From NCBI GenBank assembly GCA_965222115.1, contig CBDCTJ010000003.1, positions 96,001 to 160,000 on the forward strand: a DNA stretch of 64,000 nt, given 5' to 3'. A model generated the notes under the pieces. The model was not told where the DNA came from and did not search any database. It saw only the letters and a program-made list of their open reading frames with translations. This DNA is from Planctomycetota bacterium. Lineage in GTDB: Bacteria > Planctomycetota > PLA2 > JAEUHO01. Positions 1 through 64,000 of this stretch are shown here, one piece after another; position 1 is the first letter of the stretch, and each line of letters begins with the position of its first letter. A program made the translations under genes and the position numbers.

Positions 1-642
1 GTGCTCCTATTGTTCTTTATGGGACCCGGCATCATGACCATCGTCGGCGGTGTGGCGCTTGCATTGCTCGGGGCGATTCACATGAGTGCCGGCGCCTCCC
101 AAGGATTCCCGCTCTTTCTCATTCTCGTAGGCCTGTTACTGCTTGCCGCTGAGTTCTTCGTATTCCCGGGCTTCGGCATTCCGGGGGCGCTCGGCATCGC
201 GTGCATTGGCGCAGGATTCATGTTTATGCAAGCGCGTAGTCAGACGGGCGACTCAACGACGCGATCGGTAAGTACCGATGTGTGGCAGAGCTTTGCGGCA
301 CAGTTTATCGTTACGTCCATAGCGGGATTCGTCACGCTCATGCTATTGTCGCGCGTGTTTCCCAGCGTCGGGCCCGGTAAGCGTATGGTGCTGGCCACTC
401 CCACCGATTCGGAAACAGGCCATGCGACGGGACTTCGATCACGCCCCGCGCCGGACGTCGCGATGGGTGCTACGGGCATAGCCCTATCCGACTTGCGACC
501 GGTGGGCTCGGCGCGAATCGGCAAGCACGACATCGATGTTGTGAGTGAAACAGGCTATATCGAACGAAACGATCCAATTCGAGTTGTGGCCGTTCGTGGC
601 ACCGAAATCGTTGTCGAATCTGCAAAGGAATCCAACACATGA
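1..642 (+). CDS. NfeD-family membrane protein (YqeZ-like), 5' truncated by window
   Basis: Multiple TM segments (AEFFVFPGFGIPGALG) and C-terminal NfeD OB-fold motif (SDLRPVGSARIG...DVVSETGYI); upstream of floA. Confidence 0.85.
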   Translation: MLLLFFMGPGIMTIVGGVALALLGAIHMSAGASQGFPLFLILVGLLLLAAEFFVFPGFGIPGALGIACIGAGFMFMQARSQTGDSTTRSVSTDVWQSFAAQFIVTSIAGFVTLMLLSRVFPSVGPGKRMVLATPTDSETGHATGLRSRPAPDVAMGATGIALSDLRPVGSARIGKHDIDVVSETGYIERNDPIRVVAVRGTEIVVESAKESNT

Positions 643-1154
643 TTTGGGCCATCCTCTTGCTCATCCTTGGGCTTGGCTTTGTCCTGGCGGAAGTGTTTTT
701 TCCCTCGTTTGGCATCTTGAGCATTGTGGCGGGGCTCTGCATTCTTCTTGCCGACATCAAAGCGTTTCACGAGGGTGGCAACTTCATCGGTTGGACGTTC
801 ATTGTGGCGGAAATTGTGCTGGTCCCACTCGTGGTGTGGTTTGCGTTTCGCACGCTCCCCAAAGTACCCATGGGGCAAAAGATGTTGCTTCAAGGCCCCA
901 CCACGACACCCGTTCCAGCCGTACCCAATCTCGATCATCTTGCCGGCGCCACTGGGACGGCAGAATCTGATCTTCGTCCATCCGGCATGGCGATGATCCA
1001 TGGTGAACGCGTGTCCGTCGTATCGGTCGTGGGCATGATTGATCGCGGCACGGCCATTGTCGTAGAACGAGTCGAGGGCGGCGAAGTGCGTGTGCGCAAG
1101 CAGGATGCCGAAATGGCACCCGCCGCTGTAAAACCCTTGACGGAAACAACGTAG
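639..1154 (+). CDS. Short NfeD-family protein
   Basis: AEVFFPSFGIL TM motif and DLRPSGMAMIHGERVSVVS OB-fold; ATGA overlap with previous gene. Confidence 0.85.
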   Translation: MIWAILLLILGLGFVLAEVFFPSFGILSIVAGLCILLADIKAFHEGGNFIGWTFIVAEIVLVPLVVWFAFRTLPKVPMGQKMLLQGPTTTPVPAVPNLDHLAGATGTAESDLRPSGMAMIHGERVSVVSVVGMIDRGTAIVVERVEGGEVRVRKQDAEMAPAAVKPLTETT

Positions 1155-1199
1155 CTAGACTTGTACACCTAGGACGCGTATCTCATAGGAATCCAACGA

Positions 1200-2249
1200 A
1201 TGACATTTGCAATGCATCACAATCCACTCGCGATTGAACTCGACACCGGCACGGTGCTGCTTGCCGTGGGTCTCCTGATCGTCTTCATCCTGTTGGTGAT
1301 CTTTCTCAAGTTTTTCAAGCTGTGGATTCAGTCCTACTTCAGCAATGCCAATATCAGCCTGTTCGAACTCGTGGGCATGTGGCTGCGAAAGGTCAAGGCG
1401 CAAGAGATCGTGCAGAGCAAGATTGCGCTCGTCCAAGCCAACCTGCCCGCCGAAACAAAGGACTTGGAAGCTCACTTTCTCGCAGGAGGCGACGTAGACA
1501 ATGTGGCGCGCGCGCTCATTGCAGCCGACCGCGCGGGCATTGGCCTCGACTTTCAAACGGCCGCCGGTATTGATCTCGCCGGACGTGATGTGCTTGACGC
1601 GATTCAGACCAGCGTCAATCCGAAAGTGATTGATTGCCCCGACCCTCAGAAGGACAAGCGCGAAGTGGCGGCGGTGGCCAAGGACGGCATTCAAGTCTTG
1701 GCGCGTGCACGCGTCACGGTGCGCACCAATCTGGATCGACTGGTCGGTGGTGCCACGGAAGAGACCATCATTGCGCGCGTGGGCGAGGGCATTGTGAGCA
1801 CGATTGGTAGCTCCGCAACCCACAAGGAAGTGCTCGAAAATCCCGACATGATCAGCAAAACGGTACTTGCCAAGTCACTTGACGCGGGCACGGCCTACAC
1901 CATTCTTTCCATCGATATTGCCGACGTAGACATTGGTCAAAACATCGGTGCGCGCTTGCAGGCCGACCAGGCGGAAGCCGATAAACGCGTTGCGCAGGCA
2001 AAGGCCGAGGAACGCCGCGCGTTGGCGGTTGCGTTGGAACAAGAAAACAAAGCGGGCGTGGTTGAGAACCAAGCCAAAGTCACGCTCGCCGAAGCCCAAG
2101 TGCCTCTTGCGTTGGCAGAAGCCCTCAAGAGCGGTCGAATGGGCGTGATGGACTATTTCAATCTAAAGAACGTAGAAGCCGACACGTCGATGCGTGAAAG
2201 CCTAGGGTCTGGCGATACCACACCCACCCGAGATCCCTCCGAAGAATAG
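1200..2249 (+). CDS. floA: Flotillin-like protein FloA (YqfA/UPF0365)
   Basis: [46 protein letters not shown] and QAKAEERRA motifs. Confidence 0.93.
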
Positions 2250-2302
2250 GCAAAGAGACATGTAGCGAAGCATTACTTACGTTCACCACTGGCGAGAACC
2301 AC

Positions 2303-2764
2303 ATGGAAGAGTTTGGCGAGATCATTGGCTCCCTCATCGCCATGGTGATGTGGATTGCGTTGGCGCTGTTGTCACGGAAGCAGCAAAAACAACAGGAAGA
2401 ACGGCGGAGAAAGGAACTCGAATCGCAACCTGCCGGCGGGTTGCCGGAGACTATGTTGCCGGAGACTATGGCGGACACGTTTACGCCCGATTCAACGACT
2501 CAACGTACGCGTGCGGCCGATCTTCCGTCACCGCAGGACTCCGCATCGGAGCACGTCGCCTACGCAATCGAGCAAAGAGACGACGCCACACGCACGCGGG
2601 AGGCGGCATTCGCACGTCTTGGTCTCGACCCACGGACTGATCTCTCTCCCCGCGAACTCTCGCGCCGCGGCATGCTTTGGTCCGAAGTTCTCGGCCCTCC
2701 GCGCGCCCACCGCGGCCCACACCGCTACGCCGCGTCACGCTTCGCAAAGCGGCGAATGAACTAG
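2303..2764 (+). CDS. Hypothetical membrane-anchored protein, YqfB-like position
   Basis: N-terminal TM; C-terminal RRGMLWSEVLGPPRA motif typical of the gene after floA. Confidence 0.65.
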   Translation: MEEFGEIIGSLIAMVMWIALALLSRKQQKQQEERRRKELESQPAGGLPETMLPETMADTFTPDSTTQRTRAADLPSPQDSASEHVAYAIEQRDDATRTREAAFARLGLDPRTDLSPRELSRRGMLWSEVLGPPRAHRGPHRYAASRFAKRRMN

Positions 2765-2774
2765 GAGGACTCGT

Positions 2775-5735
2775 ATGGGCCGCCACTTGTGGACCGCGCT
2801 CGGCTTGGCCCTCGTCGCTGGTGCGCTTTTCGCGCTTCTATCGCCTACGCAGGACGTTCACATAGAGACGATTGCTACGCAGTCCGCCGACAATCAATCA
2901 CAGGCGGACAAAGGACGTCTCGCAAGAGGTTCAAAGGAGCCAGAACTCAATCCGGGAACGTCACCGCGTCCGGTTGCCGAGCCTCCTCAAATCGTTGGCA
3001 CTGTAATTGACGCCGAAACGGAAGCGGCAGTACAAGGTGCGCGCGTCATGGTGCTACGTACTAACACGCATGACTCAGCTTTCGCGTCCTCCAACAAGCA
3101 CGGCGCATTTTCGATCCATGGGGTCGAGCCAGGATCATGGTTGCTAATCGTGTGGCACCCGGACTACTTGCCTGCAGGTATGCAAGACTGGAAGCTTGCG
3201 ATTACGAGCGGGCGAATGCCAGAACAACTCCGAATTGTTGTACCGGAAGATGGCGCCGAGCCGATGCAACGAACCGTTCGGCTCTCTCGAGGGCGGACAC
3301 TGCATGGACGTGTGTTCGACGCGAAGGGACTTCCGGTAGGCGGGGCGAGGATTCACATTCAACTGCCTGAGACGGTCTTGGGTGTCAAACTCGGCACGAC
3401 GTCACTCGCTAGATTGATCAGTCAACACTCGCCCGTCGTTACGGCGGCGGACGGCAGGTTCACATGCACATGCTCGCCGTCGCCGCTCTTCAAGTTGCAG
3501 TACGCGGCAGTGAAAGGCGATTCAATTTGCCGGTTTATCGAGGCTTCCCTCAATGGTGATCACGACACCGTTGAATTGCGTCTATTGGAACCTGCAGCAG
3601 TATCTGGAACAGTACGGCGCATGAACGAGTCTCCCGCTCATGGCGTGCGTGTGTTGCCCTTGCAAGTAGACACATGGCGACGTGAGTACGCAATGCCACC
3701 GGTAGAGCAGGCTGTCACTGCGCCCAATGGGACCTACTCGCTACCAACGCTGCCGCCGGGTCCCACGGAACTTGCTGCCGCATGGGGTCAAAAGGGAGAG
3801 TGCTTTCGAAGCGTCGCACCGCGCGCCGGTTCACACATGTCTGATGTCGATTTCGTGGTCTCTGACAAATACAAACTGCAAGGGAGGCTTGTAACGAAAG
3901 ATGGCGCCCCCCTCGCTGGGGAATTGATCCACGTGAGAGAACATCCATCGGGATTGCTTGGCAATTACTTCGCCGCCTTCACGGATGCTAAGGGCACCTT
4001 CAAGGTAGAGGCGCTTCATGGCCCGTTGACGGTGACGCAGCACCTTCCGGGCCGAGCCCTAGAACTTGCACGCGACTTCGTTCCCAAGGAGCCAGTCTCT
4101 ACGTTTGTCGGTGAGCGGTCCACGATCACACGTATTGATGTGCGCGTGATTGACGACAAGGGAAACTCAGCAACCGAGTATTCTGCCAACGCGTGGAGCC
4201 TTAAGGACTCGCCGGTAGGAAACGAGCAGGGCTTGAACGTGGAGATCGAGGGAAGGCGTGGAACCTCTACGCTGGAAGTCCCGGGTGAACTTCCCATTGT
4301 TATCCATGTCTACGATGTTTCATTTGATGCGGACGAGCAGTCGGAAGAGGGACTGACGAAAGCGATTGAACTCTCAGAGATTCCTGCGTCGGGCACCGTA
4401 GACATTGTCGTCAATAGTACATCTGCGATACGCGGCAGAATCACAGACTTGCAGCGCAAGCCAATTCCAAACCTCACGGTTTCATTACTCAAGAAGGAGA
4501 TGATCTACGACGGGGAGGGGGAGATCCTGAAAGAACGTGTCCCCGTAGACGCGGATGGCTGGTACTCATTTCCTTCACTGCCGCACACAACATTCGTGCG
4601 AGTCAACTCACCGGCAGGATTTGCTCGCGTGGATGACATTGAGCATCTAGAAGGAGGACCGGAACGATTCATTTCGCTGGCCCGCGCGGGCACGATTGCG
4701 GGACGTGTCCATGCACCCAATATCCAGTCGATCGCCAAGAAGATCATTTTGAGGGTCACGTGGGAGCAGCCGTTCGGGGAGCATATTCAAGACAACAACC
4801 GATTCGCCATACCGATTCGCCCCGATGGCACATTCTCGTTCCCGCACGCTCCCACCGACCGCGCGATGAGGCTCGCGTTCGACTCAGACTCCACTGCAGC
4901 GCTAGGCTTTCAGGTTCCGAAAGCAGTAGATGGAGTTCGCGCGGGCGACCAGGACGTCGCGCTGCGTCTTGTTCGAGGTCTCCACATTCAAGGCTTGGTG
5001 GCAATTAGTGGAGGTGAGAAGCCCAAATTGTTGCGCATCATGGCGCGCTCTTGCGAAGAACCCCTATCGTGGGGACAGGTCATGCGTCACCTGCGCATTG
5101 TCGATGTGGATTCGACGAATACGTTCCGAATCGGTGGACTCACCAGTGGGCGCTACGCACTCGAACTCATTGGCTATTTTGAACGTGGTCATGCTGTCTT
5201 GGCGAGGACAGTCGTTCCGCCCATGGATGGGGTGACCATTTCCGTACATGCTCCAGGGCAGATTGACGTTGAACTCGGGAGAACAAGGGAAGCAATGGCC
5301 TTTGTGTACCGCCGCGGTTCCGCGCTGCTCGTTACTTCGGCACGAGAACGGTCTGATCGAATGGCAATTCGAAACTTGCCGTCCGATCAGCGATACGACA
5401 TTCGTATTGAGTCGGAAGATCAGGTGTCGATACATTCCAATGTCTCGGTAGGCGATACCATTCGGCCAAAGTTTAGGAAGCCCCTCCTCTTGTCGGGTGT
5501 CGTTCGAATGGATTCCCTGTCCGTCGAAATCGAGTTCGTTCCAGCAGGTGAGGGCGCGCCGGCGCGATTCTCTGCGAGCGGCTCGGGACCGTTCACGGTT
5601 GGTGTCCTAGAAGGCAGCTACCGCGCCGTCGTTCTAAAGCCCGACTTCACCCCCATCGTCCTCGCCGAAGACCTTAGGCCCGGCCAAACAGACATCACGC
5701 TCACCATCCCACCCGGCATCGGCATTCAACGCTAG
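2775..5735 (+). CDS. Exported carboxypeptidase-regulatory/Cna-B-like repeat protein
   Basis: GGAGG RBS; N-terminal signal/TM; repeated GxVxDxxGxPxxGA beta-sandwich motifs; 986 aa. Confidence 0.8.
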   Translation: MGRHLWTALGLALVAGALFALLSPTQDVHIETIATQSADNQSQADKGRLARGSKEPELNPGTSPRPVAEPPQIVGTVIDAETEAAVQGARVMVLRTNTHDSAFASSNKHGAFSIHGVEPGSWLLIVWHPDYLPAGMQDWKLAITSGRMPEQLRIVVPEDGAEPMQRTVRLSRGRTLHGRVFDAKGLPVGGARIHIQLPETVLGVKLGTTSLARLISQHSPVVTAADGRFTCTCSPSPLFKLQYAAVKGDSICRFIEASLNGDHDTVELRLLEPAAVSGTVRRMNESPAHGVRVLPLQVDTWRREYAMPPVEQAVTAPNGTYSLPTLPPGPTELAAAWGQKGECFRSVAPRAGSHMSDVDFVVSDKYKLQGRLVTKDGAPLAGELIHVREHPSGLLGNYFAAFTDAKGTFKVEALHGPLTVTQHLPGRALELARDFVPKEPVSTFVGERSTITRIDVRVIDDKGNSATEYSANAWSLKDSPVGNEQGLNVEIEGRRGTSTLEVPGELPIVIHVYDVSFDADEQSEEGLTKAIELSEIPASGTVDIVVNSTSAIRGRITDLQRKPIPNLTVSLLKKEMIYDGEGEILKERVPVDADGWYSFPSLPHTTFVRVNSPAGFARVDDIEHLEGGPERFISLARAGTIAGRVHAPNIQSIAKKIILRVTWEQPFGEHIQDNNRFAIPIRPDGTFSFPHAPTDRAMRLAFDSDSTAALGFQVPKAVDGVRAGDQDVALRLVRGLHIQGLVAISGGEKPKLLRIMARSCEEPLSWGQVMRHLRIVDVDSTNTFRIGGLTSGRYALELIGYFERGHAVLARTVVPPMDGVTISVHAPGQIDVELGRTREAMAFVYRRGSALLVTSARERSDRMAIRNLPSDQRYDIRIESEDQVSIHSNVSVGDTIRPKFRKPLLLSGVVRMDSLSVEIEFVPAGEGAPARFSASGSGPFTVGVLEGSYRAVVLKPDFTPIVLAEDLRPGQTDITLTIPPGIGIQR

Positions 5736-5896
5736 CGCGCCAACAATATCTGCCTAGAGAACCTGGTTTCTGTGGTGCATTGGTGAGGCGCGCGCCAAAT
5801 ATACCTGGTTTCTGTGGCGCACTCGGAGGCGCCGGATCGGCGGGAAGGAGAGCTACATGCGGCGTGCGCCAGAAATGCCAGGTATCTGTGGCGCGC
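5736..5896. repeat. Cluster of related REP-like imperfect palindromes between convergent genes
   Basis: ACCTGGTTTCTGTGGYGCA at 5761-5779 and 5803-5821, plus related GCGCCAGAAATGCCAGGTATCTGTGGCGC near 5866-5894. Confidence 0.5.
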
Positions 5897-5905
5897 CGCG
5901 GCGCA

Positions 5906-6691
5906 TCAGTCGAGGTTGATCTCTTCGACGAGGCCGAGATTTTTGGGGTCGTGCTCGACGATTTTGCCTTTGTCGAGGCGCACGACGCGGTGGGCTTGGG
6001 CCGCGAGGCGAGCGTCGTGGGTGACAATAACCATAGTTTGGGTGTTGGCTTCGTTGAGGCCCCAGAGGAGCGCGCGCACATCGTCGGCCGTCTTGCCGTC
6101 GAGGTTGCCGGTGGGCTCGTCGCAGAAGAGGAATCGCGGCTTGTTTTGAAGCGCGCGCGCAATGGCTACGCGCTGACGTTCGCCACCTGAGAGTTCGCGG
6201 GAGCGATGTTTCCATCGCTTGCCAAGGCCGACCAACTCAAGCAGTTCGCGCGCACGCGCCTTGCACGCCTTCCTTTCACTGCGCCACGCAAGCGGCCCAT
6301 GCATGATCATGGAAGGCATCAGCACGTTTTCGAGCGCGTTGAGCTCGGGCAAGAGGTGATAGAACTGAAAGACGAAGCCCATCACTTCGTTGCGAAGACG
6401 CGCACGTTCGCTGCCCGGCAAGCTCGCGCGATCTTTGCCGTCGAAAATGATCTCGCCCTCGTTGACGTGGTCGAGCCAGCCCAACACATGGAGCAGCGTG
6501 CTCTTGCCGCAGCCACTCGTGCCGAGAATGGCCAAGATCTCGCCGGGATACACCTCAAGATTGACGTTTCGCAGCACGTGCAGGGGATGGCCGCCGATCT
6601 TGTAGTGCTTGGCCACATTGCGCGCAACGAGCACGGGCTCGCGATCGTCCTGCCCCTGCGTACGGGAGGTGGCGGCTTGCGGACTATTCAT
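5906..6691 (-). CDS. lolD: LolD-like ABC transporter ATP-binding protein
   Basis: Walker A GTSGCGKST, GFVFQFYHLLPEL, LSGGERQRVAIARAL, DEPTGNLD. Confidence 0.88.
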   Translation of the reverse strand: MNSPQAATSRTQGQDDREPVLVARNVAKHYKIGGHPLHVLRNVNLEVYPGEILAILGTSGCGKSTLLHVLGWLDHVNEGEIIFDGKDRASLPGSERARLRNEVMGFVFQFYHLLPELNALENVLMPSMIMHGPLAWRSERKACKARARELLELVGLGKRWKHRSRELSGGERQRVAIARALQNKPRFLFCDEPTGNLDGKTADDVRALLWGLNEANTQTMVIVTHDARLAAQAHRVVRLDKGKIVEHDPKNLGLVEEINLD

Positions 6692-8000
6692 AGCGCAACG
6701 CCTTTACGGGATCCATGCGTGCGGCGCGCATGGCGGGCACGAGACCTGCGATAAACGAAATCAAAATGCTGCCCGCCACTATGGTTAGCACGCTGGGCCA
6801 ATCCCAAATCGCCGGAATCTCACGGAAGTGATACACATCGGCGGGGAACAATCGAACGTTGAAGGTCTTCTCTAAGAACGTGCGCACGGCATTGACGTTG
6901 GCTGTGAACCACGCACCGAGTGCGAGTCCCAATCCGGCGCCAATGATTCCTATAAACAGCCCGTTAAACAAAAATACCGTGAGTATGCCACCCTTGGTTG
7001 CACCGAGCGCCCCCACAATGCCGATGTCGCGCGTCTTTTCAACCACCGTGAGCGTGAGCGTGGCCAAGATGATGAAGCCCGCTAGCAGCACAATGAACGA
7101 CAGCACAATGACGAGCAGCACCTTCTCCTGGTTGACTTGCTCCAAGAACTTCTTACGCATGTCCTCCCACGTGAACACACCGTAGGCGGGATAGCGGTTC
7201 TTGAGCGATGCCTGGACTTCACGGGCTTGTTCATAGTCTTTGAGCTTGACGCGCACTTCCAAGTAGGGCACATCCAGGTTTGCCATTTCCCGTAGGTCAT
7301 TGATGTCAAAGTAGAGCACGTGGTCATCGACCATCGCATCGTGCGAATCGTAGACCCCCGTGATCATCAAGTTGCGACTCTGTGCGTGAAAGCGCGGTTC
7401 ATTCGTTTCAGGATCTTCATCCACAAGCGCAAACTGAATGGTGAGGCGCGTCTCCTCTTCGACCAGCGCCGGGTAGTCCCCTTCACGCTGCAAGAAATCC
7501 TTTACGAACTGGCGTCCCACAATCACGGTTTTGATCTCGCGGCGCTTGGCCCGCTCGTTGTAAAAAGGCCGGTCCTTGTCGCCCGCGATGAGATTCGCGC
7601 GGATCTCGGAAACGTGACGCTCCTTCTCCCAGTCAACGCCAATGGCCTTCATCTGATGGAGATTGCGATTCTGGAGTCGAAACGCGCTGATGCGCTTGCT
7701 TTCGTAAGGGTAAGCCACCGGCAGGTTGACTTGCGGACTGGCCGCGACCACGCTCGGCTCCTCCTGTTTGAGTTGAGCCTCAAGGCGTTCAAAGGCATGC
7801 AACCCGTCTTTGTCGGGGTACATGACAATGTGGGAGAGATTGCCGCGCACCACGGTGCGTACACGCTCTTGGAATCCGTCCATGATCGAAACGACGGATA
7901 TCAACACGGCCACGCTGGCGGCCACACCCGCGATCGAGATGAGATTGACGAGCCGGCTCCGCAGATAACGCAGGGCGAGGAACAGACGGTACACGCACAT
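6684..8000 (-). CDS. LolC/E-family (FtsX-like) ABC permease
   Basis: LALRYLR N-terminus, SIMDGF, VVEKTRDIGIVGALGA, C-terminal PAMRAARMDPVKALRYE. Confidence 0.85.
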   Translation of the reverse strand: MCVYRLFLALRYLRSRLVNLISIAGVAASVAVLISVVSIMDGFQERVRTVVRGNLSHIVMYPDKDGLHAFERLEAQLKQEEPSVVAASPQVNLPVAYPYESKRISAFRLQNRNLHQMKAIGVDWEKERHVSEIRANLIAGDKDRPFYNERAKRREIKTVIVGRQFVKDFLQREGDYPALVEEETRLTIQFALVDEDPETNEPRFHAQSRNLMITGVYDSHDAMVDDHVLYFDINDLREMANLDVPYLEVRVKLKDYEQAREVQASLKNRYPAYGVFTWEDMRKKFLEQVNQEKVLLVIVLSFIVLLAGFIILATLTLTVVEKTRDIGIVGALGATKGGILTVFLFNGLFIGIIGAGLGLALGAWFTANVNAVRTFLEKTFNVRLFPADVYHFREIPAIWDWPSVLTIVAGSILISFIAGLVPAMRAARMDPVKALRYE

Positions 8001-8159
8001 CGCTCCGGTGCGTGCCCACCGCGGACGACGCGTGGGTGAACCTACTCGCTGTCCTGAATCCTACGGCGTCATTTTCCGGCAAATTCGCGGGGCTCAATCT
8101 GCCGCGTACGTGTGACTCAGATACGCTCTCCCCCGATGCGAATCAATCACGGGAGCGAA

Positions 8160-9434
8160 TCAATCACCCATCACGCGCTTGAGCGAGCGGAACACCTGCA
8201 GATACTCGTTGACGGGAAGCTCACTACGGCTGAGTAATCGCACATGGACCTCGGGCAGATCTTCGCAACTGAGCACGGTTCGGCATGCATTGCGCCGCAG
8301 ACGAATCTGATTGGCATCGGCGCTGGCCTTCTTTTCGGATTCCTCGATGGTGACGGGCGAGGACTCGCCGCAACCCTTCTTCTGATCGGTTGTATCCGTC
8401 TTGGCGTAGTACTGACGAATGCGATCCATGTCGGAAGGTGGCGCGAAACAGATCGAGATTGCCCCCAGCCCATCGGAATAGGTCAAGGTGGCCATTTTGA
8501 CCCGCGCCTGCGCCTTTTCGTCTTGCGTGGGCTCAGATTGATCGCAGCACGAAGGCATGCGGTAGCGCAGAGGCTTCTCACTGTAGTCGGCCCGAATGAG
8601 CACATAGCCCTTGGGTAAATACTTAGGCTGATACACAGGAAACGGAGCCTTAAGCGCGCGTTCGATGCGTGCCGCAGTCGCGCCAATGCCCTTCAAGGCC
8701 GGTACGGCAAGTGCCTTTTCGCCAAGGACACGGGGATTGAATGGGCCGGTCCCATCATCGAGATGAGTCACACGACGCAACAGGTGGCCGGACGACGTGT
8801 GATCTTCGACGCGCAGTACATGCTTTCCATCGGGTGAAAACCAAACGCACCGGCGCGCCGGACCGTTTGAACTGTCTTTGTGGGCCCAACTCAGTCGTAT
8901 GGCGTCGTCACCGTGTTCGAGCGACTCACAGACGACATCCTTGGTGCGCCTGTAGTTGTGAAAAAACAGATACGGGGCGGGCTTGAAGAAAAGTCGTGCA
9001 ATGCGCAAGCTGGAAAGAGGACATACCGCGCAAGGTTGGCCGTTCTTTAGGCAGTCGGCAACCAGCACCACGCCTTCCTGCGTTGGATGATCGGCGAGAT
9101 ACCAGCGTTGGGACTTAGTGGGTGTCTCCACCTGCCACGTACCCACCTCGGGTCCGTGTTCGAGAAACCGTCCAAGCGCAAGCTCGCATCGGTCAATGAG
9201 TTCCGCCGACACAGGTTTCGCGGACGCGGGGGAGCCGGCCTTGCGCGCCGCGCCATTTGACTTTGCGTCCCTGGCATTTGAGTTCTGGGCTTTCGGATCC
9301 CGGGTTTTCGACTCGTCGCAACCCGTCATGAACGACGGTGCCAACAACAAGAGGACGACAAGCCCGATGCCGCGCGCATACGACCATCGCAAACGTCGTG
9401 GTGTCGCTACCGGTTCGGGTTGAGAGTTTGCCAT
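8160..9434 (-). CDS. Lipoprotein with MucB/RseB-like C-terminal region
   Basis: Lipobox-like FMTGC; PKYLPKGY...LTYSDGLGAISI resembles the MucB/RseB C-domain. Confidence 0.55.
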   Translation of the reverse strand: MANSQPEPVATPRRLRWSYARGIGLVVLLLLAPSFMTGCDESKTRDPKAQNSNARDAKSNGAARKAGSPASAKPVSAELIDRCELALGRFLEHGPEVGTWQVETPTKSQRWYLADHPTQEGVVLVADCLKNGQPCAVCPLSSLRIARLFFKPAPYLFFHNYRRTKDVVCESLEHGDDAIRLSWAHKDSSNGPARRCVWFSPDGKHVLRVEDHTSSGHLLRRVTHLDDGTGPFNPRVLGEKALAVPALKGIGATAARIERALKAPFPVYQPKYLPKGYVLIRADYSEKPLRYRMPSCCDQSEPTQDEKAQARVKMATLTYSDGLGAISICFAPPSDMDRIRQYYAKTDTTDQKKGCGESSPVTIEESEKKASADANQIRLRRNACRTVLSCEDLPEVHVRLLSRSELPVNEYLQVFRSLKRVMGD

Positions 9435-9638
9435 CTAGAACTAGGCATCCTTACGAGTGCTTGTGCCCCCAACGCGCGAGAGCCTGGGGGCCTTGAGATT
9501 CCTTTGCGCGAAGCGCAATCCACGGATTCTACGACGACCGCGTGCGATCACGTCAACTCAGACCGGCAGCCCGGCGAAGACTCTGATTACCCGCGTTTGA
9601 CGAGCGGGAGGGCCTAGCGGCCCCACTGCGTTACGAGC

Positions 9639-10181
9639 CTAGCGGCCCCACTCCGCTACGAGGCGCGTGGGTGCATTGCCCACCTCATCAAACATCTCGA
9701 TCTCGTCCATGAGCACCATGTCGGGATCCGAAACGACCACAAAATTGCCTTCAGTGACACCGGCGGCGTAGCTGGTGGAGTCGGCTGAGGGACGACGGTC
9801 GAGACGCTCACCGCTCAACGAATAGGTGCCCACGCCAATGAGCGCGACGGCCGCCGCAGCGAAAGCTGCTCTCAGCCACCCGTCTCCCAACCACCCGTCT
9901 CCAAACCATGCGGCGCGGCGCTTGGGAAAGGCAAACACACGACCTTCACTCAGGCCAAACTCGTCTTTGAACGCGGACGCAGAATCCAATGGGGCTGTGT
10001 ACAGATATCGGGGCGCCTTCGAAAAGGCCAACGCAAGCGATTGCTCATCGCGAGAAAGGTCGGCTGCCAGCCCGTCGGTTGCCAGCCCGTTCTTGGAATC
10101 TGAATTCTTGGAATTGGGGCCCGATCCTCTGGACTCTTCTTCAGGCATACGAGACCCAGTCGACTCTTGCATACGAGGCAT
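9639..10181 (-). CDS. Single-TM hypothetical protein, possible anti-sigma factor
   Basis: One central TM (AAFAAAAVALIGVG); upstream of RseB-like gene. Confidence 0.45.
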   Translation of the reverse strand: MPRMQESTGSRMPEEESRGSGPNSKNSDSKNGLATDGLAADLSRDEQSLALAFSKAPRYLYTAPLDSASAFKDEFGLSEGRVFAFPKRRAAWFGDGWLGDGWLRAAFAAAAVALIGVGTYSLSGERLDRRPSADSTSYAAGVTEGNFVVVSDPDMVLMDEIEMFDEVGNAPTRLVAEWGR

Positions 10182-10465
10182 TCTCCAACATCAGCGCGCT
10201 TGCCGAGATCCTATCCGCCGCATCGGCATTGGACTCGACTTGCGATCCGATATGAGCTTCGCCTACCGAAAAGGCGGGGACACCCGGGTTGTGGGGTCCG
10301 AGCAGTAGGACGGGATGGGGCGGGTGGATGTTCCGCCCGCAGGGGGCACAGAATGGCGATTCGGGGCGAATTTGCGGCCTGGACGACCGTCGGAATCGCT
10401 CGTACCGAACGAGGCAACTTCCGGCATCGGTGAAACCGAGAATCCGATGCTCGGGGAGGGATTCC

Positions 10466-10493
10466 TTGACCCGCCGCGGGCACGATCTACCTT
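10466..10493 (+). promoter_or_regulatory. Putative sigma70 promoter for rplC
   Basis: TTGACC-16 nt-TACCTT about 85 nt upstream of the rplC ATG. Confidence 0.35.
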
Positions 10494-10575
10494 TCGCCGT
10501 TCGGCGTGGATACCTCGCGCTCGTTTTCCCCGCGCTCGTGTTTCTCGCAATACGGGCGCCCCGGAGATTTCCGAC

Positions 10576-11235
10576 ATGCCAACCATCATCGACAAGGGCA
10601 TCCTCGGCCTCAAGCTTGGCATGACGCGCGTATTCCTCGAGGACGGCACGGCCATGGCCTGCACACTCGTGGAGGCGGGCCCCTGCAAAGTTGTGCAACG
10701 CAAGACCTTGGCAAGCGACGGGTACGACGCCATTCAGCTTGGCTTTGGCGAGAAGCGCGAAAAGCTTGTCAGCAAGCCTATGAAGGGGCACTACAAGAAG
10801 GCTGGGGTCGATGCACTGCGACACATTCGCGAAGTGCGACTCGTGAGCGATGCAGAGAACGCGCCGGAAGTCGGTTCAAGCATTACCTGCGATATCTTTT
10901 CCGAAGGTGAGTACGTGGATGTCATTGGCACCATGAAAGGCCGAGGGTTTGCCGGTGTCGTCAAGCGCCATGGATTTGCAACACTCAAAGAGTCTCATGG
11001 TTCTCACTTCTTTGTGCGTCACGCGGGTTCCATTGGTAGCCGTAAGCCGCAGCACACGTTGCGCGGAACACGCATGGGTGGGCAGTACGGCAACAGCCGT
11101 ATCACGGTCCAGAACCTCGAAATCTTGCGAGTGGATGCCGAAAAGAACCTGCTCTACATCAAGGGTGCGATTCCTGGTGCCCCCAAAGGCCTAGTGCTGA
11201 TTCGGACCGCGAAGAAGAAGACCGCGAAAGCGTAG
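10576..11235 (+). CDS. rplC: 50S ribosomal protein L3
   Basis: GILGLKLGMT, DGYDAIQLG, VDVIGTMKGRGFAGVVKRHGF, LLYIKGAIPG; ATG 10576 after GGAG. Confidence 0.95.
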   Translation: MPTIIDKGILGLKLGMTRVFLEDGTAMACTLVEAGPCKVVQRKTLASDGYDAIQLGFGEKREKLVSKPMKGHYKKAGVDALRHIREVRLVSDAENAPEVGSSITCDIFSEGEYVDVIGTMKGRGFAGVVKRHGFATLKESHGSHFFVRHAGSIGSRKPQHTLRGTRMGGQYGNSRITVQNLEILRVDAEKNLLYIKGAIPGAPKGLVLIRTAKKKTAKA

Positions 11236-11297
11236 TGTTCAATCTGCTTGGTGGAAGATCGAATCTTGCATCGCAATACGACGAGCGTGATCGAGAG

Positions 11298-11981
11298 TTA
11301 GATTCCCGTCAAAAGCCGGTTCTTCACGTAGTTCACGCCTTTGGCTGTGAGCGACCACAGTTCGTCTTCGTCGGCGTCCACTTCCAACCAGCGCTTGCGC
11401 GTGGTGAGATCGGCAAGGGTCTCACTCAGTCCGTCGGGCTCCGGCAGATGAAGTGTACGAAAGAAGCCTCGTAGTTCTTCGGCGTCAAAGCGCTCCTGTT
11501 TCTCATAGTTCCACAGATAGAACGCAAAGGCCATGATGCGGCGCTCGTCGGTCGACGCGCGCTCGCCAATCTGCATGACGTACTGGCGGAATCGATCGGG
11601 CGCCTGGGGCACAAACTCATTCGTGGGATTGCGTGTTTCAACACCCAATTCAGCAGGCGACGACGCAACCCCATTGGCGGACTCGGGTAAACGTGCTGAG
11701 CCCTCGTCGGTGGCGACCGAGGCGTCCTCCACCCGCAATCGATTGGCAGGCTCGGCAGCGGCCACATCCTCGCGCACAGCGTGCGTGCCGCCCTCGCGTG
11801 ATGACCCGAGGGGCGCAGCGCTTTCAGTCGCTTCCTCCCTTTGCTTGCTCACGGAGCGACGAGCCGCGAGCTGGTAGGTCGCGGTGACAAGCGGCTCGAT
11901 GAGGCGCGCATAGAACGCCTGACTACCCTCAAAGGCCAGGTGCACCCCGCCCATGTCCACGCGGACGTTGACTTCGGCCAT
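11298..11981 (-). CDS. Hypothetical protein with C-terminal winged-helix-like region
   Basis: AGGGAG RBS before ATG 11981; C-terminal WSLTAKGVNYV wHTH-like wing motif. Confidence 0.6.
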   Translation of the reverse strand: MAEVNVRVDMGGVHLAFEGSQAFYARLIEPLVTATYQLAARRSVSKQREEATESAAPLGSSREGGTHAVREDVAAAEPANRLRVEDASVATDEGSARLPESANGVASSPAELGVETRNPTNEFVPQAPDRFRQYVMQIGERASTDERRIMAFAFYLWNYEKQERFDAEELRGFFRTLHLPEPDGLSETLADLTTRKRWLEVDADEDELWSLTAKGVNYVKNRLLTGI

Positions 11982-12192
11982 GGTTTGAAAACTCCCTGAA
12001 GCGACGTCGCGGGCGGAGCCACGCGCTGCTTCCTTCCGTGCATTCCAGAGTACCCGCGCGTTCCCGCGCAGGTGGACTCGCACAGACCCATATTTTCCCA
12101 TTCGTGCCGCGAGTGTAAGCTCTTTGTTCCCTTGCAATTAGGACCGCCTCCTCGCATTCTTGCCCTCCCCCGGAGGTAGACCAAAGGCACGC

Positions 12193-13134
12193 ATGCGCGA
12201 ATTTCCCTGGCCCGAAATGAAGTCTGAGCGGCGTCCTAACAAGACGCTTCGGTCAATCTTGGACTACCTCCATTGGATCGCGGGTGAATTGCTCACACCG
12301 GGGTTTTACTCGGGCTCCATTCGGATGCACTGGGCGCGTCAAGTTGAGAAGGCCTATCGAGCCATGTTCATCCCCATGATGGTGGACCATGGCGATCCGT
12401 ATCCGCCGGCCGTCCCCGCCGCCGTCAATCCGGGCACATGGCCTGACTTTCCAAGCGCTTCGATTCCGGGCATGACGCTTCGCCACCAAATCTCTGTGTT
12501 GCACCGGGTTTTCGAGGATCTCCGTGACCGAACGACACCGTTGTTGCGCCCGCGACACGTTCGGGAGTGGGATCGACGCCTCTCGTTGGCGTACGAAGCG
12601 CTTTGGCACGGCGAAGCCCACACGATGCCTGATGAGGCCAAGACGGAGACCAAGGACCACGGCATCAAACAGGCGCGCAAAGTCAACGCCTCCGCCAAGG
12701 CCTTGGCGGAAAAGCGCGCGGCCGAGATGCGCAAGAGCATGACGGGAAAGTTCCAGCCCGCGTCGGTCGAACTCAAAAAGCAGGAAGCTGCGCGTCTTGC
12801 CGCCCAGCGTCGGGAGGCGGCCAAGCTAGAAGCCGCAGCAGCAAAGAAAAAGGCCGCGAAGAAGCGATCACCTAGGAAGAAAAAAGTAGCCAAGAAGGCT
12901 GCTAAGAAGAAGATCGCGAAGAAAGCAACGTCTAGCAAGAAGGCCAAAGCAAAGGGCGCGGCGAAGAAGCCTGCTGCCAAGAAGAAGGCCGTCAAGAAGA
13001 AGGCCCCAAAGAAAGTTGCGAAAAAGACGTCGAAGAAACGTGCCGCGCTAAAGAAGAACGCTGCGGTGAAGAAGCGCGCAGCATCCAAGAAAAAGGCAGC
13101 GAAGCGCAAGACGACTAGAAAGACGAAGAGCTAG
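12193..13134 (+). CDS. Protein with globular N-terminus and histone H1-like Lys/Ala-rich tail
   Basis: About 110-aa tail of KKAAKK/KKPAAKK repeats. Confidence 0.75.
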   Translation: MREFPWPEMKSERRPNKTLRSILDYLHWIAGELLTPGFYSGSIRMHWARQVEKAYRAMFIPMMVDHGDPYPPAVPAAVNPGTWPDFPSASIPGMTLRHQISVLHRVFEDLRDRTTPLLRPRHVREWDRRLSLAYEALWHGEAHTMPDEAKTETKDHGIKQARKVNASAKALAEKRAAEMRKSMTGKFQPASVELKKQEAARLAAQRREAAKLEAAAAKKKAAKKRSPRKKKVAKKAAKKKIAKKATSSKKAKAKGAAKKPAAKKKAVKKKAPKKVAKKTSKKRAALKKNAAVKKRAASKKKAAKRKTTRKTKS

Positions 13135-14075
13135 CTGGCGAGCCCCAACGACTTCAGATCTTTGTTTTCAAGCGGGCGGACGAACGCCATGGTGAGCAAG
13201 AGATCGTCCCCTTTGCCGCCATACTCGACGCCGCACACGCGCATAAGGCCCGACCAAAGTTCACGCACTTGGCTTCGCGCCGTGAACTGTACAACTTCCC
13301 CATACGTCTCGGCAAACTCGTAGGCCGCACGCATCAAGGCTCCCTCACCCTCTTCCACATCCAACCTGCGCAGGCCATCGGTTACGCGCACAAGAATCGC
13401 GTGAGGGGTCAAGGTATCGGTAACGCACTCCAAGCGAGGTCCCACCTGATCGCGTCGGTGGGTGATGGTGCCGGCGAAACTCTGTCGGGGTCGCGCAACA
13501 ATCAAGCGCTTGCCCTTGTTCGCGACGTCGGCATCGTCTTCAATGTTGATTGTTCGCTCGTGATCGGGACGCGACACATCTTTGACCCCCTCGGCAACAT
13601 CATGCGCGCGAGGAAGTTTGGACCATTCAAGGGGTCGCCGGGGTGCTTCTGGATCCGTGGCGGCCGGGAGGGCGACTCCAATTCGGCCCGCCTCTGCCTG
13701 GGAGAGGGCGTCCGAAAACGCGCAACCCAGATCGATGAAACCGGGCGCGTCATTTGGGATCGACATCCGTACCAAAATGAGCTCACGGGAGACTGCATCG
13801 CCGTGGGTATCGCCCCCGCCAAGTCGAGCGTCGAGACGCGATCCGAATGTGGTGGAGATGGCGCTCGCGACATCCGCGAGGCCGCGCTGCCCACTAACAC
13901 CGAGGTCTTCGACGCTCACGCGAATGCGCGCGCCGCGATGGCTAACATCACGCAAGCGCACTTGGTAGTCCCCACCCGAAGCCAGGATCAGGGCGGGAAT
14001 ATCGCAGAGGATGCGGTCACTGCCGCGCTGGGAAAGCATGGAATAGCCCACGGGAAACTCCGAATCGGGAGGCAA
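13131..14075 (-). CDS. PilZ-like domain protein
   Basis: RGSDR...LRDVSHRGARI (RxxxR / DxSxxG); paralog of 55830..56588. Confidence 0.65.
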   Translation of the reverse strand: MPPDSEFPVGYSMLSQRGSDRILCDIPALILASGGDYQVRLRDVSHRGARIRVSVEDLGVSGQRGLADVASAISTTFGSRLDARLGGGDTHGDAVSRELILVRMSIPNDAPGFIDLGCAFSDALSQAEAGRIGVALPAATDPEAPRRPLEWSKLPRAHDVAEGVKDVSRPDHERTINIEDDADVANKGKRLIVARPRQSFAGTITHRRDQVGPRLECVTDTLTPHAILVRVTDGLRRLDVEEGEGALMRAAYEFAETYGEVVQFTARSQVRELWSGLMRVCGVEYGGKGDDLLLTMAFVRPLENKDLKSLGLAS

Positions 14076-14154
14076 GACGCCGTGCTCCCCTATCGGCCAG
14101 ATTCCCTTCCGGGCGTGAGTGCGGCGCCGTGGCGGCCCTTCCGAACGGATGAGC

Positions 14155-15300
14155 CTACTTTTTGGTGAACATCAAAAAGGTATTGTTCTCGTGAACGTCG
14201 GCCGTGTCGGTGCCCTCGCGAATCGGCAAGAACTCACATTCTTCGGAATGGTAGTAGCGCGCGTCCAAGTCTAGATACTCGGCCATGGCCGTGATCGTGG
14301 GGGCTTGCCAACCAATCCATCCGTCATAGTTAAACAACACACGGCGGTCTTCTTTGTCCCACGTGACCAATTCGAAATCCATCTCGTTGGTGAGGGGGTT
14401 GCACGGCGACGACTCGCCGTCTTCCAATGCGACTTTGAACCCGGCGGCCCTTTGCTCCTTGCGCGTGAGTTTATCGATCTCCGGCTCCTCGGCCATCGTG
14501 TAGGGCTCGGCGACCTCAACCATGAGGTAGTCCGTATAGGTCGTCCCCCACTGAAGGATCGACATGAGTTCTTTCACGTTGAAGAAATTTTGGCTCTGCT
14601 TACCCACGTAGCTAAGTGACTTGCCTTCCGACGCCTCGCGAACCTCTTTCCACGTCTGCTCGTGCACCGCATTGCCAATGATGTAGGTGTACTCGGAACC
14701 CGGCAGCCACTGGCGCGAGGCAACATGACGTTCGGCGTCCTTGTCCAAGTCAAACATTACGTACTTGAAGTTGGGGCGATGAAAGTGACCGGAGTAACAG
14801 AACTCCGCTGTCCCCGCCAATGGCTCCACGACCGTCTTGACGTCACGGCAATGATCGGTGAGCAGGAAGTCCTCGATGGAATAGTCCCACGTTCCGAGCA
14901 CGGACGAATACACCATGTAGGGATCCAGCGCTTCCAATCCACCTTCTTGGTAGGCCGTGATGTAGTCGTAGTCTTCCACAAAGGGTGAATCGAAGCACTT
15001 CATCCAGCATTCTTCGCCGAAATCGTGAAATCCGCGCTTTGCAATGGTTTTCCAGTAATCCAGTTTGTTGGCTTTGCCCTTGATCTTGACGTTATTGGCC
15101 TCGAAGCCGCGTCGTACCAACGGATGGATGCGCGTAATAAGTGCCGCCAACTCGTCGGTGGGAAGACGTCCAAGATTGGCATCGCCCTTCATTTCGATCC
15201 AATCGGGCTTCTGTCGACCGCCACTCTCAATCTGCTTGAGCAAGGCATCGAGCCCGCGCATGCTTCGAACTTTTTCCGTGTCGTACGTAATCTCTGCCAC
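14155..15300 (-). CDS. Hypothetical protein, possible SAM-dependent methyltransferase fold
   Basis: CAGGAG RBS before GTG 15300; VVEPLAGTAEF / VMFDLD / IIGNA resemble class I MTase motifs I-III. Confidence 0.55.
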   Translation of the reverse strand: MAEITYDTEKVRSMRGLDALLKQIESGGRQKPDWIEMKGDANLGRLPTDELAALITRIHPLVRRGFEANNVKIKGKANKLDYWKTIAKRGFHDFGEECWMKCFDSPFVEDYDYITAYQEGGLEALDPYMVYSSVLGTWDYSIEDFLLTDHCRDVKTVVEPLAGTAEFCYSGHFHRPNFKYVMFDLDKDAERHVASRQWLPGSEYTYIIGNAVHEQTWKEVREASEGKSLSYVGKQSQNFFNVKELMSILQWGTTYTDYLMVEVAEPYTMAEEPEIDKLTRKEQRAAGFKVALEDGESSPCNPLTNEMDFELVTWDKEDRRVLFNYDGWIGWQAPTITAMAEYLDLDARYYHSEECEFLPIREGTDTADVHENNTFLMFTKK

Positions 15301-15444
15301 AGAAGACTCCTGGGCGTCCCACACGCACGTGGGATGCGGCGAGAGTGTCGGAGCGCGCGCGGTGAGTTGCAAGAAAAGGGGGGCACAACTTCACGTGTCA
15401 ATTCAAGACGGTTGGGGCGGGTGGTGCGATGTAGGATTCCCGCC

Positions 15445-16227
15445 ATGCATCGATCACTTGAAGGACAGGTCGCACTGGTCACCGGCAGCACGCGCGGCAT
15501 TGGCAAAGCCATCGCGCTGCGTCTTGCCCACGCCGGCTGCCACCTCATGATTCATGGTCGCGCGCACAGCGCGTATGCCTCAGAAACCGTTGATGCGGTC
15601 AAAGCGTTGGGCGTGAAGGTGGCATTCGCCCCTGCCGATGTGGGCAACAAGGACGACGTCCGTACGCTGATGGACGTCGTCAAATCCACCTTTGGGCGCC
15701 TGGATGTGCTCGTGCTCAATGCGGCGCGCGCGCCCTTCAAGACGAGCGACAAACTTCTCGAACGCGACTTACGCCAGTTGGTTGCCACCAACTTTCTCGG
15801 CCCCCACTTCTGCGTTCAACTCGGCCTTCCCCTCCTGCGTGACGACACCGTCACGCGAGACCGTCAAGGTCGCATTGTGTTCATTTCGAGCCTGGGTTCG
15901 CGATACATGAACGAGAAGTACCCACTCGGTGCCATGAAGGCCGCCATGGAGGCGCAAGTACGACAGTGGGACGAGGAGTTTCGCGATTTCGGTGTTCGCG
16001 CCAACGCGGTTTGCGCGGGCCTCGTGAAAACCGACGCCTACAAGACGTTGCGGCGGCTCTGGGATGAGTTGGCGCGCTTGCCGGAGCCGTTTTTCGTGCA
16101 ACCCGAGCAGGTGGCGTCCGCCGTCGCCTTCCTGGCCGGCCCCGAGAGCGACGCCGTTCGTGGCCAAACCCTGGTCGTGGACCAGGGGCTGAGCAATCGT
16201 CTCATGCGCCCTCTGCCCGACGCGTAG
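15445..16227 (+). CDS. SDR enoyl-ACP reductase (FabL-like)
   Basis: TGSTRGIG, LVLNAA, ISSLGS, YPLGAMK, VDQG. Confidence 0.75.
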   Translation: MHRSLEGQVALVTGSTRGIGKAIALRLAHAGCHLMIHGRAHSAYASETVDAVKALGVKVAFAPADVGNKDDVRTLMDVVKSTFGRLDVLVLNAARAPFKTSDKLLERDLRQLVATNFLGPHFCVQLGLPLLRDDTVTRDRQGRIVFISSLGSRYMNEKYPLGAMKAAMEAQVRQWDEEFRDFGVRANAVCAGLVKTDAYKTLRRLWDELARLPEPFFVQPEQVASAVAFLAGPESDAVRGQTLVVDQGLSNRLMRPLPDA

Positions 16228-16323
16228 CGGCCCGGGAACAAACCGCGTCCCAAGCAATCGATAGGTGGATGTTGCATTGGCCTCCACGGGTGGTTTCATA
16301 CCCCTCGTTTCCCGGAGGTCCTT

Positions 16324-16896
16324 ATGGCCAACGCCCTCATCACCCGCGAGCGCATCGATACCGAAGTGCGCCAAGCCATTGCCACGACACTGCGCAAAGA
16401 GGCCGACGCCATCGATATGAATGCTTCGATCAAGAGCGCGTTGGGGGCCACGTCGCTCGATTTCCTCGACATCAACTTTCGCCTTGAGAACACATTTGGC
16501 GTGCGCTTGGCCAGCCAAATGCTGGTTGACCATGTGGAAGAAGAGTTCGGCGAGGGCATCGCCGTGGACCGCGACGACAAACTCACGGAGAGTGCGGCGA
16601 CGCTAATGCGCATGTACCTCGGTGACAACGACGACCTAAAAGCAGGCATGTTTCGCGATGAGATTCCGGACTTGGTTACTCCCAAAATCATTGCCGAAAG
16701 TGTCGAAGCCATCGTCGGTGAACTACCGGAGGCTTGTCCTTCTTGTGGTGCCTCGTCATGGGGATCTGCGGACGGCGCGAAGGTCATCTGCACGAACTGC
16801 AACAAAGACGCGGCCTACCCCGACGGCGACGAGTTGACCAAACGCTGGATTCACAAGGTCCAGAACGAACGTAAGCTCTTCGCGCTCGACGCATAG
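16324..16896 (+). CDS. Extended acyl carrier protein with C-terminal CxxC...CxxC Zn-ribbon-like motif
   Basis: LGATSLDFLDINFRLENTFGV phosphopantetheine site; CPSC...CTNC; GGAGG RBS. Confidence 0.8.
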   Translation: MANALITRERIDTEVRQAIATTLRKEADAIDMNASIKSALGATSLDFLDINFRLENTFGVRLASQMLVDHVEEEFGEGIAVDRDDKLTESAATLMRMYLGDNDDLKAGMFRDEIPDLVTPKIIAESVEAIVGELPEACPSCGASSWGSADGAKVICTNCNKDAAYPDGDELTKRWIHKVQNERKLFALDA

Positions 16897-16936
16897 CGCC
16901 GTCGATCGACCAACGAAAGACGGGGCACACCCCACA

Positions 16937-18229
16937 GTGAGCGCCACGCCATCACGATCCGCCGAGCAACGCGTGGTGGTGACGTCATGGGGCATGGTGT
17001 CGTCGGCTGGCGCCACCTTGGACGAGAGTTTCGCCGCCATGCGCGAGGGCCGCTCGGGGATTGGGCATCTCACGCGCTTTACGCCCGAGGGCTTACCGTG
17101 CGGCATCGCGGGCGAGGTAGATGTCGCACGGCTGTCGCCTGAGTGTGCGGATGACGTAGACGCGGGCACTGCGTGGCGGATGTTACGCACGGCTGCCGAA
17201 CAGGCCCACATCCAAGACACGTTGGCCACGCTCCACGTGCGCCCAGAACGCATTGCGGTCTCCATCGGTGGGCACGGCGAGACACCGGCAATGAGCGACA
17301 TTGTGCGGGCTTCGGGTTACGTGCAAGCCGATGACAAGCTTGACGCGGGCGCCTTGGCCGCAGACGCGTCCTACAATTTTCGACAGTTTCGTACGCGCCT
17401 TCCCGATGAAGCGCCCTATCAACTAGCACGCACGCATGGCATTGAAGGTCCGGTAGTCCCCGTCGCGTCTGCATGTGCCGCCGGCACGCACGCAATTGGC
17501 GAAGGCATGCGCATGATTCGCGCGGGCGACGCCGACGTCGTACTTGCGGGCGGTGCCGAACCGCTGCTCTCCTTTGTTTACGTCATGGGCTTTGCAATTC
17601 TCGGTGCCCTCAGTCGCCGCTACACTTCGCCCGAGACGGCCTCGCGCCCCTTCGACCGTAAACGCAACGGCTTTGTGATTGCCGAGGGCGCCGGCGTAAT
17701 GGTGCTGATGTCCCTAGAGCGCGCGCAAAAACACAATCTGCCGGTGCTGGGTGAGATTTTGGGATTCGGTAGCAGCGCCGACTGCTATCGCATTACGGAT
17801 ATGCACCCGGAAGGCGATGGCGCACTTCGCGCCATGCGCGGCGCACTTCGCGATGCGCGGCTCGAGCCGCGTGACGTTGACTACATCAATGCCCACGGAA
17901 CAAGTACACCCATCAACGATCCCGTTGAAACGAAGGCCATTCGGCGTCTATTGGGCGAACGTGCAGACCATGTTCCCGTGTCGTCGAATAAATCGATGAT
18001 CGGTCACACGATTGGCGCGGCGGGCGCCGTCGAAGCGCTCTTAACACTGCGCGGTATGCAGGAGGGCGTGCTCCTACCCACCATCAATCAAGAGTTTCGC
18101 GACCGCAAATGCGACTTGGACTATGTCCCCAATGAAGCGCGTGAGCAAGAACACCGCGTGGCACTCTCCAACTCATTTGGGTTCGGGGGTCAAAACGCGT
18201 GCCTTTGCCTCGGCGCGGCACCGGCATAA
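16937..18229 (+). CDS. Beta-ketoacyl-ACP synthase (FabF-type KS 1)
   Basis: SACAAG, NAHGTST, GHTIGAAG, SNSFGFGGQN; Cys-His-His triad intact. Confidence 0.92.
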   Translation: MSATPSRSAEQRVVVTSWGMVSSAGATLDESFAAMREGRSGIGHLTRFTPEGLPCGIAGEVDVARLSPECADDVDAGTAWRMLRTAAEQAHIQDTLATLHVRPERIAVSIGGHGETPAMSDIVRASGYVQADDKLDAGALAADASYNFRQFRTRLPDEAPYQLARTHGIEGPVVPVASACAAGTHAIGEGMRMIRAGDADVVLAGGAEPLLSFVYVMGFAILGALSRRYTSPETASRPFDRKRNGFVIAEGAGVMVLMSLERAQKHNLPVLGEILGFGSSADCYRITDMHPEGDGALRAMRGALRDARLEPRDVDYINAHGTSTPINDPVETKAIRRLLGERADHVPVSSNKSMIGHTIGAAGAVEALLTLRGMQEGVLLPTINQEFRDRKCDLDYVPNEAREQEHRVALSNSFGFGGQNACLCLGAAPA

Positions 18230-18235
18230 CGCGCA

Positions 18236-19352
18236 ATGACAACGTCTGACGAACCGCCACGTGTTGGCATCGCAGCGACTGCCGTTTGCACGCCCGCCGC
18301 GCGTTCAGTCCCTGCACTGGTCGATCGTCTCAAGCGCGGGCCATCAACCGTCGTTGCCCTGAGTGATTGTGATGTGCCTGCCGGAGCCCCGACCAAGGGC
18401 GCTCGCTTTTCGCCACCCATCCACGTGGATGTTGACGATCCTGAGAAGCGCATCCTTGGTTTTCACGGCACGCTCTTGATGGAACTTGCCGCCGAACTGG
18501 CGCCGCATGTGGAGGCACGTGACCTGGCGCCAGAACGCGTGGGACTCTATGCCGCGCTCGGAATGATCGACGCAAGCCCGCAAGATCTCGAAGCGGCCGC
18601 CAAGACGCTGAAGTCAAACGCAAACGGCGATCCTACGTTTGACGACTTCTTCGATGGTGGCTATCGGACCATTCATCCACTCTGGCCACTCTCCATGCTC
18701 AACAATGTGGCGCTTGGGCAGGTGTCGATTGCATTCAATATCCGTGGGGACAACGCGGTGTTCGCGTCTGGATGGGATAGTGGCGTGCGCGCGCTGCATG
18801 AAGCGACACGCGCAATCCGAATGCATCGCATCGACGCGGCGTATGTGCTTGGTGCGGCACCGCCAATCGACGAACGATCACTTACGCGATTGGCTCTGCT
18901 GCCTCGCGGGGCTCCGAATCCGGGCGAAGGTGCCGCAGGCTGCTTACTTGTAAACAAATCGCTCGCGTCCGTCGCGCACCTGACCGGGTCAGCAACGGCC
19001 TTTGCAGATCCAAGGGGTCACGCCGGAAACAGGCCGCGCGGTAGGTGAAGCGCTACGGCGACGTGCAGTGGGTATCACGACGCCCTTGAAAAGCAGCTCG
19101 CCGGGTCTGGTCATGACGTCGCAAAACGCGTTGAACAACGCCGTCTTGCAGGCGTGGCGTGACTACGAATCGGACGCCGCACTCGACGACCTATGTGGAA
19201 ATCTCGGGCCTGCCGGTGCGCTCCTGTCACTGGCCGTTGCAGTAGAGCGATTGAGCAAAGCGGAAGCGATCGATTCGGCAGTGGACCATGTCTGGATTGT
19301 GGGGGACGATGTGCATGGCGGCGTAGGTGCCGTGCGGGTTGAAGCGTCGTGA
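18236..19352 (+). pseudogene. KS-like/chain-length-factor subunit 1 with apparent frameshift near 19010-19045
   Basis: ORF 18236..19048 (HPLWPLSMLNN, PGEGAA, no catalytic Cys) continues in the +1 frame 19002..19352 (GNLGPAGALLSLA), which ends in a GTGA overlap with the next gene. Confidence 0.7.
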
Positions 19353-19789
19353 GATTCCTCTTATTCGATTCCGTAACGCTGCTCGATCCCGGTAGGCGAA
19401 TTGAAGGCGTGAAGTGCACGTCGATTACCGAGGAATACCTCCGTGGTCACTTTGATCGTTCGCCGCGTATACCGGGCTCACTGATCATTGAATCCATGAT
19501 TCAGTTGCTGGCATGGGCGGCCATTTCCAAGCACGACTACCGAGTGTCGGCTGTACTCACGATTTTGGAGGATGTCACCGTTCCCATCGATGTGGCGCCA
19601 GGCCAAGTACTTAAGCTTATAGGCACACTTCAAGGAACCAATCGCAGCGGATCGGTGGGATCCGCAACAGCGCACATAGGTGAAAGGGAAGTTGCCCGCG
19701 TTGGCCGGGTTGTGTACGGCCACGCACCCCATGCAGACCCCGAAGAACTCAAAGCGCGCTTTCGCTACTTTGGTGGAACCCCAGCATGA
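19349..19789 (+). CDS. FabZ/FabA-like hotdog dehydratase 1
   Basis: MRFLLFD, HFDRSPRIPGSLIIESMIQ. Confidence 0.85.
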   Translation: MRFLLFDSVTLLDPGRRIEGVKCTSITEEYLRGHFDRSPRIPGSLIIESMIQLLAWAAISKHDYRVSAVLTILEDVTVPIDVAPGQVLKLIGTLQGTNRSGSVGSATAHIGEREVARVGRVVYGHAPHADPEELKARFRYFGGTPA

Positions 19790-21030
19790 AATGCGTCGTG
19801 GTCACAGGACTCGGCACGGTGACACCGCTCGGGCGCGATCCCGAACGCGTGTTTACGCGATTGGTGGATGGCGAGATTGCTGTTGACGCGCCACGACGCC
19901 ACGCCCATCCCGCCGTTCCCACACGAGCCGTGGGTGAAGTGCCTGCGGCACTTGTAGATCAACTTGCGACCGAGTTTCCGGCGATGGCAGAGCTAAAGGA
20001 TCGGCGAACGCTCTTTGGTTACGCAGCGGGCATTGATGCACTGCGCCACGCGGGCATCGAATCGGGTGAACATGTTCACGCAGGTGTGTTCTTGGGATCG
20101 GGACCCGGCGTGCAGCGGCTTGAAGACGTCGGGCAAACCGCGACCGACGTATCAAAGACCCATGGCGGTTCGCTCTTGCGACACAACGTGGAGCGGCCAG
20201 CGCATGCAATCGCGTCGGCATGGGGCATTCGAGGACCCGTACACACCGTCACAACCGCTTGTTCAGCATCCAATCAAGCGCTTGGGTGTGCCTACCGAGC
20301 GGTGGCCAGCGGGGAACTTGAATGGGCCGTGGCTGGCGGCGCCGACTCCATGGTGCACCCATTGGGCCTCGTGTTCTTTGTCTTGCTCGGTGCCTCGGCG
20401 CAAGTCGATACGTCAAACCCTGCGGCAGCGGGTCGTCCCTTTGATCGCAAACGCACCGGACTGGTCATGGGCGAAGGTGCGGGCTGTGTCGTTTTGGAAC
20501 GAGAAGACCGCGCGCGCGCCCGCGGTGCAACCATCTACGCAGAAGTCACGGGCTACGGATCGTCCCTCGACGCACACCGCGCAACGGCACCGCCGCGAGA
20601 CGGACGCGGTGCCGCAGAAGCCATGTCGGGCGCATTGGGATCTCATATGGACCCAACGGACGTCGATTTTGTCAATGCCCACGGCACCGGGACCAAACGC
20701 AACGATCCCGCCGAAGTGCGGGCCATTCGTACGGTATTTGGCGACCACGCGCACAAGTTGGCCGTGGTGAGCAGCAAAGGCGCAATGGGGCATCTTCTCT
20801 CTGCGGCAGCGGGCGTTGCTTTCGTATGTTCGGTGCTCACCGTCCGACACGGTCGTGTGCCCCCCACGGCAAACTGCGATGATCCCGATAGTCTTTGTGA
20901 CTTGGACTTCGTTCGCGAAGGCCGCGCGATGCCTGTGCGCGCCGCGCTCAACAACTCATTTGCCTTTGGCGGTCAGAACGCCTGCGTGGCCCTGAAGCGC
21001 TACGAACCCTCGAAAGATCAACTCCGATGA
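19786..21030 (+). CDS. Beta-ketoacyl-ACP synthase (FabF-type KS 2)
   Basis: [32 protein letters not shown]. Confidence 0.92.
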
Positions 21031-21776
21031 ACGCGGATGCATCCCTTGACGGTCAAGTTGCCTTGGTCACCGGCGGCGCACGGGGCATTGGCGCTGCAAT
21101 TTCGCGACGGCTCGCCGCGGCGGGCGCAAACGTCGTCGTCAACTACGCGTCATCGGAAGCAGACGCTTCGGCCCTGTGCGACGAACTTGGTGAAGGTGTC
21201 AGTAAGATCAAAGCCGACGTCGCGTCACGTGAAGACGTGGAGGCCATGTTCGCCTCGGTGCTCGAAAAACATGGCCAGCTCGACATCGTTGTCAACAATG
21301 CGGGCATTGTGCGCGACGGGCTCGTTGCCACCATGCGTGACGCCGATTGGAAGCGCGTGCTCGACGTTGATCTCGACGGGGTGTTTTATTGTTCGCAAAT
21401 GGCAATTCGACACATGATTCGCGCTCGCGCGGGCTCAATTGTCAACATTGCGTCCATTAGCGCGATTCGCGGTGGTGCCGGACAGGCCAACTATGCTGCA
21501 GCGAAGGGAGCCGTTGTCTCGTTTACTCGCGCATGCGCTCTAGAAGTGGCCTCGCGCGGCATTCGACTCAATGCCGTATTGCCCGGTTTCATCGACACCG
21601 ATATGACCAAAACCATCAAACGACGGGCGGGCGACGAAGTCCTTGCACGCATTCCTGTCGGTCGATTTGGTACGCCGGAAGACGTGGGCGGCCTTGTTGC
21701 TTTCCTCTGTAGCGCGGAGGCGTCCTACATTACGGGCCAAGCCATTTGCGTAGACGGAGGGCTTTCGGTCGCATGA
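21027..21776 (+). CDS. fabG: 3-oxoacyl-ACP reductase
   Basis: [35 protein letters not shown]. Confidence 0.9.
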
Positions 21777-22171
21777 AGACGCTGTATCACGGCATCGATC
21801 TGGTAAGCGTACCGCGCCTACGGCGTTCGCTAGGTGCTCATCCTCAGTTTGCAGAGCGAGTATTTACGGGTCGAGAGCGCGACTATTGCAACTCGCGCCA
21901 ACAACCCGAGCAATCGTTCGCCGCCCGGTTTGCGGCCAAGGAAGCCACGCTAAAAATGCTTGGCTTGGGGCTATCGGCAATTGGCATTCACCGCGACCTG
22001 AAGTCCATTGAAGTTGTCCGCGAGGGTGGTGCACCGCGCATTGTGCTCTCCGATCGCGTTGCCAAACGTGCCAGGCAGCTAGGCCTCTACGAAACATCAC
22101 TTTCATTGAGTCACGATGGCGACCACGCAATGGCGTCGATCGTCGGCTTTGCGCGCGAGGGCGGCGCATGA
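21773..22171 (+). CDS. acpS: Holo-ACP synthase
   Basis: [20 protein letters not shown]. Confidence 0.9.
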
Positions 22172-22620
22172 GGTTTCGCTTGGTAGACCGCATTGATGGC
22201 GTGGAAGCGCAGCGCATCGTTGGCGCCAAACTTATTGCGCAGAGCGAGGACATCCTGGAATGGCACTTTCCGGAGAAGGCGATCTTCCCTGGGACCATGA
22301 TTTTGGAAGCGTGTGTCCAGTTGGCGGGGTGGTGGCACGCGCACCATACGAGCTTCTCTGAGTGGCTGCTCTTACGCCACGTGGAGAGTGCGCGCTACAA
22401 CGAAATGTGTACGCCGGGCGATCAACTCGATCTTGCGTTGGACATCGCGTCGGAGGCGCCCAACGAGTACGGCATTGGTTTCGTGGCTCGCGTCTCATGT
22501 GGCGAGTCACAGCGCGCCGAACTACGGTTCCGGGCGACCCCCGTCCCCATGGATGACCTTAGCGAGGCCGATAAGCGCAAGCGTGAGTACGAAGAGTTGA
22601 GAGGCAATACCCCGGAATGA
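22168..22620 (+). CDS. FabZ-like hotdog dehydratase 2
   Basis: [33 protein letters not shown]. Confidence 0.85.
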   Translation: MRFRLVDRIDGVEAQRIVGAKLIAQSEDILEWHFPEKAIFPGTMILEACVQLAGWWHAHHTSFSEWLLLRHVESARYNEMCTPGDQLDLALDIASEAPNEYGIGFVARVSCGESQRAELRFRATPVPMDDLSEADKRKREYEELRGNTPE

Positions 22621-23696
22621 ACGAGCACGACGTAATCATTTCCGGGATTGGCGTCATATCGGGGCTCGCGCGCAATGCACCGGCCCATATTGATGCATTG
22701 GCTCTCGGAACCTCGGCACTGCAAGCGGACCCCATGGGCAGCGAAGGGACACAGTGGGCGCCCATGGAAGCGCCGGTACTTCGCAACTCAGTCCCCGATG
22801 CCTTAGAGACCCAGGTTCGTTTCCTCAATCGGGCTGGCGAGGCCGCCGTGGAAGCTGCGCGGGAAGCCATGCTCCATGCCCAACTGGCGACGGAAGCGAG
22901 CGTCGCCGACACAGAAGATCCGCACCCCCGTCGCGGGCTGTTCTTAGCTCAAGTCGATGGTTCCAACTGGGACTGCAACGAGTTTTGGCCGTCGGTGTTG
23001 CAGGCGCCGCGCTATGCCGACGGCGAACCCACACAGGAATCCTACAACCGCGCAGCCGCGCGCCACGTCAAGCCCTACTTCATTCTCGAAGACCTTAAGA
23101 ACAATGCGTTCAGTTTCATTGCCACGTGGTTTGGTCTGGGTGGCGCCAATTCAAGCGCAACGGGCTACGCCGGGCCTGCCCTGACCCTTGTCAATATGGC
23201 CGCGCGTTCGATTCGCCTGGGCGAGCTGGACGTCGCACTTGTGGTCGCAGCCGCCAATCCGCTGGATGCCATCGCACGTGCGGAAGCACGTATGCGACTT
23301 GATCTCCCCTTGTGGTCACCCGGAGAGGGCGGGGCGGCCCTTGTACTTGAGTCCAAGGCTTCGGCTATTGCTCGCGACGTCAACGCGCTCGCCGTCCTTG
23401 ACAAATACCGTGTGCATAGCCTCGGCGACGAATCCTGGGCCGCGATGCTCGATGGCGTGTCGTGCGACGCCTACCTGTCGGCCCGTGTCTCAACACTACC
23501 CAACGCAATTCGCCCCATCGTGAGCTGGGATGCGGCATGGGGCGACATGGCCATGACGAGTGATCTTGCCACGCTGGCACTGGGCGCACAGTCGTTGGCG
23601 TCGAGTTCTGCCTCGGACTCGATCGGCTTGCTTACGCAGGGACTGCGGGGCGAATGTCACGTGCAGACGATTCGGCGGCTGTCCCCCAACGCGTGA
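22617..23696 (+). CDS. KS-like/chain-length-factor subunit 2
   Basis: IISGIGVISG, PYFILEDLKNN, PGEGGAALVLE; no catalytic Cys. Confidence 0.75.
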   Translation: MNEHDVIISGIGVISGLARNAPAHIDALALGTSALQADPMGSEGTQWAPMEAPVLRNSVPDALETQVRFLNRAGEAAVEAAREAMLHAQLATEASVADTEDPHPRRGLFLAQVDGSNWDCNEFWPSVLQAPRYADGEPTQESYNRAAARHVKPYFILEDLKNNAFSFIATWFGLGGANSSATGYAGPALTLVNMAARSIRLGELDVALVVAAANPLDAIARAEARMRLDLPLWSPGEGGAALVLESKASAIARDVNALAVLDKYRVHSLGDESWAAMLDGVSCDAYLSARVSTLPNAIRPIVSWDAAWGDMAMTSDLATLALGAQSLASSSASDSIGLLTQGLRGECHVQTIRRLSPNA

Positions 23697-23768
23697 TCCC
23701 CTCTGTGACTCATGCGGTATACTTCGGCTGCCTTCGGCGTGGTTTCGCTGAATGTTGGAGATTGATTC

Positions 23769-24755
23769 ATGACGCGCATGACGCTCGTGTTGTCAGGGAC
23801 TGCCTTGGTCTTTCTACTGACCCTTGGTGCCACCTCGGTTCACGCCAAAGCGGTCGTCGGCGATCGCGCATTCGATTTCGTCGGCAAAGAGTTCGTCAAT
23901 TCCGAGCCGTTTACGTTGGCCGACGTACGGGGCAAGTTGCTGCTCTACGAGTTCATTGGAACCGGCTGAAAGCCCTGCCATCACCAGGTCGTGCACCTGA
24001 ATGAACTTCAAGAAAAATACGGTCCCAAGGGACTTGTGGTCCTGAGCGTATCCAAAGAGCCGCGTTCCAACATCGACGAGTTCGTTGAAAAGACCGACTG
24101 CAAGACGCCCATCATGATCGAGGAGACCAACTCGGCCGATGCGTACGGCGTCACCAGTCTCCCAAGTATGTATGTGATTGGGCCCCGAGGTCGTGTGCTC
24201 TGGAATGGCAACCCCGGTAATCTTCGAGACAGTGAAATTGAAGGTTGGCTGGAAGGCATCCGTCCTACGCCTACATTTCCCAAGGCCATGTCCTCGGTAA
24301 AGAAGGCCTTCGCCAAGTTCAAGTATGCCGACGCGCGCAAGAAGGCACAAGCACTTGTGGACAAGGGCGGTGATGAAGACGTGGTGAGCGCCGCCAAAGC
24401 AACCGTCGAGTGGATCGATTGGTGGGGCACGGGCGGTCTCGAAGACGCGGCCAAAGACGCGGAGGGCGGCAACCCGTTCGCCGCGTGGGTGCAGTACGAC
24501 GAGATTGCGACGTCGTTCAAGGGTCTTGAAGCGGGAGACAAGGCCAAGGCCGCCATCAAGGAACTGTTGGCCGACAAAGACGCAAAGAACGAAATCAAGG
24601 CCGGCAAGAAGTGGCTCAAACTCGAAGCCAAAGTGCGCGACCTGTCCAAGAAGAAGGCGCTGCGACTCTTGGAACCCTTCGTAAAGAAATATGGAGAGTT
24701 ACGTGCGGCCGCACGTGCCAAGGCGCTGCTTACGAAACTGAAAAGGTCCAAGTAA
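23769..24755 (+). CDS. Candidate selenoprotein: exported TlpA/AhpC-TSA redoxin with UxxC motif and helical C-terminus (328 aa, Sec67)
   Basis: ORFs 23769..23969 and 23991..24755 are in frame across TGA 23967-23969: GKLLLYEFIGTG-U-KPCHHQVVHLNELQEKYG; hairpin after the TGA; signal peptide. Confidence 0.88.
23970..24003 (+). promoter_or_regulatory. Putative bacterial SECIS element
   Basis: CAGGT-CGTGC-ACCTG stem-loop 16-30 nt after the TGA, with G in the loop. Confidence 0.6.
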
Positions 24756-24767
24756 CGGTTACGCGCT

Positions 24768-25130
24768 TTGACCTCGCTAACCAACCTTCGACCTACGGGC
24801 ATTCGCCTACGTTGGCTCATCGGGTTCGCCGCATTTGCAGCGGCCGTGGCGTGGCTCGCACTTGTCCATGCGAGATCCTGGCCGGTTGCCGCGCGACTCG
24901 CGGTCGTGTTGCCGCTCTTCGTCGGCTTGCTGGGAATGGATCAAGCACGTACCGGGACCTGAGTGCGTCTTGCACAGCAGGGCGTCCGTGAAGGCGACCC
25001 GGGGCTTGTACCCGTCGCAAACGCCGATGAGGCGAAAACGCTCAAACGGCGCGGCCACGCGATTCTCATACGGAGCGCTCTCCTTGCGCTCATGTTCGCT
25101 GTTGTACTTACGTTCGTCCTCCCAGGCTAG
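24768..25130 (+). CDS. Candidate selenoprotein: small 3-TM membrane protein (120 aa, Sec65)
   Basis: Reads through TGA 24960-24962: LLGMDQARTGT-U-VRLAQQGVREGDPG...ALLALMFAVVLTFVLPG to TAG 25128-25130; hairpin after the TGA. Confidence 0.72.
24963..24996 (+). promoter_or_regulatory. Putative bacterial SECIS element
   Basis: CGTCTT-G-CAC ... GTG-AAGGCG stem closing a G-rich loop (CAGGGC). Confidence 0.5.
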
Positions 25131-25370
25131 CCCGGATGTTGCACGAACAAGGTGAATCGCGCGGTTCTCGCTGGTCTTCGTCCCCAATCTCATTGCGGAG
25201 AACCGCTCAGCGATGCTTTTGGCATCGCCTCGGAACCACCGCTTCGATCTTGGACCCGAATCCTCACCGAGAACACCTTGTCATTCTTCGTTCGCATGGA
25301 GTTCGATCACAAGTCCCCAATCCACAACTCCTTGCGTTGCCCCGGACGCGCGCTTCGTGCAACATCCGGG
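25131..25370. mobile_element. MITE (non-autonomous IS derivative), 240 bp
   Basis: Perfect 17-bp TIR CCCGGATGTTGCACGAA (25131-25147 / 25354-25370) flanked by CTAG on both sides (25127-30, 25371-74); no transposase. Confidence 0.85.
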
Positions 25371-25420
25371 CTAGCGCATGCTTGAACCGGAGGGTTGCGC
25401 GGCGTGTAAGATCGCTCTCG

Positions 25421-26743
25421 ATGCGCCCCTTCATCATTCTCAGGCCTACGTTCCGTCGATTCGCTTGGATATGCGCATGCGTCGCGGCAGCCACGCTCAC
25501 GCCTCGAGGGGTCCTCGCCCATCCCCATACCACGCCCGCACCCGTCAATGTCTACGTGGAAATCACAAAGGACATCATCCACTCCACCGTGACGGTGGAT
25601 GAGCCGCTGTTTCGCGCCTGGGTGGGTCGAGAGGGTTCGGGGGAGGAGCCCAACAAGGAGGATGCGCAGTCGTTCGTGCAAAAGCACGCACCGGTGAAAG
25701 TAGGCGACGTTGAAGTGACCCCGCGTGTGGAACAAGTTCAGATGCTTCCCGCGTTTCGCCCCATTGATCCGACGCAACCTGAAGTGCCGGAACGCTACAT
25801 GGTGCATGTGCGCTATCCACTGTCCGTTGCAGAGATGCCGCCTGAGATTCACTTTTCGTGGGACCGATTTGATGGCGTGGATTGGGAAGGATCCGTACAA
25901 GTTCCAATCACGCTGAAGAGCCCCGGCAACTTCGCGGACAATCTGTTTTCGCCGATCGATCCGCACTACACCTGGCGCGCCAGTGAACACAAGCCGCGTC
26001 CGGTTCGCGACGTCGCGCATGTCGAAGCCAAGCCCCCCGAGCGCTGGACCATTCCGATGGCGCCCATCTTCGTCATCCTGGCACTGCTCGCCGTGCGGTG
26101 GCTCCCGATACTTCGACGTGCGGGGACACCGCTACGCGCATCCGTTGTTGCCAGTTCGATGGCCGCCGCTGCGTTGCTGTGGGCACCGCTGACCCTGTCG
26201 ATCGTCGCGCCGGGAAGCGCTGGCTCGGTCCTACCAACGGCCGAAGAAGCCAAGGTGATCTTCGAGCAACTCCTCGACAATGTATACGCGGCGTTTGATG
26301 CCGACGACGAAGACGCCATTTACGATCGCCTCGCCCTGAGTATTGATGGCGCGCTCATCAACGACGTGTATGCGGAGGTCTACGAGAGCCGAATCATGCG
26401 CAACAACAGCGGCGTGATCGTGGTCATCGATTCTGTGGATCACGACGACCGCCACATCGATATTCCCGAAGCGGTGTGGAAACGCCATTTCGATGTCATT
26501 TGGTCGTGGCGCGTTCACGGTTCAATTACACATCTGGGCCACACACACAAGCGAACCAACTTCTACCGCGCAGAGTTCACCGTGCGACACACGGGCGACG
26601 CGTGGAAGATCGCTTCGCAGAAGATTTTTTCGCATAAGCGGGAGGACACGGACGTGTATCCCGAAGGCCAGGCTCCCAAGGATCTCAAACCAAGCGACGC
26701 CCCCACCGTAAAGACGCCGATCATGGGTGGATCACCCAAATAG
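25421..26743 (+). CDS. Exported/membrane hypothetical protein at head of putative metal-uptake operon
   Basis: Signal peptide ending VLA-HPH; two TM segments; C-terminal HLGHTHKRTN. Confidence 0.7.
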   Translation: MRPFIILRPTFRRFAWICACVAAATLTPRGVLAHPHTTPAPVNVYVEITKDIIHSTVTVDEPLFRAWVGREGSGEEPNKEDAQSFVQKHAPVKVGDVEVTPRVEQVQMLPAFRPIDPTQPEVPERYMVHVRYPLSVAEMPPEIHFSWDRFDGVDWEGSVQVPITLKSPGNFADNLFSPIDPHYTWRASEHKPRPVRDVAHVEAKPPERWTIPMAPIFVILALLAVRWLPILRRAGTPLRASVVASSMAAAALLWAPLTLSIVAPGSAGSVLPTAEEAKVIFEQLLDNVYAAFDADDEDAIYDRLALSIDGALINDVYAEVYESRIMRNNSGVIVVIDSVDHDDRHIDIPEAVWKRHFDVIWSWRVHGSITHLGHTHKRTNFYRAEFTVRHTGDAWKIASQKIFSHKREDTDVYPEGQAPKDLKPSDAPTVKTPIMGGSPK

Positions 26744-27493
26744 ATGGTTACGGAGTCGCACACCACGGAGCTGACACCGCGAGATCGCGTCTCGTCGCAT
26801 ATCTCTGTATCCAATCTTGTGTGGACCTACCCCAAGGATCGACTTGATTTTGAACTGCGTGTTCCAGTGCTTGACGTGTTGCCGGGAACGAGCACAGCCT
26901 GCACGGGACCCAGCGGATCCGGGAAGAGCACGCTGTTGCAGATTGTTGCTGGCATCCTTTGGCCTGCTCAGGGTCGTGTCGTGGTGGGGCCGCTGGATCT
27001 CTCCGCAGACGCCTCGCCTGCGCCCAGCGACGCCACGCGACGCGCGTTTCGCATTCAACATATTGGCATGGTCTTTCAAGAGTTCGCGCTGCTCGATCAC
27101 CTGACCGTGGAAGAGAACATCCTCCTACCCTACGCCATTCACCGTGTGCACAAGAAAACACCCGATGCCCTGAAGCGCGCCCGCGCACTTGCCGATCAAG
27201 TTGGCATCGCGAATCACCTTCACCGCTACCCAGCGTGGCTCTCGCAGGGTGAGCGCCAACGCGTCGCGGTGTGTCGTGCGGTAGTTACGCACCCGCAAGT
27301 CCTGCTGGCCGATGAACCCACGGGCAATTTGGATCCCGATACGTCGGACGTCATTGTAGAAGTCTTGCTAAACGAAGTACGCACGCGCGGTGCCTCGCTC
27401 ATCATGGCCACGCACGACGTCAGTCGCATTGCGAGTTTCGATAGTCACTTGGCGCTGGACAAAACGTCAAGGGGCGCGGAGAAGGCGACATGA
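26744..27493 (+). CDS. ABC transporter ATP-binding protein (LolD/MacB-type)
   Basis: GPSGSGKST, LSQGERQRVA, ADEPTGNLD. Confidence 0.9.
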   Translation: MVTESHTTELTPRDRVSSHISVSNLVWTYPKDRLDFELRVPVLDVLPGTSTACTGPSGSGKSTLLQIVAGILWPAQGRVVVGPLDLSADASPAPSDATRRAFRIQHIGMVFQEFALLDHLTVEENILLPYAIHRVHKKTPDALKRARALADQVGIANHLHRYPAWLSQGERQRVAVCRAVVTHPQVLLADEPTGNLDPDTSDVIVEVLLNEVRTRGASLIMATHDVSRIASFDSHLALDKTSRGAEKAT

Positions 27494-28659
27494 AGGACCT
27501 CATCGGTCTTGCGTGGCGCTACATTCGCCACTATCCGCTGCGTAGTAGCCTATTGGTGCTGTGTATTGCGTTGGTGATCGTGTTGCCGCTTGCCGTGCAC
27601 CTGCTCATGGGACGCTACGAACAATCGATTCGCGGTCGTGCCGAGGCAACCCCGCTCGTTGCGGGCGCCGTGGGGAGCCGTTACGACCTCGTACTCAACT
27701 CGCTCTACTTTGCCGGACGGGTACCGCGCGCAATGTCCATGGCAGATGTGAAGGCGCTGGATACTCGCAAACCGGGAACCGTGGTGCCACTTCTCATTCG
27801 TCACCGTGCGAGTGACCATGCCATCGTGGGCACCACGCTTGACTACATGCGCGCGCGCGGCGTCACGGTTGCGAATGGTCGCGGATTGCGGGTACTGGGC
27901 GACTGTGTACTGGGTAGTGAGGTCGCACGTTCACTATCGCTTGGACCGGGCGATCACATTTTGTCGGATCGGAATCACTTGTACCGATTTGGTATGGAGT
28001 ATCCACTGCGAATGCGCGTCGTGGGTGTGCTCAGCCCCACGCACGGACCGGATGACCACGCAGTCTTTACCGACATCAAAACGACGTGGGTCATGGAGGG
28101 CATCGGGCACGGACACGAGGCCGGCGAAGATCAACCCACGGACCGCGCCTCCAAGGACGCGAATGGCCAGTGGGTGTTCAATGCCGAAGCGGTGGAGTAC
28201 ACCGAGATCGACCCCAACAATGTGGACCGCTTTCACTTCCATGGCGATCCAAGCACGTTTCCGGTCACGGCCGTGTTGTTGTGGCCACGCAACGATCGCG
28301 AGGCGACGATCGTGCAGGGCAAGTTTCGGTCGCATCAACGAATACAGTTGCTCGCACCGTCGGGCGTGATGGCGGAGATCTTGGGCCTGGTGTCCTCGCT
28401 CAAGACGTTCTTGGATGCGAATCTCCTGCTCGTGCTGCTCGCGTGTGCGCTATTTCTCGCACTGATCGTCTTGCTCACGCTTCGCGTGCGGGCGCGAGAG
28501 ATGGATACGTTGTATAAGCTCGGGTGCGCAAAGAACACGCAGGCCAAGCTCATTAGCCTTGAGTTGTTGATCCTGATTGGGGCGGGAATAGCAGTAGGAT
28601 TGCTTCTTGCCTTGGGAGCTAGTGCATGGATAGCCGGACAACTACCCCTAAGTCTCTAG
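27490..28659 (+). CDS. ABC transporter permease (FtsX/MacB-type) with His motifs
   Basis: LAWRYIRH; GIGHGH; FHFHGD; C-terminal TMs. Confidence 0.8.
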   Translation: MKDLIGLAWRYIRHYPLRSSLLVLCIALVIVLPLAVHLLMGRYEQSIRGRAEATPLVAGAVGSRYDLVLNSLYFAGRVPRAMSMADVKALDTRKPGTVVPLLIRHRASDHAIVGTTLDYMRARGVTVANGRGLRVLGDCVLGSEVARSLSLGPGDHILSDRNHLYRFGMEYPLRMRVVGVLSPTHGPDDHAVFTDIKTTWVMEGIGHGHEAGEDQPTDRASKDANGQWVFNAEAVEYTEIDPNNVDRFHFHGDPSTFPVTAVLLWPRNDREATIVQGKFRSHQRIQLLAPSGVMAEILGLVSSLKTFLDANLLLVLLACALFLALIVLLTLRVRAREMDTLYKLGCAKNTQAKLISLELLILIGAGIAVGLLLALGASAWIAGQLPLSL

Positions 28660-29555
28660 TCGATGCATTCGGCGCTTGGATCGCCGCCTTCGCTTCGTTC
28701 TTGTTGGCCATAACGATGACCGGGTGCAGTGATCGACCTGACGACCCCACGCCTCGCGCCATGTCGATCGACGGACCCGTGCACGTCGTAGCCAACCTGC
28801 CTCCTTACGCGAGCCTTGTTTCAATGATCGGCGGAGACAGTGTTCGCGTTCATACGCTTCGTGCAGCGGGAGACACGACGCACGGAACCTGGAAGCCAAC
28901 CGACGACGACTACAAAGCACTGGACGCAGCCCACCTCATTGTGGTGCTTGGACCGGCCTTTGATGGTTGGCTTTCGTTTACGTCACTTCCCGAATCCAGC
29001 GTTTTGCACTTGGCCGAGTCAATCAAGGGCGACGAGGTCCTAATTGAGGACGAAGCGCCGCATCGCCACGGCATGGGTGCCGCGCATTCACACTACGTAT
29101 TGGATCCCCATATCTGGTTTGATCCCCTGTTGTTTATGAAACATGCAGCTGCTATTACGGACGCGCTCGCCGATCGGCTACCGAAACATGCTGCATTGTT
29201 TCGCGGGCGGCTCGAACAGATCCGCGGAAGACTTCAGGCGGTCCACGAAACACTTAAGACCGTTGTGTGGCCAAAGAACACGGCAGTCTACAGCTTATCG
29301 CCGGCGTACCGTTACTTGGCAAAGCGGTATGGATGGACATGGAACCTTCTGGCAACGGATCGGGAGCAGCGTAGCAAGCAACTACAAGCCACAACACCTG
29401 CCGTTGTCGTCGTAGACCCTTCCGCAGAACGTATTGCTGCCGATGGCAAGTCGCTTCTCATGCGATCGATGCCGAGTCCCACGACGAACACCGACATTGT
29501 GACGTTTCTGGAGCACGCGGCAGACCAATGGGTCGAGGCGTCCAAGCGGTCATGA
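28626..29555 (+). CDS. ZnuA/TroA-like metal-binding lipoprotein
   Basis: MTGC lipobox; His-rich loop HRHGMGAAHSH; DPHIWFDP. Confidence 0.85.
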   Translation: MDSRTTTPKSLVDAFGAWIAAFASFLLAITMTGCSDRPDDPTPRAMSIDGPVHVVANLPPYASLVSMIGGDSVRVHTLRAAGDTTHGTWKPTDDDYKALDAAHLIVVLGPAFDGWLSFTSLPESSVLHLAESIKGDEVLIEDEAPHRHGMGAAHSHYVLDPHIWFDPLLFMKHAAAITDALADRLPKHAALFRGRLEQIRGRLQAVHETLKTVVWPKNTAVYSLSPAYRYLAKRYGWTWNLLATDREQRSKQLQATTPAVVVVDPSAERIAADGKSLLMRSMPSPTTNTDIVTFLEHAADQWVEASKRS

Positions 29556-31106
29556 CGTCGATTCCAGGCGCCGTTCGCGCGTCGATTGCTCGCCAAATCG
29601 AAACGCGGGGCCTGTAGATCCATCCCCTTGCAACGCGGGAACGTGCATGACGAATGTGGCGCCCTCTCCTTGTTCGCTGTCCGCGAATATCTCACCCCCG
29701 TGCGAGTGCACGATGCGTTCGCAGATCGTGAGGCCAATGCCCGTACCCTCATATTTGTCACGTCCGTGGAGGCGGCCAAACATGGAGAAGATCTGGGCAG
29801 CGTACTTGGGTTCAAACCCTATCCCATTGTCTTTCACGCGAATCGTCCAACCGTTGTTGCCGCCCTCTTGATATGCCTCAGCGCTGATTCGAATGTGTGG
29901 CGCGCGGTCGCTGTGACGAAACTTAATCGCGTTTTCGACTAGATTGATGAACAATTGAACGAGTTGAGACGGTACCCCCGCGATCGTGGGCAGGTCTGAG
30001 ACGTGAAGCGTGGCGTCCTCTGCGACCATGCGTTCACCCAGCTCCGTGCGAGCCTCGTCTACGATCTCGTTGAGATCGACGGCTTCAAATGCTGCACCGG
30101 CACGCGAAACCCGTGCGAGTGCCAATAGATCGTCAATCAGCCGACGTGCACGCGAGGCCGCCGAGTGCGCGCGATCCAAATAGTCTCGACCGCGATCGTC
30201 CAGCCGATCTTGGTAGTCGGATACCAATCGACTGGAAAAAGCCTGAATCTTGCGCAACGGCTCCTGCAAATCGTGGCTCGCCGCATAGGCAAACTCTTCG
30301 AGTGCGCGGTTGCTTCGGAGCAAGTCCTGATTGCGCCCCCGTACTTCTTGCTCGGCCCGCGCGCGTTCGCCCGCCTCCAGGCGTAGCTCCTCGTTAATGC
30401 GCGCCAAAGCCTGTTCACTCGCCCGCAACTCGGCCTCACGGGCATCGCGTTCTTGAAGTGCGTTACCTAGCGCATTGACTGAATTCGCTAGACGACGAAG
30501 CTCGGGCGCGGCCGTCACGCGAAGCGGTTTGGCCATGCGGCCTTGAGTAAGCTCCGATAGCCCCCGGTCAATTTGAATCACGGGACGCGACGTGAGCAAG
30601 TGCGTCAGCACGGCAATCAATGCGCCCGTGCCCAACATGCCGAAAAACGTCGCAACCTGTAGCCGTTGTGCGTGCCGAGCGATGCGGGCACGCTGGGGCG
30701 CCATGTTCCAGGTTGCCACTGTGGAACCGAATGTCTCCGTGCTGATGGCGATGGGTGTACGCGAGACGAAAACGTCGGTTGCCCCGGCCGCATCGGATCG
30801 AATCCATGTAGCCAACTCCGTGCCATCGCGGTTGTGCACGGAGAGTCTGCTCAAATCGCGCAGTACGCGACCACTTTCTTCCACGACCGTTTCAAGGCCA
30901 AGCGCATCCTCGCGCACTACGGCTTCGACCGACGTGGCCGCCATGAGCGCCGTCAACTCACGACTCTGTTCCAGCAACTGGGATTCGAGGTACTGCGTCT
31001 CGGCGTCCCGTACAAACCGACCCAAGAGGAAGGCCGCGATGACGCTACAGAGTGCTACGGCGAGTATGATCTGCAACCACAGGGGCATTGCTCGCAAGGC
31101 ATTCAA
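29550..31106 (-). CDS. Membrane sensor histidine kinase (HAMP)
   Basis: 2 TM; FAYAASHDLQEPLRKI, NAIKF, DNGIG, GTGIGL. Confidence 0.9.
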   Translation of the reverse strand: MNALRAMPLWLQIILAVALCSVIAAFLLGRFVRDAETQYLESQLLEQSRELTALMAATSVEAVVREDALGLETVVEESGRVLRDLSRLSVHNRDGTELATWIRSDAAGATDVFVSRTPIAISTETFGSTVATWNMAPQRARIARHAQRLQVATFFGMLGTGALIAVLTHLLTSRPVIQIDRGLSELTQGRMAKPLRVTAAPELRRLANSVNALGNALQERDAREAELRASEQALARINEELRLEAGERARAEQEVRGRNQDLLRSNRALEEFAYAASHDLQEPLRKIQAFSSRLVSDYQDRLDDRGRDYLDRAHSAASRARRLIDDLLALARVSRAGAAFEAVDLNEIVDEARTELGERMVAEDATLHVSDLPTIAGVPSQLVQLFINLVENAIKFRHSDRAPHIRISAEAYQEGGNNGWTIRVKDNGIGFEPKYAAQIFSMFGRLHGRDKYEGTGIGLTICERIVHSHGGEIFADSEQGEGATFVMHVPALQGDGSTGPAFRFGEQSTRERRLESTS

Positions 31107-32056
31107 CGGGACGATTTCCCGTCAAAAAACGCATCGTTACTTTCCATGGCTTCCCGTATCGGCTGATAGAGACCCGTGTTGCCTTCCACGAAACCGGTGG
31201 CGCCCAACGCTTTGAGTGCGACCGGGCCTTGGAACTCGCGAAACACTTTGCGCATGGCCGCAACCACCCGCGCATCGAGCTTGGACCTGGCGACCCATGG
31301 CTTGGTCACGTTATCGAAGCGATGCAAGACGCGAAGCTCGCGGCCCTTTGCCACGAGCTTCTTAAACGTCCCTTCCTTCAGCGCGCCGGCGTCGTATTCG
31401 CGGGAGGCCACGGCAATGCCGACACGGTCGTGACGACCGAGGTATTCATGCCCGGCAAGATCGCGCTTGAATATGCCATGCTTGACAAGTTCATGCTGCG
31501 CCAGGTAACGACCGATCGTGGACATCTCGTCACCAAATGCAAATCGCTTGCCCTTGAGATCGGCGATCGTTTTGATCTCGCTCTTGGGGTGCACCGCAAT
31601 GACGCCGCTAAACGTTGTCTTGCCCTTCTTCGTCTCCACGGCCAACAGGTGAAGTCCCGGATTGTCACGTGTCGCCTCGACAAAGGACGCGGGGCCTAAG
31701 CGTGAAAAATCAACGCTCCCTTCAACCAGTGCGGAAACACCTTTGCGATAGGTCGGCGCCACCTCGGAGCGAATGGTCACGTTCTCTCCGAGTAACTCGG
31801 ACAATCGAGTCTGGAGCACATCCAAGGTGGGGCGAAACTGCTTGATGACAACACTAACTTTGTCGGTGGCGTACACGCCAAACACGATTGCACGCGATGG
31901 CCGATTCGTATTCGTGGCCTGATTTGATGCCGACTCCCCCTTCTCACTGGCAGTCGTTGTCTGGGCATCTCCGTTGCCACAAGCAGTCAAGACAAGTGAC
32001 AACACGAGGCCAGCCAACAGGTGGCCACTACGTGTAGGCTTCTGATTCTCAGACAT
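31103..32056 (-). CDS. PhnD-family phosphate/phosphonate-type substrate-binding lipoprotein
   Basis: LTAC lipobox; DLKGKRFAFGDEMSTIG; GRHDRV. Confidence 0.85.
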   Translation of the reverse strand: MSENQKPTRSGHLLAGLVLSLVLTACGNGDAQTTTASEKGESASNQATNTNRPSRAIVFGVYATDKVSVVIKQFRPTLDVLQTRLSELLGENVTIRSEVAPTYRKGVSALVEGSVDFSRLGPASFVEATRDNPGLHLLAVETKKGKTTFSGVIAVHPKSEIKTIADLKGKRFAFGDEMSTIGRYLAQHELVKHGIFKRDLAGHEYLGRHDRVGIAVASREYDAGALKEGTFKKLVAKGRELRVLHRFDNVTKPWVARSKLDARVVAAMRKVFREFQGPVALKALGATGFVEGNTGLYQPIREAMESNDAFFDGKSSR

Positions 32057-32107
32057 GGCGTGGTTCTCACAGCGATTGGACATTTCAAGGGATCGGGCGT
32101 ACGCGTT

Positions 32108-32896
32108 TCAAATTTCTTGGTGCTCGACGTCAAAGGACATACGTGTACCACCACTTGCTGGCGTCGAGACGACCAATTGCCCCCCGAGCAGCGCAACCGC
32201 CCGGTCCACTATGGCGAGTCCAACGCCGGTTCCCGGAAACTCCACATCGGGATGCAGAGAGCGAAACAGGGAGATCGCATCGGACGCCCGTTCCGGGTCG
32301 AGCCCAATACCGTTGTCCTCAACGAAGAACGTTTGTCGAGTCCGATCCGGGCCGTTCGTGGAACCGATCGAAATTCGTGGGGATGGCGACGCAGCGACGG
32401 CCTTGAGCGCATTGGACGTCAACTGTTCCGCAATCATCGCAAACAGACGCCGCGAGGTACAGACCGGGACCATGGGTGACAACGCTACATCGACGCGCTG
32501 TTCGGGATCCAATGATGCGTGGGTCCGCAGCGCCTCATGAAAGACAGCCGTGGGGTCAACAGGCTCGGCGTCAAGGGGAAGGGTACGCATGCGCGAGAGG
32601 GAGAGAATCGCCTCGATCATTTCACGAAGTCGCTCGGCGGCGCGGCGTATCCGATGAAGAAAGTCCTGCCCTTCTTCGTCTAGTCGTTCCGCATGATCGC
32701 GCAAGAGAATCTTCGAAAACCCGTCAAGACTTCGCAAGGGAGCACGGAGATCGTGAGAAATCGCGTACTCAAGATCCGCAAGCTGGCGCCGGACAGATGC
32801 CAGCGGATCTTCACGCGCCACGTGGTCGCCCCGTGCCTGCGTAAGCGTCTCGTTGGGTCTCCCTGGCGACGGGTTTCCGGCGGGGCGATCACTCAT
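32108..32896 (-). CDS. Cytoplasmic histidine kinase without sensor domain
   Basis: YAISHDLRAPLR, DNGIG, GTGVGLAIV; no TM. Confidence 0.85.
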   Translation of the reverse strand: MSDRPAGNPSPGRPNETLTQARGDHVAREDPLASVRRQLADLEYAISHDLRAPLRSLDGFSKILLRDHAERLDEEGQDFLHRIRRAAERLREMIEAILSLSRMRTLPLDAEPVDPTAVFHEALRTHASLDPEQRVDVALSPMVPVCTSRRLFAMIAEQLTSNALKAVAASPSPRISIGSTNGPDRTRQTFFVEDNGIGLDPERASDAISLFRSLHPDVEFPGTGVGLAIVDRAVALLGGQLVVSTPASGGTRMSFDVEHQEI

Positions 32897-32917
32897 ACGT
32901 TGGAACTTGCGCAGGTG

Positions 32918-33385
32918 CTAATGTGGCGGAAGTTCGACGATCGAAAACCAGTACCGTCCCAAGGTACGCATGGCTTCCACGAAACCGTCAAAGGTCACGG
33001 GCTTCGTCACAAATGAACTCACGCCCAGATCGTAGGTGCGCACAATATCCTCTTCGGCGCGCGATGTAGTCAACGCAACGACCGGAATGCGTCGCAAATC
33101 GGGATCGCTCTTGATTTCTTTCAACGCCTGTCGCCCATCTTTCTTGGGCATGTTTAGATCGAGGAGAATCAAACCCGGTCGAGGCGATGTGGTTGGGTCC
33201 TCGTAGCGACCTCGGCGATGGAGGTACTCCATCAGTTCTTCACCGTCACCGACATGATGCAACTCGTTGACGAGTCGGTTTTCCTTTAGCGCATCTTCGA
33301 TGAGTAACACGTCATCTGGATCGTCTTCGGCGAGGAGAATCACGATCGGCGACTGATCGTCCGGGGCTTTACGCAGATAGCTCAT
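32918..33385 (-). CDS. Single-domain response regulator (Rcp1-like)
   Basis: LLAEDDPDD, PGLILLDLNMPKKDG, FVTKPV, YWF. Confidence 0.9.
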   Translation of the reverse strand: MSYLRKAPDDQSPIVILLAEDDPDDVLLIEDALKENRLVNELHHVGDGEELMEYLHRRGRYEDPTTSPRPGLILLDLNMPKKDGRQALKEIKSDPDLRRIPVVALTTSRAEEDIVRTYDLGVSSFVTKPVTFDGFVEAMRTLGRYWFSIVELPPH

Positions 33386-33566
33386 GCCAAGACGATACCG
33401 ATGGGACCACGCGCGGCGCCCAAATTGCTGAACGAAGACGAGTACGCCCTCCGCTGCGGCGCCAGAAACTAGGGATCCGCGGCGTTCGGGGGTGGGTTTA
33501 GGGGTATCCTGACGTTCAGATTCGGACTCTCGGGGCATCCTCTCTGAGAACGTAGGAAAAGCGAGC

Positions 33567-35318
33567 ATGGAACCAGGCCGGGCCTTCCGAAAGCCGCTGC
33601 GGGTGTTGCTCCTGGAGGACGACGAGGACGATGCCATCCTCACCGTGCGCGAATTGCGTCGCTATGGACTCAATCTTGAGTGGGTTCGCATTGTGCAGAC
33701 CGAAGGCGAGTATCGCGAGTATCTCGACGACACGCTCGACTTGATACTTGCCGACCACGTGTTACCTGGCTTTGACTCCGAGCGTGCGCTCGACCTGCGC
33801 AATCGCATGGCCCCCGCCGTTCCCTTCATCGTTGTGTCCGGCAACATTCCCGAAACGCTGGCCATCCAATTGATGCGCCGCGGCGCAGTGGACTTCCTTA
33901 TGAAAGACCGACTGAGTCGGTTGGGGCCCGCCGTCGAGTCGGCGATTCGTCTCTCCACACTGCAACGAGAATCCGGCGTATTGCAGGATCCACTCACGCA
34001 ATTGCCCCGAACCGCGCCGCTGCTTCAGCTCATCGGTCAAGCCATCGAATCAGCCCGCCCCGTGCATGCCCCGCCGCTCGGACCTGCTCGTTTAGACAGC
34101 GTGCGCTTCGCCGTACTCATGATCGACGTCGACCGCATTCAGAATATCAATGCGAGTATGGGCTTCGAATCCGGGGACCGCGTACTGATCGAGATCGCTC
34201 GGCGACTCGAAGCCGTGCTGGAAGACAGTCACACGTTGGCGCGCGTGGGCGGTGACAAATTTGGCGCGCTGATTGAGGGTTTGGGCAATCGCACGGATGC
34301 ACTGGCCCTCGCCGAACGCATTCATCACCGCCTGGCAACACCGATGAACATCGATGGCGAGGACATGTTCGTCTCCGTCTGCATCGGTATTGCGCTCAGC
34401 AACCCGAGCTACATCAACGCTGAAGAGATCTTGCGCGATGCCGAAACCGCCATGTATCGCGCCAAACGTCGTGGACGCGCACGACACGAAATTTTCGAGA
34501 GTCAAATGCGCGTACGCGCCAAAAACATATTGCGGACCGAAGCCGAACTGCGTCGCGCTCTTGAGCGCCGCGACTTTCACCTCGAATACCAGCCCATTGT
34601 GAGCTTTGGCACTGGACGGATTGCGGGCTTTGAGGCATTGATTCGTTGGAACCATGCCGAGCGGGGCAAGGTCACGCCGTCGGTCATCATTCCGATTGCA
34701 GAAGAATCGGGTCTCATCGTGCCTATTGGCCGCTGGGTATTGGAGGAGGCCACGCGTCAACTGTCGTCGTGGCAGGCGCGTTGGCCGCAGGCCAAGGACG
34801 TGTACATGGCCGTGAACGTGTCGGCGCGACAGTTCAGCAGCGCGGATTTCGTAAGGGACGTGGACGAAGTGCTGAGGCAGTCGGGCGTGGAAGCCAAGTC
34901 GCTAGCACTTGAACTCACGGAAACTGTGTTGATGCAGAGTGACTCCGAAGGCGTGAGTCAGCAGTTCCGCCAGTTGCAGAATATGGGTGTGCGTGTGCTG
35001 CTTGACGACTTTGGTACGGGCTATTCGTCGCTCAGCTACCTGAGCCGCTATCCCGTGGATGGCATCAAGATCGATCGTTCGTTCGTGGGCACGATTGAAG
35101 GACAGCGCTACAACCGCGCCATCATCTTGATGATTCTTGGCCTCGCCAAATCTCTCAATCTGCCCGTGATTGCTGAAGGCATCGAAACCGAGACTCAGAA
35201 ACGGGAACTCGCGCAACTTGGCTGCAGCCTCGGACAGGGCTATCACTTATCGCGCCCGCTGCGTCCCGACCAGATTCATGAAGTATGGGAAACCGATGAG
35301 CAATCGGCTGCGCCGTAG
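33567..35318 (+). CDS. REC-GGDEF-EAL protein (GGDKF variant)
   Basis: LLLEDDEDD REC; ARVGGDKF; FEALIRW; LDDFGTGYSSLSYL. Confidence 0.92.
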   Translation: MEPGRAFRKPLRVLLLEDDEDDAILTVRELRRYGLNLEWVRIVQTEGEYREYLDDTLDLILADHVLPGFDSERALDLRNRMAPAVPFIVVSGNIPETLAIQLMRRGAVDFLMKDRLSRLGPAVESAIRLSTLQRESGVLQDPLTQLPRTAPLLQLIGQAIESARPVHAPPLGPARLDSVRFAVLMIDVDRIQNINASMGFESGDRVLIEIARRLEAVLEDSHTLARVGGDKFGALIEGLGNRTDALALAERIHHRLATPMNIDGEDMFVSVCIGIALSNPSYINAEEILRDAETAMYRAKRRGRARHEIFESQMRVRAKNILRTEAELRRALERRDFHLEYQPIVSFGTGRIAGFEALIRWNHAERGKVTPSVIIPIAEESGLIVPIGRWVLEEATRQLSSWQARWPQAKDVYMAVNVSARQFSSADFVRDVDEVLRQSGVEAKSLALELTETVLMQSDSEGVSQQFRQLQNMGVRVLLDDFGTGYSSLSYLSRYPVDGIKIDRSFVGTIEGQRYNRAIILMILGLAKSLNLPVIAEGIETETQKRELAQLGCSLGQGYHLSRPLRPDQIHEVWETDEQSAAP

Positions 35319-35427
35319 CCGCCGACTCGCGTGTACATGCATCAACGAAATCATGCGTCAAAACGAAGAGAGGCGCGCCCGGCATGGAACGGACGCGCCC
35401 ATTGCTTTTCGTTCGAATGGCTACTCG

Positions 35428-36192
35428 CTACTTCGGTTTCTTACCTGCCTTGAGGAGCGGCCCGAGCATCTGTGCACAGCCGGGCTGTTTGCCGGGCGCG
35501 CGCCCCCCACCGCTGGGCGGAAATCCACCCTGCGGAAATCCGCCGCCCTGCGGAGCACCGCCACCAGGAGGAAAGCCGCCCTGTGGAAAGCCGCCGCCTT
35601 GACCCTGCGGGGGATATCCGCCTTGCGGGAACCCGCCACCTTGAGGCTGTTGCGGGGCGCGACCTCGAAGGATATCGCCAAGGATGTCGCCGATGCCGCC
35701 ACCCCTCGGGATCTGCCGTTCTTCATGCTCGAGGATTTGCGGAAGCCGTTGTTGGTCGTAACCACCGGTGGGTTGTGAACGACGCTGGCCAAGCACGCCG
35801 AGCACAAGCGGCGCGAGAATCGTCATCAATCGATTGATCGTTGCGGAATCAAGCCGAATGAAACCACCGAGGGCCGATGAGATCGCGTCGAGATTGTCAC
35901 CAAACACGTGGCGAAGAATGCCTGCACCGGGGCCAGCCTCGGGATAGTCGATCACGTCTTCAATGCGATTCAGCACGGCGCCGTCATGATCTTTTTCAAT
36001 TGCGCGGTAGAGCGCGGCAGCGCCCTGAGGATCGCGAACATTGTTGGACAGTGCCTTGAACAATAGCGGCACGGCGGCGTCGACGGCGGCCGACGCTTGT
36101 TGGGGCTGGGAACGAATGCTGCGACTAATACGATCGAGGTGATTGCGTTGCAGTGCGGCTGTAAGTTCGCTCGCCATAGAATTGGACGACAT
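35428..36192 (-). CDS. DUF937-like protein with GGFPQ repeat tail
   Basis: AIEKDHDG, GAGILRHVFG, ILAPLVLG; PQGGGFPQGG repeats. Confidence 0.75.
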   Translation of the reverse strand: MSSNSMASELTAALQRNHLDRISRSIRSQPQQASAAVDAAVPLLFKALSNNVRDPQGAAALYRAIEKDHDGAVLNRIEDVIDYPEAGPGAGILRHVFGDNLDAISSALGGFIRLDSATINRLMTILAPLVLGVLGQRRSQPTGGYDQQRLPQILEHEERQIPRGGGIGDILGDILRGRAPQQPQGGGFPQGGYPPQGQGGGFPQGGFPPGGGAPQGGGFPQGGFPPSGGGRAPGKQPGCAQMLGPLLKAGKKPK

Positions 36193-36325
36193 ATCGATTC
36201 TCCTGGTCAGGCTTCACGGACACGCTGCCTTGTAGACACTTGCGTCAACCCAAACCGGGGTCGCGACGTGCATGCCCATGAAGTGTGGGCGACCATACCA
36301 GAAACAGGGCGAAGCAGGGCTTTGA

Positions 36326-36355
36326 GGGGGAACGCGGGGGAACGCGGGGGAACGC
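36326..36355. repeat. Tandem repeat GGGGGAACGC x3
   Basis: Three perfect 10-bp units immediately after the aqpZ stop. Confidence 0.8.
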
Positions 36356-37062
36356 TACGCGTCTACGGGCTTTTCGCGCACCTCTTCAAGAGCCACCTTG
36401 TAGACAATGCCAGCCAAGACGGCCCCGGCGATGGGCGCAACCCAGAACAGCCAGAGTTGCTTGAGTGCCGCCGCGCCCTCGAAGATCGCCGGGCCCGTGC
36501 TGCGCGCTGGATTCACTGAGGTGTTTGTTACAGGAATACTAATCAAGTGGATCAAGGTGAGGCCCAACCCGATGGCGAGCCCCGCCATCCCAGGTGAGGC
36601 GAACCGATCTGTAGCGCCAAGGATGATGAGCAGGAAGAAGAACGTCATCGCGAACTCGGTGACGAGTGCGGCAATCATTGAGTAGTTTCCGTTCTTCGGT
36701 GAACGCCCCTCAAAGCCATTGGACGCAAAGGCGCCGTCCTTAATCTCAAAGCCCGCACGACCGGTGGCGATGACGTAAATCAGCCCGACGCCCGCCAAAG
36801 CGCCAAGAACCTGGGCAATGATGTAGGGCACGGCCTCCTTCGCTGGGTGGCGACCCGCGGCGATGAGCCCCAGGGTGACCGCCGGATTGAGGTGGCAACC
36901 GGAAATGTGGCCCACGGCGTAGGCCATGGTCAAAACGGTGAGCCCAAAGGCGATACTGATGCCGAGGATGCCTACGTGATTTCCGGCGAGCACGGCCGTG
37001 CCGCACCCACCCAGAACCAACCAAAACGTGCCATAAAACTCGGCTGTAAGCTTGCGCCCCAT
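36355..37062 (-). CDS. aqpZ: Aquaporin Z
   Basis: [11 protein letters not shown] and [12 protein letters not shown] boxes. Confidence 0.95.
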
Positions 37063-37441
37063 AATGCCTCCCGGTGCGAACTGTATTGGTGCAAAGTGAT
37101 TTGGTGCGCCTCGATCCTGAATGCCGCGCGCGCCGCCTGCGGCTCCTCTCGTACCACAAACGAAGTCCAAACATCAAGGCAGAGCCCAACGTGAGGCGTT
37201 CCGGACGATCCCGCAGATCCAAAAGCTCAGCCAATTGTCTCTTGCGGGCCTCGGCGGGGCGTTATCACGCGGGCCTACGACCTGGCAGCGGCATTTGGGC
37301 TATTGCAGGTAGTTCCTCGTAGATCGAACGAAAGAGAAGACCCGGTGTAGTGGCGGACTGCACGTTCGCGGCCCGTCACGCGTGAAGCGGAAGCTACGTG
37401 AAAACGAGGCGCTGCTCCGCACACCGTTTGAAAGGACTGCT

Positions 37442-37831
37442 ATGAAGACAACTTTGACTATCGCGCTTGCTGCCATGCTTGCCTTCCTCCCCGCTTGCGG
37501 TGGCGACTCGGCTGTCATGAGCCTTGACGACGCCAAGGCCATGCTCACCAAGGGCATGAAGCAGGGCAACGACATCAAGAGCGCGTTCGACGGCATCACG
37601 GACGAAGCCACGGCCAAGTCGGCGCTTCCCAATCTCACCAAGTGGATTCCCGCACTGACGAAGTCGCAGTCGGCGCTCTCAGCGCTTCCGAGTTCACTGA
37701 CCGATAAGATGCCCGACTTCAAAAAGTTTGGTGGCCTCTTCGACGGCATCAAGGCCAAGGCCATGGAACTCTTGAAGAACGCCGCCATCAAAGGTGTGCT
37801 CGGCAAGGTATTGGGCGCATTCGGTAAGTAG
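37442..37831 (+). CDS. Small lipoprotein
   Basis: AAAGGA RBS; LPAC lipobox; GITDEATAKSALPNL. Confidence 0.75.
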   Translation: MKTTLTIALAAMLAFLPACGGDSAVMSLDDAKAMLTKGMKQGNDIKSAFDGITDEATAKSALPNLTKWIPALTKSQSALSALPSSLTDKMPDFKKFGGLFDGIKAKAMELLKNAAIKGVLGKVLGAFGK

Positions 37832-37932
37832 TCGCGCATCCGATCGGCGCGTCACGCGTCAATCGATTCAATACGCGTGGGCCTGTTTCCGTTTGGAAGC
37901 GGGCCCATTCTCTTTTTTGATCCGCCGGAAGA

Positions 37933-38682
37933 CTAGGCGTCGCCGCGGAGCAGAGCGCGGCGATAATCGCGATTGAGATCGCCGATGAACGAGACGCTGA
38001 TCTCCTTGGGGCACGCGCCTTCGCAATCGAATGTGTTCGTGCAAGCGCCAAAGGCCTCCGCATCCATGGCTTCCACCATGCCTAGCGCGCGACGATTGCG
38101 CTCAGTTTGCCCCTGAGGAAGATTCGCCAAATGGCCCACCTTGGCGGCCACGAAAAGCATGGCCGAGGCGTTCTTGCACGCGGCCACGCAGGCGCCGCAA
38201 CCGATACACGCGGCGGCATCGAATGCGTATTCCGCTTCGTCTTTCGGTATCGGAATCAGATTGGCGTCGGGTGCACCGCCGGTGTTCACGCTCACGTAGC
38301 CACCGGCCTGCTGAATGCGATCAAACGCCGTGCGATCGACGACCAAATCGCGAATGACGGGGAACGCCTTGGCGCGCCACGGCTCAATCACAACGGTGTC
38401 GCCATCCTTGAATCGCCGCATGTGCAATTGGCACGTGGTGGTGCCCTTGTCGGGGCCATGGGGACGCCCATCGATCATGAGCGAACACGTTCCGCAAATG
38501 CCCTCGCGGCAATCGTGATCGAATGCGATGGGGTCATTCCCCTCAGCGAGCAATTGCTCATTGAGAACATCGAGCATCTCAAGAAACGACATGTGCTCGC
38601 TGACGCCATCGAGCGAATAGGTTTCCAAACGACCGGCATCATCGGTACTCTTTTGCCGCCAAACACGAAGGGTAAGCTTCAC
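37933..38682 (-). CDS. sdhB: Succinate dehydrogenase/fumarate reductase Fe-S subunit
   Basis: [32 protein letters not shown]. Confidence 0.95.
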
Positions 38683-38703
38683 AGATAGGCTCCTTAACCC
38701 GCG

Positions 38704-40617
38704 CTACTTGTAGCTCCGCGTGGTGAGTTCTACGCGCTCGAAATCGAGTTCTTCTTTGTGACGGCGGGGCGTCTTGCCCTCGCCTTGGTATTCCCACACG
38801 GCCACGTGGGTGTAGTCCTCGTCGTTGCGCGCGGCCTCACCTTCCGCCGTACAGTATTCCTCGCGGAAATGACCTCCGCACGACTCCTCGCGCTCCAACG
38901 CGTCGCGGACCATGACCTCGGCAAACTCCAAGAAGTCGGCCACACGACCTGCTTTTTCAAGTCCCACGTTTAGGCAAGCACTTCCACCCGCCACGCGCAG
39001 ATCTTCCCAAAACTCCTGACGGAGCGCTGGAATCTCTTCCAGTGCCTTCTTGAGGCCGTCGGCATTACGCGACATGCCGCAGCGATCCCACATGATCTGG
39101 CCAAGCGCACGGTGGAACGAATCCGCGGATCGTTTGCCGGAAATCGAAAGCAATTTACTAATGCGCGCCGTGGCTTCCGCCTCGGCCGATGCAAATTCGG
39201 GCGCATCGCTCGACACCTTGGCCGGGCCTGCTTGCGCCAAGTAGTTGCCAATGGTGTAGGGCAGGACGAAATAGCCGTCGGCCAAGCCTTGCATGAGCGC
39301 ACTGGCGCCCAGTCGATTGGCGCCGTGATCAGAAAAGTTGGCTTCGCCAATCACGTGCAACCCCGGCACATTGCTCATGAGGTTGTAGTCAACCCACAAG
39401 CCCCCCATCGTGTAGTGCACGGCGGGATAAATGCGCATGGGCACCTTGTAGGGATTCTCGTCGGTAATCTTTTCGTACATGTGAAAGAGATTGCCGTAGC
39501 GCGCGCGAATCGCGTCTTCGCCCAAACGACCGATGGCGTGAGCAAAGTCGAGATAGACGCCCAGACCTGTGGGTCCCACACCGCGGCCTTCGTCGCAGGC
39601 GAGCTTTGCGGCACGCGATGCCACGTCGCGCGGTACCAAGTTGCCGAAACTCGGGTAGCGACGCTCCAAGTAGTAGTCGCGATCCGATTCAGGAATGCTG
39701 CTGGGAGGACGCTTGTCGCCAATCTCCTTGGGCACCCACACGCGACCGTCGTTGCGCAGCGATTCGGACATCAACGTGAGTTTGCTCTGGTAGTCGCCGC
39801 TCACGGGAATGCATGTGGGGTGAATCTGCGTGAAGCATGGATTGGCGAAACCGGCCCCGCGGCGATACGCACGGAAACTGGCGGTCACGTTGCTGCCCTT
39901 GGCATTGGTCGAAAGGTAGTAGGCATTGCCGTAACCGCCTGTGGCCAAAACCACGGCATCGGCCGCATGCGACGAAATCGTGCCGCGCACCAGGTCGCGC
40001 GTCACAATGCCCACCGCACGGCCACCGCTCAGCACCAAGTCGAGCATTTCCGTGCGCGGAAACATGCGCACTTTGCCCTTGGCAATCTGACGACTCAGGG
40101 CGCCATAGCAACCGAGCAACAATTGCTGTCCCGTTTGGCCACGGGCATAAAACGTTCGTGAAACCTGCGCGCCGCCGAAGCTGCGGTTATCGAGCAATCC
40201 GCCGTACTCACGAGCGAACGGTACACCCTGCGCGACGCATTGATCGATGATGCTGTTGCTGACTTGCGCCAAGCGATATACGTTGGCTTCGCGCGAGCGG
40301 TAGTCGCCACCCTTGATGGTGTCGTAAAAGAGCCGCCAAATGCTGTCGCCGTCGTTGGGGTAGTTCTTGGCGGCGTTGATGCCACCTTGGGCGGCAATGC
40401 TGTGTGCCCGGCGCGCGCTGTCTTGAAAGCAAAACGCGTCTACGTCGTAGCCGAGTTCCGCGAGCGAGGCCGCGGCGGAACCACCGGCGAGCCCCGTACC
40501 CACGACGATGACGCGAAATCCGCGTTTGTTGGCCGGATTGACGAGTTTCATGGTGGACAAATGGTGCTGCCACTTGTCTTCGAGCCGCCCGGAGGGCGTA
40601 TTGGCGTTGAGCTTCAT
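38704..40617 (-). CDS. sdhA: Succinate dehydrogenase/fumarate reductase flavoprotein
   Basis: [36 protein letters not shown]. Confidence 0.95.
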
Positions 40618-40618
40618 A

Positions 40619-41332
40619 TTAGTTCACGCCTCCTGGCAGCTTGATGAGTCCGAAGAACACGGCGAGCGGCATGGAGCAGTTGCCCACCACAATCAGTCCC
40701 GCGACGAGCCAACCCAAGAGCGCTGTAAGTGGCCGATAACTGGGTCGATTGATGCCCAATGTCTGGAACAGACTGCTCACGCCGTGCTTTAGGTGAAATC
40801 CAAGCAAGATCATGGCCACCACGTAGGCGATGGTCACCGGCGCCTGCTGGAAGCCAAGCACCACCATGGAAAAGACGTCGTGTCGGCCCAGTTCGTCCAC
40901 AGCTTTGTAGTGTTCTGGGTGCGTCACGCCCAAGGTGAGATGCAGTAGGTGGAATACGAGAAAGGCAAGGATGATGAGCCCACTCATGACCATGGTGCGG
41001 GACGCAAGGGCGCTCAAAATTGGGCGATGTTCGTTGTAAGCAACCGGTCGCGCGGCCGCATTTCGAAGTGAAAGTCGCATCGCGCTGGCGATGTGCACGA
41101 TGAATATGCCAAGCAAGCCAATGCGCGCCACCCATAGCAGCGGACCCATGTCTTTGAGGCCTTGGGCGTAGCTATTGACGGCATCTTGCCCCTTGAAGAT
41201 CAAGAGGTTTCCAGCCATGTGGGCCAGTACGAAAAGCAACAACGCTGCGCCCGTGAGCGCCATGATGTACTTCGTTCCGATGGAACTGCGAAGGCCCCGA
41301 ACGATTCGGGGACTCCCGTCGCTTGCGTGCAT
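40619..41332 (-). CDS. sdhC: Succinate dehydrogenase cytochrome b subunit
   Basis: [24 protein letters not shown]; GGAGG RBS. Confidence 0.92.
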
Positions 41333-41549
41333 TGCACCCTCCCGCGATTGGGCCTTTTGGCGGACCATGAAGGCCCACCGCACCATGGTATCGGCGGAGG
41401 ACTTCGCACCTTCTTGTTCGTCCAGTGAGATTCACACAAATCGTGATGCGCGTCGGGCCGCGGTTGCGCTCACGGGTCACGCCTTCAAACTGAGCGCGTT
41501 CGCGGCATCACGACCGCGTCGCAATTCCGCATGGAGCCCGACCAACGTC

Positions 41550-42158
41550 ATGGTGGATTGGCCCGACGAGCGCACGGTAGGCGTCTTGCTTTACCCCCAT
41601 TTCGATCTGCTCGCAGTAACGGCGCCGATGCACGCCTTCGGCATGCTCAAGGGCGTATTCGATTGCGTGTTACTCGCCCAATCCACAGAGCCCGTCGCCA
41701 GTACGCAAGACGTCGCATTGACGGCCAGTCGGTCACTCGAAGACGCTGGCGAACTCGACATGCTCGTGATCCCCGGTGGCGCAGGTGCGCGCGAGTTCGT
41801 TCGCAACGAATCCGCCTTGGCGTGGCTCACCGAGGCTGCCGCATCGATGGAATTGATTCTCACAATCTCCACGGGCAGCGTGCTGCTCGCCGCCACCGGC
41901 ATTCTTGACGGCCGCCGCGCTACCACATCCTCGCGGGCACTCGGCTGGGCCCGCGAAACCGCCCCGCGGGTCACCTGGGAACCCAAAGCACGATTCGTTG
42001 ACGACGACTCAGTCATCTCCGCCGCGGGTGTGGGCGCGGGCCTCGACGCCACGTTGCATGTCATTAGTCGTCTCACGGCCGACGACGTGGGAGACAACAT
42101 CGCGCGAAGCATGGAGCACGTGTGGATCAAGGATGCGAGGGAAGATCCGTTTGCTTGA
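41550..42158 (+). CDS. DJ-1/PfpI-family protein
   Basis: LVIPGGAG, ISTGSVLLAATGILDGRRATT, SAAGVGAGLD; Ser at the usual Cys position. Confidence 0.85.
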   Translation: MVDWPDERTVGVLLYPHFDLLAVTAPMHAFGMLKGVFDCVLLAQSTEPVASTQDVALTASRSLEDAGELDMLVIPGGAGAREFVRNESALAWLTEAAASMELILTISTGSVLLAATGILDGRRATTSSRALGWARETAPRVTWEPKARFVDDDSVISAAGVGAGLDATLHVISRLTADDVGDNIARSMEHVWIKDAREDPFA

Positions 42159-42159
42159 T

Positions 42160-42960
42160 CTGGGTGCACTTCTTCGATGAAGAGAGCTCGCTCCAAGGGC
42201 ACCAAGTTCACCAAGCGCATCCGGGGTAGGAGACGTTGCGTTTCATTGGAATCGTGAAAGCAAGGAGGCCCCAACGGGGGCCTAAGTTGATAGCGAAGGG
42301 TGCACGACGAGCGCAGCGAGGAGAAACCCTGGATGCAACCGGGTTCTTGATTTCGCCGATCGGCGCGAAGGAAAGGAGGCGATGAAACGACTGATGCGCG
42401 AAAACCAAACACAGGAACACGCCTAGATGCGTGTCGGAGATTGGGCGGGTCGAAGACCCGACCCAATCGAAGATCCTGAGTAAGCACAAGCGAATCTCTG
42501 ATTCGCGCGGTGCGCATCGAAGGGCCGAATCAAGAGGAGCGTGAATTGGGCAATAGCGAGTTTGCGCCCCGTACAACTCGGTGCTGGGAGCAAGAGGGCC
42601 GACTCCAGAGTGGACGTTTGCGTGAACGCGCTATTCGGTGCCCGGAGCGAATAGGCGTCTGCGTACACCGTTACCCGTCACCCTTTACCCGGACTTCTGT
42701 GTGAGCATCCGATTACCCATTCGCGTGGAACGTAGACGGGAACGTCATATGGCGCCATGAGCTTCCTCATCTCCTGCGCAAATATACCGAATACGCAGCA
42801 CGCAAACGCCATCGCCGGCCGCGTTCCACAACAATGTCAAGGGCCATGGAGGGTAGCCCAGGGCTAGCGCAAGCGCAGCCCTGGGTCCTCGTCCTCACCC
42901 CAAATCCCCGCCCTGTATGGGCGGCGGAATCGATCGAACATGCAACGGTCCAACGTCCTA
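42160..42960. repeat. Non-coding region with several REP-like GC palindromes
   Basis: Hairpins at 42266-42283, 42439-42468, 42631-42654, 42857-42885 and 42908-42924. Confidence 0.6.
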
Positions 42961-42969
42961 AACGTCGTG

Positions 42970-45900
42970 CTACGGCGCCCCAGCAAACAGGAACGGCGCC
43001 CAGTAGTACGGATCGGGATGGGTCTTCATGAGCTCTTTGCGTGCCGCGTGAAGCGCCTCACAGGGAGACAGGGTATCGCCTTCAAACATACGTCGGTATA
43101 GCGAAGTCATGAGCTTGGCCGTGGATTTGTCGTCCACCGGCCACAAGCTCGCAATGCACGACCGAGCACCGGCGAAACAAAAGCCCCAAGGCAGCGCCAG
43201 CATGCCCTCGTTTTGATCGAGCTTGCCAGCGTGACTCTCGCACGCAGAAAGCACTACCAACTCAGTGCCTTCCAAGCGCGAACGCCAACGTTCAAGCAGA
43301 TCACCCAAACTCAAAAACCCGTCGTTGTCGGAGACAGGTACGCGCGGTGTAGTAAGTGCCAAGCGGGAGGCGCGCGCCCCTTGGTCCGGCTCAATGATGC
43401 CGTGAGTAGCGAGGTGCAGGATGCGCGGGGAATCCGACGCCTTGAATAGCGCCGCTTCGGTTGCCTGCTCGCGCAATAGTGTGCGGACTGACACCCTCTT
43501 TCCCGACGCCTCAAGCAACTTCTCTAGTGCGCGGACCTCGTCACCCGTTCCGGGAATGCGAGCCAGACTGCCGCCGCGAAGCACGCCCGGGGTCACCCGC
43601 GCAAGAACCTTGGGGCCCGCAATCGGAGGCGGCTCCTTGGCGAGAAAGACACCGATGCGTCCGGGCTCCAGGGTAGCGGTTCGAGTGGTGCCTTCGCGTT
43701 CGTAAGTGAGAGGAATCTCTTTGGTTTCTGGCTTAATGCCGCGAATCGCTTTGACCAAGTCTTCGTGAGTGGCCGTCCGCATGCGGCCATAGGCAGTAAT
43801 CACGTCTCCGGGTCGAAGCTTCAACTTGGCAGCCTGCGAGCCCGGTGAGATGTCGTTGACAACGATTCCTTCTTTGGGCCAACGCACTGCCCCATCGAAC
43901 ACCGGGTCTCCCACGGCCACAACCGACAAGTTCCCGGTAGCCTTCGGACGTGCCTTCAACGCGGAAAGTACCGCAGCCGATGCCGCATAGGCGATCGGTG
44001 GACCCTCCTGCGCCCAATAGCCCGGCTTATCGCCATCGTTTGAAACAACCAGTGCCTCAAACGGCAGCTGATGAAGTATGCCATGGGGAAGCACGTACAC
44101 GCGCGATGCGCTCTTTACATCATTCCAGACCGCTTCGGGGAGCAGCATCTTGAACAACGTCGTGCCAGGATGCTTCGCTGCGTCTGACCGTGTTGCACCC
44201 TTTGCCGCAAGGACTTTGCGATACGCGTGAACCGCGCTAGCGATCGCCATGGAAGTGATCGGCGCCTCTTCCGTGCCAAGGCGATGAGCGACAATGCCGT
44301 CTCTTGAAACCACGAACACAAACGAGTGTTCTCCCAGGCTATAGGCCAGCATGCGTTCCTTATCTTGGAGCAATGCACGCATCTGTTCAGCCTTCAGTGG
44401 CCGTCCCTCCGGCAAGGCCTGGCGGATCAAAGACAACCGTGTTCGCAGCGCCTTTTCGTAGGTGGCACGCGTATCGATTTCGACCTTCCTAAGCGCTTGT
44501 ATTTCCTTTCGACGTCCGGCTTGCTGCGCCCGTGCTACATCGGACGACGCGACAGTCACTGCCGAGAATGCGTCATCCACCTCTCGAGCGGCTTTCTCGA
44601 TGCGCGCCACCAATGAAGTGTCGCCTCGTTTAGAAGCTTGACGCTTCGCGACCTGGACAGGATCGTCCTGACCTCGCTGCAAGAGGTCCAGCATCTCCCG
44701 ACCCCGACTGCGCTCCAGCGTCTCAACCGCTTGCTCTGCATGCCCCAGCATCAAATGCGCTCGAATCATGAGCGGAAACGGATCCCACCGTCGCAGTGAG
44801 GCCAGATATCGCACGCGCCCCTCGCTTCCCAGTTCGGCTGCTTCGGATCGTCGCACTTCCAACTGCGCGGCTGCGGGGCCAAGGGCCTGTTGTGCCTGAG
44901 CAATGTTTCCCTCCTATAGGTATAGGTCGCTCAAAAACACGTGGGCGATGTAACAATTGGGCCAGTGGATTCGTTTGCCGATTCGTACCGCCTCCATGGC
45001 AGTTCTCTTGGCTTCGCTCCTTCGCCCCAAATCGGCAAACGAGACCGCTAGGTTGTGAAAGCTCACAGCCACATCCGTGTGCTCTCCTGAAAACAAGCGC
45101 TTTCTCATTTCTAGCGCCTCTTTGTAGTAGGAATGCGCTTCGTTTGCCTTGCCAAGGCCCTGAAGTACAGCGCCCAAGTTGTTTAGGCTCAAAGCCACAT
45201 CGGGATGGTCTCCTGATAACAGGCGCCTTCGCATCTTTAGCGCTCTCTCGCAGTAGGAAAATGCCTCGTTGGCTCTACCAAGACTATCGAGTACACAACC
45301 CAAGTTACTCAGGCTCACAGCCACGTCCGGGTGGTCCCCTGAAATTACGCGCATTTGCATCGCTAATCCCTGCTCGTAGTAGGGAAGCGCCTCGTTGGCT
45401 CTACCAAGACTGTCGAGTACATAACCCAGATTGTTCAGGTTCATGGCCACCTCGGGATGGTCCCCGGAATACACGCGCTTCCGCATCGCTAGCGCCTTCT
45501 CGTAGTAGGGAAGCGCCTCGTTGGCTTTGCCGAGATCTTGAAGTACACCGGCCATGTTGTTCAAGCTCGTGGCCATTTCGAGATGGTTACCTGAAGACAA
45601 GCGCCTTCGCATCTTTAGCGCTTTCTCGTAGTAGGAAAACGCCTCGTTGACTTTGCCAAGGCTGTTCAACACAGCGGCCAAGTTGTTTAGGCTCATGGCA
45701 ACATCGGGATGGTCCTTTGAGAACAAGCGCTTTCGCATTGCTAACGCTTCCTCGCAGAAGGGAAGCGCCTCATTGGCCTTGCCAAGGCTATTCAGTACAA
45801 GACCCAAGTTGTTCAAGCTCGTAGCCACACTCGGATGGTCCCCTGAATACAAGCGCTTACGCATCGCTAGTGCTTGCTCGTAGTAGGAAAGCGCCTCGTT

Positions 45901-46968
45901 TGTCTTGCCAAGGTCTTGAAGTACAGTGCCCAAGTTATTTAGGCATGTGGCCACACTCGAATGGTCCTCTGAATATAAGCGCTTAAACATCGCTAACGCT
46001 CTCTCGTAGTAGGAAAGCGCCTCGTTGGCTTTGCCGAGATCTTGAAGTACACCGGCCATGTTGTTCAAGCTCGTGGCCACGCCGGAGTGATTTCCCGAAA
46101 ACAGACGCATTCGCATCTTTAGTGCTTTCTCGTAGCAGGAAAGTGCCTCATCGGGCTTGCTAAGCCTTAGAAGCGCGCCAGCCAAGTTGTTCAAACTCAA
46201 AGCCACCTTCGGGTGATCCCCTGAATACAAGCGCCTTCTCATTTCTAGCGCCTCTTTGTAGTAGGAACGCGCCTCGTTTGCCTTGCCAAGGCTTAGAAGT
46301 ACATAGCCCAAGTTGTTTAGGCTCAAAGCCACATCCGGATGGTCTCCTGAAAACAAGCGCTTATACATCTCGTGCGCTCTTTTGTAATAGGAAAGCGCAT
46401 CGTCGGCCCTTCCAAGGCCGTCCAAAACAGATGCCAAGTTGTTTAGGCTCGTAGCCACAGCGGGGTGGTCCCTTGAGAACAAGCGCATTCTCATCTCTAG
46501 TGCTTGCTCGTGGTAGGGAAGCGCCTCGCCAGCTTTGCCAAGACTCTCGTAGGCGACGGCCAAGTTGTTTAGGCTCATTGCCACAGCCGGATGCTCTCCT
46601 GGAAATAAGCGCCCATGCATCTCGAGCGCTTCTTTGTAGTAAGGAAGCGCCTCACTGGCTTTGTCACTATCTTTAAGTGCACCGGCCAATTTATCTAGGC
46701 AGATTGCAAGCTCTTTATGGTCCTTCTTACGTGCGCGAAGCAACTGAATCGCCGCCTTGTAGTCCCTGATCGCCTCTTCGTGTCGGCGGGCCTCTCTATG
46801 CGCATCCCCTTGCTCGCGAAGTTTCCGAGCCTTTACAACCTCCGAGTCCTCGGCACCATCGGCCTCCGCTTTCGGCTCCTCGGTTTTCGGTGCGTCCTCG
46901 GCCGCGATCGACCCACTTCCCAACACCAATAGTGCAACCAACAACGCGCGTGAAAAAGCCAACTTCAT
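42970..46968 (-). pseudogene. Signal-peptide TPR(13x42 aa)-PDZ-CHAT caspase-like protein interrupted by one in-frame TAG (44916-44914)
   Basis: The TPR ORF and CHAT ORF are in the same frame, separated only by TAG; LHLATHG and VLSACES catalytic motifs intact; PDZ-like insert (SPGSQAAKLKLRPGDVITAY). Confidence 0.8.
44990..46660 (-). repeat. 126-bp coding tandem repeat (TPR units)
   Basis: 13 units of 42 aa; identical 65-bp blocks at 45511-45575 and 46015-46079 (4x126 apart). Confidence 0.9.
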
Positions 46969-47284
46969 GGAGCCACCTCCCGCCGCAGTGTCTGCGCGGC
47001 AGCCATTGGCGTCAAGAAAACTGGGAAACGGCGCGAGGACGAGTAACTCACACTTCATGCTTAGCTCGAGACTCGCTCTCCCTCCCCAAACTTGAATCGT
47101 TGATTGGCTGCTCGATACGCTCTGTAGTGAGAGATGGAACTATTCGCTGCGAGGCTGAGTTCCGCGAATCTGAGGCGGCAGCCAACGGCATGTGTTCTCT
47201 CTGCGACTCTGCCACGCTGCGTCTCTGCGTGAGATAACCCACTCCCGGCGAACAGGCTCGCGATTCGAGTGCAAAGATCACGTC

Positions 47285-50008
47285 CTACCGATTCCTCGGC
47301 CGCACGGTGAACTTCAAGTTGCGCTGCGACAGGTCAATGCCGGAACGGCGCTCCATCAGTGTGGTGCCGTCTTTCTGGGACTTGTACACCGAAATCTCCA
47401 ATCGCTCCTTCGCATCGGCGGGTACGTAAAGTCGAAATTCACCCAGTGCGTTGGTCGTTTCCTTCAAGTTGAATCCGGCAAACTGTCCGTATACCTGTAC
47501 GTTGGCGCCCTCTACCGCTCGCCCTTGCGAATCAACAACGACACCCGACATGATTTTGGGCGGCGTAAGAGCAACGGTCAGCGTGTCGTCCGATGGACGT
47601 ACGTTCTTGACGGCCACGCGACCGAGGCGGCTACGATCGCTCTTAGGGGGATGTACGATGACAAGCAGCGGCATGGCGGTTAAGTCTGAAATCGTGGCCA
47701 TGCCCCGCTTATCCGTCTTTGGATGTTCGGCATCCAATGTTGGCGTGGGACGCACGTCAATGGTTGCGCGTTCTACAGGCGCGCCCGCTGTGTCCTCAAC
47801 GCGAATAGTAAGTGTGAGGTCCTTGGGGACGCGCTTCGCGCGCAGCGTAATGAGCGGTCCGTCACCCTTGACATCGAGTGCCTGTGCAAACCAAGGTACT
47901 TGTAGGTTCTTGTGTCCCTTCTTTGATCGTCGAAAGACGTTTCCTTGAAATTGAACGTCGACCGCAACTCCGAGTGGCACCAACAACCGGAATGCACCCT
48001 TCCCATCGGTCGTGGCGGAGTCCACCTGGTGGCCGGCGCGTTTGGCACTCACGAAAGCGCGCTCGAGCGGCGTGTCGTCGGCGAGTAACACGCCGTGAAC
48101 CACCGCTGCGCGCTTCAAGACAATCGTGTGTGTCTTCTCTCTCACGGCAAGGCGCACGGCGTCGGGGGTCAAATAGACCTCCTTTGAGTCGACCATCCCA
48201 CCCTCGTAGGCAACGAGCGCCCGCGTAACGCGCAGTGGCAACACAAACGAAATGCACCCATCGGCGTCTGTGTCGTTGTAGGTTTCTTCGCCCCCTTCGG
48301 GCTCGATTCGGAAGAACGCCTCTTTGATTGGCTCACCGTCTTCGTTCACAACAAGGAGACTCAGCTTGTGAGTGGGTTGAAACTGAAGCCGGATCGACGG
48401 ATGCGTGTTACCAGCGCGCAAAGTTAGGGATTGAGTCACGACGTCACCGCGCGTTCCGGCCTGAACGACATAACTACCGGGCGCTAGATCGGGAAAGGCG
48501 AACCGACCGTCTGCACCCGTACGCGTCTCTTCTTGGCGCCCGTAATCCAAGTCGACGGATTCACCGCCATCACGTCGCAATCGTCCCGCGTCGTCATTTG
48601 CGCCCTGGATAGAAACGTAGAGTCCGGTTCGCGGCGCGCCATCGGCATCCACGACAGCTCCGGTAAGCGCAACGCCGCTTGGGACTACAATTTCACCAAG
48701 ATCCACTTCGTTCGCTGACGCTACAGGAGCATCGAAATCCGTGAGATACCTGCCGTAGCCCGGTGACTGAATGACAACGCTGTGGACAATGGATGGCGTA
48801 AGACCGTCAAACGAAAACAATCCGTCGCCCGATGCGACGCCATGGGCGGTGGAGATGCTCTGACGCGAATCCACGAACTTGGAACCGACAACACTCACTC
48901 GGGCGCCCGATAGCGGATTTCCCGATTCATTGACTGCTCGGCCACGTACGGAGAATCCTCGCACAAGTGCAAAGTCGACCGTCTTCTTGTTGGCCACATC
49001 GTACGATGCACGCGCGTAGCCGGGGGCTAGCACATGAATGTCGTGATATCCATTACCCGTCCAGCCGCCGAGCGCATACCGTCCCTCTTCATCGGCACGA
49101 GTCTCCTTGTGAAACACCCAGCCCATGCCAACGCGCGCACCGGCGATGGCTCGTCCGGTCACCGCGTCGGTCACAGTGCCCGTTACGAGGCGCCCCTTAG
49201 GAATCGTCAGTGTCATCGTGCGAGAGCCTGATTCGGGAAGCCGGTGAGTCTCGTAGTCGTCCATCCAACCACCCAGATGATTATCGTTGGCACTGATACG
49301 AAATGACCAACCGGGCGGAAGATTTGCAAACGTATGCTTGCCATCTGCATCCGTCGTCGCCTTGATGTCATGACCGTAGTCGCCGCTGCTGTCAAACAGA
49401 CTGAGCTCGAGTGAGACAGACGGAAGCACATCGCCGTTTTCGCCTTGCGTTGTCACGTGCAACGCGACACCACGATGCAGAACGAGTTTCACATACGAGG
49501 CTTGCGTCAGGTTCTTTCGAGTGAGCGATGCATAGCCTTCCAGTCGGACGTTCACATGAATGGATTCGCCCTGCCGCACGGGGAGCGCAAACGTTCCATC
49601 CGTAGCGCTGTAGGTGCTCGCACCATACGCAGGTTCGTCATATCGGTCTGCCGCCAAGATCGAACCACGCCGCCACGGAAAGCGAACGATACGCAGCTCT
49701 GCGCCCGCCAGAGGCAAACCCTCGCTATCTAAGACAACACCGTGAACGTCACCCCTTCGCTTGGCGGCCTTCAAGTCAACCGGAGGATGAGAGGCATCCC
49801 CGTTGAACGCATCGATCGATGGATTGCGAACGTCTTTGCTGCCAAGATCGACTGAATCTCGCTTCGAACCGAGCATCGGAGCCTTGGATGATGACGGCTC
49901 GTCGGTGCCGGAACCTTGAATTTCGTCACGCTCCGGCTCGCGCAGCGTCCAAACGCATGCCGCGAGGAGAATCAGCGCGCCAATCAAGATCATTCCGCGC
50001 ATGGTCAA
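47285..50008 (-). CDS. Exported carboxypeptidase-regulatory/Cna-B-like repeat protein
   Basis: N-terminal TM; repeated GxVxDxxGxP / TDADGxF motifs. Confidence 0.8.
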   Translation of the reverse strand: MTMRGMILIGALILLAACVWTLREPERDEIQGSGTDEPSSSKAPMLGSKRDSVDLGSKDVRNPSIDAFNGDASHPPVDLKAAKRRGDVHGVVLDSEGLPLAGAELRIVRFPWRRGSILAADRYDEPAYGASTYSATDGTFALPVRQGESIHVNVRLEGYASLTRKNLTQASYVKLVLHRGVALHVTTQGENGDVLPSVSLELSLFDSSGDYGHDIKATTDADGKHTFANLPPGWSFRISANDNHLGGWMDDYETHRLPESGSRTMTLTIPKGRLVTGTVTDAVTGRAIAGARVGMGWVFHKETRADEEGRYALGGWTGNGYHDIHVLAPGYARASYDVANKKTVDFALVRGFSVRGRAVNESGNPLSGARVSVVGSKFVDSRQSISTAHGVASGDGLFSFDGLTPSIVHSVVIQSPGYGRYLTDFDAPVASANEVDLGEIVVPSGVALTGAVVDADGAPRTGLYVSIQGANDDAGRLRRDGGESVDLDYGRQEETRTGADGRFAFPDLAPGSYVVQAGTRGDVVTQSLTLRAGNTHPSIRLQFQPTHKLSLLVVNEDGEPIKEAFFRIEPEGGEETYNDTDADGCISFVLPLRVTRALVAYEGGMVDSKEVYLTPDAVRLAVREKTHTIVLKRAAVVHGVLLADDTPLERAFVSAKRAGHQVDSATTDGKGAFRLLVPLGVAVDVQFQGNVFRRSKKGHKNLQVPWFAQALDVKGDGPLITLRAKRVPKDLTLTIRVEDTAGAPVERATIDVRPTPTLDAEHPKTDKRGMATISDLTAMPLLVIVHPPKSDRSRLGRVAVKNVRPSDDTLTVALTPPKIMSGVVVDSQGRAVEGANVQVYGQFAGFNLKETTNALGEFRLYVPADAKERLEISVYKSQKDGTTLMERRSGIDLSQRNLKFTVRPRNR

Positions 50009-50054
50009 CAGCTCCTCGTCAATCTACATCTAAGACGAGTGTGTCACCGGTCCG

Positions 50055-51023
50055 TTACTCGCGCGCCAACACTTCTATGATCATCCACCCGCGTTTGAAA
50101 TCGAGCAGCTCAGGATGCACGTGACCCACGGGCGTTCGTTCGTCGAGGATCCACTTCAACAAATCGCTTCCGATGTCTCGTGTGCCCCAGTGAATCCACT
50201 CCGTGCGTTCGCGGGTCTTGGGATGGCGAACCTCTAGAACGCCGCCTCGTGCGCGCGTGGCGGCGTCGAAGCAGTACTGCCGCGCCATTTCGTCAAATTC
50301 TGCTTCTTCTTTGAGGATTTTGTTGAGTACGCCCTGTGCCGTACTTCGAGCCACATCACGCGTGATATGACGCTTCTTCTCCTGCGCAGGCCAGCTTCCT
50401 CGATAGGCGAACGTAATCACGCGCACTTTGGCCCGCCGCCGTGCTTCGCGCCTTTGAAGGGCGAGCAATTCAAATCCGCGCTTGCGGTCGATGCGTTTCG
50501 CGAAGCCGAATCCACCGTTCCACTCGATCACGGGCGTCATACCCCAAACCGGCGTGGCTATGTAGACACGATCGCGACGCGTGATTGACTTGGGATCGAG
50601 CGGCGCAAATGTAAATCCCAATGCGCGCGCCCCCACGCCGTTGCTTGCCTCGCGCGCAACACTGCCGATATCCTCGCCGCGATAGACGCGCTTGCAGAGA
50701 TTGCGAACTCGTGCCAGTGCTTCATTGCGTGAACGGGGATAGCGGTTGGGAAGATGTTTGACGTCGTCCTCGAGATAGCTCACCCACACTTCTTGTGCGA
50801 AAAATGGATCACGAACGGGGCCGTTGACGTTGGGTGGCTCGATGTCACTTACAGCACACGTCTTGTTCAAGGCAGCGTCATCGGGCGTGGCACCTGTCGG
50901 TTGTCTCGACGCAGAAGACGAGCCGTTGGACGTCGAATCGCTTGAACGTGAAATCGCCCACGCGGTCGCACCGGCAGCCACCAGCAAAACGACCGCAAGA
51001 CTGATCCACTGTTGACGCGTCAT
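50055..51023 (-). CDS. Exported PpiC/parvulin-like protein
   Basis: N-terminal TM; two degenerate rotamase-like repeats (FDEMARQYCFDAATRARGGVL). Confidence 0.6.
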   Translation of the reverse strand: MTRQQWISLAVVLLVAAGATAWAISRSSDSTSNGSSSASRQPTGATPDDAALNKTCAVSDIEPPNVNGPVRDPFFAQEVWVSYLEDDVKHLPNRYPRSRNEALARVRNLCKRVYRGEDIGSVAREASNGVGARALGFTFAPLDPKSITRRDRVYIATPVWGMTPVIEWNGGFGFAKRIDRKRGFELLALQRREARRRAKVRVITFAYRGSWPAQEKKRHITRDVARSTAQGVLNKILKEEAEFDEMARQYCFDAATRARGGVLEVRHPKTRERTEWIHWGTRDIGSDLLKWILDERTPVGHVHPELLDFKRGWMIIEVLARE

Positions 51024-51035
51024 GGATGAATCAGT

Positions 51036-52976
51036 CTAGTCCGCCTTGGAGGATGTGTGCGTGGCCATGAATGCGGCGAGTGTGCGTGCAAACTCGGTAG
51101 GTTTGGGAAGCGGGGCTCCTTCGGCTAGGAGCGCTTGGCCATATACTAGTTCGGCATAGTCTTCAAACGACACGGCGTCGCGTTCGGTGGGGCTAGCTTC
51201 AGCAAGCGCAACGAGGCGTTCTACCACCGCGTGGTCCTTGTTCAGTTCCAAGGCGCGCGGTGGCTCGGGCATATCCTCGTTCATCTGACGCATCATGCGC
51301 AGCATGGCGGGACTCATGGCACCTTCGGGCGCAACCAACACAGCAGGGCTATCCGTGAGCCGCTTTGAAAAACGCACGTTGGAGACGCGTTCGCCAAAAT
51401 GTTCTTTGATGGCCTCGAGTGCATCTTTGTGTTCGCTCTCGGTCTCCGCCTCTTCCTTCTTCGCGTCGTCGTCTTTGTCTTCAAAGTCGAGATCGCCTTG
51501 GCTCGCAGGCTGAAGTTCCTTGTCGGCGAACTTGGTAAGGCGAGACACCATCCACTCGTCGATGGGATCTGAGAGTAACAATACGTCATAGCCCTTGGCG
51601 CGAAACGCTTCCAAGTGTGGGCTCGCGGCAAGCGTCTCCTTTTGCCCGCCCGTTACGTAGTAGATCTTGTCCTGATCTTCGGGCATGGCGTCTACGTATT
51701 GCCGCAAGGTGAGACGACCGGGCGCATCGGCAGTGTCAAACACGCACAGGTTCGAGATACGCTCATCATCGTCGGCGCCGTAGTAGATCCCCTCTTTCAA
51801 CATGGCGCCCATGCTCTGGAAAAATGTCTCGTAGGCTTCGCGATCCTCGTCCAAGAACTTCGCCAGCTCTTTGAGCACCTGCGACACGAGGTGTTTACGA
51901 ATGCGCTGCGTCACAGGATTGGCTTGAAGTGTCTGACGAGACACATTGAGCGGCAAGTCACTTGACTCTACCACGCCGCGCACAAAGCGCAGCCACCCCG
52001 GCAACAGGTCCTCACATTCGTCCATGATGAGCACCCGGCGCACGTACAACGACACGCGCGACTTGCTTTGGTTGGGATCCAGAAACATGGGATTCAACGA
52101 TTCGGGGACGAACAACAGGGCCTGAAATTCGACCGGCACCTCGGCGCGAATGTGAATCACACGCGCCGGCGCCTGCCAGTCGCGCGACATATGCTTGTAG
52201 AGCGAGGCGTATTCCTCGTCCTTCACCTCCGATGGCGAACGCGCCCACAGAGGCTTCTGCGAGTTGAGGGTCTTGTCGACCATCACTTGCTTCCGATCGT
52301 CGCCCTCGCCTTCCCACTCCTCCATCTTCATGCGAATAGGATGTTCCACGAAGTCGGAGTGACGTCGAACGGTTGCTTGAATCACATAGGGGTCGGCAAA
52401 ATCTTGCCACGTTTCGTCGTCGTCGCCCTTGGCTGCAAGGTGCAGTGTCACGCGCGTTCCACGTTCCTTGCGATCGATGTCTTCGAGCGTGTACTCCCCT
52501 TTGCCGGTCGAGGTCCAACGAACACCTTGCTTCTCGCCCGCACGTAGACTCTCGACGACGACCTTGTCGGCCACCATGAAACTCGAATAGAAGCCCACAC
52601 CAAACTGACCAATCAGGGCTGCCGCGTCGCTTTGCTTGTCCTTCTTGAGTTGGTCGATAAACGCCTTGGTACCTGACTTCGCGATCGTGCCGAGGTGCGA
52701 CGCCACTTCATCACGACTCATGCCAATGCCGTTGTCGATCACCGAAAGCGTCTGCGCTTCAGGATCGGCTTCGATGCGAATTGACAGCTCTTCGCCTTCG
52801 GCAAGAAGCGACGTGTCCTTCAATGCCGCCATGCGGAGTTTGTCCAGTGCATCGCTCGCATTGGACAGAAGCTCACGGAGGAAAATTTCTCGCTCGGTGT
52901 AGAGCGAGTGAATCATGAGCCCGAGAAGTTCTTGGGTCTCAGCCTCAAATGCGCGTGTCTCAACGGCCGTCGTCAT
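51036..52976 (-). CDS. htpG: Chaperone HtpG (Hsp90)
   Basis: EIFLRELLSNASDA, GTIAKSGT, IGQFGVGFYS, DLPLNVSR. Confidence 0.96.
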   Translation of the reverse strand: MTTAVETRAFEAETQELLGLMIHSLYTEREIFLRELLSNASDALDKLRMAALKDTSLLAEGEELSIRIEADPEAQTLSVIDNGIGMSRDEVASHLGTIAKSGTKAFIDQLKKDKQSDAAALIGQFGVGFYSSFMVADKVVVESLRAGEKQGVRWTSTGKGEYTLEDIDRKERGTRVTLHLAAKGDDDETWQDFADPYVIQATVRRHSDFVEHPIRMKMEEWEGEGDDRKQVMVDKTLNSQKPLWARSPSEVKDEEYASLYKHMSRDWQAPARVIHIRAEVPVEFQALLFVPESLNPMFLDPNQSKSRVSLYVRRVLIMDECEDLLPGWLRFVRGVVESSDLPLNVSRQTLQANPVTQRIRKHLVSQVLKELAKFLDEDREAYETFFQSMGAMLKEGIYYGADDDERISNLCVFDTADAPGRLTLRQYVDAMPEDQDKIYYVTGGQKETLAASPHLEAFRAKGYDVLLLSDPIDEWMVSRLTKFADKELQPASQGDLDFEDKDDDAKKEEAETESEHKDALEAIKEHFGERVSNVRFSKRLTDSPAVLVAPEGAMSPAMLRMMRQMNEDMPEPPRALELNKDHAVVERLVALAEASPTERDAVSFEDYAELVYGQALLAEGAPLPKPTEFARTLAAFMATHTSSKAD

Positions 52977-53084
52977 GGTCAAACTCCCGCATCGCCCGGA
53001 CAGCTAGCCCGGCGCGATCTCAATTTCGCCATCGATAGCCGCGACAGTTTATCGAGCCTTGGGCCTGTCGGAAGTCGGCGATGG

Positions 53085-53609
53085 TTAGTTCTCGTCTTCG
53101 GACTCTTCGTCGTCTTCGGCAGCTGCCTCCTCGGACTGTCTTTCTCGGAGGTCGGCCATCGACGGTGCCTCGTGACCTTCCAAGAGGGCATCCAAATCGG
53201 AGACGATTTCCTCACGCCCGTAGTGGTGCCCGCCGCGAATCGCCACGACATCGCCCGCGTCATTCATGACCACCATGCCGTGCAACGTGGGTCCAAACGG
53301 ATACTTCGCCGCGCGCTTCTTGCCCGTTTCGTTCCACCAGGCGTACCAGTTGTAGTCGAAACGGGCTATGTACTTCGGCTCATCGCAGATGGTGCGCAAC
53401 GTATCCGCTACGCGTTTGCACTTGCCTCAGGCCTCGCTGATTTGGAAGTACTCCACCCGAAACATGCTCGGCTCATCTTGGGGCTGCGATTCCGTTGCTG
53501 ACGAGGACTTCGCGGCCGTGTCCGACGGAGCCGGCGACGTGTCGCCGCAGCCTGCAATCAGTAGGAGCAACGTCGCCGAAAACGAAACGAGAAATCGATG
53601 GATGCGCAT
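53085..53609 (-). CDS. Candidate selenoprotein: thioredoxin-like lipoprotein with UxxC (174 aa, Sec61)
   Basis: ORFs 53427..53609 and 53085..53399 are in frame across TGA 53429-53427: FRVEYFQISEA-U-GKCKRVADTL; LIAGC lipobox; hairpin after the TGA. Confidence 0.85.
53396..53426 (-). promoter_or_regulatory. Putative bacterial SECIS element
   Basis: GCAA-ACG-CGTA-GCGGA-TACG-TTGC stem-loop, loop 19-23 nt after the TGA. Confidence 0.6.
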
Positions 53610-53664
53610 CCACGGAGTCTACCCGTTGTAGGCCGGGCCTCCCTAGAGGTGGTAGCGTGTCGCC

Positions 53665-55095
53665 ATGACGTCCCCCACATCCACCTTCGACCTCAACGCC
53701 GCACTCACATTCTCGGATTCCCTTTGGGAGTCGGACATCGTCCCGACCATCGCCGAGTACATCAAAATCCCAAACAAGTCACCGCTATTTGATCCGGACT
53801 GGTCGGCAAACGGTCATATGGATCGCGCCACCGACATGATCGCGGACTGGTGTCGAGGGCGCCCCATCGACGGGCTGACGGTTGAGATCGTGCGTCTTGA
53901 GGGTCGCACACCGCTGATCTACATGGAAATTCCGGGATCGAGCGACGACACGGTGCTGCTCTACGGCCACCTCGACAAGCAACCCGAGATGACCGGTTGG
54001 CGCGAGGGCCTAAGCCCGTGGAAGCCGGTTCGCGAAGGTGACAAGCTCTACGGGCGCGGCGGCGCCGACGATGGCTACGCGGCATTCGCCTCGCTCACCG
54101 CGATTGAAGCCGTGCGCAAATTCGGCGGCACGCACGCACGCTGCGTTGTGTTGATCGAAGCATGTGAAGAGAGTGGCAGCCCGGATCTACCCCATTACAT
54201 CGAGCACTTGAAGGATCGCATCGGCACGCCGAGTCTCGTCGTGTGCCTTGATTCGGGGTGCGGCAACTACGATCAACTGTGGTGCACGACGTCGTTGCGC
54301 GGCATTGTGGTGGGCACACTGCGAGTCGACATTCTTACCGAGGGCGTTCACTCCGGAAACGCAGGTGGTATCGCGCCGTCAAGCTTCCGCATTGCACGCA
54401 TGCTGCTCTCCCGATTGGAGAACGTGGATACCGGCGAGATCACGGCGGATGCGTTCATCGATCCGATTCCTGCAGCGCGAGTCGAGCAAGCCAAGCAGGC
54501 CGCGCGCGTGCTGGGTGATCAAGTAGTGAGGAGTTTTCCATTCGTCGATGGCGCGGGGCGAAATGACCGCAAGCTACACGAACTCATCCTGGATCGCACG
54601 TGGCGTTCCTCATTGTCAGTCACGGGCAGTGACGGACTCCCAGCCCTCGAACATGCGGGCAATGTGTTGCGACCATTTACGTCGCTGCAACTTTCATTGC
54701 GTGTGCCCCCTACGCGCGATGCAGGGGCCGCCGCAGAGGCGCTAAAAACGCTTCTGGAAGCCGATCCACCGTATGGCGCCAACGTGTCATTCACAATTCG
54801 TACGCCGGGCAGTGGTTGGGAGGCACCTGCGGTGGCGCCGTGGCTCGAAGCGTCTCTTGAACGTGTTTCGCAGGGGACATTTGGCAAGAGCGCCATGTAC
54901 ATGGGCGAAGGCGGATCGATTCCTTTCATGGGCATGCTCGGCGAAGCGTTTCCTGAGGCACAGTTCCTCATTACGGGTGTACTTGGCCCCCACTCCAACG
55001 CCCACGGTCCCAACGAGTTCCTTCACATTCCAACCGGCAAGAAACTGACTGCCGCGATTGCAGGCGTCCTCGACGATCACGCCTGTCGCAAGTGA
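53665..55095 (+). CDS. M20-family metallopeptidase
   Basis: YGHLDKQP, YGRGGADDG, EACEESGS, NAHGPNE. Confidence 0.92.
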   Translation: MTSPTSTFDLNAALTFSDSLWESDIVPTIAEYIKIPNKSPLFDPDWSANGHMDRATDMIADWCRGRPIDGLTVEIVRLEGRTPLIYMEIPGSSDDTVLLYGHLDKQPEMTGWREGLSPWKPVREGDKLYGRGGADDGYAAFASLTAIEAVRKFGGTHARCVVLIEACEESGSPDLPHYIEHLKDRIGTPSLVVCLDSGCGNYDQLWCTTSLRGIVVGTLRVDILTEGVHSGNAGGIAPSSFRIARMLLSRLENVDTGEITADAFIDPIPAARVEQAKQAARVLGDQVVRSFPFVDGAGRNDRKLHELILDRTWRSSLSVTGSDGLPALEHAGNVLRPFTSLQLSLRVPPTRDAGAAAEALKTLLEADPPYGANVSFTIRTPGSGWEAPAVAPWLEASLERVSQGTFGKSAMYMGEGGSIPFMGMLGEAFPEAQFLITGVLGPHSNAHGPNEFLHIPTGKKLTAAIAGVLDDHACRK

Positions 55096-55097
55096 CT

Positions 55098-55721
55098 ATG
55101 CGACTTGTGTTGATCAGTGACACGCATACGCGCCACCGCGAGCTGGAGCTCCCGGATGGTGATGTGCTGATCCACGCCGGTGACTTTACCAACGCCGGCA
55201 CGGTGCCTGAAGTCAGCGACTTTGCACGCTGGATGCGGACTCGCCCTCACGCTCACAAAGTAGTGATCGCAGGCAACCACGATTTGCTGTTCGAGCGCAA
55301 TCCAATTGAAGCGCGGCGCCTCATGGCAGATCTTACCTATCTCGAAGATACATCGACCACCATCGACGGCATTCACTTCTACGGCTCACCGTGGCAACCG
55401 TGGTTCTACGATTGGGCCTTCAATGTCGAGCGCGGTCCAGCGATCCGTGAGAAATGGGACAAGATTCCAAGCGACGTAGATGTACTTATCACCCACGGCC
55501 CCCCATCCGGACACGGCGACGTCAATCGACACGGCGATGCCGTTGGGTGCGAAGACTTGCTCGCCGTCGTTCGGGAACGCCAACCAACGCTTCATGTGTA
55601 TGGTCACATCCACGAGGGCCGTGGCATCACGCACTGGAAATCAACGACGTTTATCAATGCGAGCTCGGTTATCGGCTACGACGGGCCATTGGCGGAGCCG
55701 GTTGTGTTTGCCGTTGATTGA
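55098..55721 (+). CDS. Metallophosphoesterase
   Basis: SDTH, HAGD, AGNHD, THGPP, GHIH. Confidence 0.92.
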   Translation: MRLVLISDTHTRHRELELPDGDVLIHAGDFTNAGTVPEVSDFARWMRTRPHAHKVVIAGNHDLLFERNPIEARRLMADLTYLEDTSTTIDGIHFYGSPWQPWFYDWAFNVERGPAIREKWDKIPSDVDVLITHGPPSGHGDVNRHGDAVGCEDLLAVVRERQPTLHVYGHIHEGRGITHWKSTTFINASSVIGYDGPLAEPVVFAVD

Positions 55722-55829
55722 CGGGTCGAATCCAGCAATTTCACTCGACAATTGTTGTGGAATTCGAACCAGCCGAACGAAGCGTTTGACGCGGAATAAA
55801 CGAAGGTCGCCGGCGTCAAAAAAGCGCGT

Positions 55830-56588
55830 CTAGGTAGAAACCGGCTCGTTTGATTGAGATACGTCGATCCGCACCGAAGCTTCCGATCCCACGAATACGC
55901 CTTCGATCAATACGGCACCGTTCCAGACCACTCTCGATCCATCGAGAATTTCGAGCTGGGGTCGAGGACCGTAGGCGCGTGCGAGCGCCTCAAGCAGGGT
56001 CTCAGCGTCCGACCCAGCCAGCGGACCGACGAGGTCCGCCAAAAGTCGAGCTCGCCGACCCTGCATGCCATCCGTCGTGGCGACCAGTGGATCCACGCGA
56101 TGATTCGTTTGCGATGTGAGTGTAGCTTCGAAGAGGTGTCCATCTTCGGTTCGCACGCGCGAGGCGGATCGCCGCCGCGGGCCGACCAGTTTTCGGTATG
56201 CCGATTCCTCCGTAACACCCAATGCAGGCAGTCCGAGCCCGGACATTGTGGCCTCTTCATCCGTCAACGGCGTTTCAAAGCGACACGCGATATCGATTTC
56301 GGACAGGTCTTCAAGGGGCAACGCACGGACGATGGTCATTCGTTTCGATACGAGATTGCCTAGGACGTCATGGCGCAACGCGCCCGTAATGTTACGCCCA
56401 AGCACGTCGTGCGCGCGCGCCAAGTAACCGATACGTCTCGACGTAGAGAGATCCACATGCACGCGAATGCGACAGCCGGATCGGCTCACGTCAAGCATGG
56501 TACCAACCAGGGTCTGCTTCTTGGCCCTGAGCTGCACGGGGAGTCGGCACGCAATGCGCAGCGCGTGGCGACTCTCCGACTGACTCAC
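55830..56588 (-). CDS. PilZ-like domain protein
   Basis: RHALR...LDVSRSGCRI; AGGAGG RBS; paralog of 13131..14075. Confidence 0.7.
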   Translation of the reverse strand: MSQSESRHALRIACRLPVQLRAKKQTLVGTMLDVSRSGCRIRVHVDLSTSRRIGYLARAHDVLGRNITGALRHDVLGNLVSKRMTIVRALPLEDLSEIDIACRFETPLTDEEATMSGLGLPALGVTEESAYRKLVGPRRRSASRVRTEDGHLFEATLTSQTNHRVDPLVATTDGMQGRRARLLADLVGPLAGSDAETLLEALARAYGPRPQLEILDGSRVVWNGAVLIEGVFVGSEASVRIDVSQSNEPVST

Positions 56589-56796
56589 GCGCTACCTCCT
56601 TGACGTGCCTCAAGTATGACCCCAGCACAACTCAAGATTCAAGTGCGTTGACCGGATATCAACATGGCTCACACGCTCGCAAATACAGATCGTCAATCCC
56701 GCTTGCGATCCAGGAACGGTAATTCGGGCGATTCTGGACGAATCGGCCATTTACTAACCAATACCAAACGAAGCGCAAGAGGACGTATGCACATGA

Positions 56797-58935
56797 TCAA
56801 CTTTCTGCGCGCAGTTCGATCCCGTGCTCACGAAGTTTGGCAAGCAACTTCTTGTCGTCCGGCACACTGCGAAGCAAGGCGTGATCTGGCAAAAGACGTC
56901 GTACCAAGAGTGCCTGCACTTCTTCGATGGCCACGAGGCGATCCATCGCCTCTTCGCTACGCGTTCGCAAGACAACACCGCGCTCGTATGTTGCAAACGT
57001 AACGGAACCCGCCCAGCTACGAACCGAGTATTCGACGTTTTGTGGCACCGGATTGCGTGATCGCGCTGCCAAATAAGCCAGAAACTCATCAATCGAGCGA
57101 CCTGCACCCACTGCCGACTCAATGGCTTCCCGCGTTACGCGAAAGTGAACCACGTCGCCGGTCTTCTCGCGCTTGGTGTATTGATCCAGGGTGTGGACGA
57201 CGTCGCTGACATCCCCTTCCGGCATAACGAGAATCTCGAAGTCGGGATTCACGAGCAGCGGCAGTACACCCGTAGACTGTTCGGCAACCTCGGCACCCAA
57301 CACACGGGCGCCCACGGACGAGAGCCTCCACGCCGCCACGCGCTCGTCGTCCACTACGGCGTCCAAGATGCCAAAGCCATGCAGACGCCTCAGCCAGTGG
57401 CGATTGAGTTCACCCAACAGCGCGGCAGGCGTTTCGCGTTGCGAGAAATAGGCGGAAAAGAACCGGTCTTTGTATCGCGCTGGAATTCCCAGTGCGTCCA
57501 TCTGTTCAAGGTAGCGGTGCCGCACACAGGCCGGCAGCGCACGCCCGGGCCACCAGCGCTCCGGATACTCGCGCAAGACGTCGGCGAGCACCTTACGCAT
57601 TTCATGCTGGTGAAGGCTGCGCCCTTTGCTGCCGGGCTGCTCGAGTGCGAGGGTGTAGACGGAGCGAAGTTTGTCTTCCAAGGGTTGCCGCAAGAACGAG
57701 TCTGCCGTTGGGAGGAGTTCCAGAAATCCCTCGTCGTCATTTTGCACAAGCCCGAGTCGAACGGCTGCATCACACACCGACGTCCAGATCGCCTCCGCGT
57801 CGTTCAGTAGCGAGTGGCGCGATACGAACTGAGCTTCAATCTTGCGCCGACTGGTTTTGTACACTTCGCCCGTTCGGCTCACTTTTAGCGGTGCACGGCG
57901 CACAGTTTCTAGGTACATGCAGAGATCGGCAACAAAGTCACCACGTACGGCGAGTAGTTCGCCAGGTGGAACGTCCGACGGTGCGTCTTCCTCAACCAAG
58001 CCTTCAAGAATCTCGCGAAAGATGACCAAGACTTCGTCGTCACATGCGAGTCCATACCCCTTAAGCGAAGTGCGCGCAACGGTGCCGACCGCCTGCGCCT
58101 CAAGCGCCTTGGCCCACGCCGCACGATCCCAGCGGATCTCCTTGAGTCGGTGGCGTCGGCTCCATTCGCCCCGTCGCACGAAGCCACGGTGACGGTCCAG
58201 CGCATAGCCGACCACAGCACGCATGTCGGCGGGTAGCGCATCAATCCGCGCCGACGCGCCGTCGCTTAGAATTACCTCGACATCGTTGTCGCTGGGTTGC
58301 GCTGCCAAATCGGGGAATTGCTCTTGAAGCCCTGCACGCTCGCTGGCCGCCATGGTCAACAGATGTTCTTCAAGCGACATGAGACTGGCGACGGTGCGCG
58401 TCTCTTCACGAAAGAGTGACAGGAGTGCGGTGCCAAGCTCCTCGGGCACCGAGTAGAGCACGCGCCCGTTGCTCGCCGTTCCACGCTCAATGCGTTCAGC
58501 GAGGAATCCGCGACGAACGAGCGCTTTGATGCCGGTCTCGGCCTCGTGAAACTCAATGGTTGCTTTCGCCTCACCCGGCAGGCGTTGAAAGAGCCCGGGA
58601 AGATCGCTTGTGTAGTGAGCACGACGGAGAAACAGCAGCAACACGTCCAGGGCACGGCGCGTGAGCTGTCGCACACGTCGGTAGACGATACCCTCTTCCG
58701 CCATCTGCCGAAATAGCAGTGCAACGAGTTCCTTCTTTGTGCCGAGTACGCCCGGATCGTCGATCCACACCGGCACAAGCTCTCGCAGCGACGCAACGCG
58801 AAGTCCCTCAAGGTACTTCTTCAACGTTAATGCCGACGTGCGAGACTTTTTGGTACGCCGAATAGATGCCGCGGAGCTCGACATCGGTGCAGCTCGAGCG
58901 CGCGAGCCTTCGGGTGTGCCTCGTTCAGCGCTCAC
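56797..58935 (-). CDS. XPB-associated protein with Helicase_C_3 (XPB N-terminal-like) domain
   Basis: LLVNPDFEILV...FRVTREAI...VPQNVEYSVRSW; overlaps the XPB gene. Confidence 0.8.
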   Translation of the reverse strand: MSAERGTPEGSRARAAPMSSSAASIRRTKKSRTSALTLKKYLEGLRVASLRELVPVWIDDPGVLGTKKELVALLFRQMAEEGIVYRRVRQLTRRALDVLLLFLRRAHYTSDLPGLFQRLPGEAKATIEFHEAETGIKALVRRGFLAERIERGTASNGRVLYSVPEELGTALLSLFREETRTVASLMSLEEHLLTMAASERAGLQEQFPDLAAQPSDNDVEVILSDGASARIDALPADMRAVVGYALDRHRGFVRRGEWSRRHRLKEIRWDRAAWAKALEAQAVGTVARTSLKGYGLACDDEVLVIFREILEGLVEEDAPSDVPPGELLAVRGDFVADLCMYLETVRRAPLKVSRTGEVYKTSRRKIEAQFVSRHSLLNDAEAIWTSVCDAAVRLGLVQNDDEGFLELLPTADSFLRQPLEDKLRSVYTLALEQPGSKGRSLHQHEMRKVLADVLREYPERWWPGRALPACVRHRYLEQMDALGIPARYKDRFFSAYFSQRETPAALLGELNRHWLRRLHGFGILDAVVDDERVAAWRLSSVGARVLGAEVAEQSTGVLPLLVNPDFEILVMPEGDVSDVVHTLDQYTKREKTGDVVHFRVTREAIESAVGAGRSIDEFLAYLAARSRNPVPQNVEYSVRSWAGSVTFATYERGVVLRTRSEEAMDRLVAIEEVQALLVRRLLPDHALLRSVPDDKKLLAKLREHGIELRAES

Positions 58936-60728
58936 GACCGGGGCGCTCCGTCAGTTTCAGACACAGGCTGAGGCGAGTCTTCTGATGCAGAGTGTGTGAG
59001 GCACGGAAACAGTGATGTCGCCGACTCGATCTCGTAGGCGTAGCCCTGCTCGGTCAGAAAGAGCTGGCGATGTTGAGCGAACTCTTGCTCGATGGATTCG
59101 TCGGACACGAGCGTGAAAAAGTAGGCGTCGCTTCCATCGGCCTTGGGTCGCAGCACGCGTCCAAGGCGTTGCGCCTCTTCCTGACGAGAACCAAAGGTCC
59201 CAGACAATTGAATGATGACGCGTGCTTCCGGGAGATCCACCGCGAAGTTGCCCACTTTGCTAACGATTAGCACAGGGTCGCGACCACTTCGAAACGCCTC
59301 GTAGAGTTCAATGCGCTCCTCCTTCTTCGTCTTTCCCGTGATCAGGGGTCGCTGCACCTCCCGCGCGACGCGTTCCAACTGCTGAATGTACTGGCCAATC
59401 ACAAGCACCGAATCGCCCGCAAAGCGGTTCAGTAGTTGCCGCAACACGTCCATCTTCGCCGGATTCTCGGAGGCCAATCGAAACTGCGCTCGACGTCCGG
59501 CCAATGCATAGCGTTTGCGGAGTTCCGAATCCATGCGCACGCGCACTTCGGTGCAAATCGCTTTCGCTATCCATCCCTTGCGCTCAAGGATCTTCCAGGG
59601 CACGTCATAGCGCTTGGGGCCAATCAGCGTGAAGACATCGTCCTCTTTACCGTCTTCTCGAACCAGAGTTGCCGTGAGGCCCAACCTGCGCGTGGATTGA
59701 ATGTCGGCCGTGAATCGAAAGACCGGTGCCGGCAAGAGATGGACTTCGTCATAGATCACCAAGCCCCAATCGTTCTTTTGAAACAGGCCAAAGTGAACGA
59801 AGTCATCGGTCTTTCGCCGGCGGTACGTAAGGATTTGGTAGGTGCTAATGGTCACCGGGCGCACCTCTTTGGTCTTGCCGGTGTACTCGCCAATGTCTTC
59901 GGGTGAAAGCTGCGTCTTTTCCAACAACTCCCGCCGCCATTGATCGACCGCAGTGTGATTGGTCGTCAAAATGAGCGTCTTGCGGCCCACTTGATGCATG
60001 ACGCCAATGCCTACGATCGTCTTTCCGGCGCCGCACGGCAACACGATCACACCGCTGCCGCCCAGGGAGCTTCCGTTCTGATGGAACACACTGACGGCTT
60101 CGTGTTGATAGGCACGAAGCGAGAACGGTGCACCGCCCGGTAGCGACTCGGCCAGAGCAACCGTCAATGGACCGCCGTCCACGTAGCCCGCAATGTCTGC
60201 AACCGGCCATCCAAGTTTGATGAGCGCTCGCTTGATTTCGCCGCGGTCCTTACGCTCCACGCTGAGGTGATGCCAGGGTTTGCCGGTCTCATCGTCGGGT
60301 ACCGTCTCGCGACCAAACACTTTGTCTTTCGTGAGCCCGCTCGCCTCAACCTGATCGATCAGCACCTCGTCCTTAGAGCGAAGCGTGAGGGGTCCAAACT
60401 CCTCGCCCACGAGTTGCAGCCGACCGTAGCGCCCGTGCAAATCTTCGATGTCGCGAATCACATTGCGCGGCACATCAAAGCGCGAGTAGCCGGCAAGTGC
60501 CTCAAGCATCGCGGGCGATTTCATGCCAGCGGCTGCCGCGTTCCAGATGGAGAGCGGCGTAATGCGGTAGGTGTGAATGTGTTCCGGCGACTTGACGAGT
60601 TCGCAAAACGGCGCAATGGCATCTCGGCATGCGCCATAAAACTCGCCCCCAACCTCGAGCAGGAGCGAGCGGTCGCTTTGCACAATTAGCGGTCGGGCGG
60701 AACGGGGTACGTCCAACGGAGTGTCCAC
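58932..60728 (-). CDS. Bacterial XPB/Rad25 DNA repair helicase
   Basis: ELVKSPEHIHTYRITPLSIWNA, LPCGAGKT, DEVH, GLTAT, QRLGRVLR. Confidence 0.92.
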   Translation of the reverse strand: MDTPLDVPRSARPLIVQSDRSLLLEVGGEFYGACRDAIAPFCELVKSPEHIHTYRITPLSIWNAAAAGMKSPAMLEALAGYSRFDVPRNVIRDIEDLHGRYGRLQLVGEEFGPLTLRSKDEVLIDQVEASGLTKDKVFGRETVPDDETGKPWHHLSVERKDRGEIKRALIKLGWPVADIAGYVDGGPLTVALAESLPGGAPFSLRAYQHEAVSVFHQNGSSLGGSGVIVLPCGAGKTIVGIGVMHQVGRKTLILTTNHTAVDQWRRELLEKTQLSPEDIGEYTGKTKEVRPVTISTYQILTYRRRKTDDFVHFGLFQKNDWGLVIYDEVHLLPAPVFRFTADIQSTRRLGLTATLVREDGKEDDVFTLIGPKRYDVPWKILERKGWIAKAICTEVRVRMDSELRKRYALAGRRAQFRLASENPAKMDVLRQLLNRFAGDSVLVIGQYIQQLERVAREVQRPLITGKTKKEERIELYEAFRSGRDPVLIVSKVGNFAVDLPEARVIIQLSGTFGSRQEEAQRLGRVLRPKADGSDAYFFTLVSDESIEQEFAQHRQLFLTEQGYAYEIESATSLFPCLTHSASEDSPQPVSETDGAPRS

Positions 60729-60843
60729 CTACGGAGGGAGTGCCAGCTGGCGCGCGAGGCGACCACCAAGCGCGGTGCGCCCGCAGTGGGCGCAATCGGG
60801 CGAGGCTAGAGGATGACCCCCGGCGGTCAAGCAGGGCGCGGGG

Positions 60844-61641
60844 CTATCGGTCGCTTGACGGTCCGGCCTGAAACGGTGTAAGCGCCTGGCGCAAAGGGGT
60901 ATGGAGCAATCGACCGGCAGCCACGATATTCCCGCCGAAGAGCCAATTTTCGCCCCCGGCATAGTCCGAAACTACGCCACCGGCCGCGCGAATCAGCGCG
61001 GCGCCGCCCGCCACGTCCCACGGGCTCAGGTGGAGCTCAAAGAAGCCATCCAATCGACCCGCAGCGACATAGGCGAGATCTACAGCCGCAGCCCCCATGC
61101 GACGAATGCCGCGCGCGCGCTCAATCATGTTGACCACGCTCTTGATGTTACCGTCGGCCATCTCGTTACGACGATATGCAAATCCCGTTGCGACGATCGC
61201 ATCTTCCAGTTGAGGCGTGACGCTTACTGATAACGGACGTCCATCGAGATAGGCACCGCTGCCGGGACTCCCCCAAAACGTTTCATCCATGGCGGGCAGA
61301 TGCACCACCCCCAACTCCGGTGCCCCATCCCGAACGAGCCCAATGCTCACCGCGAAGATGGGGATTCCCTGCGTGAAGTTCACCGTCCCATCGAGCGGGT
61401 CTACGATCCAGCACGGCCCACCACGATCATCCGGCCCCCCGCCTTGTTCTTCGCCAAGGATGGGAATGTCTGGTGTGGCGGCGCTGAGTTCACGCCGAAT
61501 GAGTGCTTCCGCTTGAAGATCGGCCGCCGTCACAACGTCGCGCTGTCCACGACGCTCCACTTCGCTGCGTCGCAACCGCCCGTAACGCTGCATCAGAATT
61601 TCGCCGGCACGTGTGGCCACCGATCGGGCTAAATCCAGCAT
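60844..61641 (-). CDS. suhB: Inositol monophosphatase family protein
   Basis: WIVDPLDGTVNF, RRMGAAAVDL, WDVAGG. Confidence 0.88.
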   Translation of the reverse strand: MLDLARSVATRAGEILMQRYGRLRRSEVERRGQRDVVTAADLQAEALIRRELSAATPDIPILGEEQGGGPDDRGGPCWIVDPLDGTVNFTQGIPIFAVSIGLVRDGAPELGVVHLPAMDETFWGSPGSGAYLDGRPLSVSVTPQLEDAIVATGFAYRRNEMADGNIKSVVNMIERARGIRRMGAAAVDLAYVAAGRLDGFFELHLSPWDVAGGAALIRAAGGVVSDYAGGENWLFGGNIVAAGRLLHTPLRQALTPFQAGPSSDR

Positions 61642-61670
61642 GGGGTCTCCGACACGTGCAGACGAATGCG

Positions 61671-63266
61671 TTAGCGCGTCGCGCCCGAGATGATACGCAC
61701 AACGTCGTCAATCACCCCGTGGGATGAGCCGCGCCCATTGAGGAGAATAGCAAAGGCATAGCTTGGCGCACCGTTTCCATCGGCGAAGTATCCAGCCAAG
61801 GCACGCGAACGCACATCATTGAGCGTCCCCGTCTTTGCAAACACTCGTCCGCTGACGGACTTGCCTTTGAGACGTCGTCGAAGGGTTCCGGACTTCCCCG
61901 CTACGGCCAGCGATTCGAAGAGCAGCGGGCCGCGCACCGGATCGCGTGAAAATGAAGCCAACATCTGGGCCAGCGCGCCTGCGGTGGCCTTGTTCTTTAC
62001 ACTCAGTCCCGATCCGTCGAGCATGAGCACGTCGTCATCTTCCACGGTCAAAATGCCGCGGCGAACCAACATTGCGCCCACAGCGCGCGTCCCCGATTCC
62101 CACGATCCCACACCGTCATAGGCGTGACCACAGAGCTTAAAAATCATGCTGGCGTAGAAATTGTTGCTGGACTGATTCATGATGCGTAACGCGTCGCGCA
62201 ATGACGAACGATGTCGAGCGACGGTTTGAAGGGCGCGCAAGTCGTCGGACGCCCCCACGCGACGCATCGATTCACCAATTGTGATCCCGCTCTTGCGCAA
62301 CACACGTCGAAATGCGCCGCCGAAGTACAAGCCGGGATCCGGCACGGGCACCTTAATGAACACCAACTTCTTTACGGGAACGGAACCCTGAACGCGAAAG
62401 GTCTTGCCGCCGCCTGTCCAAACGCCACCGACCACCGTCTTCGATTTCGATGACGTGGTTACGGCGTTGGCCGTGGACCAAGGACCGGACGTCGCAGGAA
62501 ACGAAACCGTGGCCTTCGCGCCCACATGTGGACCGCCGCGCACCGCGACTTCCAAACAGTTGTCATTGAGCGAGAGGCCGCCAACCGCAGCGCCGTAATA
62601 GCGCCGCTTGTCGGCTTTCGTCCACGTCGCGTGTGTAAATACCCGGTCGAAGCCACCCTCATCAAGCAGGAGCGCGCCCGTGACGCGTCGAATACCCGCG
62701 CCGCGAACCTGTTTGGCCAGCGACTGAAGGACGTAGAGATGTTTGCCCTTGTACAAGCGCCCTGAAATGTTGGGATCCCCGCCGCCACGAACAACAAGGT
62801 CGCCGTGCAACGTTCCCGTGGCCTTGTCGAAGCGCCCGCGCACATCTACGCGTGTGGTGAACTGGTACGTGGGCCCCAAATGGTCCAGTGCGGCTGCGGC
62901 GGTAAACAATTTTGATGCAGACGCGGGAACGAGCGACTTCATATGGCCATCGGCACACACCACAGCGGAACGCTCGCCGAGGGCCATCAATGCGACGCCC
63001 GAACTGTTTGCGCGAACGCCTGCTTTCTTCAAGCGCGCACGGATCCGTCTCGCCAGGGCCGGATTGAGCGCCGACGTTCTGGCATGGGCTGTACGCAGAG
63101 TGCCCTGACCCGTGACCTTGAAGCCGAGAGGGAGGGAGCCGAGCAGGAGTGCAAGCGTGCCAAGCAAAAGCGCGCAGAGCCCCAAACGGCGGCGGGGCGG
63201 TCGGGAGTGGTCAAAGGGGCGTCGCACCAGGCGACAATGTACCCGCTCAACAAAAATGCCCATCAA
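61671..63266 (-). CDS. dacB: D-Ala-D-Ala carboxypeptidase/endopeptidase PBP4
   Basis: PASASK (SxxK), SNN, DGSGLS, KTG; exact start uncertain. Confidence 0.9.
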   Translation of the reverse strand: MMGIFVERVHCRLVRRPFDHSRPPRRRLGLCALLLGTLALLLGSLPLGFKVTGQGTLRTAHARTSALNPALARRIRARLKKAGVRANSSGVALMALGERSAVVCADGHMKSLVPASASKLFTAAAALDHLGPTYQFTTRVDVRGRFDKATGTLHGDLVVRGGGDPNISGRLYKGKHLYVLQSLAKQVRGAGIRRVTGALLLDEGGFDRVFTHATWTKADKRRYYGAAVGGLSLNDNCLEVAVRGGPHVGAKATVSFPATSGPWSTANAVTTSSKSKTVVGGVWTGGGKTFRVQGSVPVKKLVFIKVPVPDPGLYFGGAFRRVLRKSGITIGESMRRVGASDDLRALQTVARHRSSLRDALRIMNQSSNNFYASMIFKLCGHAYDGVGSWESGTRAVGAMLVRRGILTVEDDDVLMLDGSGLSVKNKATAGALAQMLASFSRDPVRGPLLFESLAVAGKSGTLRRRLKGKSVSGRVFAKTGTLNDVRSRALAGYFADGNGAPSYAFAILLNGRGSSHGVIDDVVRIISGATR

Positions 63267-64000
63267 CGATATGTTGCGGCGCTAGACGTAAAGGAAATGT
63301 CACGACCGTCAAAGATGACCACCGAGCCGTGGGGATTCCAGTCCTTCAGCACATAGACGACCTTGGCGTGGCCCTCGCTCTCCAAGCGGTGCGTAACGCC
63401 AGTGTGAACATGTCCAGCGACGAGCACGTGGGCCCCCGCGTGATCCATCCACGACCTGGCGGCGTCGTAGTTGATCCCCATACTCACTTTGGGCTTTCTT
63501 GAGACGGCGCGTCGTGATATGCGTCGCATGACCCCCGCCATGGCGCGCAAGAGTGCCCCGGGGATCAAGCGCATGGTAAAGCGCGCGCCGCGCGAGCGAA
63601 TGAATCGCCGCCAGCGTTGATACGACACGTCGGCCGTGCACAGTAGGTCACCGTGCGTCAGCAGCACCCGTTGCGATCCCCACATCGTTGACACCACATC
63701 GGGCCAGTGCTCCAAGGGGACGCCATCGAGTTTGCGCAGCAAAAAGTCGCGATTTCCAGGCTGAAAGACTATGCGCGTGCCCTCGTCGGCCAACGTCTTC
63801 AACCGCTTGATCACGCCAGTGATCTCCGATGAAGGATGACGAGGCATGCCCACCCAGTAGTCAAAGAGATCACCGAGCAAGATCAGAGTCCCTCCCATGC
63901 CTCGACGGGATTCCAACCAACCGAAAAACGCGTCGGTGATATCGGGGCGCTGCGCCGACAGATGTACATCCCCCACTACAACGATCGGCGTGGGAAGCGG
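63263..64000 (-). CDS. lpxH: UDP-2,3-diacylglucosamine hydrolase, 5' truncated by window
   Basis: GDVHL, LGDLFDYWVG, GNRDFL, THGDLL, GHVH; frame open to window edge. Confidence 0.85.
   Translation of the reverse strand, partial: PLPTPIVVVGDVHLSAQRPDITDAFFGWLESRRGMGGTLILLGDLFDYWVGMPRHPSSEITGVIKRLKTLADEGTRIVFQPGNRDFLLRKLDGVPLEHWPDVVSTMWGSQRVLLTHGDLLCTADVSYQRWRRFIRSRGARFTMRLIPGALLRAMAGVMRRISRRAVSRKPKVSMGINYDAARSWMDHAGAHVLVAGHVHTGVTHRLESEGHAKVVYVLKDWNPHGSVVIFDGRDISFTSSAATYR

Follow-up and report, generated by a model that had tools for sequence, protein, structure and literature searches.

Bacterial SECIS elements are hairpins that lie just 3' of the UGA codon and carry a G in the apical loop (the bSECISearch rule), and gene callers routinely halve selenoprotein genes. 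Among UxxC selenoproteins, Table 1 of PMC13188914 includes a Prx-like thiol:disulfide oxidoreductase and Redoxin-family and TlpA-like (cd02966) proteins, as well as Trx (PF00085), Grx (PF00462), SaoT, and HUIPC-motif proteins. Atypical SECIS elements are common in bacteria, according to a recent review-level source (PMC12013277). Here we describe three interrupted genes of a probable planctomycete, one of which (A) is, by its sequence, of a known selenoprotein kind.

The window, that is, the whole 64,000-nucleotide stretch of DNA that was analysed, contains three reading frames (A, B, and C) that are each interrupted by one TGA. These TGAs are very likely selenocysteine (Sec) codons in unannotated genes for envelope proteins. 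The original prediction gave no coordinates for its third gene, which we took to be C, the only other credible candidate. As predicted, each gene had a single in-frame TGA (A, 23967–23969; B, 53429–53427; C, 24960–24962), and in A and B it fell on the first Cys of a CxxC motif (GTG-U-KPC and SEA-U-GKC, respectively). The features are as follows:

23769..24755, + strand: gene A, putative exported TlpA/ResA-like thiol-disulfide oxidoreductase selenoprotein, 328 aa (read-through translation)
23967..23969, + strand: putative Sec codon of A, U67, GTG-U-KPC (TGA in 17/20 and TGC in 3/20 aligned loci)
23985..23999, + strand: SECIS-like hairpin of A, 5-bp stem CAGGU/ACCUG, loop CGUGC from 23 nt after U (folding)
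24768..25130, + strand: gene C, putative membrane protein, 120 aa, TTG start (translation, model, homologues)
24960..24962, + strand: putative Sec codon of C, U65, GT-U-V in the context GT-U-VRLA (TGA in 15/16 and TGC in 1/16 aligned loci)
24965..24985, + strand: hairpin after the C UGA, 9-bp stem with three G-U pairs, loop ACA, atypical for SECIS (folding)
53085..53609, − strand: gene B, putative thioredoxin-fold lipoprotein selenoprotein, 174 aa (translation, alignment, model)
53394..53413, − strand: SECIS-like hairpin of B, 8-bp stem with two G-U pairs, loop GAUA from +24 (folding)
53427..53429, − strand: putative Sec codon of B, U61, SEA-U-GKC (TGA in 20/20 aligned loci)

A tRNA-Sec and SelB would read each UGA, aided by the hairpin just 3' of it, and A, B, and C would each yield one full-length protein. 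Hydrophobic segments were present in all three (one N-terminal segment in A; one N-terminal segment plus the lipobox L-I-A-G-C in B; three segments in C), in agreement with their predicted exported or membrane nature. Orthologues from related genomes kept the TGA in the same aligned column in 17 of 20 (A), 20 of 20 (B), and 15 of 16 (C) cases and had Cys in the rest; Trp was never seen at these positions. The coding sequence was conserved on both sides of the UGA and Cys-form homologues were found, as is expected of bacterial selenoproteins. Contigs from three public runs of one sample, possibly the sample of the genome assembly itself, matched positions 23700–25177 with zero differences; they cover A and C and carry the same letters there, not TGC or TGG. 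Together, these contigs, the TGA/Cys homologues, and the Sec machinery of the genome supported the core of the original prediction, three unannotated Sec genes for envelope proteins. From the TGA/Cys columns, the predicted folds, and the machinery, we infer that selenium would be inserted at the three UGAs.

Gene A encodes a signal peptide followed by an AhpC/TSA-Redoxin domain and, C-terminally, a helical domain. Its membership in the AhpC/TSA-Redoxin group was shown by scores above the gathering thresholds for PF00578 (AhpC-TSA; 57.8 bits, cut-off 26; residues 30–143, with U67 inside) and PF08534 (39.3 bits, cut-off 26.6), together with the U-KPC motif. The NCBIfam scores of A were below the cut-offs for ResA (NF002854; 82.6 vs 170 bits), TlpA (NF047696; 24.7 vs 230 bits), and VPGUxxT type 1 (NF041382; 28.7 vs 350 bits), and residues 171–322 resembled the tail of NF041382, again below the cut-off (E 7.7e-7). 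A would act as a periplasmic TlpA/ResA-type thiol-disulfide oxidoreductase in which Sec would stand in for the attacking Cys of CxxC.

The predicted model of B (pLDDT 83.8) had the order beta-alpha-beta-alpha-beta-beta-alpha, and U-x-x-C stood where helix 1 begins. A Foldseek search with this model returned 45 matches in the PDB at E ≤ 0.001; almost all were thioredoxins, including 1v98_A (TMt 0.85, rmsd 2.2). As modelled, B is thus a thioredoxin-fold protein, and the fold spans the TGA. Tyr-54, His-110, Gly-111, and His-128 were invariant in the family alignment. Thioredoxins usually have a cis-proline at the position where B has His-Gly, and the second invariant His follows strand 4; because of these two invariant histidines, the B centre may bind a metal, beyond acting as a pure redox pair. 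B would be a small lipoprotein, anchored in the membrane, in which a thioredoxin fold carries the U-x-x-C centre. No Pfam family matched B at E ≤ 10, and the single NCBIfam 20.0 row at E ≤ 1 was SgcJ/EcaC (E 0.13; 12.2 bits, cut-off 33.95); weak matches of other family members were to Thioredoxin_4, Glutaredoxin, and Thioredoxin_3. The family was found in 42 of the 401 genomes of a phylum sample, and 40 of its 44 matches carried one TGA. Three loci without a stop were fetched, two with CxxC and one without the motif. Cys forms, CPYC and CPFC, exist but were rare in this sample, with CxxC in two of the 44 matches.

The original prediction had placed after every TGA a stem-loop whose G-containing loop lies 17–25 nt downstream. 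This held for A (loop at +23) and B (+24) and failed for C, whose hairpin extends from +5 to +25 with a G-less ACA loop at +14. All 16 TGA forms of A in relatives had a stem of 6–7 bp with the loop GGU, GUU, or GUC at +24; the hairpin in this genome is weaker, having only 5 bp and a centroid energy of −5.6 kcal/mol. The corresponding 64 nt of B had a minimum free energy of −19.5 kcal/mol. The folding energies after the TGAs were no better than those of shuffled sequences (z of +1.57 for A, −1.39 for B, and −1.27 for C) or of synonymous permutations (mean z of −0.6, −0.18, and −0.82, respectively). We also applied a SECIS pattern that follows the general bSECISearch rule (a hairpin close behind the UGA whose apical loop contains a G) rather than that tool itself. 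Hairpins of SECIS-like form occurred at a constant position in 17 of 17 (A), 15 of 20 (B), and 13 of 15 (C) TGA forms, for which synonymous permutations gave expectations of 10.3, 10.3, and 7.5, and in none of four Cys forms. In the region 23000–54500, 83 of the 938 TGA codons have an open frame on both sides. Since flanking open frames are common and the hairpin energies are ordinary, the raw observation of frames and hairpins is not beyond chance alone, and the weight is carried by homology.

Gene C starts 12 nt 3' of the A stop codon and has three hydrophobic helices, with its sole Sec right after helix 2. The predicted model was a single compact structure (pLDDT 94). A MITE-like element adjoins C and provides its stop codon. 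C would be a small inner-membrane protein with Cys/Sec at the end of helix 2. By positive-inside inference, this residue probably faces the cytoplasm, at odds with the extracytoplasmic Se-redox system originally proposed, and we tentatively suggest that it would take part in thiol or selenol reactions, for example in redox sensing or in the transfer of chalcogens. In the phylum sample of 401 genomes, 33 genomes matched C (23 matches with the TGA and 10 without), and nine fetched loci without a stop had Cys (eight) or Ser (one) in this column. Cys occupied the column in all 42 database homologues sampled from 2506 representatives at E ≤ 1e-3.

There is some chance, clearly the smaller one, that the families truly use Sec while the C gene of this genome is decaying, its SECIS having drifted so that the UGA acts mostly as a stop and leaves a 64-aa two-helix stub. 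In line with this, C fails the SECIS-like pattern that 13 of the 15 TGA forms of its family show. A family helix that is 91.1% paired, with compensatory changes in three of six pairs, forms only four of the six pairs here in the alignment, and the stop codon of the gene comes from the MITE-like element next to it. However, the 55 codons 3' of the TGA are open and retain both the conserved positions of the family and its third hydrophobic helix; the full-length protein is 38–40% identical to its closest relatives. In addition, a different hairpin of 9 bp lies directly 3' of the UGA, and atypical SECIS elements are, as noted above, common in bacteria (PMC12013277). We favour the reading that the UGA of C, like those of A and B, would encode Sec.

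As the original prediction stated, the window contains no sel gene or tRNA-Sec: an Rfam search was empty there and the sel genes map elsewhere. The genome has a tRNA-Sec (71.6 bits, anticodon TCA), selA (480.7 bits; split in two by a contig end), and selB (346.6 bits), all above their cut-offs. The selD gene, a Sec-type form with a GG-TGA-AAK site, is also above the cut-off but frame-disrupted in this assembly: it scored 150.6 bits, against about 335–368 in relatives, and showed several frame changes in about 750 bp near a contig end, the matched frame containing five TGAs and one TAA and further parts of the gene lying in other frames. In relatives, 27 of 28 selD matches had one TGA. If the frame changes in selD were real, no selenophosphate would be made, Sec use would be defunct, and the TGA genes would be recent relics encoding truncated proteins. 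We consider the chance of this slim. Good and garbled stretches of selD alternate and regain frame, as small indels of a poor consensus would produce, and the gene sits no more than 1.2 kb from the contig end that also splits selA. Moreover, tRNA-Sec, selA, and selB are intact, and at least eight TGA genes have open and conserved downstream frames. They include at least five further genes with a family match across the TGA (Prx, AhpD-like, two DsbD-like Trx, and a paralogue of A), and the description of the organism as selenoprotein-rich is fair.

The chance is slighter still that the TGAs are ordinary stops and that each pair of pieces represents two small genes or a pseudogene. Although many regional TGAs are likewise flanked by open frames and the second half of B appears as a separate protein in gene-caller output, this explanation is contradicted by a TGA column that is shared by many genera and occupied by Cys in others, by protein conservation on both sides, and by single domains or folds that span the site. 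Two further readings, that this lineage decodes TGA as a standard amino acid (Trp or Gly) and that the TGAs are sequencing errors, have nothing but the in-frame TGAs themselves in their favour and are of negligible probability. They are contradicted by the use of TGA as an ordinary stop (718 of 2361 long open frames end in TGA), by Cys and not Trp or Gly in the homologues, by the identity of the three-run contigs over A and C, and by the recurrence of the TGA in independent genomes.

Families B and C are new families within a known kind, the selenoproteins, since no Pfam or NCBIfam model recognises them and a 2026 list of 119 families does not include them. For C, no NCBIfam 20.0 family was found at E ≤ 1 and Pfam matches were sub-threshold only (LNT_N, 16.8 vs 27.1; TgpA_N, 6.6 vs 30); none of 43 family C members was above any Pfam-A or NCBIfam cut-off. 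One known and two unlisted families were thus hidden here by gene calling. Family B is almost always in the Sec form, and public protein sets keep mainly its fragments (15 of 16 matches were of 71–104 aa), bearing out the expectation that annotation splits such genes. Family C comprises about 2,500 database clusters, is uncharacterised, and bears the name "hypothetical protein" in every case seen; as it has no family model and its Cys/Sec is invariant, the Sec forms point to which residue of this unstudied membrane protein is catalytic. Cataloguing B and C would mend the annotation of many planctomycete genomes and provide two small, tractable targets for studying the preference for Sec over Cys in envelope proteins.

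Family C resembles the YgaP-like TM domain (PF11127, DUF2892) in three respects: the N-terminus carries a basic ER..R...G motif, there are two transmembrane helices, and an invariant Cys preceded by G.L.FQ(A/S)..T lies shortly after helix 2. It differs in its additional beta-hairpin loop and third helix. Weak PF11127 matches were obtained for 2 of 16 and 3 of 43 members (best member, E 0.0011). We rejected assignment to YgaP-like_TM, as all members were below the 25.3-bit Pfam cut-off and the hhalign probability was 2%; a PF11127 search of 41 genomes gave matches at other loci and none at family C loci. We found no evidence joining A, B, and C in the single Se-redox system originally proposed, B lying 28 kb off and being unlinked in relatives. 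A more far-reaching picture, which we regard as quite unlikely, would make family C a new widespread membrane Sec/Cys family, perhaps a distant YgaP-like branch. C and the translationally coupled periplasmic A would form a Se-based transmembrane thiol relay, in which an unrelated three-helix protein does the job of CcdA/DsbD, and the thioredoxin scaffold of B would carry a metal site made of Sec-Cys-His-His.

Compared with the Redoxin and TlpA-like selenoproteins in Table 1 of PMC13188914, A has the same AhpC/TSA-Redoxin domain, Sec as the first residue of UxxC, signal peptide, and Cys-form orthologues, and it differs in its helical C-terminal domain of about 160 aa, which weakly resembles the VPGUxxT type 1 tail. 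B is unlike the Trx/Grx-type UxxC selenoproteins of the same table in being a lipoprotein, in matching no Pfam family, and in the rarity of its Cys forms, whereas it shares with them the thioredoxin fold of its predicted model, in which helix 1 begins at U-x-x-C.

Three genes split by a single in-frame TGA had been predicted in this region, and translation through the TGA codons recovered all three frames, named here genes A, B and C.

23769-24755, forward strand: gene A, 328 aa on TGA read-through; TGA at 23967-69, context GTG-U-KPC
53609-53085, reverse strand: gene B, 174 aa on TGA read-through; TGA at 53429-27, context SEA-U-GKC
24768-25130, forward strand: gene C, 120 aa on TGA read-through; TGA at 24960-62, context GT-U-V

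The third gene had been predicted without coordinates, and gene C, which starts with TTG 12 nt past the stop codon of gene A, was taken as the sole other credible candidate. The other open read-through frames of the 30-kb region were neighbouring genes or non-coding; a fourth TGA, near 58417 in the window, was rejected as a candidate because it looked non-coding and had no family match. An open frame flanking a TGA is nothing special in this region: across 23000-54500, 83 of 938 TGA codons are flanked on both sides by 30 or more open codons. The predicted exported or membrane location agreed with the hydrophobic segments of the products, as A has one N-terminal segment followed by VHA-KA, B has one N-terminal segment with a lipobox (L-I-A-G-C) whose Cys is kept in at least 90% of 19 aligned relatives, and C has three segments.

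The TGA column was then followed across relatives. Sixty relatives were searched in six frames with each protein and the fetched loci were aligned, with locus L058 excluded from one alignment (A2) because its extended frame ran past its true stop.

Gene A column, 20 loci aligned: TGA in 17, TGC in 3 (giving CGPC)
Gene B column, 20 loci aligned: TGA in 20, other codons in none
Gene C column, 16 loci aligned: TGA in 15, TGC in 1

Residues both before and after this column were conserved in all three alignments, and the sole Cys form of C among its 16 loci, in genome G021, adjoins a Cys form of A. A phylum-wide profile search of an even sample of 401 genomes detected B in 42 genomes, with one TGA in 40 of 44 matches, and C in 33 genomes, with one TGA in 23 matches and none in 10. 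Nine no-stop loci of C were fetched, carrying Cys (eight) or Ser (one), and the three no-stop loci of B had CPYC, CPFC and no motif, respectively. An exhaustive profile search with C reached 2506 cluster representatives at E ≤ 1e-3, of which 890 passed 1e-10. Almost all of these database representatives were about 120 aa long, and Cys occupied the Sec column in 42 of the 42 homologues aligned from the best 150. Cys forms opposite the TGA were thus found for A, B and C, bearing out the homology check proposed with the original prediction.

A word-index protein search returned solely the organism's own 104-aa fragment for B and no protein for C. With a B profile, the same kind of search gave 16 proteins, 15 of which were pieces of 71-104 aa; among four examined, three begin past the UxxC, and the remaining one is a CPYC lipoprotein of full length (164 aa). 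Gene callers therefore cut family B into pieces, as had been anticipated for such genes. Public contigs from three runs of one sample in one study, which may be the source of the genome itself, were identical to 23700-25177 without a gap, a range covering A and C. Since these contigs match letter for letter, an assembly slip at the TGA codons of A and C is excluded. A search for RNA runs containing the stretch listed none.

The genome under study (G000; 7 contigs, 4.55 Mb, 90% complete) was roughly placed by its SdhA, whose best matches are from Planctomycetota MAGs (75-77% identity; L079, L080 and L085). Its Sec machinery was recovered in part intact: tRNA-Sec (71.6 bits, cut-off 47; anticodon TCA by ARAGORN), selB (346.6 bits) and selA (480.7 bits, split over two contigs, at the start of C7 and the end of C1) were found, whereas selD, a single copy matched with 150.6 bits, is present but frame-disrupted in the assembly.

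G000, C1:654443-655426 and C7:4-1329, outside the window: selA split by the contig break, and several compensating frame changes within about 750 bp in the adjacent Sec-type selD

With six stops in the matched frame, the frame changes in selD could be those of a real pseudogene. Aligned with a relative's SelD, good stretches alternate with garbled ones and the frame is regained; the missing pieces lie on ORFs in other frames, the Sec-type active site GG-TGA-AAK is retained, and the gene falls inside the terminal 1.2 kb of its contig. This sequence pattern suggests that the garbled selD probably reflects poor consensus at a contig end. In addition, selD was found in 28 of 30 relatives, and since 27 of these 28 matches hold one TGA, the clade uses Sec. 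TGA is otherwise an ordinary stop in the genome, terminating 718 of the 2361 open frames of at least 300 codons.

A G-containing loop about 17-25 nt 3' of each TGA had also been predicted, which held for A and B and failed for C.

Own A hairpin: 5-bp stem, loop CGUGC, loop start +23 from the U of UGA
Own B hairpin: 8-bp stem with two G-U pairs, loop GAUA, loop start +24 from the U of UGA
Own C hairpin: 9-bp stem with three G-U pairs (+5 to +25), loop ACA, loop start +14 from the U of UGA

Folding energy as a SECIS test did not separate the sites from either control (z of own MFE against dinucleotide shuffles: A +1.57, B -1.39, C -1.27; family mean z against synonymous-codon permutations: A -0.6, B -0.18, C -0.82) and was replaced by hairpin position. 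A SECIS-like pattern based on bSECISearch (5 bp or more in the stem, 3-8 nt in the loop, G as first or second loop nucleotide, and 16-37 nt from the U to the start of the loop) was present in 17/17, 15/20 and 13/15 TGA forms of A, B and C, where permutation gave expectations of 10.3, 10.3 and 7.5, and in 0/4 Cys forms. Among A genes, 16 of 17 have the loop start at +24; among C genes, 10 of 15 have it at +22. Hairpin position is informative and folding energy uninformative.

The C family helix (columns 17-22 with 26-31) was 91.1% paired versus 83.7 ± 1.3 in shuffles, a figure to be read knowing that a CG-rich repeat pairs 66-77% when shifted two columns and that the sequences are kin; compensatory changes occurred in three of its six pairs. 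By visual count on the alignment, the own C sequence makes just four of the six pairs, and this poor fit to the family helix is the weakest point of the selenoprotein finding. In most Sec forms of C (L064-L078), the R-G-x-R-(E/D) directly after Sec is encoded by the SECIS helix, and the same stretch is variable in the Cys forms (L174-L182; e.g., RGTC, QGTC and TGVF), which suggests that the RNA fold limits the residues that can follow Sec.

The three genes had been proposed to form one Se-redox system, a view that the neighbourhoods do not support. B lies 28 kb from A and C and is followed, after about 100 nt, by htpG (Hsp90) and the gene of a PpiC-type PPIase in the same orientation (50055-52982); its neighbours htpG, PPIase and M20 recur in just 2 of 19 relatives' loci. 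Across 19 family C loci, no widely shared neighbour was found, the sole recurring link being A, in G000, G015 and G021. By coordinates, a gap of 12 nt separates A from C in this genome; the two genes also adjoin in G015 and G021 and lie within 2-7 kb of each other in G013, G026 and G001. We therefore regard A, B and C as separate probable selenoprotein genes, of which A and C may be linked.

A ketoacyl-synthase-like gene (22617-23696) precedes A; among 19 loci from relatives, 6 have a homologue of it beside the A orthologue, which may be mere conserved gene order. On the other side, a 250-bp MITE-like element (25126-25375) with perfect 22-nt terminal inverted repeats begins within the last sense codon of C and provides its TAG stop. 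Elsewhere in the genome there are some 16 longer copies with 80-100% identity, along with several solitary terminal repeats, and at this element the public-run contigs break and depth jumps. A 535-aa ORF listed from 25136 starts within the element, and its true start therefore probably lies further downstream.

A crude, non-exhaustive genome scan combined with NCBIfam revealed five more TGA genes with a family match across the TGA.

G000, outside the window, C7:2272806, C7:221469, C7:1777930, C1:31103 and C7:2028148: five extra TGA positions, each spanned by an NCBIfam match

They comprise a peroxiredoxin (FV-U-AT), an AhpD-like protein (CRF-U), two DsbD-like thioredoxin-fold proteins (G-U-LGC and G-U-PPC) and a gene A paralogue, and are probable selenoprotein genes. 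Together with selD, A, B and C, the genome holds at least nine candidate selenoprotein genes. Three more candidates lacked a family match: C1:500085 (GGC-U-G), C7:385807 (FC-U-A) and C7:2600933 (VW-U-C).

B had no Pfam match at E ≤ 10, and its sole NCBIfam row at E ≤ 1 was far under the cut-off; thioredoxin-type matches among its relatives were weak (Thioredoxin_4 in 5/19, best E 1.6e-4). In the B model (pLDDT 83.8, exceeding 90 within the domain), strands and helices follow each other as in thioredoxins, U61 precedes helix 1, and Foldseek led from the model to thioredoxins (1v98_A, TMt 0.85). Y54, U61, C64, H110, G111 and H128 were invariant in 19 aligned sequences, the two histidines prompting the idea of a metal site.

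For C, neither the own protein nor 43 members gave anything above Pfam or NCBIfam cut-offs, the names in 10 clusters were all "hypothetical protein", and a Cys-form homologue in the ESM Atlas led solely to unannotated clusters. The C model (pLDDT 94, pTM 0.83) runs through helix 9-36, helix 47-62, U65, a short helix, beta-hairpin 73-82 and helix 86-117, with no fold match in the PDB at E ≤ 0.001 by Foldseek and nothing credible in a sequence-profile search of the PDB. C shares three short motifs, and two helices followed by Cys, with YgaP-like_TM (DUF2892). The resemblance did not hold up in any of the tests run: 2/16 and 3/43 members gave matches, all under the threshold, the Pfam profile picks out other loci in the same genomes and not C, and hhalign against the DUF2892 alignment gave 2% probability. 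The N-terminus and the loop after U65 are basic; by the positive-inside rule both would be cytoplasmic, suggesting that the Sec of C faces the cytoplasm.

Sec use by planctomycetes is already described (PMC4807772), and new bacterial selenoprotein families still appear regularly in the literature (PMC12013277). By names and domain ids, B and C are absent from the 119-family table of a 2026 review (PMC13188914); no NCBIfam selenoprotein model matches either, and a full-text literature search returned no paper joining "selenoprotein" and "DUF2892". Compared with listed families by names and domain ids, we rate B and C as putative new selenoprotein families. A matches Pfam AhpC-TSA (57.8 bits) and Redoxin (39.3 bits) above cut-off over residues 30-143, hence across U67; it did not reach the NCBIfam cut-offs for ResA, TlpA or VPGUxxT, and its tail (residues 171-322) weakly resembles that of VPGUxxT type 1. 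A is of an already known kind, fitting the UxxC selenoproteins that Table 1 of the same review (PMC13188914) lists as Prx-like thiol:disulfide oxidoreductase / Redoxin / TlpA-like.

Follow-up and report, generated by a model that had tools for sequence, protein, structure and literature searches.

Selenocysteine (Sec) is found nearly exclusively at sites of redox catalysis or ligand binding, and gene callers routinely truncate selenoprotein genes at the UGA that encodes it. Among small membrane proteins in which a thiol is thought to handle a soft ligand, MerT, with about 116 aa, is built of three helices, the second and third being joined by a cytoplasmic loop that carries a pair of Cys. In a review of 2026, 119 prokaryotic selenoprotein families were tabulated (PMC13188914, Table 1), with membrane selenoproteins that include a MerT-type "putative mercuric transport protein" (PF02411), YeeE/YedE, SaoP and the SO_0444 transporter. 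Another small membrane domain, the YgaP-like transmembrane domain PF11127 (formerly DUF2892), has two helices and forms the membrane part of YgaP, a membrane rhodanese of E. coli (PMC4730233, PMC3551814).

The locus considered here lies in a window of 64,000 nucleotides, which is the whole stretch of DNA that was analysed, from a Planctomycetota genome. We propose that 24768-25130 is most probably one gene, encoding a 120-residue integral membrane selenoprotein that belongs to a large unnamed family. The features of the locus are collected in Table 1.

Table 1. Features at and around the candidate membrane selenoprotein gene (positions in the window).
Feature	Positions	Strand	Basis
TlpA/ResA-like redoxin, candidate selenoprotein, predicted exported, C-terminal helical domain	23769..24755	+	U67-x-x-C, TGA 23967-69
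Probable membrane selenoprotein gene, 120 aa	24768..25130	+	TTG start, Sec codon, TAG stop; ORF reading, family profile
Predicted transmembrane helix 1, residues 9-35	24792..24872	+	AlphaFold2 model, pLDDT 95; invariant N6, R15
Predicted transmembrane helix 2, residues 47-62, ending in conserved Q59	24906..24953	+	AlphaFold2, alignment
UGA, probable Sec codon, residue 65	24960..24962	+	TGA/Cys column shared across family
Predicted cytoplasmic loop after Sec (V-x-L-A-x-x-G-x-R-E...)	24963..25022	+	AlphaFold2; K+R counts for side
Predicted transmembrane helix 3, residues 86-117, coded entirely 3' of UGA	25023..25118	+	AlphaFold2; family profile
Site of the family's canonical SECIS hairpin, UGA +15 to +33	24974..24992	+	Not formed in the window's copy
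Alternative candidate SECIS hairpin, GGG-CGUC / GGCG-A-CCC, loop CGUGAA	24980..25000	+	-9.6 kcal/mol
Hairpin of the original prediction, CGUCUU.CAC ... GUG.AAGGCG	24966..24996	+	-8.4 kcal/mol
MITE-like repeat element	25126..25375	.	Perfect 22-nt inverted repeats 25126-47, 25354-75

The reading frame across the UGA and its protein family

A 64-codon ORF that runs from TTG 24768 to TGA 24960-62 continues in frame for 55 further sense codons up to TAG 25128-30, just as the original prediction had read it, and yields a product of 120 aa with U at residue 65 and zero Cys, in which Sec would indeed be the only chalcogen residue, as had also been claimed. The start codon is the sole ATG, GTG or TTG between the in-frame TAA (24753-55) of the preceding redoxin gene and Asn6; in homologs from 17 of 28 same-family genomes, the start is found 5-16 residues ahead of the invariant Asn. 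According to our arithmetic, the chance of a 55-codon open frame in DNA of 59% G+C is roughly 0.15, which is not rare, and the feature is therefore taken as real because of homology. Compared with a family profile from which it had been left out, the 120-aa product scored 102 bits, and the 55 aa that follow the TGA reached 34.8 bits by themselves (E 6e-13 for one comparison). This downstream part, the lack of conservation of which would have spoken against a selenoprotein, is conserved as protein across the family (alignment A1). Contigs of three public runs from one sample cover 23700-25177 with zero differing letters and the TGA unchanged; the TGA is therefore no assembly slip, although this does not count as independent support, as the assembly may derive from this very sample. 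Immediately behind the gene, the left terminal repeat of a MITE-like element provides the last codon and the TAG stop. Elsewhere in the genome this element occurs as three near-full copies (96-97% identity) and more than 10 partial ones, and the read contigs break at its ends, where depth rises.

Homologs were sought in several collections. Searched in all six frames, 61 genomes yielded 19 places. Sixteen of these contain a single TGA, another contains two TGA of which the latter serves as the stop, one place carries Cys and no TGA, and one was spurious. Of 401 genomes of the phylum that were searched with a profile, 34 gave a match, with 31 full-length matches (23 with one TGA, eight without). 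Once pooled, both searches provided 30 distinct Planctomycetota Sec forms, six Cys forms and one Ser form, and the single in-frame TGA stands at one alignment column in the 30 distinct genes, which come from several families of the phylum. Among metagenomic cluster representatives, the family profile matched 2513 at E <= 1e-3, 859 of them also at E <= 1e-10. Of the 2513, the 150 best are full-length proteins of 108-215 aa, and Cys occupies the Sec column in 141 of the 147 metagenomic homologs that were parsed. Full-length Cys proteins also exist in the protein database (six entries, P0002-P0006 and P0016), together with 10 entries of 64-78 aa; the five of these whose sequences were inspected stop directly ahead of the U column. 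Homologs ending at the TGA would have undermined the original prediction; only database gene calls end there. A search with the single protein P0018 added five Pyrinomonadaceae loci, with Cys forms in Pyrinomonadaceae genomes. A second Cys is seen at +9 in 14 of 68 alignment rows and an N-terminal Cys in 76 of 141, the window's copy having neither. No fused or longer form of the family was retrieved at E <= 1e-5, which the search tool itself rates as weak evidence, and no close relative of the window's copy was found in metagenome contigs. Pfam and NCBIfam scans of the window's protein, 17 Sec forms and 21 Cys forms assigned them to no family.

By their sequences, these proteins form a large unnamed family of about 120 aa with three predicted membrane helices and one nearly invariant Cys just after helix 2, and this Cys appears as Sec in most of the Planctomycetota members. 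The uncharacterised selenoprotein family that had been inferred from this locus is thus supported by the shared UGA column, by the Cys homologs and by the downstream conservation. It is extremely unlikely that no recoding takes place, i.e. that the region consists of the 64-aa ORF and a separate GTG-started ORF of 55 aa (24963-25130), that the frame is open by chance, or that TGA encodes an ordinary amino acid. A GTG does directly follow the TGA, and public annotation contains the 64-aa half alone, called "hypothetical protein", but uninterrupted Cys forms span both halves in one protein, the break always falls at the same invariant Cys column in 30 distinct genes, and a hairpin with covariation follows the TGA (see below). 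Moreover, TGA serves as the genuine stop codon in nine of 17 Sec forms, which indicates that this codon is not generally reassigned.

Hairpins downstream of the UGA and the Sec machinery

The Sec forms of the family share a GC-rich hairpin located 12-30 nt 3' of the UGA, with a 5-nt loop starting G-G-U at +22 to +24 and a stem that exhibits compensatory changes. At least four contiguous pairs at +15 to +33 around a GGUNN loop were present in 27 of 30 Sec forms and in 0 of 7 Cys/Ser forms; the Gly codon of the loop is GGU in 23 of 30 and 0 of 7, respectively. In the stem, 80% of cells are paired versus 73.8% in shuffles, and double changes occur in five of its seven pairs. The covariation score was 0.220 versus 0.123, a value reached by 0 of 500 shuffles, and every slid register scored lower. 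The scatter of Sec and Cys forms in the tree, together with the synonymous constraint on GGU, makes this family a clean example of an RNA signal laid over a conserved peptide, A-R-G-x-R.

The window's copy differs from this pattern. At the canonical site it retains three of the seven pairs, one of them contiguous, with a GGC codon and an energy of +2.2 kcal/mol, and GGC without the canonical hairpin is the pattern of Cys forms. Three alternative hairpins can be drawn, with energies of -8.4 to -9.6 kcal/mol or a place in the minimum-energy fold, none of them having a GGU loop, and they are outcompeted in the 60-nt fold. The hairpin announced by the original prediction is among them, and it gains two inner pairs (-8.9 kcal/mol) if an AGGGC loop is left. 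Its presence was confirmed, but its pair probability is about 0 in the 60-nt ensemble, the 71-nt stretch of this copy folds no better than shuffles (z -0.34), and it is not the SECIS of the family. When nt +4 to +45 are folded, the minimum-energy structure includes the hairpin at 24980-25000. An analogous one, with a CGUGA loop, -13.1 kcal/mol and a pair probability of about 1, is strongly predicted in L046 (from genome G222), the sole further Sec form that has GGC. An Rfam scan of 23000-26000 at E <= 10 returned chance-level matches only and no SECIS family, either here or at the UGA of the neighbouring redoxin. The window's copy has lost the canonical hairpin and must rely on a weaker or shifted one, for which reason Sec insertion may be inefficient; the hairpin at 24980-25000 may act as its SECIS.

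The genome contains the machinery for Sec insertion, as selB (346.6 bits), selA (480.7 bits) and selD (150.6 bits) were each found above their cut-off, with a tRNA-Sec of anticodon tca. The selD gene itself carries GG-U-AAK; it is located at the end of a contig and contains several frame breaks, whereas selA is divided between the ends of two contigs. A crude genome-wide scan for UxxC/CxxU, made for the SECIS style of this organism, provided 366 candidates that were mostly spurious. In other genomes, selA and a full-length selB were detected in five of five Sec-form genomes tested, and selA in four of five Cys-form genomes; the choice between Sec and Cys does not simply track the Sec trait.

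These data bear on the possibility that the family does consist of selenoproteins, with the window's copy in decay, so that its UGA mostly terminates translation and leaves a two-helix fragment of 64 aa followed by a relic. The absence of the canonical hairpin and the Cys-type GGC codon would fit such decay, as would the terminal branch of this copy in the family tree, the second longest of 37 (1.27 versus a median of 0.71), the landing of a repeat element on the last codon and stop, and the fact that the open frame could be fortuitous at the probability calculated above. Nevertheless, we regard decay as unlikely. The downstream 55 aa retain their similarity to the family profile, V66, A69, G72 and R74 and the third helix being intact; two alternative hairpins exist, one of which mirrors the strongly predicted hairpin of L046; and the lineage still uses Sec, as judged from the UGA kept by the redoxin gene and the presence of selA, selB and tRNA-Sec.

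Topology, neighbouring redoxin and possible function

The AlphaFold2 model of the 120-aa protein had a mean pLDDT of 95 and a pTM of 0.85. A third transmembrane helix had been claimed for the part encoded after the TGA, and the model indeed places a hydrophobic helix there. Ahead of helix 1 lies a conserved tail, N-x-x-x-x-G/x-R-x-R, and the loop that follows Sec is modelled as a short helix (66-71) and a beta hairpin (73-82), with V66, A69 and G72 as conserved columns; the conserved Cys/Sec is located outside the helices. Lys and Arg together average about 4 in the segment that precedes helix 1 and about 7 in the one that joins helices 2 and 3, versus 1.6 for loop 1 and 0.1 for the C-terminus. 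This positive-inside pattern places the Sec loop on the cytoplasmic face, where it is accordingly predicted to be. Comparisons of structure and profile with known folds gave little: Foldseek against the PDB had zero matches at E <= 1e-3 for the model, a PDB sequence-profile search with the family had nothing below E 0.4, and a wide fold comparison with VIA-align reached a best Z of 7.6, to generic helical bundles only. In the ESM Atlas, the clusters nearest to the Cys form P0018 are "hypothetical protein" without Pfam.

As the original prediction had stated, the membrane protein gene begins 12 nt 3' of the redoxin gene, here measured from its TAA; the two genes lie on the same strand and in the same frame. 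The redoxin has its own in-frame TGA within G-T-G-U-K-P-C, matches Pfam AhpC-TSA (1.3e-15) and the NCBIfam ResA subfamily (3e-23, under its cut-off), and shows an N-terminal export signal, judged by eye from the sequence. The proposal that the membrane protein is the co-transcribed membrane partner or substrate of the UxxC redoxin appears quite improbable. A redoxin ortholog adjoins the membrane gene in G021, G025 and G015, and the two genes agree in form, both with Cys in G021 and both with U in G025 and G015. These were nevertheless the only such cases in 36 other genomes (flanks of 1.5-5 kb), and the three belong to one genus, other than that of the window, so that they represent roughly a single event. 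The redoxin of G013, also with U, lies 2.2 kb away with an opposite-strand gene between, and in G003 the membrane gene borders directly on the same upstream cluster (ACPS, FabA-like, ketoacyl-synthase-like), the redoxin being absent. No ortholog was found within the flanks in the remaining 32 genomes, including all those outside this taxonomic family. Furthermore, the Sec loop is predicted to be cytoplasmic and the redoxin exported, and the family has neither the membrane-embedded Cys pair of the DsbD/CcdA carriers nor a Pfam match to them.

The adjacency to TlpA genes, which had been suggested as a check, was not conserved; the neighbours elsewhere are unrelated. A Pfam scan of the ORFs that surround 20 Planctomycetota and three Pyrinomonadaceae loci (115 larger ones, 149 smaller ones) revealed no recurrent partner; the scattered neighbours include HMA, MOSC, DUF454, glyoxalase, MarR, RND efflux and redoxin.

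From a mechanistic point of view, SelB and Sec-tRNA would read UGA 24960-62 as Sec. In a protein oriented N-in/C-out, Sec65 would stand at the cytoplasmic end of helix 2, capping the short helix, beside the conserved N-terminal Asn/Arg tail and Gln59, and it would act as a lone redox-active or ligand-binding chalcogen. It may take part in a persulfide/perselenide relay or in a thiol/selenol redox step, or may bind a soft metal(loid) on the inner side of the membrane, roles that resemble proposals for other small Cys-bearing membrane proteins. Since Sec is nearly confined to catalytic redox or ligand-binding sites, this chalcogen residue must be important throughout the family, with its roughly 2,500 clusters. 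Our best guess, drawn from topology rules, residue conservation and analogy, is selenol- or thiol-based redox, sulfur or metal handling at the inner membrane face.

It is conceivable, though on the unlikely side, that this family of at least 2,500 clusters, with one cytoplasmic-face chalcogen as catalytic or relay residue, is a new handler of sulfur/selenium or of soft metals that mostly uses Sec in Planctomycetota, and that the window's genome and G222, of unrelated lineages, have in addition swapped the fdhF-like GGU SECIS for a CGUGA-loop hairpin shifted 6 nt downstream. The SelB of these two organisms would then accept a second kind of signal.

The sequence data indicate a three-helix membrane protein family that is widespread, split by gene callers and absent from current selenoprotein lists. 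Its recognition brings a membrane-embedded protein into a list that consists mainly of soluble proteins with a thioredoxin fold, and corrects annotation in at least 30 Planctomycetota genomes. The marked residue makes the family testable, by means of U/C-to-S mutants and stress phenotypes.

Comparison with known systems

Compared by Pfam, NCBIfam or TIGRFAM model, the family appears to match none of the 119 in PMC13188914, a comparison that left out families defined by cd or PTHR models only (thioredoxin-like, 2Fe-2S, BtuF, Fe-S oxidoreductase), and it is without a Pfam or NCBIfam model of its own. For 17 members, NCBIfam returned zero matches at E <= 0.05, and there were likewise zero matches to the Pfam models of the listed selenoprotein families. 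A DsbD/CcdA-type partner of TlpA-like redoxins was also considered as a described counterpart and rejected, on the two grounds given above.

PF11127 is similar in forming a small hairpin in the membrane. Its sequence starts with N-x-G-x-x-(D/E)-R-x-x-R-x-x-x-G, and an invariant Cys, presumably on the cytoplasmic side, directly follows helix 2. Weak Pfam matches to it were obtained for three of 17 members (best E 0.014), none reaching the gathering score of 25.3 bits, and there was no match for the window's protein at E <= 1 nor for 21 Cys forms at E <= 0.1. Aligned with hhalign to 26 PF11127 domains of the phylum, the family (alignment A2) gave a probability of 26% over the N-terminal 22 columns only, helix 2 and the Cys being uncovered. 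The distance from Asn to Cys is about 59 residues in the family versus about 45 in PF11127, and the family possesses, in addition, a conserved loop that includes a beta hairpin, and a third helix. A separate, true PF11127 gene is present in the genome at C3:370066-370230.

With the MerT-type and other listed membrane selenoproteins, the family has in common a small or polytopic architecture and a Sec that replaces a Cys thought to bind or pass a soft ligand. However, no Pfam or NCBIfam match to MerT PF02411, YeeE/YedE, SaoP or SO_0444 was found for 17 members, even at E <= 5, and the family has only one conserved chalcogen, unlike MerT.

In gene organisation there is a resemblance to bacterial selenoprotein genes of the E. 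coli fdhF type, in which SelB reads a SECIS located within the ORF. The protein family differs in being new to the lists, and the window's copy in having shifted or weak hairpins in place of a GGU loop. Both have an in-frame UGA at a Cys position with Cys homologs, a stem-loop soon after the UGA, and selA, selB, selD and tRNA-Sec in the genome. They also share an apical G-G-U, found at +22 to +24 in the family, a position which we take to correspond to G23/U24 in the fdhF numbering.

The in-frame UGA and its conservation in Planctomycetota

The proposal that the 64-aa open reading frame continues beyond its TGA agreed with the sequence: 55 sense codons follow in an uninterrupted frame up to the TAG, and the read-through product is 120 residues long, lacks Cys and has U as residue 65. 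The TTG start indeed lies 12 nt behind the TAA of the redoxin gene, a TlpA/ResA-like gene bearing its own in-frame TGA (motif G-T-G-U-K-P-C). Contigs from three public runs of one sample, which may itself be the source of the assembly, showed zero differing letters over window 23700-25177, indicating that this TGA is not an assembly slip.

Features of the locus, of the source genome and of the AlphaFold2 model of the membrane protein
Feature	Position	Strand	Details
TlpA/ResA-like redoxin gene	window 23769-24755		upstream of the membrane-protein gene; Pfam AhpC-TSA 1.3e-15
Membrane selenoprotein gene	window 24768..25130	+	TTG start 24768; TGA 24960-62; TAG stop 25128-30
MITE-like element	window 25126-25375		about 250 bp; directly behind the membrane-protein gene
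Open reading frame	window 25136-26743		535 aa; listed start within the repeat element
MacB-type ABC transporter genes	window 26744-28659		after the 535-aa frame
selD	source genome contig C1:653800-655637		outside the window; contig end, behind the selA 3' end
Helix	residues 9-35
Short turn helix	residues 40-44
Helix	residues 47-62
Short helix	residues 66-71		Sec65 at its start
Beta hairpin	residues 73-82
Helix	residues 86-117

When the 120-aa product was searched in six frames against 61 genomes, 17 of the 28 others in its taxonomic family had matches and all 32 more distant genomes had none. Among its 19 places, 16 contained a single in-frame TGA, one contained two, the second being the stop, and one, in genome G021, had none and carried Cys at the U column; a partial match in genome G019 was dropped as spurious (E 0.17 when re-scored). 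All the TGAs share one alignment column, within the motif Q-A-x-A-K-T-U-V-x-x-A-x-R-G-x-R-E. In the alignment of 17 Sec forms, M1, N6, R15, L55, Q59, U65 and G72 are invariant and conservation is clear past U, third hydrophobic helix included. The real stop is TGA in 9 of these 17 genes, and TGA thus keeps its stop meaning in these organisms. The last 55 residues of the window gene, scored alone against a profile built without it, reached 34.8 bits (E 6e-13), so that the segment predicted downstream of the UGA is conserved.

A phylum-wide profile search found the family in 34 of 401 genomes, with 31 full-length matches (one TGA in 23, none in 8) and three more spanning the first two helices only. 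Both searches pooled, leaving out genome G205, gave 30 distinct Sec forms, 6 Cys forms and 1 Ser form. The Cys forms are dispersed among the Sec forms in the maximum-likelihood tree, which implies several Sec/Cys switches. The Ser form (L062 of genome G218) lies within a Sec-form clade, has Glu replacing the conserved Gln59 and has perhaps been inactivated or repurposed. Genome G008 has two Sec-form paralogs on separate contigs (L003 and L019), one beside a glyoxalase-fold gene and the other beside an HMA-domain gene.

The source genome encodes selB (346.6 bits), selA (480.7 bits, divided between two contig ends), tRNA-Sec and selD (150.6 bits). The latter has its own Sec codon (A-A-G-G-U-A-A-K) and several frame breaks, reflecting either low-quality contig-end sequence or a damaged gene. 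Both selA and a full-length selB match were found in all five other Sec-form genomes tested. As selA also occurs in four of five Cys-form genomes, the Sec or Cys form is not simply tied to presence of the Sec trait. One 48-kb contig of the source genome, C6, has a G+C content of 39.7%, versus 55-59% in the other six, which could mean foreign origin or mis-binning.

The recoding signal and the atypical hairpin of the window copy

The 30 distinct Sec forms are gapless from the UGA through +45 (counted in nt from the UGA). Their alignment supports a candidate SECIS hairpin, its arms at +15..+21 and +27..+33 enclosing a loop at +22..+26. Paired cells amounted to 80%, versus 73.8% in shuffles, five of the seven stem pairs showed changes on both sides, and the covariation score was 0.220 versus 0.123, with none of 500 shuffles reaching 0.220; slid registers scored lower in every case. 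Counted outward from the loop, four or more contiguous pairs form in 27 of 30 Sec forms versus none of the seven Cys/Ser forms. The first three loop nucleotides are the codon for Gly in the conserved R-G; this codon is GGU in 23 Sec forms (GGG 4, GGC 2, GGA 1) and never GGU in the Cys/Ser forms (GGC 5, GGG 2). This bias is a synonymous-site constraint for which an RNA signal is the sole explanation. The G-G-U at +22 to +24 agrees with the position of G23/U24 in the Escherichia coli fdhF element. With one TGA column in 30 genes, this hairpin and the Cys homologs described below, the uncharacterised selenoprotein family originally proposed is, with little room for doubt, genuine.

Like two other Sec forms, the window copy lacks the canonical stem (3 of 7 pairs, +2.2 kcal/mol). 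It shares a GGC loop codon with a single other Sec form, L046 of genome G222, which is not its sister in the maximum-likelihood tree. Three alternative hairpins were found. The one originally noted does exist (24966-24996, -8.4 kcal/mol, or -8.9 kcal/mol with two inner pairs, an AGGGC loop remaining), although the region is no more stably folded than its shuffles (z -0.34). A 9-bp hairpin immediately past the UGA dominates the 60-nt minimum-energy fold, and a third spans +21..+41 (loop CGUGAA, -9.6 kcal/mol), with a counterpart in L046 at +21..+39 (loop CGUGA, -13.1 kcal/mol, pair probability near 1). The missing canonical stem, the replacement of GGU by GGC and a long terminal branch (1.27 versus a median of 0.71) lead us to retain, as an unlikely alternative, a window copy that stops at the UGA and is decaying. 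We consider the window copy to be probably a functional member of the family.

Directly downstream, the MITE-like element ends in perfect 22-nt terminal inverted repeats, the left one of which (GCTAGC...) provides the membrane-protein gene with its last codon and TAG stop. Elsewhere, the genome has three near-full copies (96-97%) and more than 10 partial ones. Contigs built from reads stop at the ends of the element, where depth rises 5-20 fold. The 535-aa frame listed after the membrane-protein gene matched no Pfam or NCBIfam family, and its translation more probably begins at the Met near 25421, ahead of a signal-peptide-like stretch.

Predicted topology and the neighbouring redoxin

AlphaFold2, with a 68-row alignment, gave a confident model (pLDDT 95, pTM 0.85), for which fold and sequence-profile searches of solved structures returned generic helical bundles as the sole resemblance. 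Basic residues number about 4 before helix 1 and about 7 between helices 2 and 3, versus 1.6 in loop 1 and 0.1 at the C-terminus, as sums of neighbouring segments whose borders cut through Arg clusters; by the positive-inside rule, this distribution indicates an N-in/C-out topology. Sec65 is accordingly predicted at the membrane surface, on the cytoplasmic face, where in the model it would adjoin the conserved N-terminal Asn/Arg tail and Gln59. By analogy, a lone, nearly invariant chalcogen at this face suggests a role in redox chemistry, in a sulfur/selenium relay or in soft-metal handling, any single one of which is less likely than not.

The membrane protein had also been proposed as a possible membrane partner or substrate of the adjacent redoxin. 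One observation speaks for such a link: in genome G021, Cys occupies both genes (L014/L102; G-T-Y-C-G-P-C in the redoxin, D-V-C-V-V in the membrane protein), whereas the sister genomes G025 (L017/L104) and G015 (L063) carry U in each; the pattern suggests that the two genes switched from Sec to Cys together, in a genome that retains selA and a selB-like match. However, among 36 other genomes searched over flanks of 1.5 to 5 kb, a redoxin ortholog adjoins the membrane-protein gene only in these three, all of one genus. In G013 it lies 2.2 kb off with an opposite-strand gene in between, in G003 the same upstream genes (ACPS, FabA-like, ketoacyl-synthase-like) lie directly against the membrane-protein gene with no redoxin, and neighbours at all other loci are unrelated. 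As the redoxin and Sec65 are moreover predicted on opposite sides of the membrane, such a partnership appears very improbable. The redoxin itself has a helical C-terminal domain of 160 residues resembling, far under the cut-off (E 7.7e-07), the C-terminal part of NF041382, the NCBIfam 'VPGUxxT family thioredoxin-like (seleno)protein, type 1'.

Cysteine homologs and relation to known families

The Cys-containing homologs sought for the family proved abundant. A word-indexed protein database yielded 6 full-length Cys proteins, plus 10 short entries (64-78 aa). All five of the latter that were fetched end exactly before the U column, and two carry the annotation 'hypothetical protein [Planctomycetota bacterium]'. 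At E<=1e-3, an exhaustive profile search retrieved 2513 cluster representatives, of which 859 also passed E<=1e-10; the 150 top-ranking ones are full-length (108-215 aa). Among 156 Cys-form hits, Cys stands at the column in 141 of the 147 parsed by pattern, and T-C was seen by eye in the 9 unparsed. In 76 of the 141, the N-terminal tail bears a second Cys immediately ahead of the invariant Asn, and 14 of 68 aligned rows have a Cys nine residues past the central one; the window protein has neither. Cys forms in five Pyrinomonadaceae (Acidobacteriota) genomes extend the family outside Planctomycetota. Two longer metagenomic Cys forms, P0086 and P0096, carry ahead of the membrane domain a zinc-ribbon-like extension with two CxxC-like pairs; a Pfam scan of P0086 gave no match.

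Pfam and NCBIfam scans assigned no family to the window protein or to the Sec and Cys forms analysed, and ESM Atlas neighbours are all unnamed. A 2026 selenoproteome review lists 119 prokaryotic selenoprotein families with domain identifiers (PMC13188914), and none of its Pfam, NCBIfam or TIGRFAM identifiers is matched by any of 17 members of the membrane family. Full-text literature searches found no paper pairing a selenoprotein with DUF2892 or YgaP. We do not assign the family to the YgaP-like transmembrane domain (PF11127). Pfam matches to it were weak (3 of 17 members, best E 0.014), hhalign aligned 22 N-terminal columns alone (probability 26%), and the source genome encodes a separate true PF11127 gene. 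PF11127 is still what the family resembles most: it likewise opens with N-x-G-x-x-(D/E)-R-x-x-R-x-x-x-G and has a Cys immediately behind helix 2. The family is absent from the inventories checked, though of a well-known kind.
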